Positions 1 through 64,000 are shown, counted from the stretch's first letter. The stretch: 64,000 nucleotides of DNA from Octopus sinensis (GCF_006345805.1 NC_042999.1:66774001-66838000), one strand, 5' to 3'. A program made the numbers and translations. The notes: a model not told the origin generated them from the letters alone.

Positions 1-354
1 TTCCATGATCAGAATATTCAATAATAACAGTAACGTCATTTATACACGAAGCACTTATTTTGACAATTTGAATATAAATATTTTTCTGAACAAATTTTGA
101 TGTACCGAATGTATTGTTTGAAGAAATAAATAAAACTCTAAGACACAAAATCTGTAGAAACAGCTTCGAAGATCGGTAAATAACCTTAGAAACGCAAAAA
201 TTTGGCCGGCAAGCCGCTGCAAATTATCGAGACTCTTAACACTAAAATTCTGGCTACCTGTGCCATTAAGTTGCATGACCCCTGATAACAGATACGGTCT
301 TTATAAGAAAGATCATCAGCAGCAGCATCAGTAGCATCATCATCATCGCAAAAA

Positions 355-972
355 GTGTTGTCAGACTTTAGCAAAATTAAGGTGTTTGCATTCAGCGTCT
401 ATACCCATAATACATTGCCATGAAGAATGTTATAATTTTGCAGAAGCTATGGCAAATAACTTTAAATTCTTCAAAACCAGAGTTCCATCAAAGAAATTAT
501 TTTCTCCAGGATAATCGGTTATTTTTTTCTTTACTGGATAATGATCTATACCACTTTAAATCTGTGTGATGTGACAGAAAAATGTCTGTAATTTTATCCT
601 CAATTCGGTGTGGAGACACACACACACTCACACGCACATACACACACACACTGGCACACACACACAAGCGTGCGCGCGAACTTCAATTTCAAAGCGGATC
701 AACGGTTCATCTGGAGTCATAAGCTCCTGAGGCCGGTTTACCAAACTATGTGGTGTCTCTATCGCTACTCTCTGAACTGAACTCCGTATTGTCGCCGAGT
801 TACCTATTTTTCCCAACTGTTTGGACTGTAGCAACGTGAAATGAATTGCTGAGGCCAAGAATACGATGCTTCGCCGACTCCAATAATCCAACCCAGAAGA
901 TTGCAATCAAGATTGCAAAACACTAAGTTACACACCTTGTGTGTGTATGTGTATACATATATGAATATATTA
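355..972. repeat. Block duplicated in inverted orientation at 14941-15612
   Basis: Reverse complement alignable over about 600 bp (roughly 85% by eye) including an internal (CA)n. Confidence 0.85.
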
Positions 973-1027
973 TGTATACACATAATATACACGTGAAAGC
1001 ACGTGGTTGGATATATATAAAAAAAAC

Positions 1028-1575
1028 AAAAGAGTGAAAAGACTACAGAAGGCTTGTTTTATAAGGTTAAAGAATATATTTAAGTCGTTATGTTAGAAAA
1101 ATGTTAGAAAATTTTGTGTATAGTAACATAGATTTGGGGGAAAGACCGGTTTTGTGTAAACTTTTCAATTTCTCAAATTTATTTACCTACATCGTGTCAC
1201 GTCTTCATTATGAAGTGCAAAGAGAGTTCCAGGCAGGGGGAGGTAATAAGGGATTTCTTCTAACATTCTTATACAGAGAAACTTATCTCATTAAAAAATA
1301 AATAAATAAATAAATAAAGTGATTATCTCCCTTATTCGGGAAGAAATCCCTTATTACCTCCCCCTGCCTCGAACTTCTTTTTGCACTTCGTAATGAAGGC
1401 ATGACACGATGTAGGTAAAGAAATTTCAGAAGTTGAAAAGTTTACACGAAACCGGTTTTTCTCCAAAGACTATGTTACTATACACAAAATTTCCTAACAT
1501 TTTTCTAACATAACGACTTAAATATATTCTTAAACCTTATAAAACAAGCCTTCTGTAGTTTTTTCAATCTTTTCT
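1028..1575. mobile_element. Foldback/MITE-like element with about 230-bp inverted arms and about 80-bp spacer
   Basis: 1028-1260 is the reverse complement of 1341-1575; flanked by TA repeats. Confidence 0.7.
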
Positions 1576-1640
<65 letters not shown>

Positions 1641-1656
1641 GAATATATATACATAC

Positions 1657-1690
<34 letters not shown>

Positions 1691-2139
1691 CTATATATAT
1701 ATATATATGTGTGTGTGTGTCTCTCTCTCTTTCTATATATATAACATTTACTTGTATATAACAATACAAGGCTAACAATAACGTTTAGAATAGTTAAGAA
1801 CTGAACGTATTCTCACGGAAGGGTCGGAGGTTATAGCTCAGCACCACTCAATATTGTAAATACGTGGTCTCGTTTATATCAAACACACATATATATATGG
1901 TGATTACATATAATTTCTTTTGTAGAAGAAAACCCAAAACCAGGACTGTTCTACTGGTCCCGTTACTTGATGGTGGTACCGGTTGGTTCCCCTGCTCGCA
2001 ATTTATCTGATGTAGCTCTGCCTCAAAAACAAGCCAGAAGAAATGTCGTCTTAGTGTCAAAATTATTGCGGTAGAGTCCATTCAAACGGACAGACATGTT
2101 GAAGTGGATACGAATAATACTTGCTTTATATATATATAT

Positions 2140-2960
2140 ATATATACGATGTGTTTCTTTCAGTTTCTTTACTCGGTGGCGGGAGTCGGAGCCTCCACGG
2201 GCACCCCGGGAGGTCCCTCTCCTCTCCCGCAACCTGCACGTCACCTGGTGGGCAACTACCGTTGCTCACCTTCCTCTTCCTCTTTGTCGAGGCCGACCCC
2301 TCAACAACCTCCTCCACCTCTCACTGCAATGGGAGAGCGGAGGGCATCTTCACCTTTCCCTGCTCCGGGGCCTTACTACAGACCCTTGGGCAGCCTTTTT
2401 TAATGTGCGCCAACTCCAAGCACGAATGACACTTGAGGTGGGGGTGACCCTCAAGTATCGCTGGATACCTGGAGCCAGCCATTTCCAAAAAGTCAGGGAA
2501 ACTAATTTCACCCGCGGCCACTGGGGTCCATAGAGTCAAAGTAACCTTTGCACCCTCCCAGCTGACTGCAGGCGTCACCTTCACGTCTGAGAGTCTGGGA
2601 CTACTATCCCACAGACCCACCGGATGGCATATGCGATCCACCCCGCTTCGGTGCCCGGGGACAGCCCACATACCCAAGTTCGTATCACCTTCTTCCCACT
2701 TATTGTGGGAAGAAACAAAATTTCTTCGCCTTGCAGGGGCTGGCTAGCCACACCACCAGCTTCCTCAGGGGAGTCAAACAGCATCCACACCGTGGATATT
2801 TGACTCTCCTGGCTATAAAGTATTTTTTAGCTTGAAAACACCTTGCCAGTTCTTTTTCTATGATACCCCTATCGCAGGGGGTGATGGCATGAAGCGACCT
2901 AGAATAGATCCGTATTACCACCGTTCTCCTCTCAAGGCTTTCAATCCATTACTTAGGTGG
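2140..2960 (-). mobile_element. LINE ORF1 relic (L1/Tx1-like) with CCHC zinc knuckle
   Basis: GC-rich frameshifted minus-strand ORFs; KCHSCLELAHIKKGCP = CX2CX4HX4C. Confidence 0.6.
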
Positions 2961-3579
2961 GACAACCTCCCACTCTAAGGCACGTTTTGTATTTGCCATG
3001 TTAAAAATCAGTTCACATGGAGAAAGAAAGTCCAAATAAATTAGAAGAAGTCCAAAAAGAAATAAACAAGTCAGTCCAAATGAATAAAAATAAAAATCCA
3101 AAAGAAACGTGAAACGTGAAAACAGTTCCAAAGAAAAAAAAATACAGAAGGATAGTGAAAAGAAAAACAGTTCACACAGCGAACATCAATGACCAACAGG
3201 TACTCCTGGCCAACTTCGTAGGTTCAATGGTAATCCAACAAGTTTCAATGGCAAAGTCCAATACGGTCGAGCGAGGATACGCCCACATTTTTTTCCAATA
3301 CAACAGAACAACAAACAGCTGTCCCGACAGCAGGCACAATTACCCCGGAAATAGGCGAAATTCATCAACAAACAAACAATTACTATTTGACAAATTACAC
3401 CCAGCTCAAACGAAAACAAAACCACCTAGCTCGACGACCTTATGCCGCTGTTGTTCTTTTTTCTTTCAGTTAAATATTGGATGGAGCCAACACACTCACG
3501 TCCACCTCGGTTCCCCGTAATAAGCAACACCAACGCGCATGTGCGGGAAGCAAGCTACTTACCGCACAGCCACTCTTAC

Positions 3580-4800
3580 GCCTTTATTTATTCGCATTAC
3601 AAAAATTTTACATTATAATATTTTCTGAAAGTCAACTATAGCAAAGATTTCATACCAAGACATCAACGACGACATCAAATTTTCTATATAAGTGTGTACC
3701 TTAAATGACTTCGATTACTCTGTATGTTTTAAGGAATTACATTCTCTCTCATATGCACACGCACACGCACACACATATATAAAAAAAGATGTATGCATAT
3801 GTATTCATCTATGTGTAAATGAAGGATGTGTATGTGTGTGAGACAGAGAGAGACCGAGCGAGTGCCGCTTACACATACATGACAAGACACATCTTCACTC
3901 ACTCAGTCTCTCTCATTCTCTCTCTCACACGCAGGTCCATTTCACATACACGTACATACCCCCCACACGTCCATTTCACATACACGTACATATCCCCCCC
4001 CCCACACACACACACACGCCCATTTCACATACATGTATATACCCACACACACACACGTCCATTCCACATACACGTACATACATCTCTTCTCTTTCTTCTC
4101 TCTTTCACTTTCTGCTCTCACTTCAAAGCAAACGTCGTGGTTTCATTTTCTCTTCTCTTTCAATTTCAGCTTTCTTCAAAGCATAAAGAAATAATTTTTG
4201 AAAAGGAACTGAGTTGCCAATTTTGACGAATAGAATATCAAAAATTCAGTAATAGTTTGGCCAGTAAAGTACCTTATTTGCATTTACATATTTGCATTAC
4301 AAAAATTTAACATCTGTCTATAATTCAAGTATCCTAAACGAAATTGTATACCAAGACGACGACGACGTCACATTTTCTATATGAGTGTGTGCCTTAAAAG
4401 ACGTCCATTTCTCTATAAATTATGAGGAAATATAATCACTCACTTTCTCACATGCAAACGCAGACACACAGAAAGATAATGTGTGTGAGAGAAATAAATA
4501 GAAAGAGCGAGAGCGGGAGAAAGGTAGTGAGGACCACTTACACATACATGCAAAAAATTACATACAGGAAAACACACATTTCATTCATTCTCCCTCTCTT
4601 TCTTTCTCACTCTTTCATACGCACACACCTACGCATGCGCACACACACGTCTATTTCATATACACGTACATACATCTTTCACTTTCTCCTCCCTTTGCAT
4701 TTCTGCTCCCATTTCAAATCATATGTCGCGTTTTCACTTTCTCCTCTTTTTCAATTTCTATTCTCTTCAAAGCATAAGGATATAAAAAAAATCCATACGG
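3580..4800. repeat. Old tandem duplication (about 690-bp unit, 2 copies plus partial third) with an internal about 30-bp minisatellite
   Basis: 3580-3720 resembles 4270-4420; 4080-4190 resembles 4670-4780; cacacgtccatttcacatacacgtacata repeated at 3925-4085. Confidence 0.7.
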
Positions 4801-4892
4801 AAATTAAAGAACAATCATATGATCTACCATATGAAACACTCAACAACGTTCCTGCTTCAAAAGAAAGGTTGCCGTAAAACATCATACTTTCG

Positions 4893-4931
<39 letters not shown>

Positions 4932-5164
4932 ATACACACACACATACGCACACTACGTAAAACTTCTTTATGAATTATGTTATTTCTTGCTATGTGCACG
5001 CGCAAAATTACTGCCGAAATCCAATTGAAATCACGTTTTTCTATTCTGTAATTTGTGAATTCTCTCTCTATATATATATATTTACATACATACTCAGAAT
5101 CGCACGTATGCTTGGACACATGCACTAATCTTACAAATGTGTGTGTGTGTGTGTGTATGTGTGT

Positions 5165-5200
<36 letters not shown>

Positions 5201-5361
5201 TGTTTGTGCGCGTGTGTGTGCGCGTGTGTGTGCGTGTATATGTATCTCTCTATGTAGTGGTGTTTCCCTTTTTCTTTGAAAATGCATGCAAGGAGATAAT
5301 GGCCAGGATCTTTACCTGTAATCTCAATAATTACTATTTTGAAGGTTTATAATAAAACTTT

Positions 5362-5437
5362 CATTGAAATAAACAAGTGATAAACAACTCGGAATGTATT
5401 GTATTTGTGACAGCTTGGCTTAGGATTCTTATATAAG
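5362..5437 (+). promoter_or_regulatory. Promoter cassette of peptide gene A (CATTGAA, TGATAA, TGACAGCTTGG, TATATAAG)
   Basis: cattgaaataaacaagtgataa at 5362-5383, tttgtgacagcttgg at 5404-5418, gattcttatataagagca with TATA at 5430-5437; same motif order at 19953-20040 and 26203-26278; GTAAGT donor follows at 5481. Confidence 0.75.
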
Positions 5438-5457
5438 AGCATTGTTACCTTCTACAC

Positions 5458-5480
5458 CACATACGAAGAAGCACTTACTG
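5458..5480 (+). other. Non-coding exon 1 of peptide gene A (start approximate)
   Basis: Begins about 25-30 nt after the TATA box and ends at CTG|GTAAGT (5481); same layout at the two paralogous promoters. Confidence 0.6.
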
Positions 5481-6595
5481 GTAAGTTTCATTCTTCCTAT
5501 CTTCATATCTGTATTTATATTTTACTGTCTCTCTATGTATCTTTCTGCTTGTCTCTGTCTGTCTCTATCTATCTATCTATCTATCCATCTATCTATCTCT
5601 TTATCTACATCCTTTATTTTCTTTAGTCTTTAGACTGCAACCCTAGCAGTTTAACATAAGCAGTTCGCCCACACTACTGAGCACCAGACTAACTGCATCC
5701 TTCTCAGTTGCCGAATTGTTAAATTACTGTGACATAAATAAACCATCTCTGGTTATCAAGTGTTGGTGCAGGACAGACAAAACACACACACACATTTCTG
5801 TGTTACATGCAGGGCTTCCTCACCATTTCCTTATTCACCAGAAATGGGGCGGTGGCCCTTGGGTATTGTAGGATACCCTTTCCCAATTAATGCAGTTGAC
5901 TGAACTCGAAGCCGTGTACTTCCAGAGCTACAAGTCTTCAATGAACGAATATCCAGATTTATTGTATTTATTTTGTCAGTAATGACTATAGATTATGTGA
6001 AAATCCACTAATACGGATCGAATGTCATACACAGACTAGAGAAATTGAGTACACCTTTGCATCATAAACCCAAGTTATATCTAGAGCTTCGGGGATAATT
6101 TGAAACAGAATCTAGGTATTCTGGACGTACTTCAATACTTATCGCGTTTTAATATGTGACCCGTCTATTTAGAAATATGTGTTTGACATTCATATCAGCA
6201 ATGACGTGGCGAGAACGTTAAATGTTTCAAGTTCAGTGGAAGTAAAGTTAGTCAGTTTCTGATACGTTATTAGTATGAAGGAATCCCCGGAGATACGTAT
6301 ATAGAATTGCTGGATGCAATTGTTAAACATGCTGTAGAGATATATAACAAACTGCATGAATGTCAAATGATAAGAAACCACTGTATAAGAAAATATAAGT
6401 GACAAACATATTTCAAGAAGTTACTTGTTACTCCAGTTGGTTGTATAAGGTTATATTTAGGGGCTCATATACCCGCGTTTGGATGTAGATTTAAGATATA
6501 TGAAGTAAACAGATCTGCCACAGATGTTAAAGTAGCGACCATATTATGTTGTAAATAAGTAAAAAATGGTTACATAAGTTCTATGTACACACGAG

Positions 6596-8230
6596 GCACT
6601 AAATTTCATTTTTTATTTTGTTGTTAAATACATGTAGACTTCTGATTCCTGCCACATTTCTGATGCTAATTTCCAATCCGATATCTAAGTACCTCTAATC
6701 ACGTCCATACTTTCTGTAACCGATAACCATTTTTCATTTTTTTCCTGCCGTTTCTATTATGAAAGCCATCTAAACGGCTTTTCCGTGTTACGTTTTATGA
6801 TAAGTATACTTAGATAATTAGTAAACATGAATGTCTTTCCCCCTTTACTAAGGAACTTCCTGTTTTTAAGTGAAACTTTGGTGTTTCCTTTTCCGTTGTC
6901 CCTTGTAGGTTGACATGAATCTCTCTCTCTCTCTCTCTGCAGGAACCAACAAGAATCTCCTATCATATTTAGGTTGAAATTATGTTGGTATCTGCTTTCC
7001 ATAACTGAGATCTGTTGGTCTACGCGCTTACCATGCTCGTCACTTACCACTCGACTGTAGGTCGGAAAGAAGATGAGAATGTAAAAAAAGCATTTTCAAA
7101 GACATTCTGTATCCCAAGTTTTCTTAATATTTAAGCATACTTTCTACGAGTTCACAATTGGTTTTAGTTTTGGAAATTTCAAGAAGATTTTTCACAGAAA
7201 TGTTGAGTCGTTGATTACATTGCGAATCTGTGGTCCAATGAAAACTCCAGCTTCTAGCTTAGCAACTGCCAATATTCCTTTGAATTTATCCTTTCGATAT
7301 TAGAATCTTTCGGAAATTTTTCACAAGATCAAGTTGAATGTGAAATGGTGGAAGATGTACTTTATGAAGGTCAGTAAGTGCTGAGCTTTTCATATTGTAT
7401 TTACCAATAACATGTTTAGCTCTAGTTGGCTAATCATGTTTCTGGAGAAGTTCTTGTAATTACTGCTGTCCCATAGACACAAAAACGCATATGTTTTGTG
7501 TAGACCAACTATAACCCAAAAAGTAATGATACAATTTTAAGGTCGACACATTATTCTAAATACAATCTTTATACTTCGTGAATCTTAGCAGCAGTTCGAT
7601 TGTGCAGTAATGCTGCTTCAAGCCTAGCTTTAAAAGAGTCAATGAACATTCACCATTCTTTTCAGACATAGCGAATGTTAAATCCTTTCGTTCAGACCAC
7701 TGAAGTCGTGGCAGAAAGAAACGTCTTCGTCCCGTATGTGATATGATGGAAACTGCAAATGGCGATGGCGTATACGGGAAATTTGGCGCTTGGTTGGAGA
7801 AGATTCCATTCTTGAAATCTGGAACCAAGCAAGTCTGCCTCTCAATATTAGTAACTTCTCTTGACCAATCTCAGGAAGTATTGACATCTGGAACATATAG
7901 GCCATCTATCTCTATTTCTACATTACTATCAGAATCTTCAGATGAACTCCTCTCTGTTGCTGTTGCTGGTGGAGCGGGTGGTTTCATCATGTGATACCCG
8001 TTTTATTGCTGATTTGCAATTTGAATAAAAGATTTAATGTATTAGTTTCTTTGAGACTTAATATTTGTCAAACACAAACCATATTCATTGATGTGGTTTT
8101 GCAGCTTACGCAAAACCCTAGGGATTGAGATCTGCATAGCTTTCTTTTACTGTTCATCCAGGCTATTAACAACGAATTGCATTGTGCACGGCAATATGTG
8201 GATCCCAGTTCTACTTTTGTTGTCCTAACT
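6596..8230 (-). mobile_element. Degenerate DNA transposon, Chapaev3/CMC-like transposase relic, in intron 1 of gene A
   Basis: Minus-strand translation with stops contains HLPPFHIQLDLVKNF and VSDEHGKRVDQQISVMESRYQ, resembling LPPLHIKLGLMKNF and SDEHGERFHQDI..ME.RYQ motifs; family assignment from memory. Confidence 0.55.
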
Positions 8231-8417
8231 TAATGTTAAAATAATATTTGTAGGTAAGTTTAATGTTTGTGGATATGTTTCTCAGATGTATATTGTTTAT
8301 AGATATAGCAGGAGCTGTCCATAGTATATATATACTAATACAATTGTTTGTTTGTATTCCACCTGCCTTCGTCTTTTGTTTATTTTCATAAAGCTTCTAG
8401 TTATACACACACACACG

Positions 8418-8474
<57 letters not shown>

Positions 8475-8562
8475 CTAATGTAGGATAAAATGTTTTTGGA
8501 GAAAAAAATGTTATCAATGGCCTGCATATCAAAAAATTCCTTTAAAGGTTAAATTCATAAAC

Positions 8563-8763
8563 AACTTATAAAATAAGGGCAAAAGAAAAATACTAATGCC
8601 AAATATGCCGAAAAAAAGACAAAATTGTCAATAACCATTATAATCTATGCGTCTTGAAACATGTCGATGTTTCGAGATGCATAAATTATAATGGTTATTG
8701 ACAATTTTGTCTTTTTTTCGGCATATTTGGCATTAGAATTTTTTCTTTTTGCCTTATTTATAA

Positions 8764-8766
<3 letters not shown>
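8563..8766. repeat. Near-perfect about 200-bp palindrome (MITE-like) in gene A intron 1
   Basis: Arms of about 100 bp centred on gaaacatgtcgatgtttc. Confidence 0.8.
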
Positions 8767-8803
<37 letters not shown>

Positions 8804-8962
8804 ATATGTATATATAAATATACATATATATGTGGACATATACATACAAACATTATGCCTATGTATACATATACATCATTATATATCTATATATGTGTGT
8901 TTACGTATGTATATATATATATATATATATATGTTGGTATTTATAAATTTTACAGGTTCAAC

Positions 8963-9023
8963 ATGAATTCTATACTCTCCTTCATCTTCTTGGGAATTTA
9001 CATGATGATTGCCCTGACCGAAG
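8963..9023 (+). CDS. Peptide gene A, signal-peptide exon ([20 protein letters not shown] + G, phase 1)
   Basis: Acceptor ttttacag|8956, ATG 7 nt into the exon, 61-nt hydrophobic CDS, donor G|GTAAG at 9024; same geometry as 31336-31403. Confidence 0.85.
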
Positions 9024-10947
9024 GTAAGAACACTGGTCACCCATTCGTTAAGTGATTTTTCGACCCTTGTCTATTTGCGCATCCAAATCTAATTTTGGTG
9101 CAGGATTTACATAATCAATTTTCTGAGAATTACAATTCATACAAGTATGCTTTCTTAAAAAATTCCCTATATATGAGATTCATTTTATAGATAAGATATA
9201 TCTTAATATAATCCTTAATCAATCCCTTCAGTTCAGTTTGTTCCCTTCATTCTTATTGCTTCCTATTCATGTCTGCTTCAACAGACCACATCTCAATATT
9301 CACTTCGAGCAATTTCATCTCACCAATAACATCGTAAATTTATTCTGCTACGATTCCTTGCATTCCATTCGACGAAATTCCTCTGCTCTATCCTTTCATT
9401 GGTCGAAATCACACAATTACCGATTGTTCCTTTAGGTTGGACTTAGTTCTCCATAAGTGCGATTGCGATTATCACACGGCTATGTAAATACCACATTTAG
9501 AACTAAACATAACATACTGAAACACATAATAAACTCTCAGTTTGATGCACAGACATACATGTATCCACACCCACACAAACACACACAGACACATACAGAC
9601 ACACACTCACACACACACATGCAATCGCACACATACATTACACATACACTCACACGACATACACCACACAAGTATACTAAGCAAAAATTCATCTTTTATT
9701 AAAACTCTTAATGCAACACGGAACCAAAATGTGCCTCTTCTGATTAAATGCAGATGAATGTTGGTTACGCTGCCCTTTTCATGACTCTCAAAACCCGTCG
9801 TTCATTTCTACATTGAGCGTTATTCATTTTGTCTTTACTGGAATGCGTACCAAATAATCGATTATTACAGACCAAGATTCCATTGCCAATTGCAGTATCA
9901 CATATATGATGGACACCAAAATAAAGAATAAGTTTTTTCATGGTTTTGAGCATTTCCTCATTCTCAGAGACTATTTCCAAAGATATAATCACTGGAAACT
10001 CTTATTCTAAGAAGAAACACATTCCCTCTTATACACAATTGAAAACATATCAGTCCAATATCAAAAACGATGTAATGCATTTTATAAGAATGCTTAATCA
10101 TTTCCTTCAGTAGAAACCTCAAGAACGCTGTTCTATCTGTCAAACAGTTCTAAATGAATCTCATGAAATCACTGGGTACCATATATTTGTTATAGATGTC
10201 ATCACTATGATCTTTCTTTAACAGATTCAATCCTTCTCTTAACCTATTTATTCAATATTTCGTTATTTGAGCTGCTACTCTCTAGAATACACTTTACATT
10301 TTAGTTTTCTCAGAATCGTGAAAATTTGGAATGTCCTATTTGAGATCCCGAGTCTGTGTAGATGTACATTAAGAACGTCTCTTCCAGCTGTATTATCACC
10401 GTCACTTAAAACATAACGTTCTATGAAAATCATCAATTGGTTTTTCTAATATATTGATCAGTCGTTGAAAGTGAGTAAATAATTTTCGCAGGAGTAAACG
10501 TCTCGCATGTGTATATTATATAAAAGCCATGGTGTCACTATCACAGCAATATATTGTTGATTGTAAATCGCTTCATGGAATTCATCCAAATTATCAATTA
10601 ATTTAGAGCACTTAAATTCATGAAAAACAGAACAATTAAAATCATAGCAGTCAAATCAACTAATTTTGTGTCGTCTACAATAAAGATAAAATTAGGAAGT
10701 TCAAACGACAAATTGGTATGGGTAATAGGTGACGGAATAATGGAGTTATTTAGGATATTATAGAGAGATGTATACGTTGAGAGTAAATTGTGTTAAACCT
10801 TGTACACGCTGAACGTTGACCTGTGTAGTAGCAGATTTAAAGTAAGAGATGAATCTAATGAATGTAGTAAGATGCAACGTATCTTTATCTTCGTTTTTAA
10901 ATATCATAAGATGCTATTTAATGACATTTCGGATTTTCTAATTTTAG

Positions 10948-11132
10948 CCGGTGAAGTGGAATGTCCATTTGATTGCCAGGCTGAGCTTAAAAGAAAACAT
11001 ATTGCTCTTACTTATGAGTCTATGCAGAAGTGTAATCAAGAGCACTGCAAATGTCGATACATGTGCTATAAAACACATTATGGAAAAATAACAATGGATG
11101 ATTATAAGAAGTGTGCTGCTGGGTGTCCATGA
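10948..11132 (+). CDS. Peptide gene A, terminal exon: mature 8-Cys peptide (A)GEVECPFDCQAELKRKHIALTYESMQKCNQEHCKCRYMCYKTHYGKITMDDYKKCAAGCP; spliced precursor 81 aa
   Basis: Acceptor ctaattttag|10948 joins the phase-1 donor in frame (G+CC=Ala, giving a T-E-A cleavage site); stop at 11130-11132; AATAAA at 11171-11176. Confidence 0.88.
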
Positions 11133-11862
11133 ATTATATTCGCCGTTTGTTTATTGTATACAATTCACGAAATAAAATTAATGATATATGATATTATAAG
11201 CAATAATTTTGAAGAGAAAATGAATATAGACCACTGACCAAACCGATGAAAATATCTCTTGCATATCAGTTGGGTTTCTATATCTGTTCTTCATAAAATT
11301 CATTCTTAAAATACCAAATATATCTAGGAATATGAAAACATTCTTGATTTATAATTGTCTGGTGGTATTACTTCATTTCTATAAAATGTTACTTACTAAT
11401 ACTAGAAACATCACTCTGCTGAACACTTGTTGCATATTAAAGATTACTGTTGAATAATTGATAAATTGATCAGTCATTTTATCTAATTAATCTTAATGCC
11501 AGGATAAAAAGTAAGTTGCACATTATATATGAGACAAGCAATAAATTATAGTCACTACATAATTTTTCTTTGTTTCAGTAAATTTGACTTACAGCTGTTT
11601 CTTATGATAGCTACTGGAAACAGCTGCATGTCAAATTTATTGCAATAAAAAATCATATGTAATCACCATTATTTATATCTTGTCTTGCATATATCGCTGT
11701 GTGTAAAAAGCAGTAAAACCATGGATTTACAATATAGAGTGGTGATGAACTATAACCTCCGATCATCCAATGACAATACATGCATTTCTTTACTATTGTA
11801 AACGATATTGTTAGCCTGGTGTGTTAACAGAGATATTATGAAGTATTATTCCTTACAAGTAA

Positions 11863-12003
<141 letters not shown>

Positions 12004-12177
12004 CACAGATATATATATACATATATATTCGGTTAAGTAATTGAGATTCTAGTGAATTCTAAAGAATTCACATGAATATGGTCCTTAACTAGGATGCACC
12101 GGATATCTATATGGTGTTAACCATACGACAAGTGGGGTGATTATAAATAGGAAAAAAGCAACAAGAATGGATTAAAA

Positions 12178-12265
12178 TCTCGGTACGATCGTTTCGTACG
12201 AGGACATCTTTAATAAGCTACAAAAAATGCAGTGAATACAGATGGCTCGTACTCGTCAGCCGAAA
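12178..12265 (-). ncRNA. Type-I hammerhead ribozyme (PLE-associated)
   Basis: Reverse complement of the 14406-14493 motif, intact core. Confidence 0.8.
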
Positions 12266-14405
12266 AAATATCAGAGAATTCCCAAACATCAAAAGGGGTA
12301 GATACAAAAGAGGTTGTAAGATTAACTGCATTGAAGAAAGTTCGATTCATGGATATCCGATGAAAGGTTTTAAACCTATAGAATTTATGCATGTCTACAT
12401 ATAGCTCATATTGAATATTTGATCAAGTTGTATGAAGAAATTTTCGGATACAGTCATGCAAAATTTCTGAAAATCCGAGTAAGAGGCAAAGTGACTGCCA
12501 CATCATGTAGAGGAAAGTCTGAGTAAAAACATAGTGACTGTCATATCGTGTAGAGGAACAGATTGTTATTGAAATTTACAAGAATCGCAGATAAGTTCGA
12601 TTTTTTGGAGATCCGATGAAAAAGTCTTGAACTTCCAAAATTTGTGTATGTCCTTATAGTTCGTAATCCAGTTTTGTGGAGAGATTTAGGGTACAATCAT
12701 GCGAAAATATCAGGGAGTCCGAATGAGAAGCAAAAATGACAGTCTTATATTGTAGTGGTTCAGGTTGTTAATGAAATTTTCAAGAATCACAGAAAGAGGA
12801 GGAAGTGGGTAGGAATTTAATCAGTTACTGCTATTTAAGCTGTCAAAGAGAAAGGAAAGGGGAAGCTAAGGGGATGGGCACAATTTAATACTAACAAAAA
12901 AGTCTAAGTTTGTTTGGAACAAATTCGAACTGAGGTCAACAATTTATTTCTTTATTTATAAATGTTACTATTAATAGATTGTCAGGTTACAAAGAGGTCA
13001 TTAGAAAGGAAAGAAAAAATTGGGTTGTTTTTAAATGAAATTAAACTATTATATTAGTATTATACTAAACTATAATACATACATAATGTTTTTAAATGAA
13101 ATTAAACAATTATATTATTATTATACTAAACTATAATACACTACACTATATTATATTATATTATTTTGATATATTATATCACATCACAATACACTACGAT
13201 AGGTCTGGTATTAGCAGAATTAATTTTTAAAGTTTAAAAGAAATTAAGAGAATTAACTAACTAATATTTGTAATGGGATAAAAAATAGACTAAGAAATGG
13301 AGATAAAAATAGAGCAAAATTTAATTTATTAATAATATGGTCCAATAGAAAATCAAATAATTTAAGTCAATAAGTATTAAATAGTACCATCAGAGAGAGA
13401 AAAAATTATAATCATAGCTAGTTAGAACTTATCTTTCCAGTTAAATATATAATATACTATGTAGGAGTGATATGTAAGTCAAAATGAATTTTATGTAAAA
13501 TGATTCCAGTATACAGTTATCAATTGAGATATGATTTAAAATATCATTTAAAATATTTAAGAGTCTTAAACCGAGCATGTATACAAGATATTTCCAAGTT
13601 CAATTCTGCTGTTTAATTGAATTTCTCCATTATTTTTATACATTAGTATTTCAAATGCTTCCATGGAGCAAAGTTGGCAGCCTACTCTGCTATTTTTATA
13701 GGGTTTTGCTCTTCTGACTAATTCCCAATTAAGGTTATATTTGATATTATTGTTTTTTAGTTCCCAAATTTTACTAGAAAGAGTAGTGCTATCAGCCTTA
13801 TGACGTAATTTAAAAGATGAGAGATGGTTATTCAATCTCTGTTTAAAATTTTAAATTCCTACCCCCTTCCTCCTCTTTCTGTGATTCTTGAAAATTTCAT
13901 TAACAACCTGAACCACTACAATATAAGACTGTCATTTTTGCTTCTCATTCGGACTCCCTGATATTTTCGCATGATTGTACCCTAAATCTCTCCACAAAAC
14001 TGGATTACGAACTATAAGGACATACACAAATTTTGGAAGTTCAAGACTTTTTCATCGGATCTCCAAAAAATCGAACTTATCTGCGATTCTTGTAAATTTC
14101 AATAACAATCTGTTCCTCTACACGATATGACAGTCACTATGTTTTTACTCAGACTTTCCTCTACATGATGTGGCAGTCACTTTGCCTCTTACTCGGATTT
14201 TCAGAAATTTTGCATGACTGTATCCGAAAATTTCTTCATACAACTTGATCAAATATTCAATATGAGCTATATGTAGACATGCATAAATTCTATAGGTTTA
14301 AAACCTTTCATCGGATATCCATGAATCGAACTTTCTTCAATGCAGTTAATCTTACAACATCTTTTGTATCTACCCCTTTTGATGTTTGGGAATTCTCTGA
14401 TATTT

Positions 14406-14493
14406 TTTCGGCTGACGAGTACGAGCCATCTGTATTCACTGCATTTTTTGTAGCTTATTAAAGATGTCCTCGTACGAAACGATCGTACCGAGA
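14406..14493 (+). ncRNA. Type-I hammerhead ribozyme (PLE-associated)
   Basis: ttt cgg CTGACGA GTACGAG...CTCGTAC GAAAC GATC GTA|CCGAGA: 7-bp stem II, palindromic stem III, GUA site, 6-bp stem I. Confidence 0.85.
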
Positions 14494-14537
14494 TTTTAAT
14501 CCATTCTTGTTGCTTTTTTCCTATACATATATACATA

Positions 14538-14570
<33 letters not shown>

Positions 14571-14583
14571 CATATATATACAC

Positions 14584-14631
<48 letters not shown>

Positions 14632-14818
14632 ATTAGGGCTTAGTAAAATAAATTACTTTGCCACATACTGAACTTTCTAGAAATAGCAGCCCAAAAGGTT
14701 TTTTAGCCATTTCCACTACTTAAAGAAAATTTCTCTCAGATAATGTTTACTCAATGTTTATACATACTGAATACTTGGTGAAATTGATTAGTAACTAATT
14801 AATTTTACCCTCAATTGT

Positions 14819-14911
<93 letters not shown>

Positions 14912-14940
14912 TACACACACACATACAAATAACTCTGCTG

Positions 14941-15612
<672 letters not shown>

Positions 15613-16959
15613 AAAATTTTGCATACAATCATGGACTAAAATACTTGAAGGAACTGTAGTATGTCTACTGTTATTCATCATCGCTCTATCAATCATAAGC
15701 TTCCTGATACTCACAGAGAATCTTATGAGTTTTTTCAGGCTACACAAAAATATTGATGGCTGTCAAAATTGCAGTAGGTGCCAGTACACTTCCGTGAGAA
15801 CTAAACTTCACTGTTGACGTGTAGTTGACAAAATCTGTAATTTAACTTATCAAAATCTGAGGTCCTCAAATAAATAGAGAATAGCCGCAAAGCAAATAAT
15901 CTCATATCACAGATTAAACCGAATCAAAAGCCTGCTACAATACGGACCTTAGAAAATGATAAACGCATCTTCATCAAACGCTATACTAAATTGACCTTTG
16001 TATAAGGACGTCACACTGGTTGAATCCTATGAATTACTGTAACAAGAGAAACAGTAGTTATATTAACCTGAAGGAAAATCTTAGTTTTCGGTACATTAAA
16101 TTACTGTTCACAGCATGGCAACAGCGACACAAACACAAAACTGTTCTGGTTCAGGGAGCGTTCATTAGTGAAATAACCTCAGGTAAAAGCCTTAATTAAC
16201 TGGAAGGTGTTAAAGTTCTATATCTCTATTCTCTTGACCAGCTCAAACGAATACACAGTGCTCGTTGTACAGTGAATATTCTGGGAGATCTTACTGTTAA
16301 TAAGTCTTTATACATTGGAAGTCTTCCTAAAATAATTTAGCTTAAGAGACTCCCAGAGTAAATTAACTTGGGGATGTCGAGGGAAAACCGTTGGAAGAAG
16401 TGAGTTGATAAATTAAACTTAAGGAAAACCAGGCAACAAAAAGGAAAGGGGTGTGCGGTTCGATTATGTACGTTATTTGTTAAATGAGATGTAAATTGTG
16501 ACTAATTGTTAAAATAACACATGTGTGAGTGTGATAGTAGCTTTTGGTGAGGATTATGAAGTTACATCTCTCTTATGCGTAGACATATAAGTCAATCTTC
16601 GATTTGGTACCAGTTTTCTAATGTGAATCACACTTATTTTCATCCTTAAAAAGAAGGCCTTGCTATAACAGGCAACAGATTTGCTTATTCTATAAACGTT
16701 AAATCAATATGAAATATTTAAATGGAATGCAAGTATATAGGGATTTTGTTGTTGGCGGGATTTTGTGATTAGCAGTTTGCTTGCCGACCATGTGGGTCCA
16801 TGTTCCGTCGGACTTATCACTTTGAGCAAGTGAATTATACTAAGGTCCCGGAGCGACATAACACTTGTGGGTGAATTTCGGAGACGGAAATTGAAAGAAA
16901 CTCGTTGTGCCATTAAGTTAGGCATGGCCTGGTCCAATACTATCAAAGTATACATATAC

Positions 16960-17054
<95 letters not shown>

Positions 17055-17647
17055 TGTATGTATGTATGTGTGTGTATATATATATATATATATGTTATAT
17101 ATTGTTAAATAATGGAATCTGACAATCCCTACATGTAGTTTAAAATCGCTATTGAAATATAAATACAAAAACTCGAATACAGAACCCATCCAAAAAGACA
17201 CGTTGCATACTGAGTTTTCATGTTTATATATCGAGGAATTTCGTTCTAAAAGTCCTACAAACAGTGCGCCAAAATCTGAAGTAAAACCAGCAGTGAAATT
17301 AACATTTAGCAGTGGATTTACCCGACTCGTAGAAATAAAATATTTTGAAATATTAATTTTAAGGTAAAAATTAAATATTAATCTTTTTCCACTGGCTAGC
17401 GTCAGTAAAAAATATCTGTAGACTGCAAATATTATCATATAATATGTGTGTATAAGAGTTATACAATGTGGGAAAGCCACTAAGTGGCTTTCCATCAGCC
17501 TAGAAATGGGAGTTAAATCCCAAACCACGAAAAAGCTACTCTTATTTTGGCACGTTGAATGTAGGCGGGCAGGACAATTAAAGAGAATTTTAAAATAATT
17601 AGTCACTCCCGTACTTCGAAGATTCGCCCTTAGTAGATATATATAGA

Positions 17648-18520
17648 TTGGGTCATCCAATAAATAATGTAGTTATTTATGTTTTATTTTTCTAACTTAA
17701 GATAACGAAGTTCTTTTCTAATCTACAATATACACTCCATCATTTTCTACAATGCTCTTCCATCTAACTAGTAGACTTGTGAGGCCCCTCTTCCAAATTT
17801 CACTTGTCCGTGGTGAAAAATACTCCTTCATTACTGTTCTGCTGAATAAATGATAATTACGTGGGACGATGTCCAACGAATATGGTGGGTGGAGCATCGT
17901 TTCCCATTCAAACTGCACCAGCTGTACGTGGCCGAGCATTATCCTGATGGAAGAAAACCTTCCGTCTTGAAACTAAAGATGGTCGTTTTCCTTCTAGCGC
18001 TGACTTAAGCCGCTAAAGCTTCTCGCAGTACATCTCCTTTGTTATCGTTTGGTTTGGGTTTAAAATTTCAAAGCGGACTAAACCTTTCCTATCCCACCAA
18101 ACAAATAACAACAACTTACGTCGGTCAAGACCATTTTTAGCATGGGGTGTCGGTGTTTCTCCTTTCGCTATCCACTGTCTTTGGCGCTTGACATTTTTAT
18201 AGAGAACCCATTTCTCGTCACCAGTCACTATTCGGACCAAAGAAAGGTTCATTCGCGAGATGTGACAGCAAAGAAGAGCGCACATCCACTCTCTGCCCGC
18301 GGTTGGACTCAGAAAGCTTGTGAGGAATACATTAAAGCATTTTGCTGACTTTTCCAATGACACGCATATGTCAATGAATGAGCAAATCCAAACTTCTCTG
18401 CTAGTTCCTCAACAGTAGCGATGGATTCTTTTCTACCAGAATTTGCAGGAAGACCTCGTTGAGCTCTACAGACTTTCCAGGATGAGACTCGTCTTCTAGG
18501 CTGTAGTTTCCGGCTCATGT
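17648..18520 (-). mobile_element. Degenerate mariner transposon
   Basis: IVTGDEKWVLYKN, WWDRKG and LHPPYSLDIVP motifs across frameshifts; TIR-like end at 17648. Confidence 0.8.
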
Positions 18521-18711
18521 ATTTGTGTGTGTGTGTGTGTGTGTATGTGTGTGTGTGTGTTATATGTATTATATATATTCCTTTATTCCTTTACCGAACA
18601 TGCACGCAGGAGGACTCAACCAAGAATCGTGTGATTGTACCACACAGCCAGACCTGCGCCTACATATTATATGTGTGTGTGTGTGTGTGAATGCGTCTGT
18701 GTGTTTGTATG

Positions 18712-18764
<53 letters not shown>

Positions 18765-18769
18765 TTTTA

Positions 18770-18958
18770 TTCATTTAGTTGTTTCAGTAATTTGACTGCG
18801 GTTATGCTGATACATCGCCTGTAGTCAAGCAAATCGATACCATGACGTATTCTTTGTAAGCCTAGTACTTATTCTATCGAAAAACACACCAGTATCGGTT
18901 GTCAAGCGATGTTGGTGGGGACAAACACGCACACACACATGTACACACACACACACAC

Positions 18959-19004
<46 letters not shown>

Positions 19005-19013
19005 GTATATGTG

Positions 19014-19045
<32 letters not shown>

Positions 19046-19200
19046 CGACGGGCTCCTTTCATTTTCTTCTACCAAATCTATTCACAAGGCTTTGGTCGGC
19101 CCGAGGTTATAGTAGAAGACACTTGCCCAAGGTGTCACGCAGTGGGACTGAACCCGGAACTATGTGGTTGGGTAAGCAAGGCACTTGCCACGCAGCTACA
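18770..19200 (-). mobile_element. tRNA-derived SINE family A
   Basis: Reverse complement of the 43122/62805 element with internal (TA)/(TG) tract. Confidence 0.8.
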
Positions 19201-19289
19201 CCTATACATATATATTGTATATACATATATGATATATATATTTTTTTTACATATACATTATATATATATATATATATATATTATATATC

Positions 19290-19350
<61 letters not shown>

Positions 19351-19477
19351 ATATATATATATATAATATATATATAATATATATATATATGTGTGTGTGT
19401 ATGTGTGTGTAGGTGTATATATATATATACATACATATAATATATATTTTATATGTATAATATATATTTAGGTATGT

Positions 19478-19534
<57 letters not shown>

Positions 19535-19952
19535 CATTTATATAGGTACCATATATAAGTATTATCTATGTGTGAGTGTTTGTGTGTGTCTGTGTCTTTG
19601 TCAGTGTCTGTATGTGTATGCATAAATATATACATACATATATATCCAAGTATATTGATAGACAAGCGGACAGATAGAAAGATAGTCGCATATTCATAGA
19701 CATATACATGTATAGAGACACCCAAACAAACATATGTTGGCACACACTTTTACTGCTACAAAATAGCAGAGTCGTTAAACCATCAGAAATAAAATTAAAA
19801 AAAACTTAGTTGTATTTTTCCGACTTCTTGCAAATATTCATAAAGTCATTATTTTTCTACAGAATTGAATGTTAAACGCAATAAATATGACATCTCATAC
19901 AATGAAAGATAAATAAGCTCGATAAATGCCATTCCGAAACACCATAAATGTA

Positions 19953-20040
19953 CATTGAAGTCCAGAAGTGATAACACTGTTGGAATGCTTTATGTTTGTG
20001 ACAGCTGGATGTTTTTTTTATTTTTGTATTCATATATAAG
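19953..20040 (+). promoter_or_regulatory. Promoter cassette of locus B
   Basis: cattgaagtccagaagtgataa 19953-19974, tttgtgacagctgg 19995-20008, tatataag 20033-20040; GAG|GTAAGA donor at 20102. Confidence 0.7.
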
Positions 20041-20469
20041 AACTTAACTGTACAACACTAATAGTTAAATTACAGCAATATTTACGAAGACTCTCTCAGA
20101 GGTAAGAGGCATCGTATGTGTATGTATACATATGTTTTTTTAATGCTTGAAATTATGTGAAAAATTGTGATAGCAATCGGTGACAACGCATTGCTGTATT
20201 TCTTCAAACTTCTTAATGTCTTTCTTCAAATTGTTCAAGTCAACTTTGCATTTTATCCTGCGATAAAATATAGTACTAATCAAGTGCTGAACCTTCTAGA
20301 ACCGAGTTCACTCGCCCTAAAATTTTCTGCTTTTCTGCATAATTCTGAATCCAGTTTATGAAATGATTTTTAATTCTGGTTGGTTATAAAATCTTATCTC
20401 TGTAATTTTAATATTCTTTTAATTCAATTATTTCTAGTTTTTGTTTTATTTTTTTAAAAATAAAGAGAT

Positions 20470-21310
20470 TGCAGTCAGTTACCTTGTCTAGGTTCGCTTT
20501 TAGCACATCCTTCACCGAGTTGAATACTCTTCATCCTGCTCTTACCCTTCACGGGATCTCATTTTCCATCTCTCTCCTCTTAGTCACTTTTTGACCGAGA
20601 TACACATAGCTGCTCACCTCTTCTATTTCATCGCCTCCAACTGTTAGTCGACAGATCGGTACGCCTTCAGACCGTATGTATTTGGTTTTCGTACGGTTGA
20701 TTTTCAGGCCGATAGCGGGACCCCTGAACCCTGTTCGTCCAGCATGGTCAGCAGCCTATCGGTGCTCTCCGTTATCAGTGCTGTGTCATCAGCGAATCTT
20801 ATATGGGTAAGCAACTCTCCGTTTATCCTTATGCCTTCGTTGCAGTTCGGGTCTCGCATGACCATGTCGAGACACGCCGTGAATAGCGTATATGCATGTG
20901 AGACTTGGGCCTTGACAAAGAGAGAAGAATGATATCTGCTTACGGTGCAGAGGGTCATGGAAAGGTCGATGTTGGCAATCTCACCAAGACATCACATCCA
21001 GAACAAGGAGATCAGGGATACAACTGGAGTTAAGGACATCGTTGCAGAATACCACCACACAAAGCTACAATAGGCCGGTCATGTCGCAAGGTTCACAGAT
21101 AATCGGTGGACCTGTGCAGTTGCCAAGTGGTACCTGCGCGATTGGAAGACACCACTCGGAAGAACCTCCAGTCAGGTGGGAAGATGATTTAAGAAAGATA
21201 TTTTGAACAATGTGGAGGGGAATGGCAAGAGCACGAGGGGAAGGGAGCAAATTCTGAGGCCAGCGGAGCCGACACGCATCAAAATGCCTCGTCGATCCAA
21301 GTGATCAAGG
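20470..21310. mobile_element. 5'-truncated RTE-clade LINE with internal inversion
   Basis: 20470-20888 encodes RT (LTHIRFADD..YVYLGQ) on minus; 20889-21310 encodes the C-terminus (YACETWALTKREE..GHVAR..DNRWT) on plus; short repeat tail. Confidence 0.85.
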
Positions 21311-21387
21311 TGAAAAAAATATTACCTTTTTTGAACAATTGCTATGTCGGTAACCGTTCAGCGTTGCGAAAATTTCTGTTTCCTCAG

Positions 21388-21591
21388 CTTATAAATAAAT
21401 GGAAGAGAAATATTGTACTAGGCTTATGCATGATGATATGATATTATTTATCTCTATGTTTGACGTACATGAGAAATTCATTATATTTTGGTCTATGAAA
21501 ACAATATGATTGATTATTTTTAAGAATTAATCTACATGAACACACAAGAGCTGAAAAGTGCCCAGTGCAATCGTGTTGCAAAGCACAATAA
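21388..21591 (+). pseudogene. Locus B: probable decayed peptide paralogue
   Basis: Acceptor tttcctcag|21388; one frame from 21391 reads INKWKRNIVLGLCMMI*YYLSLCLTYMRNSLYFGL*KQYD*LFLRINLHEHTRAEKCPVQSCCKAQ*; matches gene A signal (IFLGIYMMI) and gene C KCxxxxCCK; ATA instead of ATG; three internal TGA. Confidence 0.4.
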
Positions 21592-22068
21592 AACAATACG
21601 TAAACAAAACGGTTTCTAGCTTTTCTCAAACTCATAAGTTGTGCAAGTATGTTGGTGATGAACATCAGCAGTTTAAACTACCACTAGCAGATGAAGTGTA
21701 ACAATAATAACAACACGAAACACAATAGAAATTTCAGGGATATTTCTCATGATTATAGTGAACTATACTGAGAAGAATTAATCATGTAGAATATAAATTT
21801 TGTCATGGAATTAAATTTTATTAGCTAAACAGATTACTTAATACAACAATTATATGACCACCAACTTTGTTGTTCAACAAATATTCCACAAAAAGATGTG
21901 TTCTCTGTCAGTTAATAATAGTTTATGGAAATGAAACGAAACCAAACAATTACAAATCAACAAATAATTCATATTACTAGGGAGAGTTTACGAAAAAAAA
22001 ACAAAAGACGAAGACAGGTGGTGTACAAACAAACAGATGTATTAGTATAACGCTCAGGAATAGAAAAA

Positions 22069-22110
22069 GTCTTTTACGTTTCGAGCCTACGCTCTTCTAC
22101 AGAAAGGGAC
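22069..22110 (-). ncRNA. Minimal hammerhead-like motif with A6U core variant
   Basis: cttt CTGTAGA A GAGC GTAG GCTC GAAAC GTA|AAAG. Confidence 0.5.
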
Positions 22111-22979
22111 ACAGAAAAAACAAGAAGAAAAAGAAATGTGTGTAGCGGCTAACGATCTATCATGGCGACGACATTATAAATAGGAAATTTATATAGATCA
22201 GATATATAAACCTATCTGACATGAGAGAGACAAGTCCTTCCGTTCTGTCAGAGGTCTATAATCTAGATTTTCTTTTAAATTGTTGCCTATGATATCATAC
22301 ATTGTCTATTGATTTTATTCAATAAATTGTATACAAGCATCGAATATAATTTATTGACGATGATCATAAAGACACTTTAAAAATTCGGTGCAATCTCCAG
22401 GATCTCCATTTTGAAGATGTATTTTCATGTAATAATGTCGATATTTAACCTTAACGCCTAAAATTATAAAAGAATAAACGTTGTCTCAATTCCGCAGTAT
22501 GATATTTAAAAATCAAGGCAAAGATACATCGTACTTATCATATCAAGGCAGCCACATTCATTTCCTTCATCTCTTTCTTTGAACCTGATTTACACTGTCT
22601 ACAGTATACAAATCAGCTTTCAGCGTGGTCTCCATTTACAACTGTTGGCTGTCAGTGCAAATCTCTCATTATTTTCCTCAATATCTACGCATGTCCCGAC
22701 CAATTATTCACACCTATTTGTTGTTTGAACTCCATAATTTTATTTTTATTATTATGGATGACACAACATTATTTAGTCTAATCTTTATGAAATATAATTG
22801 TTCTAATTTATTTTACAAGTTACGTGAATTTCTTGAAGCAATTAACAAACGATTTGTTGCAGTAATATAGTCATAAAATTTATACTGATAACATACAACT
22901 GAGAGACATTTACGACTAGATAAATAATGCACATTATATACATCAGTCTGATGTATATAATATGTCTTTTTCTTTTTTT

Positions 22980-23375
22980 TCTTTATTGCCCACAAGGGGC
23001 TAAACATAGAGGGGACAAACAAGGACAGTCAAAGGTATTAAGTCGATTTCATCAGTGCGTAACTGGTACTTAATTTATCGACCCCGAAAGGATGAAAGGC
23101 AAAGTCGACCTCGGCGGAATTTGAACTCAGAACGTAACGGGTATATAATGTCACCCTTCTGATACGGTGATGTACATAATGTCAACTGTCTGATACAGTG
23201 ATCACTATATTAGAAAACCCTTTTGGCGTTCTGAGTTGCAATTCCGCCGAGGTTGACAATGCCTTTCCTCTTCTCGAGGTCGATAAAATAAGTACCATGT
23301 GAGTACCGGGATCGATGTAATCAACCTTTGCCCTTCCCCAAAATTGGTGGCCTGGTTTCAAAATTTTGAAACCCA
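22980..23375 (-). mobile_element. SINE family B, two partial copies
   Basis: Reverse complement of gttctgagttcaaattccgccgaggtcgac...gtaatcgac core. Confidence 0.75.
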
Positions 23376-23565
23376 TATATTAGAAAAGCCTATTAAGAAT
23401 TAGCATTTTTCTTTCCATAAAAAAGTTTGTTTTATTTTAATTTAATCATAGAACTAGGTGAGATGTGCTTTAAAATGTACATGTACAAAGGCTAGGCATC
23501 TCAATAACGACATCCCAAATTTTGATGTTCCTGAGAAGACATAAAAGAGTGTATCGTATACGGTA

Positions 23566-23855
23566 TGGAGGCGCAATGACCCAGTGGTTAGGGCAGCGGA
23601 CTCGCGGTTTCGATTCTCAGACCGGGCGTTGTGTGTATTTATTGAGCGAAAGCACCTAAAGCTCCACGATGCTCCGGCAGGGGTGGTGGTGACCCCTGTT
23701 GTACTCTTTCGCCATAACTTTCTCTCACTCTTTCTTCCTGTTTCTTGGGTAACGCTGCGATGGACTGGCGTCCCGTCCAGCTGGGAGGGACACATACGCC
23801 ACAGAAACTGGGAAACCGGTCCCATGAGCCTGGCTAGGCTTGAAAAGGGCTAATA
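23566..23855 (+). mobile_element. tRNA-derived SINE family C
   Basis: ggaggcgcaatgacccagtggttaggg A-box head, ggtttcgattc B-box; copies at 39314 and 63247. Confidence 0.8.
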
Positions 23856-25057
23856 AATAAAAAAAATTAAAATCGTCTACGGTAGCTGTTCTAACATGGA
23901 AATATTGAACAAATAGTTTAATACAAGGCTTGAAGCAGTGAGATATTATAGTGATGACATCAATTTAGAATTATTTGAAAGATAAGAGATCGTACTGGAA
24001 GTTTGTACTACTGGAAATTGGATAGAATTGGATAGATATGGTGGCAATGGTTTATCAGAGAGAATCTGTTCTTAAAATAAGAAGAACTGACGTTGGTCGG
24101 ATTCATGTGAAGTAATAAAGCAAGTCTCCAGTAGTTATCTCTATGTAAATATTCTCAGAGAATCAGAAATGTTCGAGACTATGAAAGAAACTGGTTATTT
24201 ACGTTGGATTCCATCACACACGTGACAATGATATTGGCGATGAAAGCTTATTCTGTAATGATCGATTGTTTGGTACAGATTCCAGTAAGGAGAAAATGCT
24301 TTCGTTCAATTAGCAATGAACGGCAGCTTTTGAGTGACAATTATTCGGTAGCCAAGATAAAACTCTGAGTTTCGGATGCCGTGGTGAAAATCCACACCAC
24401 CATCTCTCCAGTTATCCGGCCATCGGAAAAACGCTATGAAAAAAGACCGTTATACAAAGGGAAATTACTGTGTTATTGACGCTATTTAGACAAACGCGCT
24501 ATTCGAATGACCGCTAATTAAGGTAAGGCGTAAGCGCTTCTGTTCATACGTACACATGTGCGCTCGCACACCCACGTGCGTACGCATGCATCACTAGAAA
24601 AACGTGCACATCTTCACTCGCATCTTTCGCCAAATGTATCACATCGAAACTAATTATGACTTAATTTTTCTTCTCACACCGTCTCCAATTAAGGGATATT
24701 ATTAATTAATATCCTAGAAACAGCTGTAAGACCTTCTATCTATAAATGCTCTAATATCTATAAAGCCTTGGTTTTTATATCTCATTACGCAAAAAATTCT
24801 TATATATACATACATATATATGCTTGTGTGTGTGCGCGTGTGTGTGTGCGCGTGTGCGTGTGTATGTGTGTGTGTGTGTGTGCGTTAGTTGTGTTTTTGT
24901 ATAGTCGCCCTTAGCTGTATTTTTTCCTCAGCTTTTGAAAAGCTTCCGAAGATATTGTATCCTCACAATTGAAAATGATAGGGTATCTTGCCCATAAACG
25001 TGAAAAAATAATCAACACAGGCATATTTTCAATAATTGCTATACATATATATATATA

Positions 25058-25107
<50 letters not shown>

Positions 25108-26202
25108 TATTGGTAAAAACGGTAACATAACAAAAGAAAGAAAGAGACCTCAATATTATGTAAATAGAGGAAATTTATCTATAAAATAATATGTTACATT
25201 TACTCAATAGTCAAGATAAAACTCTGAGTTTCAGATGCCGAAGTGGAAATCCACAACACCATCTCTTCGGTTATCTGGCCATCTAAAAAACGCTATGAAA
25301 AAATACCGTTATATAAAGGGAAATTACTGTATTATAATTCGGCTCGCGAACCCACGTGCGTACTTATACGTCACTATGAAAACGTACACATCTTCACTCG
25401 CATTTTTCACCAAATATATACGCATATATATACAAACTCATACACACACACATGCGTACCGTAACAGTTCATACATACGTCTATATATGCACAAGCACAA
25501 GAAAAACCATGGTTAAAAGTAACAGAAAAAAACATAAGGAAGTATACAAAGCATAAAAATCACGTTCATATACGGACATGCCCCTATTCACTCATACACA
25601 CGCGCGCCCATACCCGCACATATTTATATACGCATACATACACACGCATATACAAAAAATTAATATACATATGTCCCACCCACCCAAAAAAATGGAAAAA
25701 ACTAAGTAAAAACGTCTATATATATATATGTGCATTCTTATGCCCGCACACATGCACACATCTAAAACTGCCCACTCATACATATTCCCACACGTGTACA
25801 AATGAATCTATATACACGTCTATATAGGCACAGGAAAAAATGCAGGATAAAAAAGTACAGAAAAAATTATGTGTGAAAATATATAAATATATGAAAGTTC
25901 ACGTCAAACCGCTGACTGAGTAAAGTTCACTATTCAATGCATGGGATAAGGCCTAAACAAACACATTATCGATTTTTACACTTGCGAGATGAATTTCGGA
26001 ACAGAGATAGCGCAGTTCAATTTTCATTCGCCTAAACTTTAAGTGACCCATTTTTTGTGGTTCTACGATTTGTTGGCTAGGAGGAGATGTGCCGGGAAGT
26101 TAAACACACAGACACAGATACACACACAGACACACAAGTTGAGTTTTATATATATAGATATATTTCTTATGATGATACAAACACGACCATTGAAATCACG
26201 AC

Positions 26203-26278
26203 CATTGAAATCAAGAAGTGATAACCTAATCAGGTTGTCTTATACTTTGAACAGTTGGAAGTATGATTCTTATATAAG
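26203..26278 (+). promoter_or_regulatory. Promoter cassette of peptide gene C
   Basis: cattgaaatcaagaagtgataa 26203-26224, tttgaacagttgg 26246-26258, gattcttatataagagca (18 nt identical to gene A) with TATA 26271-26278; AAG|GTAAGT donor at 26323. Confidence 0.75.
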
Positions 26279-26298
26279 AGCACAGTTAGCTACTGCAG

Positions 26299-26322
26299 GT
26301 TATACATAGAAACATTTACAAG
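26299..26322 (+). other. Non-coding exon 1 of peptide gene C (start approximate)
   Basis: Lies between the TATA box and a consensus donor at 26323. Confidence 0.6.
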
Positions 26323-26476
26323 GTAAGTTTCACTGTTCCTATAACTTGCTTGGCTGCTTCTGTAATGCTCGGAGCTGTATTGTACCTATCTTACTTTTAA
26401 TGACATATTGTAATATCCACTCCTGCTACTGCTGCATAACATAAACGAGATGTAACGTATTGCCTCATGTTGGACG

Positions 26477-26513
<37 letters not shown>

Positions 26514-27049
26514 TATAGGGTAGCGAATATTCTTTAGAAATATCACCACCAGTGGCCTAGCATGTATAGTCAATAGACAACATATTCTTAATATAAAATA
26601 GTGTACAATTAAACACAAGAGAAAACTACCCTTTAACGGGTAATTTTTGATGTTGTTTTGATGATGTGATCTAAATTGTTTACGTGTAACATCTACTGTA
26701 CATAAGATGTCTGTTTAGACATATTGCAAGTTACGGCTGCGCGTTCTTTGTAAACGATTAGTAACTTCCAAAGTATTTAATATCCTTTGATAGGAAATGA
26801 AAACGTTGAGATGCGGTTGTTAATGTATTGACCAGGAGAACTTCTCAGATATTTTAAGAGATAAAAATGTGAACTTTTAATCTTCGTTAATGTCATTCGT
26901 GATTGAGTAATTAGCTGTAATGTAGAATTGTCGTATCAATATGTGTTGTTCGTATACCACAGTACTTCTGATGGATGTATAATCATCAATTATCTATTAA
27001 TCATGTGTAATCTTATCTAACATAAACAGAGATTACATGAGAAATGTTC

Positions 27050-27420
27050 TAATACACAGTATTCCAATCCAACTGATTTCGATATAATGTAACATATACG
27101 TAACATATATAAATCAGATCTTATAAGCATACATATATACATAGGTACATAGATACAGACATTTGTTCGTGTATGTATCCGAGTTTGTATCAAAATGTAT
27201 AGAAGAATATATTAATCAATAAAATTCCAATATACAGTATTCCAATCCAACTGATTTCGATATAATATAACATATGTAACATATACTATATACGTAAGAT
27301 ATATTAATCAGATTGTATAAGCATACATATATACATAGGTACATAGATACAGACATTTGTTCGTGTGTGTATTCGAGTTTGTATCATTGTGTATAGAATA
27401 TATTAATCAATAAAATTCTA
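27050..27420. repeat. Tandem duplication of about 180 bp in gene C intron 1
   Basis: cagtattccaatccaactgatttcgatataat at about 27057 and about 27235. Confidence 0.8.
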
Positions 27421-27733
27421 ATTTAGTCCGATTTTCATGTTTTATTTTTTGTAATGTTTGCAATTTTACAATACTGAAAGAAACTAGTATTTTTATGCGT
27501 TACGCAATCTTAAGGTTTGTCTAGCGACATTCGTGTTTCACAATTGACAACTATCAATATTTCCCGGATAAGGATGGCATTAGTTCTTTAAGTTCCTTCA
27601 GTTTTTTTGGGTTTTTTTTCAATAGACCAATTAATTGAGTAAACCCATCAATGATAATAACAGTTGTACGTCAAATTTACTGCGATAAAAGAATATATAA
27701 TGACCATCATCTACGCTTTGATTTGTATATATA

Positions 27734-28997
27734 CGAGGGGCGTTCAATAAGTAATGCCCCTGACCCACTTCCCATAGCAGTAGAGCAACGAAACTTGGCG
27801 CAGTTATTAGTCTTTTTCTACATAGGAACCACCCAGAGTTACGCCTTTCTCTCATTGTTTGATGCAGCTCTGGAGACCGTTTTTGTAGGAGACCCCAGCT
27901 TGGTCCTCCAACCACGACGTGACTTCAGAAATCAAGGCTGCATCATCTGGGAAACGCTTTCCTTTCAAAAACAACTTCATGGCTGGGAAGAGATGAAAAT
28001 CAGAGGGTGCAAGGTCGGGAGAGTAGGGGGATGGGGGAGGAGTTCATAGCCGCACGCCAGTGCTTCTGATCTGGCGACACGCGAGTTGTTGACCGGAGCG
28101 TTGTCCTGCAGGAGGAGGATGCCTTTGCTGATCTTGCCCCGCCTCTTGATTTTGATAGCTTCTCTTAATTTCCTCAAAAGTGAAGCACTATAGGCTCCTG
28201 TATTTGTGGTACCCTTTGCCAGGAAATCTGTCATCATTACTCCGTCCTGGTCCCAGAAGATTGTGAGCATGATCTTGCCAGTGGAGAGCTGCACACTTGC
28301 CTTCTTTGGAGGAGGTGAGTCACGGTGCTTCCACTGCATTGACTGGGCTTTGGTCTCTGGATCATAGTGATGGACCCAGGTTTCATCCTGTGTAATCAGT
28401 CTTTTGAAAAAGTTTGACTCATCTTCTTGGCACATCTCCAAATTCATCCTCGAGCACTCGACGCGTTCTTGCTTCTGGAAAGGTGTGAGCAACCTGGGAA
28501 TCCATCTGGCAGACACCTTTTGCATATGCAAATAGTCATGAATGATAGTTTCCACAGACCCGGTACTAATCTTGACCTCATGGACTATTTGGCGAATAGT
28601 TATGCGTCGATCTTCCAAAATGGCAGCCTCAACTTGACGGACAGATACCTCATCAATGGCAGGAGGGTGACCAGATCTCAGAGCTGTTTCCACAGAGTTA
28701 CGACCATGTTTGAATTCACGATGCCAGCATTTTACAAGGTCATATGATGGGGCATCATCACCATAAGTTACTTTCATTTCAGCAAAAGTGTCCCGTGGTG
28801 TGCGTCCTTTCAAATACAAAAACCGGATCAACAGGCTCCATTTCACACTTGACTCAGTTCAAACACCTGTAATTCAGAAACCACAATTAGTTCAGAACTG
28901 TAATTTTCCACTTAATCTATAGAGATATCAATAATTGCACATGCTAGATCAAAAAACTGCAAGTGGGCCAGAGGCATTACTTATTGAACGCCCCTCG
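27734..28997 (-). mobile_element. Full-length but defective mariner (DD34D) transposon
   Basis: TA-flanked TIRs cgaggggcgttcaataagtaatgcc; ITQDETW, LQDNAP; frameshift at HPPYSPDLAPSD; short N-terminal deletion relative to the 46767 copy. Confidence 0.95.
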
Positions 28998-29000
28998 TAT

Positions 29001-29064
<64 letters not shown>

Positions 29065-29079
29065 AATACAAAATGGGAG

Positions 29080-29420
29080 GAGAACATAAATCATCCGGAC
29101 AACTAGGTGATACAAAAAAGGACAACAAAACATCCAGATAGACGATACAAAGAAACAAGGACGGCCCATTCGAAGCTTTCAATCCTCAGTCAAGAACCGG
29201 ATCATCCTCGCAATTTCGGCTGATTAATCTTGAGATTGCTCCAATCTGGCCGGCTTCAAGGAAAAACTAAGCTAAGAGCATTAAATTCCTTGGAAGAAAG
29301 CATCGAATGTATACGAAAACAAGGACGGGAAAACAGACGATGTTACACGAATATAAATACAAAATACAATAAAAATAAAAGTAATTATAACAGGACATAA
29401 CAACAGGTGTCTTTCGACAG
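29080..29420. repeat. Dispersed repeat with inverted copy at about 48300-48590
   Basis: ggatcatcctcgcaatttcggctgattaatcttgagattgctccaa and flanks alignable in reverse. Confidence 0.7.
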
Positions 29421-30282
29421 GGGACGAATTGAATTCAACCGGCGTGTGTGGAAATGAAGCCTTACGGCAGAGATACAAGACTTTCTTAAACACAGGGAAG
29501 AATATCGATGTGTCAGTGACCACAGTCAGACGCAAAAAGAGGGCTTTATATCTTTTACTTATTTCATTCATGCTGAAGCACCGTCTTGGAGTGTTTTCAT
29601 CGAATACAACCCAGTGCTTATTTTCTTTTTAAGCCTAGTTATTCTGCTGTCGTCCCTTTTGCCGAATCGCTAAGTTACAGGGACGTAAACGCAAGCACTG
29701 GTTGTCAAGCGGTGGTGACGGACAATCACAAACACACACACACATAAATATGTGTGTGTGTGTTTGTGTGTGTGTGTATATACATTACGGTCTTCTTTCA
29801 GTGACCCTCAACCAAATCCACTCACAAGGATTTGGTCGGCCCAAGGATATAGTAGACGCAGTGGGATTGAACCCGGAACCATGTGGTTTGGAAGCAATCT
29901 CCTTACCACACATCTATAAACTGCCTAGTCTTATAGACGGCTCGTCGGACGCCAATGGCTATGGTATACAACCTCTTCTCAAATTGATTAGAGGCGTAAA
30001 ATTTGCCGACTGAAGATGATCTCAGGGTGACAACCGCATCCAACCTAAGGTTAAGACAATATATACATTTGGTTACAAAATTAACTAACATTTTTCTATG
30101 TCCAATTTGAAAACAGGTTATATGCATACGGCCATTAGAACCCTTCGAGCCGGCCATAAGTTTAAGAGCTTTATAGATGCGAAACCATTGGCAATTCTAT
30201 GACCGACCATATAATTAACTTCCTATAAAGATATAAATACATTACTACTCTCACGTTTTCTTTCGGATATATAATCTGCTGA

Positions 30283-30356
<74 letters not shown>

Positions 30357-30408
30357 ATGTGTGACATATATTCTTGTTTCACTCATTTGACTGGTGGTGT
30401 TACATATA

Positions 30409-31250
30409 CAGTGTGCGGTGAATAAACTGTTGTCTAAATTGCGCAAAATTGAAAATTACACTGGCATCTCGTTTTAACAGATATATTTACCAAAATTACA
30501 TAAAAATATCTTGAAATACTAAAGAGTAAATTTATTCAATAAATTCCAGATGACTTCGGAATTTCCTGCAACTCTACTGGACAATTTCCTTGTTTAAGTC
30601 GGTGAATGTTGCCATAATCTTCGCCTTCAGTTCATCTTTGGTGTTACAAGGTGTTTTGTTGGTCTCTTGTCCAACATATAATAATGAAGGGGCTTGCAGT
30701 CTGCGAACTTAGGTGGCCAGATGTTAGGGGGTTATGTGGTCGCATAAATTGTCTGACATTCATGACTGGGTTCTCCTGCTTGTGTGGCATGTTACAGACT
30801 CCTGTTACCAGGCATAGAGTTTTCCAGTAGCCACCCTCTTGACCCAGTGCTGCACTACCTCCTCCAGGCACTTGATGTAGGCCTCCATGTTTAGTGTGAG
30901 GCTGCGCGGGAAGATAAATGGCGGCAGAACGTCGCCATCACTAGTGATCACTTCAAAAACCATTATGCTGACTGGGTATTTGATTTTTAGCACTCTCGGT
31001 ACATATCCTCAGACTGATACTCAAACACTCTGAAATGTTTGTATTGGAGTTTCCGGGGCGAATGCCAAGCAGTACAGCATGTGGTTTCCAAATTTCTGGC
31101 AGAGCGAATTGCGTCATGGTGCTGTGTGTTTTCACAGACGATACCCAACTGACCCTACTAGAGTGTATAGTCGACAAAATTCAAAAACAAACATCGTGCA
31201 TGCGCAAAATCAAAAATATAAAATGGCGACAATTTAACCATCGCACCCTG
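30409..31250 (-). mobile_element. Degenerate maT/DD37D-like Tc1-mariner element, ending about 85 bp before the gene C signal exon
   Basis: TA-flanked about 26-bp TIRs; KYPVSIMVFEVITSDGDVLPPFIFP..LN..AYIKCLEEVV motif. Confidence 0.75.
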
Positions 31251-31342
31251 TATATGTGTGTGTGTATGTAATTCATGAATATATGTATGCATATATGTTT
31301 GCCTGTATACTTGTATGTATATTATAATTTTACAGCTTGAAA

Positions 31343-31403
31343 ATGAATTCTACATTTTGTCTTGTCATGCTGGGGCTTTTTATCATTACAGCCGGGGCTA
31401 ATG
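31343..31403 (+). CDS. Peptide gene C, signal-peptide exon (MNSTFCLVMLGLFIITAGAN + G, phase 1)
   Basis: Acceptor ttttacag|31336, ATGAATTCTA start shared with gene A, 61-nt CDS, donor G|GTAAGT at 31404. Confidence 0.85.
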
Positions 31404-32014
31404 GTAAGTGATCAATATATCCGTTCTTTAAAATGCGTTTCATCACATTGTAATGCTGCTTATTATTTAATAGTAATGACTATATTTGATATTAAAATAT
31501 TACAATAAGTTGTTTATAATTTTCTAAAACGAACTTTTGGTAGAATTCTACCATTCCTATTACAAGATTTGTAACCGACAACACTTTAACGTATTCACCA
31601 AATTAAGTACCACTGGAGTACCGTGGTTGATCTAATCGACTGGCCCCCATCCCAGACATTTCGGGCTTTGTGCCTATATTAGAAAATAATTTTCTGTGCT
31701 TCGAGCATTTCCAGAGTCTCTGAGACTATTTACATAGAACTGGCCACAGGGGACATGCTTTATGAATTTAACCAATACCTGTGTCTCTTATTGTAAGAAC
31801 AGCTTCTAAGTCATAAACCATTCCGCCATATCGACCCAATACCCATTACTAAGAATGATAAACTACACTAAGACAATGTTTCTTAATAAGAGTAAACTTT
31901 CCGATTAACAGTGTATTATTTCCATTATTGTGAACCATGTGAAGGTCTTCCTACCTCCAAGCAGATCCAATGGAATCGGAAGCCCTGCATCACTAAGGGT
32001 TCATCTATTTATAA

Positions 32015-32244
32015 AGGCGGCGAGCTGGCAGAACCGTTAGCGCGCCGGGCGAAATGCTTAGCGGTATTTCGTCTGTCGTTACGTTCTGAGTTCAAATTCC
32101 GCCGAGGTCGACTTTGTCTTTCATCCTTTCGAGGTCTATAAATAAAGTACCAGTTTCGCACTGGGTCGATGTAATCGACTTAATCCCTTTACCTGTCCTT
32201 GTTTGTCCCCTCTATGTTTAGCTCCTTGTGGGTAGTAAAGAAAT
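32015..32244 (+). mobile_element. SINE family B (gene C intron 2)
   Basis: ggcggcgagctggcagaa head and conserved core. Confidence 0.85.
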
Positions 32245-32406
32245 ATAATGTACGTTGAAAGTTGATCAGTACGGCCGAAACAGTGTAGTAGCGTTTTTGG
32301 AAAACAAACATGACAAAAGTAGTTTCGAAATTAGAAGCTACTGTGATGTCTCTGATTTGTACGTAAGATATAACGTTCTTAAAGCAAAATTATTTTCTGA
32401 TTTTAG

Positions 32407-32543
32407 GTGACAGTGTTGCACTACATTTAACTCTATGCCGACAACGATATACAAATTCGCTTGATATTTACAAGTGTATGGCAGATAATTGTTGTAAATA
32501 TGCTCCATTGCACGAAATAAAGCAAGAAAATGATTTCGGATAA
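32407..32543 (+). CDS. Peptide gene C, terminal exon: (G)DSVALHLTLCRQRYTNSLDIYKCMADNCCKYAPLHEIKQENDFG; precursor 65 aa
   Basis: Acceptor ctgattttag|32407 in phase 1; 4 Cys; stop 32541-32543; AATAAA at 32516 and 32542; cacgaaataaa shared with the gene A 3' end. Confidence 0.8.
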
Positions 32544-32822
32544 TAAAAGCAATAATTTAAAACAGAAACGGAAACAAGCTGCCGAAATTCGTATTAACAT
32601 TAAACAGATCATTGGATCGTATTTCGGTAGATGGGTTGTTTTCGTGATTAAAGTGTGAAATATACACATAATATTATGTCTTTGTTAACATATAACTGTT
32701 TGATGTAATTATTTCCTTTTTCATAAACATTGGATACATCTCTACTTGGAAAATTTGACGACTAGTAGATTAGTCCGTTGCTTAATTGGTGTATGAAGCA
32801 ATGATATTTTAATTAGTTAGAT

Positions 32823-33243
32823 AAGGCGGCAAGCTGGCAGAAACGGTAGCACGCCGGGCGTAATGCGTGGCCGTATTTCGTCTGCCGTTACGTTCTGAGT
32901 TCAAATTCCGCCGAGGTCGACTTTGTCTTTCATCCTTTCGGGGTCGATAAAATAAGTACCGGTTATGCACTGGGGTCGATATAATCGACTTAATCCGTTT
33001 GTCTGTCCTTGTTTGTCCTCTCTGTGTTTAGCCCCTTGTCGGTAGTAAAGAAATAGGCATTTCATCCGCCGTTACGTTCTGAGTTCAAATTCCGCTGAGG
33101 TTGACTTTGCTTTTCATCCTTTCGGGATCGATAAATTAAGTACCAGTTATGCACTGGGATTGATGTAATCGACTTAATCCATTTGTCTGTCCTTGTTTGT
33201 CTCCTCTATGTTTGGCTTCTTGTGGGCAATAAAGAAATAAGAA
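32823..33243 (+). mobile_element. SINE family B, two tandem copies
   Basis: Full copy 32823-33057 followed by a 5'-truncated copy. Confidence 0.85.
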
Positions 33244-33249
33244 ATATGT

Positions 33250-34380
33250 TTAACGCAAAATTTCACGTTGGCTCTCATGAACGTTTCTGTTGAACGTTTC
33301 TGTTCATGACAAAATCGCAGACTACAGCATACACGTGATGACATAAAAATACAAATTTCACAACTTGCGAAGTAAACACAGTGATGTCACTTGGAAAGTC
33401 TGCAACAGTGACGTTGAGCATGCTTCGGTAAGCTTACGCCGACGGGGTAGTGAACCGCTGAAGCAATGTTTCGAGTTGCACAGGCGCTTCATAAGCGAAA
33501 AAAACGTCCCTGGAAGACGATGAGCGATCTGGAAGACCTGCTACGAGCTTTATCCCCGGAAATGTGGAGAAAATCCATTGATTATGTTGTTGGTTGTTGT
33601 ATGGATCTGGGCAGGTAATCCTAACAGCTGAACTGAACATGCGGCGTGTCTCTGCCAAGTTTGTACCCCGTGTGCTGACCACTGAGCAGGAAGAACATCG
33701 CGCCGAAGTCTGTCAAGGTCTCCTTCAGCATGCGGCTGATGAACCATCCTTTATGAGGGGATCAACACTGGTGACGAGTGCAGGGTTTACAGGTACGACC
33801 CTGTAATGAAGCAGCAGTGGTCACAATGGAAGAGCCCTTTATCTCCACGACCGAAGAAGGCACGACAGAGCCGCAGCTCAATCTAGAGCATGCTCGTCGT
33901 GTTTTTTCTTTTCGACATCTGCGGTATGGTGTATTGAGAATTCGTCCCCTTGGGCTAGACCGTCAATTGAGAGTTCTACTACGACTCTTTGAAGCGTGAG
34001 GGAGAACATTCAATGAAAGCGACCAGATCTGTGGAAAGCAAATAATTAGAATCTTCATGACAATAACACAACATGGTATCGCTTCTGCACCAACCCTATT
34101 CGTCAGATTTAGCATCTGCGAATTTCCATCTCTGCCCCAGGATGAAAATACAGCTCAAAAGTAGTTTTAACACCGTTGTCAAGATCAAGATCAAGAGTGA
34201 ATCGCAGAAGGTTCTCCACTCGCTTATTGAAAACGATTTCCAGGCTGGACTCCAAAAGTGGCAGGAAAGCTGGAACTGGGGTATTGTTGCGCAAGGTGAC
34301 TATTTCGAAGAAGATGATGTTAAAACTTAAGTAAAGAAATAATTCTTTATTAAACATTACTAATCCGGGCACGTTTTGTA
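33250..34380 (+). mobile_element. Degenerate mariner transposon
   Basis: DDERSGRP, MRRVSAKFVPRVLT and HQPYSSDLASANFHL remnants across frameshifts. Confidence 0.8.
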
Positions 34381-34439
34381 ACCCCATCGTATTTATTCCA
34401 GGACAGCCTTTTTTTCCGAATAGCATTGTATATTGTTTT

Positions 34440-34768
34440 TGCGACGACGCCATGTCGCATAGAGTTACTACCTTGATGACATTTTTAGTAAGGTGCTAAT
34501 CACATGTGGCATATCTTCCACAGAAATATGGCAATCTACATTTGCACTTACATCTTGGAACTCCAGGGAATCACTACCTTTTTTTATTTATTAAACATTT
34601 AGTAGCAGTCGCTTGTTCTTGGATTGCAAATGTATAACTCTTTGAAATATGATGTTATGTAACGGGCATGAGTCCAAGAGAAGTTTTGCTTCTGTCAATG
34701 TTACTATCTTCTTCAAGTCTTCAGGAAACACACCCACGTATGGTCATTTGTGTGTGTGTGTGCGTGTT

Positions 34769-34832
<64 letters not shown>

Positions 34833-35470
34833 TGTGTATGTGTCTGTGTGTGTGTGTGTGTGTGTGTGTTTGTGCGTGTGCGGGCACGCGCTGCGCGTTT
34901 AACCTCCAAGTCTTCTTTGAGGTATTCTAGTCCCGATAATTTGGGGTCGTATGAGAGGTCATCAGGATGAGAGTATTTCCTAAGAAGTTCATTTCCAAAA
35001 CGCAGGATCTTATTCTCTTCACTTTTCAGCGCTGAGGCAATGTATTTATTTTTTTGGCTGTTATTTAGCAAGTGCTGTCTGAGCGACTATGCCGCATTCG
35101 AAGGTTATCTGCACTGGTCGCAAACCTCTACCACTTCTAACTCTTCTTAGGTAGAGCCTGTCTATATCATTATTTTTATGAAGCCGATTTTAGAATCTTG
35201 CGGGTTTTGATGTTTATGTATCCAAAATGTTGGATTCAACACTGGTACTGCAAATGCATTGTGGAATATTGTCTTGTAAGAGGAGAGTTCAGACTGCTGC
35301 ATTTTTCTTAGACTTGTTCATTTTATAGTTATTCACATTATCTTCGTATGACATACTTTCATCAACGCCTAGGTACTTGTAACGTTCTTTGAAAGAGACA
35401 GGAGAGGTAGCCAGAGCATTGATGGAGAGGTTTTGCGCCTGGAGTACTAATTTCACTCGTTCAACAATCA
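34440..35470 (-). mobile_element. Probable R4/Dong-like LINE fragment
   Basis: YKYLGVDE motif on minus; heavily decayed. Confidence 0.4.
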
Positions 35471-38359
35471 AATAGTCGCATCCCTATTTCAGCTGAAAAT
35501 GTTATTAATCCCAGCTGCGTTTTGGCATTGTCAGCATTTTAGCATAAGTTTTGAAGTCAACCACAAAGAAAGAAATTATAGGTTACATTAATATCTAGCA
35601 GTTGCAAAGTAGGTGAGGGCGGGCAAAGGTGTGGAAGAGAAGCGATTTGTTTTTTGTGCCGGCAATGATAAAGGACTTAAGGTCAAAAAGAGTCAATGAT
35701 CACTTTGTGTGTTTCTCTCCCTATCATCGATGTTAGTGTGTGTACGTCACAATAACTAAGCGGTTCGGCAAAAGAGACCGATAGAATAAGTGTTAGGCTT
35801 ACAAAGAATAAATCCTGGGGTCGATTTGTTCGACCAAGGGCGGTGCACCAGCATGACTGCAGTCCAAATTACTAAAACAAGTAAAATATATATATATATA
35901 TATATACACACACTTTTATTGAAACGAAATATTTCCACCCAAGAATTATAAGGGAACGAAGATTCATACTGTATATCTGATCTTTATAAGCAGGAAGCTT
36001 ACCTTAGTTCTCGTGCTCCTGAATTCTCAGGACTTTTCGGTCTGCAGATGCTCCCACTATTATCCTTCTCTTCCACATCTTTGGCTGCCCTTACATTCAA
36101 TACTGTTATCTACTCTTGTCTCCCTGAACACAACAAAACAAAAACATTAAAGCCCTTAGAGATCAATCATGAGGAAAATAGACATAACAGGTCTTGCTTA
36201 TTAGAATCGTCTCCAGAAACACAAGCTTCATTCCCTCCAAGACGGTCGTGAGCGTTATATTAATTGCATTATGTGGAAATGTTCTATACCCTTGTATTGG
36301 ATGTATGATATAACGAAGCAGGGAGGGAAGAAAGTATATTCACGACGCACTGCTATTACTATTGCACGAAACTTTACATTCACAATCACGGCTCACAGTG
36401 AACTGCTAGAAACCCGAAGTGCCAGTCGTTCAGTTTGGTTTGTTTTGTTTTTGTTTTGTTTTTTTACTTTATAACAATGTGACAGTCCATGTTCAGTAAC
36501 TTGCGGGTTGGTTGGAATCCTTCCACAACAAAAATATTCAACATCACCACCAAAATAACATTAGCATCATGCACGCACGCAAATATGTGTGAACATTATG
36601 AAAGCATGGGTATAATGAACAAATACAAAACGAAGAGAACAAAGATGAGAGAAGATTAACAAATATTGTAAAACTTTGAAAAATAAAATGGAAGGGAAAG
36701 AATCGTCACATTTCGGCCGCTAGTTCTTCATTGGAAGAACTGTATAAAATGAAACTATAAAAGAGGAAATGTCTTAGCAAAGGGAGAGAGGGAGAGAGAA
36801 AGAGAGAGAGAGAGGAAAAATCCAGATGAGTGGATAGTAGCCAGTTAAGAATGCGGGTCTAGGCTGATTGAAAAAAGTGAACAGTTGTATCTATCTGTGT
36901 TTTGAGATTGCATAAAGGTGAGTGCTGTGTGTGTGTGTGTGTTTGTGATTGTGTGATATTTGTGCGTGTGCGCGTGCATGTGTGCGTGTGCCTGCGCGCG
37001 CATGTATATATATGTGTGTGTGTAGAAATACGAAACTATGAGTATGTGGGTTATTGAGGGTATGGAATGTTGGTCTGTGTGTGAGTGTGTGTGTGTGTAT
37101 AATCGTTATGTATTCGTTCGAAATGCGTGAAAAGGAGGAGTTGCGAACGAGTGCGAGTGTGAGGTATAAAGAAAGCTAGAAAAAATGTGGAGAGGAGATA
37201 GAAGAAACATGGATTTGAGATGATAAAGTCCTGAAAATCCAAAGGTTGTGAAGATTGTAAAGTTCGCACGTAAAGATGAGTTACAAAAATTAGCCGAAGA
37301 AAGTTTAGTCTGACTGTATGGCTTGGAAGAGATGGTGTGCAATGACACGGAAGAGGAAATCTGGCGCAGGGTAAGAAAATGTGTTAGACAGAAGAGTAAG
37401 GAGAGTAAGAAGATGAAGGACATTGGTCAAGGAGGAAAGCACTTGTGTGCGCGTGCACTACGTGTGTGTGTGTGAATGTCTGTGTGTATGAATGTGTGTG
37501 TGTGCATGAATGTGTCTGTGTATGTGAATGTGTGTGTTAATTACCTTAAGGGTTTGTGATAGGGAAGGTGTGAAACAGAGTGCTCACGCAAAGCGGAGGT
37601 AGCAGGGCAGGGGTGTGAGAGAGAAGAAACGTCAGCCAATTATATGACTGTCAACATCTCACAATTGTTTATTATAATAATATAAATAATATATAAAGAT
37701 ATGCATGTGTACATACATATATGTACATATCTACATGTATATGTATATATACATGCATATATGGGTACAGGACATCGAAAAAAAATTGAACACAATCAGA
37801 AACGAAAACATAAAAACAAAAACATAGAAACGAACTTTTTTCGAACAACAGGAAAAAAAACAAGCAGAGAAACGAGACATGCAACATAAAGAATATTCCC
37901 CTTCTTCAGTTGTCCCTGTTTCATTTACTACGCGTTTATTATATATTCATTAACTATATGAATTACAACAACCATTCATTGTTCTTAAATATATTGATGA
38001 AATCCATTTTCATTTTCGTAATATTATAAAATAGTTGAAACGAGAATCACTGGATAAATACAATTTTCTGTCAATAACGCGTTATAAATAATAGAATGCA
38101 GTTCAAATCCAGAAAAAAAGCTATCAATAATATGTAAGAGATGAAGGATTCAAGTGAGATAGTTGTGAGAAACGACATGCATTGGTAGAGTTGTTTAAAC
38201 ATATGTCGAAGGTTAATCTGTGTGGCAGAGACAGTGTGATGACGTTTTGTAAAACAGATATGACAAAAGAGCAGTTCTGAAATTACAACCTAGTATGTTG
38301 ATGTGACTTTTACATATATAACACAATGGCTTTAAACACGTATTCTTGTCTAATTTTAG

Positions 38360-38556
38360 AAATTATGCAAGCGAAATGTGAAACTTTCTGCCACCAGCTA
38401 CATGACTCCGAGGCAACTACGTATGATTTAACACAGTGTCTGATTAAAAGATGTGGCTGGCATCATGGACAAGGAAATTATGTCCCAAAAAAGATTGTGA
38501 ACATTCGAGGAGAGTGGACTTTCGCAAGGAATAAAAAAAAAAGAAAACATTTTTAG
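38360..38556 (+). CDS. Orphan terminal exon D: (E)IMQAKCETFCHQLHDSEATTYDLTQCLIKRCGWHHGQGNYVPKKIVNIRGEWTFARNKKKRKHF
   Basis: Acceptor ctaattttag|38360, open in phase 1, C-x3-C-x15-C-x4-C; both flanks homologous to those of the gene C terminal exon. Confidence 0.7.
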
Positions 38557-38745
38557 ATATCAAAAGCAATAATGTTAAACTTAAAGGAGAAACAGCCTGC
38601 TGAAATTCGCATTGACACTTAAGATCGCGCAGGGTTGCATTTCGGTATATAGGTTATTTCTTCCTTCAATGTAAAATTCGTGATTAGAATATGAAATATA
38701 TAATGTAAGATGAAGTCTTCATGTAATTATATTTATTTGATGGGA

Positions 38746-38895
38746 GGCGGCGAGCTGGTAGAAACGTTAGCACTCCTTTCGGAGTCGATTAAATAAGTAC
38801 CAGTTACGCACTGGGGTCGATGTAATCGACTTAATCCGTTTGTCTGTCCTTGTTTGCCCCCTCTATGTTTAACCTCTTGTGATCAATAAAGAAAT
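38746..38895 (+). mobile_element. SINE family B, internally deleted, in the 3' flank of exon D
   Basis: Head and tail match the family with the middle missing. Confidence 0.75.
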
Positions 38896-39313
38896 ATATA
38901 TTTGTTTGATGGAATTATTTCATTTTTATAAAAGTATTTACTTGATATGGGTCACATCTTTACGTAGAAAATTTGAAGACTAGTAAAGTGGAAAGTTGCT
39001 GAAGTGATGTACGAATTCAAGACGTTTTAATGAGTTAAACCAACGACTTTTAGTGAGACTAATTCTACAAAGAAGAGGTATGAAAAAAAAACTACAAATA
39101 TAATTTTGTTTCCACTTACATATCTTGCAAAATATAGCCTAATTTGTTAATGTGCACTTTCTTTCCCTGCTAAGGTTACATTTGTATATTGTCAGTGAAC
39201 CACCGACTTTCGAGTAGTTGAACAAGATATCATTTTCATATTTCCAACTTGACTATAAACAGAAAAAAAAAGAAAATCCACTGCTGAAAATTATGTGTGG
39301 ATGTATCTGTGCA

Positions 39314-39615
39314 TGGGAGGCGCAATGACCCAGTGGTTAGGTCAGCGAACTCGCGGTCGGAGGATCGCGGTTTCGATTCCCAGACCGGGCGTTGTGAGTG
39401 TTTATTGAGTGAAAACACCTAAAAGCTCCACGAGGCTGCGGCAGGAGGTGTTGGTGACCCCTGTTGTACTCTTTCGCCGCAACTTTCTCTCACTCTCTCT
39501 TCTTGTTTCTTGAGTAACGCTGCGATGGACTGGTGTCCCGTCCAGCTGGGGAGAACACCTACGCCACAGAAACCGGGAAACCGGGCCCATGAGCCTGGCT
39601 AGGCTTGAAAAGGGC
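39314..39615 (+). mobile_element. SINE family C
   Basis: Highly similar to 23566-23855. Confidence 0.85.
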
Positions 39616-39735
39616 GACGTTTATCGTATCTGTGCATGAGCATGCACACACACAAGTGTGTGTGTGAGTGTGTGTGTTTGTATATGTGCGTGTGGAGAGA
39701 GAGTGTGTGTTTGAAGTGGTGTACAGATATTGTAT

Positions 39736-40857
39736 ATTACATGGGAAAATGTGAGCAAAAGAAATACTATCCTTAAGATTATAAATCTGGAAAAGTTCAG
39801 GAGAAGTTATTACATCTGGTAAAGTACAGAACAAGAAAATTTTTACTTAAATATTGCAGCTAAGGATATAATTTCAAATAAAATATTTGGATTTAGAAAA
39901 TATTAGCTTTTATTAAAACTGTTCATAAAATAATTATAACGTGTGAGGATTTTAATCTGACTTTTTTGAATCTATACATGCAAGTGTTTGTGTATAGACG
40001 TGCAAACACGCTTTGTTATGGGTATGTATAACACTCGTTCGTATATTTTTTGCATATATTGCGCTGAAGATAGAAGAAAATTCGCCATTAATGTGGAGTC
40101 TTTTTAAATATCTTCTCAGTAGCCCGCTTTCAATTGTATGCATTTATAGTGTTTTTTCGGTAGCTTCGTAATGCTTGGACATTAATTCAGTATGAAGCAG
40201 GTAAGTCTTGTTTTGACCTTCTCCCTTAAAATAATATTATTAAAACTAAAAATTTTATTACAAGTTATTACTTCTATTTGTTATTACTTGTTACTTCTAT
40301 TAAAAATTTAAAATTACTCGATTTAAATATGTTTTGCTCTTTAAAACAATTCATTTTTTAAATTATTAATTAATAAATTGAAATTTTAAAATAAATTATA
40401 AAATTAATAGTAGTACATAATTAGTTAGTACAATAAATAGAATAATACCAAAATTAGTTATATATTAGAGTAAAATCTAACTATAACAACAAATTCACAG
40501 GAAAATTAGCTTGAGTTATTGCCAAGTTATTGCCAAGTCTTCACATTTAGTCTTTAGTACTTTTTTACAATATGAATTTTCCTACCATATATTCTATTCT
40601 GCTTTGCATAAAACTTTAGCTATATTGGTACTTCGAGCTCTCATTTTTTAAGTATTCTAGTGTATCAATACTTAACAACATTATGGTACCTCTTTTTAAG
40701 TATAATTTTTAATATTCAAATTTTATCCTTAGCTGCAATACTTAAAGTAAAATTTTTCTTGTTCTATACTCTCCCAGATGTAATAACTTGTCCTGGACTT
40801 TTCCAGATTTATAATCTTAAGAATATTATTTCTCTTGCTCGCATTTTTCCATGTAAT
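39736..40857. mobile_element. Non-autonomous DNA transposon with about 145-bp TIRs
   Basis: 39736-39880 is the reverse complement of 40712-40857 (roughly 85%); AT-rich non-coding interior. Confidence 0.75.
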
Positions 40858-41582
40858 CCATGTTTTTTCCAGGTTATGCTATTATGCTAATAATATGTCA
40901 AATGTGTCAATTAGCGGTGTCGTTGATACTTTTCCCTACCTCAATGATGCCGGTGGCATATATTAAAAGTCCTAGTGTAGAACTATATTCATAAAAAGTA
41001 TAGTACTATATTATCACTCTCAAATTTGAGAAACAAACACTCATAATTTTTTTTTCTTTTGAAACATCCTTGCATGAGATGATACCATGAAATTCCTCGA
41101 ATTGAACTGCATCATTTAAGCTTCAGTAAGATATAGTTTGTTTTTAAATAAAGAAAGTTAATTATATTTAAATCCAATTTTTTGCCTTGCTTATATTTTT
41201 TCATGATATTTCACCTCATAACTTTTTCGACACAAATTTTTGTTGCATGGGACCAAAACTATGAAATTCTTAATGCTTTCTTCTATCACTGAAGCTAAGA
41301 TAAGTATATTTTGCTTTTTAAATAAAAAGTTTATTTAGATCTAAACTTGACTGGTGACGTTACTTACTCTCCTGTAACATTGTTACAAATTTTAATATAA
41401 ACTTTTTTCTACTGGAACAAATATCAATTGTTATGCCAAAATGTAGCTAGGGAAAAGTACTCTTCAAAAATATTAGCGGTTTTGCATTTGGTTAAGAACT
41501 GAATTAGCAACAAGCTTTGAAAGATGTGAGTAAATTGCGTGTGAGTAAATAATAATATTATTCAGCTACTACCGTAGTTCGT

Positions 41583-41830
41583 GGAGGAGCGTGGCTTAGT
41601 GGTTAGGGTGTTGGACTCATGATCGTAAGAGTGTGGTTTTGATTCCTGGTCCGGGGGATGCGTTGTGTTCTTGAGCAAGACACTTCATTTTACGTTGCTC
41701 CAGTCCATTCAGCTGGCAAAAATGAGTAACCCTGCGACGGATCGACGTCACGTCCAGGTGGGGGAATTTATACGCCACTGAAACCGGGAAACCGACCCCT
41801 ATGAGCCGGACGTGGCTCCAGAAAGAAACA
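41583..41830 (+). mobile_element. tRNA-derived SINE related to family C
   Basis: ggaggagcgtggcttagtggttaggg head; shares gaaaccgggaaaccg..ccc.tatgagcc tail. Confidence 0.7.
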
Positions 41831-41967
41831 CTTCACTACCGTAGTTCAATGATAGAGAAAGAAATGGCAGCCACAATTTTAGATAATTCTTTATTAGCGT
41901 TGGCGTTCGTTTAAACGAACAAAATGCTTATAAAGAATTATCCAAACTTCTGGCTGCCTCCTTTCTT

Positions 41968-41998
<31 letters not shown>

Positions 41999-42628
41999 TA
42001 TATATATATATGTATGTATGTATGCATGTGTGCATGTGTGCATATATGCATGTATGCATGTATGTATGTATGCAAGTGTGCATGTATGTATTTATGTATG
42101 TATTTATGTATCTATGTATGTATGTATGCATGTGTGTATGTATAGGTCTTAAGAACGTAGTTAATGCCAGTCCCATTTCTTTCCTTTCGAAGCAAATCTG
42201 CTGATTCCATTATTACAATCCCGTATGTAGGCGCATGTTGGTTCCAAATACACATTAAAGTTGAGAATTATGGAAATATTTCGAAAGGCATTGTATAATG
42301 ACACAAGAAATTGGATTTTTTTTTGTATTATCTATTCGTATGCTACAAGGAATTACAGAGTATTATGTGTTAGACAGACATGTATGGAATTTCCTATTAG
42401 AAAAGATTCAGAAAATTTACATTAGAATAAAGCGTTTATATTTAGATAGTAATCACGGACACCACATAGCGCCCTGGTGACGGAAGAAAGGGTAGAGCGA
42501 AACACACAAACATACATGCAAACACACACAAACATACACAGTACGTACAGGCATATACACAAATGCATACATGCGCACAAAAATACAGAAAAGCAAATAT
42601 ATATACAGACACATACACAGCACATAAT

Positions 42629-42678
<50 letters not shown>

Positions 42679-42789
42679 AAGAAAGAAAGGCCAATTTAAG
42701 GACGATAATTCGCGTTTTTATATTTATTAAAAAAAACATTATAAAAATAAGATGAAATATATATATATAATATATTTATATATATACTC

Positions 42790-43755
<966 letters not shown>

Positions 43756-43840
43756 TGTGTGTCTATGTTGTTCCCCTACTGAAACAAGTAAAAGAGTAAA
43801 GAGTAAAGAGTAAAGGTAAATATATATATATATATATATA

Positions 43841-43974
<134 letters not shown>

Positions 43975-44080
43975 TATATTAAATTAAAGACAAAACCACT
44001 ATTTGAAAATCAAACAAAGAAAGACTTAAGCCAATACATAAAATAATTTATATAAATTTAGAAATTTAACAATTATAAAT

Positions 44081-44140
44081 AACACTACGATCGTTTCATG
44101 TCTTATTTCAGCACATCTTTGAGACATTCTTCAGGTGGTT
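44081..44140 (-). ncRNA. Type-I hammerhead ribozyme
   Basis: cac CTGAAGA ATGTCT...AGACAT GAAAC GATC GTA|GTG: canonical core, 6-bp stem II, palindromic stem III. Confidence 0.8.
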
Positions 44141-44281
44141 TCAAAACCTAAAATATAATCAATATTTTAAGATATAAATAATCTATATAATCTAAATAAA
44201 ATTTACTTATAATAAACTCTATTATTAAATATGATTATATCGAAATCGACTATAATGTTAATATATAATATATTTTATACA

Positions 44282-44367
<86 letters not shown>

Positions 44368-44385
44368 ATATTAATATATTATATT

Positions 44386-44423
<38 letters not shown>

Positions 44424-44473
44424 ATATATATATATATAATATATATTTATATTTATATATATATATATATATT

Positions 44474-44529
<56 letters not shown>

Positions 44530-44695
44530 GTATTTTTCCCTCACGGGCTACTTTTTACTGGAAGGCGATACTTGTATTGCATTACTGATATTTTGAAACT
44601 TCTTCACCGTTTCTCGTGCTGTTATCGTTCCGCATTTCAGTCGAATGTGATAGTATTAATGTGGTAACATCGTAGATTTCGTCTTGGTATATGCT

Positions 44696-44765
44696 TGGCT
44701 GATGAAGGTAAAATAAAATATGGGTGAGAGACATATCTTGTAAAACCTGAAACCTGCAGGTCCCA
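44696..44765 (+). ncRNA. Type-I hammerhead ribozyme
   Basis: tgg CTGATGA AGGT...ACCT GAAAC CTGCAG GTC|CCA: canonical core, GUC site. Confidence 0.75.
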
Positions 44766-44959
44766 CGTTATCCTATTCCGGGTGTTTCATCTTTCAGATG
44801 TTCTCCTGGAGGTAAGACGTTTTTTGGTCTAGTTTGTTGCACACGCATTTTTGCTAATACATACGCGGTGAAGCTACACATTAGCGTCGTATTTTTACGT
44901 TCGCTATTTCCAGTAAATATCGGTACTTAGTTGTGCCATTTATTTACTAATTTGTATAT

Positions 44960-45050
<91 letters not shown>

Positions 45051-46285
45051 TTGTATATAGTTAGTTAGTTAGTTAGTTAGATAGTTACGCCGCTCGCGAT
45101 TCCCGAAACTACCTACTGTACAACAGTCTGCGTCCGATAACTCAGATTTGAGTGGAAAAAGCTGTAGTCGAAGAAGTCAGAAGAGTCAACAGTAACAAAT
45201 AAGAACTTAAATTAAGAGACGAATAAACGTTTATAGAATAAATAGACAGTTCTTTAGAAAGTTTGAGTGTTTGAGACTTTTTAAAGAGTTCATTCATTTA
45301 CCTCGGACATGTATAGATTTCTTTTGGTGAGCTTTTCTTTCATTCACCAGTCTAACTATTTATTTTCTATCTGTTGTTCTTTCTTTTTCAAATGGATACT
45401 TATATTTTTTCATGATACTTTTTTGATACAAATTTTTCTTGCATGGGACCAAAACTGTGAATTAGGAAGTATCACAGTTGATACTTCCTAGTTCACGTTA
45501 GTCCCCTAACTATTCTGCATTCCTCACGTTGCCAGATTCACACTATTTTCTCACCAATTTAAAAACTTTCCACTTTACAAAGACACCACTGTTCGCATTA
45601 ACCGCTGAAACCAACTTCACACTCGACACCAAATACTGTGTCAACTGTTCCACACGAATTTTCCCTGCCCTGTCGTACACATCCACAGCATGGCACCGAT
45701 GATTACAACGCAAACGCTCATATCATTTTCCAACAGACTTCGAACTACCTGTCCGATAACATCGGCTTTCAGTACGAACTAACTCACCACGTGAGCAAAA
45801 TTAATCTTTTTAGTTCGTCCACACAGTAGAAAGTAGGCCAAAATAATACCGCCTACGTTTTAAACAGCCACGTGACTACAAAGAGAGCGGGGGTTTAATC
45901 TGAATAATGCGAACGAGAAATTAAACTAAACATAATCGTCTTTTCGTTCATAACAATATATATGTACACAGGCCGGTATGTAACATATACTGTAATACGT
46001 GCTTGATTGTAGAAAACTAGTGTGTATAAATGTTTCCATCTTAGTCTTAGGTCCTCCTACGCCGTGTGGAGCATTGGGCAGCAAAGCTTCTCCAACGTGG
46101 TCAGTCGGCTGCGGCGATTTCAGCTTCATCGCGTAAAATGTCAATGGCTTTGAGGTCATCGTTGAAGATTCAGCACCAAGTCCCCTTTGGTCGCCTTTGT
46201 TTTCTATTGCCATACGGGGTCCTCCTCTAAATGGCAGTTTTCACATGCCACGACGATGGTAATCGGAGGACGTGAACTGTGAGTC

Positions 46286-46354
<69 letters not shown>

Positions 46355-46766
46355 ATTAAGGTTGTTTCTGCAGATAGTCTAGGCAGCACTAAATTTCGCT
46401 ACAACGTTTCGTATCGAGACGTCAGATGTAAACAAGCAATGAGATCGCTATATGTGGTAGCTATATAAGCGATGTATTCAGAGACAAGAATGAGTTTGAT
46501 GGGTGGTGATGAAGGTACAACAATCCCCGAAATATGTTATGTACACTCATTACCAACTTTTGTCTATGATCTCTTACGAAACGTTGTTGTAAGAAATCAG
46601 TACTGGATGTAGTTTCCTAGAATATATGTAGAAACAACTTTTTAAATAATGTGACAAGCACTGCTGATGCAGTAGAACGTAGTACTGACTTATAAAAACC
46701 TAATATACTTCATGTTATATTGTGTTTGCATAACGAAGTATTGTGTACCTACAGACCTTTTACATA

Positions 46767-48056
46767 CGAGTGGCGTTCAATAAGTAATGCCCCTGACCCA
46801 CTTCCCATAGCAGTAGAGCAACGAAACCTGGCACAGTTATTAATCTTTTTCTACATAGGAACCACCCAGAGTTACGCATTTGTCCCATCGTTTGATGCAG
46901 CTCTGAAGACCGTTTTTGTAGAAGACCCCAGCTTGGTCCTCCAACCACGACGTGACTTCAGAAATCAAGGCTGCATCATCTGGGAAACGCTTTCCTTTCA
47001 AAAACAACTTCATGGCTGGGAAGAGGTGAAAATCAGAGGGTGCAGGTCAGGAGAGTAGGGAGAATGGGGGATGAGTTCATAGCCGGACGCCTGTGCTTCT
47101 GATCTGGCGACACGCGAGTTGTGGATCGGAGCGTTGTCCTGCAGGAGGAGGATGCCTTTTCTGATCTTGCCCCGCCTCTTGATTTTGATAGCTTCTCTTA
47201 ATCTCCTCAAAAGTGAAGCATAATAGACTCCTGTAATTGTGGCACCCTTTGCCAAGAAATCTGTCATCATTACTCCGTCCTGGTCCCAGAAGACTGTGAG
47301 CATGACCTTGCCAGCGGAGGGCTGCACCCTTGCCTTCTTTGGAGGAGGTGAGTCACGGTGCTTCCACTGCATTGACTGGGCTTTGGTCTCTGGATCATAG
47401 TGATGGACCCAGGTTTCATCCTGTGTGATCAGTCTTTTGAAAAAGTTTGACTCATCTTCTTGGCACATCTTCAAATTCATCCTCGCGCAATCGACGCGTT
47501 CTTGCTTCTGGAAAGGTGTGAGCAGCCTGGGAATCCATCTGGCAGACACCTTTTGCATATGCAAATAGTCATGAATGATATTTTCCACAGACCCGGTACT
47601 AATCTTGACCTCATGGGCTATTTGGCAAATAGTTATGCGTCGATCTTCCAAAATGGCAGCCTCAACTTGACGAACAGATGCCTCATGAATGGCAGAAGGG
47701 GGCGACCAGATCTGGGAGCTGTTTCCACATTTTCCGATCATGTTTGAATTCACGATGCCAGCGTTTTACAAGGTCATATGATGGGGCATCATCACCATAA
47801 GTTACTTTTTTTTCATCAAAAGTCTCCCGTGGTGTGCGTCCTCTCAAATACAAAAACCGCATCACTGCTCGACACTCAACAGGCTCCGTTTCACACTTGA
47901 CTCAGTTCAAACACCTGTAAATCAGAAACCACAATTAGTTCAGAGCTGTAATTTGCCACTTAATCTATAGAGATATGAATAATTGCACATGCAAAATTTC
48001 AGCTAGATCAAACAACTGCAAGGGGGTCAGAGACATTACTTATTGAACACCCTTCG
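46767..48056 (-). mobile_element. Full-length defective mariner, same family as 27734-28997
   Basis: TA-flanked TIRs; ITQDETW and LQDNAP; start codon reads ACG; frameshifts at both ends of the ORF. Confidence 0.95.
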
Positions 48057-48126
<70 letters not shown>

Positions 48127-48154
48127 CATACATATATATATATATTATATATAT

Positions 48155-48185
<31 letters not shown>

Positions 48186-48335
48186 GTATGTATATACATA
48201 TACACATATACATATGGGTCTGGCAGCGGTCGTGGTAACATCAACATTTTTTCTCTGCCCCAAGGCACATTCCTAACACGCCAGCTGAGTTTAATTCGTC
48301 CCAGTCGAAAGACGACTGTTTGTGATATCCTGTTA

Positions 48336-48373
<38 letters not shown>

Positions 48374-48721
48374 GTTTTTACGTATTATTTTTGTATTCAT
48401 ATTCGTGTAACATCGTCCGTTTTTCCGTCCTTGTTTTGTATACATTCGAAGCTTTCTTCCAAGGAATCTAATGCACCTAGCTTAGTTTTTCCTTGGGGCT
48501 GGCCAGGTTGGAGCAATCTCAAGATTAATTAGCCGAAATTGCGAGGATGATCCGGTTCTTGACGGAAGATTGAAGGCTTCCAGGCGTGATGCTAAACTTA
48601 TCACGCTTGATACTCTCGGAGTATCAATGAATTTGAATCAAACTGTTTTGATCCATACATATAACTCCCAATGTGTTGAGTGCCTTCCTTTCGTTTGTCC
48701 ATATATATGTATGAATGTATA

Positions 48722-48755
<34 letters not shown>

Positions 48756-48763
48756 TATATATA

Positions 48764-48813
<50 letters not shown>

Positions 48814-48872
48814 TATATATTCGCAGATAGATGCTGGCTAGCTGCTAGATAGATAGATAGATAGATAGATAT

Positions 48873-48938
<66 letters not shown>

Positions 48939-50095
48939 GTGTGTGTGTGTGTATATATACTGACATATGTTTACATACATGCACACATACAAAACTTTTA
49001 TATTCACAGAATATATACATGTCGACAAATGCATTGAAACCTTTTGGATTTACTAGTGCTAGAGTGAGCCACATAGTGACCACTCTCTTATATTTATTTT
49101 TGTATAAAATATTATAATATGTTATGAAATATATAATAATCCAGGTTTCTCGGGGCACTGGGCCACTTGGTGTTGAATAGGTATACTATTAAATTAGTAT
49201 CTAATTCTCTCACCCTTATTAATTAATTATATATATGTGTGTGTGTGTGGTGTGTGTGTGTGTGTGTGTGTGTGTTCATCATTTCACTAGGCTCAAATAA
49301 CTATCCACAATTACCTCCCCTTGACCAAACTTTTTTCATATACATAACCGTTGTATCCCCTCAATACAAATTCATTAAATCTCCTTTGTTATAAACGATC
49401 ATCTCCTTCTTCTCTCATTGTATACATAACATATTAACTTGATTTACTTGATTTACTTATTTATTTCCTTATTTTGTCTTTACCTGTGTTTATAATATAT
49501 ATAAAAACACAATTTACTTTAAAACAAATTACCAATAGAATTAACTTAACAGATCAATAAATTTAGGGGTGTTAGTTTTCTTACTAAATAAATATGTATT
49601 ATCAATACAATTTTTTAATAATCCACAATTATTCATCTTTTATTATCATGTTTTCTCGAACTCTTTTTGAACATAGGTACTTTTGTGTATTAATATAAAT
49701 ATTAATATAGTAATCATACAATTACATATTTATATAATTTTTACGCATATAAATAATACATAGATTTTTCATATATTTATTATACATATTTAATCTATTG
49801 GATAAATAATTTGACTACTAATATATTTTATTACTAATCTCTGTAATAATAAACTATAAATATATTTACCCCAATATTAATATGATATTTACATACATGA
49901 TAAACTACTATTCTTTATATATCTCCATACCTTCTAACTATCATCTAGAATGTATTAATATTTATTTACTTTCCAACAAAATATACACCCCATGTCCCCT
50001 TAAAAGGTTTATACCAAACTTATCCATATAACAATACTCAGCTGTATTGTTCAGTATACTTAACAACTAATGATATACTTGTATATCTTTTTTTT

Positions 50096-50180
50096 CTGCC
50101 TCTGACGAGATACTGCTTTATCAAATGATTTAATTATTACAATTATAATTTTTCAGTATGAATCGAAACAGCTGTTAGAA
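50096..50180 (+). ncRNA. Type-I hammerhead-like ribozyme, copy 1
   Basis: CTGACGA GATACTG...CAGTATGAATC GAAAC AGCT GTT|AG; weak stem I. Confidence 0.6.
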
Positions 50181-50498
50181 ACCATGTCTAAATTTGCAAT
50201 TAATAAATATACTTATTCATTGATGTAACTCCGTTTTTGAAATTTTTCTTCAATAAATATAAACCTTTGTTTATCTAATTACTTATTATTTATGAGTATT
50301 ATGATTAATATCACAACAAATACTAGGTAATGAACCAGTAATTCATTGGATATTACTATCCCTTACTGAGGCTTATCCACCCTCCAATTGAACGTTTTAT
50401 ATATGTATATCTCATACTCAAGTTTGCCTCGTGTTTCACGTTGTTTTCGAATTTCATGTGCTTTACGTTTTGTGACGTCCTGTACCCATATATGCATA

Positions 50499-50544
<46 letters not shown>

Positions 50545-50594
50545 TATATATACACATATATATATATTCGCAGATAGATAGCTGGCTAGCTTGC

Positions 50595-50683
<89 letters not shown>

Positions 50684-50972
50684 GTGTGTGTGTGTATATA
50701 TACTGACATATGTTTACATACATGCACACATACAAACACTTTTATATTCACAGAATATATACATGTCGACAAATGCATTGAAACCTTTTGGATTTACTAG
50801 TGCTAGAGTGAGCCACATAGTGACCACTCTCTTATATTTATTTTTGTATAAAATATTATAATATGTTATGAAATATTATAATAATCCAGGTTTCTCGGGG
50901 CACTGGGCCACTTGGTGTTGAATAGGTATACTATTAAATTAGTATCTAATTCTCTCACCCTTATTAATTAAT

Positions 50973-51022
<50 letters not shown>

Positions 51023-51843
51023 CATCATTTCACTAGGCTCAAATAACTATCCACAATTACCTCCCCTTGACCAAACTTTTTTCATATACATAACCGTTGT
51101 ATCCCCTCAATACAAATTCATTAAATCTCCTTTGTTATAAACGATCATCTCCTTCTTCTCTCATTGTATACATAACATATTAACTTGATTTACTTGATTT
51201 ACTTATTTATTTCCTTATTTTGTCTTTACCTGTGTTTATAAATATATATAAAAACACAATTTACTTTAAAACAAATTACCAATAGAATTAACTTAACAGA
51301 TCAATAAATTTAGGGGTGTTAGTTTTCTTACTAAAATAAATATGTATTATCAATACAATTTTTTAATAATCCACAATTATTCATCTTTTATTATCATGTT
51401 TTCTCGAACTCTTTTTGAACATAGGTACTTTTGTGTATTAATATAAATATTAATATAGTAATCATACAATTACATATTTATATAATTTTTACGCATATAA
51501 ATAATACATAGATTTTTCATATATTTATTATACATATTTAATCTATTGGATAAATAATTTGACTACTAATATATTTTATTACTAATCTCTGTAATAATAA
51601 ACTATAAATATATTTACCCCAATATTAATATGATATTTACATACATGATAAACTACTATTCTTTATATATCTCCATACCTTCTAACTATCATCTAGAATG
51701 TATTAATATTTATTTACTTTCCAACAAAATATACACCCCATGTCCCCTTAAAAGGTTTATACCAAACTTATCCATATAACAATACTCAGCTGTATTGTTC
51801 AGTATACTTAACAACTAATGATATACTTGTATATCTTTTTTTT

Positions 51844-51928
51844 CTGCCTCTGACGAGATACTGCTTTATCAAATGATTTAATTATTACAATTATAATTTT
51901 TCAGTATGAATCGAAACAGCTGTTAGAA
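51844..51928 (+). ncRNA. Type-I hammerhead-like ribozyme, copy 2
   Basis: Identical to copy 1. Confidence 0.6.
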
Positions 51929-52240
51929 ACCATGTCTAAATTGCAATTAATAAATATACTTATTCATTGATGTAACTCCGTTTTTGAAATTTTTCTTCAA
52001 TAAATATAAACCTTTGTTTATCTAATTACTTATTATTTATGAGTATTATGATTAATATTCACAACAAATACTAGGTAATGAACCAGTAATTCATTGGATA
52101 TTACTATCCCTTACTGAGGCTTATCCACCCTCCAATTGAACGTTTTATATATGTATATCTCATACTCAAGTTTGCCTCGTGTTTCACGTTGTTTTCGAAT
52201 TTCATGTGCTTTACGTTTTGTGACGTCCTGTACCCATATA

Positions 52241-52327
<87 letters not shown>

Positions 52328-52328
52328 C

Positions 52329-52375
<47 letters not shown>

Positions 52376-53139
52376 TATGTATATATATGTATGTATATTT
52401 TTCATTTATATAGATAGATAGACAGATAGATAAATAGATACATACATACATACATACATACATACATACATACATACATACATACATACATACATACATA
52501 CATACATACAGACATACATACATACATAGACTTATACATATACATTGTCTGTTAGACAATAGACTGAGGAAGAGTAAGAAGATGGGTAATAGAAGACAAG
52601 GTTGAAAGCGTTTATAAGATCATTTGCGTACATGTGTGTAAATGTATGTGTGTGTGCGTGTGTGTGTGTTAATGACTTTAGGGGAATGTGGCAGAGAAGT
52701 CGTGAAACAAAGTACTCAGGCAGATTTGAAGTAACAGGGAGTGGGGAAGAGAAGAAAAACCAACCAATTATATGACTGACAATTAGTATCTCCTAACTGC
52801 TTATTACATATTCATTAACAATATGAATTACAACACCCACTTAGTGTTCCTAAATTCATTGTTGAAATCCATTTACATTTTGAAATAACGTAGATTAGTT
52901 GAAACGATAATCATTGGATAAATACAATTTTCAGTCAATAAAGTGTTATAAATAAAAGTATGCAGTTCAAATCCAGAAAAAGCCATGAATAATGTGTGAG
53001 GCAGGGAGAATTCAAATGAGAAAGTTGTGGGAAAAGACAAGCATTGGTAGAGAGTTGTTTTAAACATAATATATATGTTTAAATATATATCAGGATCACA
53101 CACAGCATATAGGTACACTGCAACATAATTTCTTTTCCT

Positions 53140-53385
53140 CAACAGGCCTTGCCCTGTTTAACATTGTCCCGAAAGAGATAAAAGAGGGAAAGGATCCTGT
53201 CACCTTTAAACGGAGTCTGGACAGATTTCTTCAAGGAATACCGGATAAGCCACCCATACCTGGATACAACTCACTCCTTGACTTAAACAGGATTTAGATA
53301 ATCCTATCAGGTGGTGCTAATTAAGTTAGACATGGCCTGAACCAATCTTTGGTCGAAATATATCTAAGTTTATCTAAGTTTATAT
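53140..53385 (+). mobile_element. 3' end of a CR1-like LINE inserted in the pre-exon E block
   Basis: GLALFNIVPKEIK..FKRSLDRFLQGIPDKPPIPGY..SLLD; tail of atctaagttt repeats; interrupts a block contiguous in other units. Confidence 0.7.
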
Positions 53386-53799
53386 TGTAAGTTAATCTGT
53401 GTGATAGAGGCAATACGATGACGTTTTGGAAAACATATGGCAAAAGAGCAGTTCTGAAGTTATAACCAGTTATGTTGAAAGCGATTTCTTCATAATCAAA
53501 AAAACAATGATTTTAAAATGAACTTAGGAAGGAATTTCAACCGTGTTTCGTGGTCTGCTATCACAACAGCTCCTTTATAGGATCCAGTTAGCTCAAGACA
53601 TCATCAGGAAGAACCACGTCCGGTTTCGGCCACTGTTCCTCTACCGTTATGACGTGGTGCCACCTCACTTTCGGAGGTGTCTTCAGCTCTGGTGTTGGGT
53701 ACATGTCTTCTTTCTTCTGTTCCCTGGCCTCTTCGATGTAGCGTCAACGAGAGTCAGCCTTATCAAATTTTTTTCTCTTTAAATACCTGCTAATTTTAG

Positions 53800-53900
53800 T
53801 ATATACTACGAATGAATGTAACGACTCCTGTCTACGAAACTATACAGCCCATAATAATAGTACCCGATTTTTCAAGTGTACGAAAGAAAATATTTCATAA
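53800..53900 (+). CDS. Orphan terminal exon E: (V)YTTNECNDSCLRNYTAHNNSTRFFKCTKENIS (3 Cys, possibly decaying)
   Basis: Acceptor ctaattttag|53800, phase 1, C-x3-C-x15-C, fourth Cys replaced by Ile, stop at 53898, AATAAA 53899-53904; homologous flanks. Confidence 0.55.
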
Positions 53901-54822
53901 TAAAGTCGCACATTCCCTATTACGACTCAGGGTGATTTCAGATATTAAAAGTAATAATTTTAAACGGAAAAGACAAACGACCTGCTCTTATTCCTACGGA
54001 CGAGTTATTTCTCTTTTTTTATGTAAAATTACGATTATGAATTAAAATATACATAAAACAATGTAAAATCTATGTTCACTTATAATTCTTTGATGAAATT
54101 ATTTAATTATTATATAAGTAATTACTTGATGCATATCACATCTCTACGTGGAGAATTTCTTGGCAAGCAAATCGGAAAGTTGCTAAAGGCATGTTCGAAT
54201 CCAAGATATCTTAATTAGTTTAGCAGAAATTTGCGACGAAGAAAATCATTTATACAACAGTAATTCCTCTGAAGAAAGTTATGAGAGAAAAACCTCCAAA
54301 TTTATTCTTGTTTCCTCTTACTTATACACATTTTGCGAAGTATAGTGTAATATATTAATCTCAATTCGCTTACCTCGCTACGTCTGCATCATTTGTATAT
54401 TGTCATTGGAACACAGCATTTCGAGTAATTGAACAAAACATCATTGTTCAAGCAGATATATAATTCCAATATTACTATATGTGTGTGTATGTGTAGTTAA
54501 TTTCAATGGCCAAATTCTGCCTAGACTGATGAGATTCTGTACAAACATTTAGTTTAGTGAACAGGCGGGTGTCTGTGTCTACATGTAGGACTGCATCTGT
54601 GTTTTGAGATTGCAGAAGGCGGAGTGCTGTGTCTGTCTGATTTCATGATGTGTGTATACAGTGGTCTTGAAATACAGAGGCATAAAGATGTGGGTAAGCG
54701 AGGTTGTGACGTTTTGTATAGTGCGTATGTATAATCGCTACGTTATTGTTAGAGATGCGTGAGAGTAAGTAATTGGGACGAATGTGAGTGTTAATATGAG
54801 CTATATAGCTACGTAAAAGAAA

Positions 54823-55052
54823 GGTGGCGAGCTGGCAGAAATGGTAGCACGCCTGGCGTAATGCGTGGCCGTATTTCGTCAGCCGTTACGTTCTGAGTTT
54901 AAATTCCTCCGAGGTCGACTTTGTCTTCCATCCTTTTGGGGTCGATAAATTAAGTACCAACCACGCACTGGGATCGATGTAATCGACTTAATCCGTTTGT
55001 CTGTCCTTGATTTTCCCCTCTGTGTTTAGCCCCTTGTGGGTAGTAAAGAAAT
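54823..55052 (+). mobile_element. SINE family B
   Basis: Nearly co-linear with 32823-33057. Confidence 0.85.
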
Positions 55053-56140
55053 ATATATAGAGAAATATATATAGAGAAGTAAATATATAAAGAGAAATAA
55101 AGAAATATACATAGCAACGTAAAAGAAATGCAGAGGCGTGATAAAATTGTATGAGAGACGTGGGTGTGAGATGCTATTAATGAGGAATTCACTGATATAC
55201 AAGTAGCTACAACACTAGTGCAAGGAATGTTTTGCTTTTAGAGGGAAGAAAATTTGGGAAGACAAGAGAACTGGGTTAGAAATGAATGAATGGCGTTAAA
55301 GAGGGTGAAGAAGAAATCAGGTGGAGCGTAAGGTGAGAGCAGGAGCGAAGGTGAACTGAAAGAAAATTAAGGGTAACATTGGGGAAAAGAGAAGAAATGA
55401 CTAAAATAAATAACTGATGGAAAATTGTAAATAAACAAATACATAAAAACACAACACCGTCGAAAAGTTCAGAGCGATAAACAACAGAACAAATGTCGAG
55501 AAAGTGCAACTGCCCATATTATGTTAAGGTGGAATAGAAGGTAACAGACACACAGGGTAGCCCCAAAATAGGTTTATAGTCATTCAACTATCTCTTTCGC
55601 ATTCATATATTAACAGTTTAGATCTTAATTAAAAAAAAAAATATGAAACCATTATTCTATGGAAGTTTAGTTAATTGTAAGATAGAAATTTAAATGTAAT
55701 AAAATGTTTTCAAAGAAATTTAAAGTGCCTACGTGATAACTGTAAACCTACTTTTGGGCCACCCTGTATATGTATGCATATGATGGGGGTTTGAAGCGTT
55801 TATAGCGGAAAAGAGAGAGTCAAAGATGATACTTCATTTTCAATGCATGGTTTAGAAGGGATAGTGAGCAATTATATGAAAGAGGAAATCTGATGCAGGG
55901 TCATGAAATCTCTTAGACAATAGACTGACGAAGAGTGAGAAGATGAGTAACAGAAGAAAAGGTTGAAAGCGTTTGTGCGATCGATTGCGTATGCGATCGA
56001 TTGCGTGTGTTAATGACCTTAAGCGATTGTGGGAGGGAAGTTCTTCAGGCAAAGTGGAAATAGCAAGGAGTGGAGAAGAGAAGAAAACTCAATCAGTTAT
56101 ATGACTGTCGATTAGTATCTCATAATTGCTTATTAATTGC

Positions 56141-56555
56141 GTATGAGTGGCTGTGTGGTAAGTAGCTTGCTTAGCAACCACATGGTTCCGGGTTCAGTCC
56201 CACTGCGTGGCACCTTGGGCAAGTGTCTTCTACTATAGCCTCGGGCTGACCAAAGCCTTGTGAGTGGATTTGGTAGACGGAAACTGAAAGCCCGTCGTAT
56301 ATATGTATATATATATGTATGTGTGTGTATGTTTGTGTGTCTGTGTTTGTCCCTCCCCCCAACATCACTTGACAACCGATAGTGGTGTGTTTACGTCCCC
56401 GTAGCTTAGCGGTTCGGCAAAAGAGGCCGAAAAAATAAGTATTAGGCTTACAAAGAATAAGTCCTGGGGTCGATTTGCTCGACTAAAAGGCTCTGCCCCA
56501 GCATGGCCACAGTTAAATGACTGAAACATGTAAAAGAAGGTAAAAGAAAAAGAGA
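56141..56555 (+). mobile_element. SINE family A inserted in the pre-exon F block
   Basis: Full head-to-tail match; flanks rejoin the duplicated unit. Confidence 0.85.
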
Positions 56556-56899
56556 ATATGTTCATTGTAAATTACAACAACCACTTATTGTTCTTAAGTT
56601 CATTGACGAAATTCATTTAAATTTTAAAATAAATGAGAATAATTGAAATGATAATTATTGAATAAATGCAATTTTCTGTCAATAACGTGTTATAACTAAT
56701 AGTTCAAATCCAGAAAGCCCAATGAATAATGTGTGAGGCAGATAAAGAATTCAAGTTAGAAATTTGTGGGAAGAGATATGCAATGGTAAAGAGTTGTTTT
56801 AAACATAATAAAGGTTGTAAGTTAATCTCTGCGATAGAAACAGCTTGATGACGCTTTGGAAAACAGATATGACAAAAGAAGAATTCTGAAGTTACAACC

Positions 56900-57365
56900 A
56901 GGTGTACTGACCGTGAACAATAATTTTAAAAGAAAATTATATTTTTCAAATTTTAGAATTTTCTAGGTGTCACTGTCGATTTTTCTGCCGACGAAATCAT
57001 ACATACGAAATGCATCGTGATCGGTATTTCGAGTGTCTGAAAAATAAATGTCTCATCCGATAGTTGTAAATTGTCTTCAAAGTACTCAACAAAAGGAACA
57101 AAATGATTTCTGATATTAAAATCAATAATTCTAAGCAGAAAAGCGCGACCATCTGCTCAGCGGCTGTGAGGAGAAATCATTGAATCACTATCCGTGAGTT
57201 ATCAGAGGATATGCAGATTAGTTACGGTTCAGTTCATTATCAGTGAAGATTTGGGTATGAGAGGCGTGCACCAAAACTGCTTTCAGCTGACCAACAAGAC
57301 ACTCGGGTTTCAGTTGCACAATATCTCCTTGATTGTGTCGGAAACGATGAAAACTTTTTTTAAAC
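56900..57365 (+). mobile_element. Mariner N-terminal fragment inserted upstream of exon F
   Basis: ITIRELSEDMQISYGSV..SEDLGMR..D..TRVSVAQYLLDCVGNDENF remnants. Confidence 0.7.
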
Positions 57366-57670
57366 TTTTCGTAGGCATATGAGCAGGTATCGCCAAGTTT
57401 TTGGCAACATTTGAAGTAGATTCTCTGCTGAACTTACTCTCTCGTGGCCAATTCGACAATCACACGCTACACACCTTCCTTCCAAGCACTGCTGCAAAAC
57501 AGTGGAATTGAACTAGAACGTTAGAACTTAGTGCACTTGCATATCAGAGTTTGAGGTCAATCTGTGCCAAGCGGCTTTGCATTGCGTGCTTCGTTACTAT
57601 GGCAACAGTCTGGATACTTATTGATCAGACTACGTATATAAAACAATGATTTATTCTATTCTAAACTTTG

Positions 57671-57777
57671 TTCTTACTCTACGGCTATGTCTAAAGACTT
57701 GCCGACGACTACGTAGATACGATCCAACTTCGGTTCCGTTTAGAGAGTGTCTGAAGGATAAATGTAACACTTCGTAA
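57671..57777 (+). pseudogene. Orphan terminal exon F with mutated acceptor: (V)LTLRLCLKTCRRLRRYDPTSVPFRECLKDKCNTS
   Basis: Intact C-x3-C-x15-C-x4-C with the first Cys 17 nt into the exon as in D and E, but the acceptor position reads ctttg| instead of ttttag|; AATAAA 57841; homologous 3' flank. Confidence 0.6.
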
Positions 57778-58639
57778 GATTTCAAGTATATACGAAAACA
57801 TTGTAGCCTTTCATTGTTTTAAATTTTTGTCAATGCGCGGAATAAAGCAACAAAGTGATTTCAGATCTGAAAACCGATAACTCTAAACAGAAAAGACAAA
57901 GGGGCTGCTGAAATTTCGCATTGCCACTTGACAGCTCACCGGATCATATTTCGGAAGATGGATATTTTTTTCTTTGCTGTGTAAAACCCTTACTTATCAC
58001 AACAAATATATCACACACTACGAAATCTGTGATCACATATTTGTGTGATGGAATTATTTCATTTTTAATTACTTGAGGCTGATGATGACTAGTAAATTGG
58101 AAAGTTGCTAAAGCGTAGTACGAATCCAAGACGTTTTAAATAGTTGAATCAACCGCGTTTAGTGAGATTAATTCTACTATAAAGAAAGAGTAAACAACCT
58201 ACTAATATAATTTTGTTTTCACTAACTTATTATACAATTCAATAAGTTAAACATACTGCTTTAGTGAAGAGAAAAATCATTTTCTACTTGACTAATTCTA
58301 CACAGAATAGTGAACTCCACAATGTTAATTTTGTTTCGCCTTTCTTATATATATTTTACGTAGTGTAGTGTAATCCACTGATATGCATCCCGTTTCCCTG
58401 CTAAAACTGCATTTGTATGTTGTGAATGGACCACTGAATTTCGAGCAATTGAACAAAACATTATTGTTTAATTTAAATTATTTAATTTCAATATGATTAT
58501 AAGAAGAAAAGAAAGAAAATCCACTATAGAGACTTATATATACGGTATTACTTATTCTGGGTATTCCTCACTAAAGGAATATCCTCGCTTCATACATCAA
58601 TTAAGCAACTAAATTACTAGCCGTCAAATTTCGTTCTAT

Positions 58640-59080
58640 AGGCACTCTTAAATTAGAAGTGCGTGCACGCGGGCATGTCAGTCTGTGTGTGCGTGTGTGT
58701 GGGAGATTGGAAGTAATGACCTTAAAGGTGTGTGGCGGGGAAGGTGTGGAACAGGCTGTTCAGGCAAAGTGAAAGCAGCGAGGAGTGGAGAAGAGAAGAA
58801 AATCAATTATATGACTGTCAATTAGTATCTCGTAATTGCTTATTATATATTCATTGACAATGTAAATTACAATAACCACTTATTGTTCTTAAATTCATTG
58901 ACGAAATTCATTTAGAATTTTAAATAAATTAGGATTAATTAAAACAATAATCATTGGATAAATGCAATTTTCTGTCAATAACGTGTTATAACTAACAGTA
59001 TACAGTTAAAATCCAGAAAGACCAATGAATAATGCATAAGGGAGATGGAGGATTCAAATGAGAAAGTTGTGGAAAACGAC
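58640..59080 (+). repeat. Truncated further copy (G) of the duplicated pre-exon block; no exon found
   Basis: Homologous to 37440-38170, 52650-53040 and 56000-56780; homology stops at gttgtggaaaacgac where a palindromic element begins. Confidence 0.65.
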
Positions 59081-59255
59081 ATATTTGTCCTCATCTTGTT
59101 TGTTGTTAACACAACGTTCCGACTGATTTACCCTCCAGCCTTCATCAGGTGTCTTGGGGGAATTTCGAACCCAGGTTCGAAATTTCCTGAAGAAGGCTGG
59201 AGGGTATATCAGCCGAAACGTTGTATTAACAACAAACAAGATGAGGACAAATATC
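59078..59255. mobile_element. Palindromic element with a hammerhead-like core in each arm
   Basis: About 75-bp inverted arms; plus arm CTGAAGA A GGCTG..CAGCC GAAAC GTT at 59187-59222; minus arm has GAAA mutated to GGAA. Confidence 0.65.
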
Positions 59256-59343
59256 CGTCAATTGTAAATAATGTTAATACTGTACATAATTCCTCATCTC
59301 TTAAATATAAGACAGTAAATATCTGTATATATTACACATATGA

Positions 59344-59402
<59 letters not shown>

Positions 59403-60594
59403 ATACATCATATATAGATGTATGTGAATATATAATATATATAGAGTATGTACACGTTACAGTAAGAAGAGATATACCTAAATAAAGCAGTAGGGTAAAC
59501 ATCTAGACAGGTATAAAGAAGCTAAAAGATTTGAGTACCGAAAAACGCAGGAAAATTTTAGCTAAGCAGTTTAAAGCACATAAATGTATTTTTAACATAA
59601 TTAGGTTTTTTAAGAATCTCAATAAAACATTTTTCCAATAATTCAGTGCAGCAAAGTTTATATGCACACCTATCATTTATAGGAGGCAAAACATGCTTGA
59701 CTATGTTCTAGGTAATATGGAGCATTATCTTTGAATTCTCCATATTTTTGAGCGACTGGCTTATATTTACCTGTATTACGTCTCCCAAATGTATGAACAT
59801 TATTACATAATCTTTTCTTGAATCTGTTTGCAGTAGAACCAATATAAGTATACGTTGTTCTATTACTGTGGATTTCATATCTACAAATGTTTTTAGTTAG
59901 GCAAGAATTGTTACGAGGTTATTGAAATCTGTTTCTAAAATTACATATCACCTCCGGTGATAAGTAAACGTGACAGGTATTATTCATATCATTACTACAC
60001 CCAATATTACTATTTGCCAACGTATCAATGTGAATAACGTCAATATTATCATCCACAGTAGACAACGAGTTGACAGAATCGTTAGCTCACCGGACAGAAT
60101 GGTTAATGGCATTTCATTCGAATGTACGTTCTGAGTTCAAACTCCGGCAAGGTCATTACCTATCCGATAAAACTAGTATCAGTTGGTCACTGGCATTGAT
60201 GTAATCGACTCCCTCCTTCCCTCGACATAATTGGTCTTGTACCAAAATTTGAAATCACTATTGCCATCTTATGTTAATATCACTGATTTTGTTGCCAGCA
60301 TAAATACTGCTATTGTAAAAGTAGGTTACATTGGTTATACATATATGGTTGTGGAAAATGTAGAAGCAGACTGACAAAAGCTTTCAAAAGCAGGGCGAAA
60401 TGTTACTATGCATGCTTAGTGGCATTTTGTCCGATTTTATGTTCTGAATTCAAGATCCGCAGAGGTCTGCTTTACCTTTCATCTTCCGGGGTTGGTAAAA
60501 GAAGAACCAGTCGAGCACTGAGATTGATTTAATCGACTTAGAACCTCCCCCGAAATTACTGGCTGTGTGCAAAATTATGAAACCAATACTATAT

Positions 60595-61373
60595 GGTTTG
60601 ACTCGGGTTCGATCTTATTCCTGGTAGGATTCTTATATTTATGCAGGTAAATGGTAACTACCTGTGACCTTAGGTATCCACAAGTTTTCAGTAGTCTTTC
60701 AAGTCTTAGAACCCTCCTAATAATCTTCGCTGTCCCTAAGGAGCTCTACCGGGAATTCTATTTCAATCTCTTTTAGCCATTTTTCCTATATCTTCGGTTA
60801 CTGTTTCCCGTGCACAAATTATCATAGATACGACCTTTACTGTTCTCATACTCCAAATTCTTCTTATTTCAAATATTAAGAGATTATATTTGTGGGGTGC
60901 CCTTTTACTTTACGATACTGGGATCAAATGGACATGATGGGTCGATTAGTAAGCAACTTAGCTTTTCCTTATCTATAACTGTTATTTCCGGTCTATTATT
61001 TTCTAACTTATTGTCTGTTTCAATAGGTAAGTCCCACAAGATCTTACATTTCTCCGACTCCTGTACTCTTTCGACTGGATGATTACGCCATGTGTTTCCA
61101 ACTTCAAATCCCTGTTTCTGGCACAGTTTCAAGTGTAAAACCTTTACAACCTGTCCATGCCTCCGTTTCTTATATTCTTCCAGTGCCAACGTCGAGCATT
61201 CTGTCTAAATGTGTGCTACTATCTCGTTCCAAGTTCCAGAGTCTCTACAAATTTCTGAAACATTCTCTCCACGTATATTTGTTTTTGTTGTTTGATCTTG
61301 GGCTGCTTCAATTAGACTCTCTGTTTCTTTTGTTTTAACTGCTCCTTTTTAACCAAACCCAGGATTGTTATTA

Positions 61374-61439
<66 letters not shown>

Positions 61440-62330
61440 TTCATATATACTCAACAGATTATTCTGTTGGAAAACAAAAAAATCTTAACATCGAGCTACA
61501 ACACGTAAACTTAAATGCCTTAGAACACTCCTAAGTCTCTAAGTGGTTCAAAGTGACACGCAACGTCAACTATATAGCACATGTGGTGCATCCTATCGAC
61601 GACCACAATGTCCTGTCTGTTATGCTCTGGCACCTGATCAACGATATGAAAGAAAAGACCAAGAAAGATCAGGTACAAGAGAATAACAGTACTGCGCCTT
61701 CCTACAAGCACTCATCAAGATGTTGCGCTATCCTTTCGTCCAGTAAACTCGGACTCCATCCAGTTCTGGACTCTTTCAATTTGGAAATTTCCTTAACTGC
61801 TTTTTCATCATTTCTGTAGTTATCTTTATGTCGTCTGGGCCTTCTATATTTCTGAACCTATCTTGGATTTCATACAGCTGCTCCGCTTCATCATTACAGG
61901 TCGGTTTCAGGACCCTCTCCAGAATGCCCTGCTTACCTTTCCTCTGCATCTGGTATCATTGTTACGCGTAATCTCCTATCTCGTTCCCGAAACAGTTTTT
62001 TTTTTTTTTTAGATTTACTTCAAACAATATCTTTTGCCTGAATTGTTTTGTTTTATTGTCGCATCTTTCTAGTTTTGCTCTAACTGCTACTACTCCTTGT
62101 TTCAATTCTTCCAATTTCTCTAAGACCGGTAGGAGGAGAGGCAAATGCTATTGCGATTATCGAGACTGAATTAAATGTTTGCTGCATATTGAAATTCCTC
62201 TAACGGATTCCCACCGAAGGACAGATTAAGGTGGAAGCTTAATAAGGCAAAAGAAGGTAAAACATTTGATGATATTGACAACAGAAATTTTAATGTACAC
62301 AGCATTTTAGTATTCGAGGTACTCTCGCAG
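60595..62330 (-). mobile_element. Degenerate R4/Dong-like non-LTR retrotransposon (restriction-like endonuclease region)
   Basis: KILWDLPIETDNKLENNRPEITVIDKEK..CLLIDPSCPFD; YKKRRHGQVVKVLHLKLC. Confidence 0.75.
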
Positions 62331-62738
62331 GTAACTATTGCGATCACTGAGAGCTCCATGAAAATGTTATGATTGACTTAATGTTGTAAAACGGGTTAGA
62401 TTAGGAAAGGCCGAAAATTCAAATGACAATAGCCAAAATACGTTCTACTTAGGATCATATGAATGAATCACTGTCATCAAGCTATAAAATGTTCATTGCG
62501 ATGCAAAACACTGACTACATACTCTTGTGAATGGAAAACGACTAGAGTATGCATTAATGTTTGTTTGTGTATCTTTTCTTAGGCTATATATATATATAAA
62601 TATATATATATTATATATGTATATATATGTATATATATATATGTATATATATGTGTATATATATATATATATGTATATATATGTATATATATATATATGT
62701 ATATATATATGTATATATATATATGTATATATATGTAT

Positions 62739-62804
<66 letters not shown>

Positions 62805-62805
<1 letters not shown>

Positions 62806-63209
62806 GGCGCAGGAGTGGCTGTGTGGTAAGTAGCTTGCTAACCAACCACATGGTTCCGGGTTCAGTCCCACTGCGTGACATCTTGGGCAAGTGTCTTCTG
62901 CTATAGCCCCGAGCTGACCAATGCCTTGTGAGTGGATTTGGTAGACGGAAACTGAAAGAAGCCTGTCGTATATATGTATATATATATAAGTGTGTGTGTA
63001 TATCTTTGTGTGTCTGTGTTTGTCCCCCTAGCATTGCTTGACAACCGATGCTGGTGTGTTTACCTCCCCGTCACTTAGCGGTCGGCAAAAGAGACCGATA
63101 GAATAAGTACTGGGCTTACAAAGAATAAGCCCCGGGGGCGATTTGCTCGATTAAAGGCGGTGCTCCAGCATGGCCGCAGTCAAATGACTGAAACAAGTAA
63201 AAGAGTAAA

Positions 63210-63211
<2 letters not shown>
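62805..63211 (+). mobile_element. SINE family A
   Basis: Near-identical to 43122-43549. Confidence 0.9.
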
Positions 63212-63246
<35 letters not shown>

Positions 63247-63247
<1 letters not shown>

Positions 63248-63530
63248 GGAGGTAGAGGCACATGGCCTAGTGGTTAGAGCAGTATACTGGCGGTCGAGGG
63301 ATCGCGGTTTCGAATCTCAAACTGAGTGGTTTATGAGCGAAAGGCAGAAGGTAGCGTCGAAATTCTGCTGACTCTTTCGCCACAACTTTCTCTCACTCCT
63401 TCTTCCTGCATCTTGCAACTCACCTGCGACGGACCGGCGTCCCGTTCAGGTGGGGAACCTATACGCCAAGGAAACCAGGAAACCGGCCCTTATGAGCCAG
63501 GCGTAGCTCGAGAAGGAACAAACAATATAA
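63247..63530 (+). mobile_element. SINE family C-related
   Basis: tRNA-like head and shared tail. Confidence 0.75.
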
Positions 63531-63614
63531 TGAGAGAGAGAGAAAGAAAATACTATAGTCTGATATGATTCAAGTATATATATATATATATATATAATAT
63601 ATATATATATACGT

Positions 63615-63681
<67 letters not shown>

Positions 63682-63699
63682 TATGTACCTTTGTATGTA

Positions 63700-63905
63700 T
63701 TCCTTTATTCTTTTACTTTATTCAACCATTTGACTCTGGCCATGCTGGAGCACCGCCTTTAGTTGAAGAAATTGACTCTAGGGCTTATTCTTTGTAAACC
63801 TAGTACTCATTCTATCAGTTTTCATTTGTCGAACCGCTAACTTACGGGGACATAAACACACTAGCCTCGGTTGTCCGGCGGTAGCGGAGGAATAAACAAA
63901 GTCAC
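63700..63905 (-). mobile_element. SINE family A tail
   Basis: Reverse complement of the ggcggtgctccagcatggcc tail. Confidence 0.75.
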
Positions 63906-63960
63906 ACACACACACACATAAATATATGCATATATATATATAATATATATAATATATATA

Positions 63961-63991
<31 letters not shown>

Positions 63992-64000
63992 CATATATAT

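Follow-up and report, generated by a model that had tools for sequence, protein, structure and literature searches.

Terminal exons duplicated in tandem behind a single signal-peptide exon in an octopus gene cluster: possible alternative last exons

Tandem paralogous variable exons combined with a constant part occur in the protocadherin and UGT1A loci, where the variable exons are first exons with promoters of their own and are selected by promoter choice. Nearer precedents for the octopus locus described here are the calcitonin/CGRP gene, lola, and the FMRFamide gene of Lymnaea. The vertebrate hormone gene CALCA (calcitonin/CGRP) relies on the choice of alternative terminal exons and polyadenylation sites. 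Its shared 5' exons, which include the signal peptide, are combined with one of two endings: a proximal terminal exon that has its own poly(A) site, or distal exons. A different secreted peptide results from each. In case of Drosophila lola and mod(mdg4), the common 5' exons are followed by an array of alternative 3' cassettes, which is the genuine mirror of variable-first-exon loci. In the mollusc Lymnaea stagnalis, a common 5' signal-peptide exon of the FMRFamide gene is combined with mutually exclusive sets of 3' exons, giving rise to different mature peptides (PMC4208409). The FMRFamide genes of Helix and Haliotis are named alongside the Lymnaea gene.

The octopus locus lies in a stretch of 64,000 nt from Octopus sinensis, hereafter the window, which is 96-98% identical to chromosome OX597816.1 of O. 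vulgaris. The initial annotation had described it as a mirror image of the protocadherin and UGT1 loci. An array of variable exons with a constant part is indeed present, but the comparison holds as an analogy only, the defining feature being absent: the octopus exons are promoterless last exons with stop and poly(A) signal. The genomic layout, with many tandem 3' cassettes and one common 5' part, fits lola and mod(mdg4), although these encode nuclear BTB zinc-finger proteins that are neither secreted nor hypervariable, and mod(mdg4) trans-splices. CALCA differs by its two non-paralogous alternatives and by having neither an exon array nor diversifying evolution. The Lymnaea gene provides two alternatives encoding unrelated amidated neuropeptides, proven by cDNA, whereas in the octopus the alternatives would be single terminal exons, as many as five or six, which are Cys-rich, hypervariable, and paralogous through tandem exon duplication. 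Hypervariable secreted Cys-rich families such as the conotoxins and the mussel MgCRP-I peptides (PMC4558851) combine conserved signal and non-coding parts with a hypervariable mature peptide on a fixed Cys scaffold in birth-and-death clusters. Each gene copy there has its own signal exon, in contrast to the downstream octopus copies, and no relationship to the octopus peptides is apparent in sequence, Pfam or PDB.

The window contains an orphan gene family with three exons per gene: a very short non-coding exon 1 next to a TATA promoter, a signal exon of 68 nt, and a terminal exon rich in Cys. Profile searches of the window located three copies of the promoter and exon 1, at 5.4, 20.0, and 26.3 kb, and two signal exons, at 8.96 and 31.34 kb, and no others. 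The features up to the first terminal exon of interest are as follows.

5351 to 11132, + strand: gene A, a complete three-exon paralogue used as outgroup, with promoter/exon 1 at 5351-5480, signal exon at 8956-9023, and 8-Cys terminal exon at 10948-11132
19949 to 20113, + strand: orphan third promoter/exon 1 copy with TATA box catatataag and donor gag/gtaaga (nhmmer E=2.9e-10)
22351 to 22457, - strand: inverted terminal exon B, with 2 Cys remaining and no signal exon upstream, an internal control for an unusable copy
26203 to 26322, + strand: promoter and non-coding exon 1 of gene C, with TATA box tatataag at 26271-26278 and donor aag/gtaagt at 26322/26323
31336 to 31403, + strand: internal signal-peptide exon of gene C, 68 nt, with acceptor ttttacag and phase-1 donor G/GTAAGT, encoding MNSTFCLVMLGLFIITAGAN
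32407 to 32543, + strand: leader-proximal terminal exon C, with 4 Cys in an atypical pattern (Cys1 replaced by His, 3 codons deleted, CC at the end)

The protein of gene A is identical to the C-terminal 81 aa of O. vulgaris protein P0001. Gene C is complete, with its pieces at 26.27, 31.34, and 32.41 kb. Its promoter/exon 1 is paralogous to that of gene A (nhmmer E=3.6e-46), with TATA box, upstream block, and donor conserved, and the equivalent exon 1 is also where model P0001, deposited for the O. vulgaris reference, begins. The signal exon of gene C is intact, as initially annotated, with acceptor, ATG (31343, 20 codons before the donor), and phase-1 donor all confirmed; it is an internal and not the first exon, being preceded by the non-coding exon 1 at 26271-26322. 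Profiles and scan identified it as the sole exon of signal type on the + strand downstream of gene A, whereas the orphan promoter/exon 1 at 20.0 kb is not followed by a signal exon of its own. The signal exons of the family diverge fast, those of A and C having only ~27 nt around the ATG in common; their phase-1 donor is identical in type throughout.

Behind gene C, at least four additional copies are found of the last, peptide-coding exon alone, within the following units.

36893 to 39282, + strand: unit D, with ~1.47 kb of upstream flank, exon D at 38360-38556, and 3' flank; SINE at 38774-38898
52548 to 54479, + strand: unit E, with flank, exon E at 53800-53900, and 3' flank
54595 to 57150, + strand: unit F', with upstream flank, exon F' at 56957-57063, and ~90 nt of 3' flank, followed by a mariner fragment
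57640 to 58525, + strand: unit F, with the exon F register at 57671-57777 (canonical 4-Cys scaffold), full 3' flank, and no upstream flank
58684 to 59082, + strand: unit G, upstream flank only, cut by a MITE-like palindrome at 59081-59254, with no exon after it

The initial annotation had counted four terminal exons (C to F) and missed the fifth copy, F', as well as the exon-less sixth unit, G. Its phase-1 acceptors of C (ctgattttag), D, and E (ctaattttag in both) were recovered, as were the position of the first Cys codon 17 nt into exons C (with His), D, E, and F and the several hundred bp of 3' flank common to the units. Exon F does share the register by its first Cys, but the homologous acceptor has been lost by mutation (ctaaactttg), the frame remaining open from an AG at 57627-57628. 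AATAAA occurs in C, D, E, and F, not at a similar position but spread from 99 to 170 nt into the exon, and in C and D inside the ORF. The proposed upstream motif is common to the units, except that its copy at ~56850 belongs to the flank of F' and not of F. With this motif and the fifth copy, the interval between E and F, formerly ascribed to unit homology plus SINE and mariner insertions, does contain these insertions, but also a whole further unit: the upstream flank of F' is interrupted by a SINE (54820-55055) and a repeat (56139-56548), and most of its 3' flank is lost, next to which lies the mariner fragment (57160-57360).

An own phase-1 ttttag acceptor, a stop, and AATAAA or ATTAAA are present in C, D, E, and F'; F lacks the acceptor and G the exon. 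Exon C carries AATAAA at 32516 and 32542, and in both C and D the canonical stop is gone, so that the ORF reads through the ancestral (first) AATAAA. Exon F' (acceptor caaattttag) has 5 Cys, i.e., the Cys scaffold and one extra Cys. In case of unit E, Ile occupies the place of the fourth Cys and insertions are found at 53072-53384 and ~53518-53775, the second one just 5' of the acceptor. Three out of five downstream units are visibly defective.

That the duplicated unit comprises the terminal exon with its flanks and not a whole gene had been claimed before and is strengthened by the anatomy of the flanks. Units D and F' have at least 1.47 kb of upstream flank in common with no signal exon inside, and between -170 and -430 the flank shows homology to intron 2 of both A and B (E=2e-3 and 5e-5). 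The units follow each other head to tail, the 3' flank of E ending at 54479 and F' beginning at 54595, the 3' flank of F ending at 58525 and G beginning at 58684. Whole-gene repeat units with promoter, signal, and mature exon are given by A, C, and the A-type copies in the O. vulgaris reference; D, E, F', F, and G have no promoter and signal exon per unit, and their common flanks of 1.0-1.47 kb are leaderless. Profile searches with signal exon and promoter detected no promoter, exon 1, or signal exon besides those of gene C between 32.6 and 64 kb, which extends the earlier statement for 32.6-57.7 kb. A single promoter and a single leader exon are consequently situated upstream of every alternative terminal exon. 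The match at 35493, formerly considered a signal-exon relic, is at chance level in the profile search.

It is improbable that each exon, or the D to G block, has an unrecognised leader or promoter of its own that is not homologous to the A and C cassettes, for example one derived from a transposon or given by an in-frame ATG just 5' of the acceptor. Such ATGs with a weakly hydrophobic stretch do occur in D (MALNTYSCLILEIMQAKC...) and F (MIYSILNFVLTLRLCLKTC...), the signal exons A and C have, as stated, little in common, and in the deposited O. vulgaris model P0002 a 5' exon from outside the family is connected to a terminal exon of the family. However, a scan of the + strand from 32.6 to 57.7 kb gave zero candidates combining ATG, hydrophobic stretch, and phase-1 donor, the in-frame ATGs are unconserved among the units and have their source in the pyrimidine tract, the TATA/exon 1 cassette is absent from the array, and the tight unit junctions leave no space for a leader. 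Even less probable is the use of the downstream exons through another leader, in transcripts that start at gene A or at the orphan promoter of 20.0 kb and are either long read-through products or chimeras. The uniform phase-1 donor of the signal exons would permit this, and deposited O. vulgaris models in the cluster are chimeric, with exons taken from adjacent paralogues across 14 to 46 kb. In the pipeline behind these models, ab initio and transcript evidence are mixed, and the models are possibly artefacts; moreover, the signal exon of gene C is the nearest one and would be included or compete.

The exon cores differ at 41-62% of bases compared to 20-29% in the flanks, the latter in agreement with the roughly 20-30% estimated by eye. 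In each of the five pairs with shared flank, the exons exceed the flanks 2- to 3-fold, with Fisher p between 7e-4 and 9e-15. Beyond the survival of frames and Cys spacing noted initially, the exons are far more diverged than their flanks. Fifteen out of 16 Cys are kept across four exon cores, and Cys1 to Cys3 are the only columns invariant in all four; pairwise identity amounts to 21/24 at Cys positions versus 25/162 (~15%) elsewhere. The 31 core codons contain zero indels, where flank rates predict 0.8-1.9 per pair, and pN exceeds pS in five of the six exon pairs. dN/dS is about 1.0-3.7 for old pairs and 1.2 for the young pair, summed up as only about 1-1.6 and overall not significantly above 1; only the D-F value was judged significant (about p=0.01, by hand estimate and not tool-derived). 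The unusable controls have decayed: besides the Cys loss of inverted exon B, of the two orphan signal exons in the reference, the ATG is missing from one and the GT donor from the other. Due to the hypervariable cores, the kept Cys, and the absence of indels, we argue that the exons were translated after exon-only duplication, probably as alternative endings of gene C.

A possible but somewhat doubtful reading regards D to G as dead partial duplicates that arose via unequal crossing-over, were never or only briefly expressed, and decay as pseudo-exons in a birth-and-death cluster, with the exon excess being a mutational or gene-conversion peculiarity and not selection. The lesions in E, F, G, and F', the passage of the C and D ORFs through the ancestral poly(A) signal, the orphan promoter, inverted exon B, and the orphan signal exons of the reference are in agreement with it, as are dN/dS values near 1 and an array without annotation or matching proteins. 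Synonymous sites, too, exceed the flanks in divergence, and they are elevated even when the complete genes A and A' are compared (pS 0.14, pN 0.15, intron 0.04), so that a part could be played by hypermutation targeted to the exons or by gene conversion in the flanks. Neutral decay, however, predicts equal divergence of exon and flank instead of an excess in every shared-flank pair. It also contrasts with the three invariant columns all being Cys, with the zero frameshifts, and with the fact that truly unusable fragments of the cluster did lose Cys, ATG, or donor. Conversion tracts sparing only the exon in every pair would imply selection anyway.

For the peptide of exon D (C-x3-C-x15-C-x4-C, then a 33-aa tail), AlphaFold2 predicts a helix-loop-helix over residues 2-31 (helices 2-13 and 20-31) with a pLDDT of 75-81 and a whole-model mean of 64.9. 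Cys-stabilised alpha-helical hairpins with the motif CX3C...CX3C are represented by the plant alpha-hairpinins and the scorpion kappa-hefutoxin type. The octopus peptide would share their two short antiparallel helices, each with a cysteine pair (C-x3-C ... C-x4-C), but its second motif is C-x4-C instead of CX3C, homology is undetectable, and the fold confidence is moderate; on this model, the relation is a resemblance and not membership. The peptide family had no matches in Pfam, PDB sequences, or Foldseek. With moderate confidence, the region is best explained as the 3' portion of an octopus lineage-specific gene cluster whose products are small secreted peptides with a two-helix four-cysteine scaffold.

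A further exon pair is located in the O. vulgaris locus L002: downstream of a signal exon (10001-10061) lie two intact exons with 8 Cys each, at 11973 and 16457, and nothing between the two. The flanks of this pair show 96.3% identity, compared to 9.3% of differing bases in the exons themselves, and pN is 0.099 versus 0.037 in the flanks (p=0.003). For the array behind gene C, this pair represents a younger sister case. A protein deposited as CAI9719436.1 agrees at 100% with the distal exon, the proximal one being skipped; due to the chimeric models and the mixed evidence of the pipeline, the signal-to-distal-exon junction is putative. For gene C and units D to G, no annotated protein was found anywhere. 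The precursors of A and C and the chimeric precursors joining the gene C signal exon to D, E, F', or F had no exact match in a collection of 15 billion proteins, but since even intact genes are missing from it, the absence of the chimeric precursors is uninformative.

A segment of ~2.5 kb, starting within intron 2 and including only the terminal exon and 3' flank, was duplicated in tandem several times to give D, E, F', F, and G. That these are alternative last exons behind the leader of gene C we consider plausible at about even confidence. On this reading, the cores would still have been translated after the duplications and pushed apart everywhere except at the cysteines. Translation as secreted peptides needs a splice to an upstream leader, for which the gene C signal exon is the sole candidate on the + strand; hence a transcript would either end at C or read through its poly(A) site. 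On read-through, the donor at 31403 would be spliced in phase 1, matching the phase-1 acceptors, to one of the distal terminal exons, which provide a stop and a poly(A) signal themselves. At present D and perhaps F' look usable, whereas E, F, and G look recently disabled, and the array would thus represent a partly decayed set of alternative last exons. Against distal use, termination at C should dominate because of its two AATAAA and good acceptor, and the distal exons are 6 to 25 kb away with transposon insertions in between. Many partial duplicates in the cluster are dead, namely inverted B, the orphan promoter, and the orphan signal exons, and a duplication of exons alone does not have to be adaptive.

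More tentatively, this octopus-specific family may diversify its peptides by tandem duplication of the terminal exon only, behind one promoter and signal exon, followed by splicing and polyadenylation choice. Within the cluster, such an architecture would have had two or more origins (C to G and the 11973/16457 pair), in both cases with cores outpacing their flanks around fixed cysteines. If true, secreted products would have been diversified in an unusual way, without duplication of whole genes.

An nhmmer profile of the duplicated unit detected seven copies of the terminal exon in the window, instead of the four listed in the initial annotation, and one downstream unit (G) consists of upstream flank only:

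10948: terminal exon of gene A, the complete three-exon paralogue used as outgroup
22457 (minus strand): inverted terminal exon B
32407: terminal exon of gene C
38360: terminal exon D
53800: terminal exon E
56957: terminal exon F'
57671: terminal exon F
58684-59082: unit G, upstream flank only, ended by a MITE-like palindrome

As described initially, C, D, and E follow ct(g/a)attttag acceptors with frames open in phase 1, and the scaffold of C, D, E, and F begins at codon 6 (17 nt into the exon), which encodes His in C and Cys in the other three. F' had been missed; its acceptor (caaattttag) is intact and its Cys scaffold is present, and most of its 3' flank is lost to a mariner fragment. In case of F, the register and the first Cys hold, but the homologous acceptor is lost (ctaaactttg). 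E has Ile at the fourth Cys position. C and D have both lost the canonical stop that follows the last Cys, and their frame crosses the ancestral AATAAA, stopping approximately 25 nt later (C, 32516-32543; D, 38530-38556); if the first AATAAA is used, both mRNAs might lack a stop codon.

The common upstream motif and 3' flanks were confirmed, except that the motif at approximately 56850 belongs to F' and not to F, to which it had been assigned. About 1 kb of upstream flank is common to D, E, F', and G with 75-86% identity, extending to 1.47 kb between D and F', and about 0.7-0.9 kb of 3' flank is common to D, E, and F with 71-76% identity. The upstream flank from -170 to -430 has weak but significant homology to intron 2 in both gene A (10543-10736, E=2e-3) and B (22873-22650, E=5e-5), and thus the upstream flank of the array represents ancestral intron 2. 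The far-upstream D-type flank (-430 to -1467) gave only SINE matches to the introns of A, B, and C. Units abut head to tail, with the 3' flank of E reaching to 54479 and that of F to 58525, followed by the F' flank from 54595 and by G from 58684, respectively. The array units have two stretches in common with C, the proximal 125-170 nt of upstream flank and the 3' flank, at identities like those between units; A and B are clearly more distant. The simplest reading of these alignments would be tandem duplication of a segment of approximately 2.5 kb with its 5' breakpoint inside intron 2, and hence a duplicated unit of terminal exon plus flanks. The shared flanks, the abutting units, and the intron 2 homology thus bear out the view that the unit is not a whole gene.

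The larger gaps hold SINEs, mariner copies, a local duplication of 1.75 kb, microsatellites, and several-kb stretches with no second copy in the window. The local tandem duplication (48745-50487 and 50737-52523) is rich in microsatellites and lies in the 13-kb gap between D and E. Two mutually similar mariner-type elements occur at 27631-29003 and 46720-48128, one of them inside intron 1 of gene C; the first contains Pfam Transposase_1 and HTH_48 and the second was assigned by similarity to it. A mariner fragment (57160-57360) sits between F' and F, and a 174-bp near-perfect MITE-like palindrome (59081-59254) is inserted exactly at the end of the unit G homology. A block of approximately 45 nt (gatgacgttttggaaaacagatatgacaaaagagcagttctgaa) is located about 110 nt before the acceptors of C, D, E, and F' (32290, 38241, 53420, 56850). 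By eye, its conservation exceeds that of its surroundings in the alignment, and it has no counterpart in A or B; it might be an intronic regulatory element. A search for Dscam-like docking/selector pairing, in which the unit flanks were compared to the intron that follows the signal exon, gave only AT-rich chance matches at differing sites.

The signal exon at 31336-31403 had been read correctly: it has a ttttacag acceptor, starts with the ATG at 31343, encodes MNSTFCLVMLGLFIITAGAN, and ends in a phase-1 donor, G/GTAAGT (slashes in donors mark the exon end). The same conserved acceptor precedes the signal exons of A and C alike, so that both are internal exons, and promoter/exon 1 cassettes were located upstream:

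~5429 to 5480 (plus strand): promoter/exon 1 of gene A, with TATA box tatataag at ~5429 and a short exon ending ctg/gtaagt at 5480
19949-20113 (plus strand): orphan promoter/exon 1 cassette (E=2.9e-10), donor gag/gtaaga apparently intact
26203-26322 (plus strand): promoter/exon 1 of gene C, tatataag at 26271-26278, donor aag/gtaagt, paralogous to the A cassette (E=3.6e-46)

A deposited O. vulgaris model begins in the exon equivalent to exon 1 of gene A. The signal exon of gene C lies 5 kb downstream of the cassette at 26203-26322, and this paralogous cassette makes gene C a complete three-exon gene. The orphan cassette has no signal exon of its own; the next plus-strand acceptor is that of the gene C signal exon, and the cassette could therefore be an alternative promoter or a relic of gene B. 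Relative to the 20.0 kb promoter, terminal exon B (22351-22457, minus strand) lies in inverted orientation together with its intron (22498-24334), a homologue of gene A intron 2. For B, no signal exon turned up, and it looks like a gene killed by inversion.

Private leaders of the downstream exons that were not recognized as such are unlikely. The promoter/exon 1 profile gave no match past 26.3 kb with an E-value below ~6, and a plus-strand scan of 32.6-57.7 kb for an ATG with a hydrophobic stretch and a GT donor in phase 1, which recovers the true signal exons, found nothing credible. Alignment, reading, and the scan revealed no hidden signal exon in the shared D-type flanks. The signal-exon profile matched A and C only. 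Use of the downstream exons through leaders of other paralogues appears very improbable. Both profiles and the scan thus agree with the earlier statement that neither a promoter cassette nor an intact signal exon occurs from 32.6 to 57.7 kb. The supposed relic signal exon at 35493 was dismissed as chance, since the profile has no plus-strand match there and the sole nearby match is on the minus strand (E=51). F and D contain in-frame upstream ATGs followed by weakly hydrophobic stretches, if unspliced (F, 57646-57777, MIYSILNFVLTLRLC...; D, 38324-38556, MALNTYSCLILEIMQAKC...). These ATGs are not conserved between units and are probably by-products of the pyrimidine tract.

We give an even chance to the reading in which D to G arose by exon-only duplication and served gene C as alternative last exons. 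The gene C transcript would read through the C poly(A) site and be spliced in phase 1 from position 31403 to a downstream terminal exon. E, F, and G carry disabling lesions; today the array would be partly decayed, with D and perhaps F' still usable.

The comparison of exon cores (the 31-codon Cys scaffold part of the terminal exon) with flanks bears on this reading as well as on the possible, if somewhat doubtful, alternative that the copies are never-functional pseudo-exons subject to a family-specific mutational or conversion bias. Neutral exons should match the flanks in divergence and lose Cys randomly. The cores of D, E, F', and F can be aligned gap-free and differ at 41-62% of nucleotides (44-68% excluding Cys codons), compared to 20-29% in the flanks of the same pairs (Fisher p 7e-4 to 9e-15 for the five pairs with common flank), and pN exceeds pS in five of six core pairs. 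Cys1, Cys2, and Cys3 are the sole columns invariant across the four peptides; pairwise identity is 21/24 at Cys positions and 25/162 at other positions. No core indels were found, where flank rates predict 0.8-1.9 events per pair; by our own estimate, approximately 2.6 are expected over the four lineages (P(0) ~0.07). Unusable fragments of the cluster behave as neutral decay predicts: the inverted exon B has two Cys left, and of the two orphan signal exons of the O. vulgaris reference locus L002 (29632-29738 and 40613-40712), one carries an ATG to ACG change and the other a donor GT to CT change. Both are useful as internal decay controls.

The pseudo-exon alternative gains from dN/dS, which is 1.0-3.7 in old pairs (saturated) and 1.2 in the young pair, D-F being the one pair judged significant (~p=0.01 by hand estimate). 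These ratios lie near 1, and divergence is raised at synonymous sites too, including in the comparison of the complete gene A with A', its paralogue (pS 0.14, pN 0.15, intron 0.04). Due to these values, exon-focused hypermutation, or homogenization of flanks by conversion or recombination, may add to the exon-flank contrast. The same alternative is favored by the disabled state of E, F, and G and by the evident tendency of the cluster itself to produce partial duplicates of all kinds. The O. vulgaris reference (chromosome OX597816.1, GCA_951406725.2, ~70.25 Mb) has 96-98% identity to window 1-25699, where the compared reference loci end, with no annotated protein farther downstream; the window would thus represent cephalopod DNA of another haplotype or assembly of O. 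vulgaris, or of a sibling species. In this reference, the A-type gene forms a tandem repeat of approximately 10.65 kb with at least two full copies and a partial one (locus L001, 3116-12435 and 13767-27207, versus window 1-12030). Its 3' breakpoint lies inside the mature exon (window 11069), resulting in hybrid exons.

A younger sister case, one leader with two terminal exons, is present in L002, which lies upstream of the window:

6581-6722: promoter
10001-10061: signal exon
11973: intact 8-Cys terminal exon, proximal
16457: intact 8-Cys terminal exon, distal

No promoter or signal exon occurs between the two terminal exons. The two copies of the duplicated unit (11782-12715 and 16266-17199) share 94.35% identity over their whole length; divergence amounts to 9.3% of bases in the exons versus 3.7% in the flanks (p=0.002), and pN is 0.099 versus 0.037 for the flanks (p=0.003), with pS 0.081. 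In the deposited model CAI9719436.1, the signal exon is joined to the distal exon (100% match) and the proximal exon (74%) is skipped. The reference annotation was built from Iso-Seq and RNA-seq assemblies together with ab initio predictions (PMC10700109), and the model runs on via a cryptic donor to far-downstream exons; thus this junction is a hint rather than proof. All three deposited O. vulgaris models of the family (L001, 10001-26306; L002, 10001-56468; L003, 10001-17337) look chimeric. In P0001, the real signal exon is preceded by a paralogous 68-nt one read out of frame; in P0002, a 5' exon from outside the family is joined to a family terminal exon; and P0003 exits the distal terminal exon by a cryptic donor (TAT/GTAAAG) and ends in an out-of-frame family exon.

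Judged by sequence comparison, the Cys-rich peptides form an orphan family. The three O. vulgaris models, all from the same cluster, are its sole matches among 5.8 billion proteins searched by profile and 1.84 billion representatives searched in full with HMMER, and the gene A protein matches the last 81 residues of a deposited O. vulgaris "hypothetical predicted protein" with 100% identity. Pfam and Foldseek against PDB gave no match, and a PDB sequence profile search gave chance matches only. Predicted precursors, including the leader joined to D, E, F', and F and the two reference isoforms, were absent by exact look-up; those of the intact genes were equally absent, which makes these look-ups uninformative. 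For the D peptide, AlphaFold2 predicts a helix-loop-helix (helices 2-13 and 20-31, pLDDT 75-81) with one Cys pair per helix.

Taken together, the initial observation is confirmed in part, with important corrections, and its interpretation as one leader with mutually exclusive last exons is partly supported. The analogy to protocadherin and UGT1 loci fails at their defining feature, since their variable exons come first and have their own promoters, unlike the array here. Closest in evolutionary mode are conotoxin-like hypervariable Cys-rich families. Every copy of conotoxin-type families has its own signal exon, unlike copies D to G, and to our knowledge no such one-leader arrangement exists in toxin or antimicrobial-peptide families, whose copies normally keep their own leader. 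Closer than protocadherin/UGT1 in layout are lola and mod(mdg4), and calcitonin/CGRP is closer in function, as is the Lymnaea FMRFamide gene, whose single signal exon is alternatively spliced to different peptide exons (PMC4208409).

If the array was never functional, it would be a clear example of exon-only duplicates in a fast-evolving family mimicking a functional array, and the deposited models of the cluster would still be chimeric and in need of re-annotation. With the old copies (C to G) and the young reference pair, birth, use, and decay of alternative terminal exons could be compared side by side. If the last exons are indeed alternatives, a small library of hypervariable disulfide peptides would share a single promoter and signal peptide, which would be a compact route to diversify venom-, defense-, or signaling-type peptides, and a "variable last exon" peptide locus would join the short list of exon-array genes.
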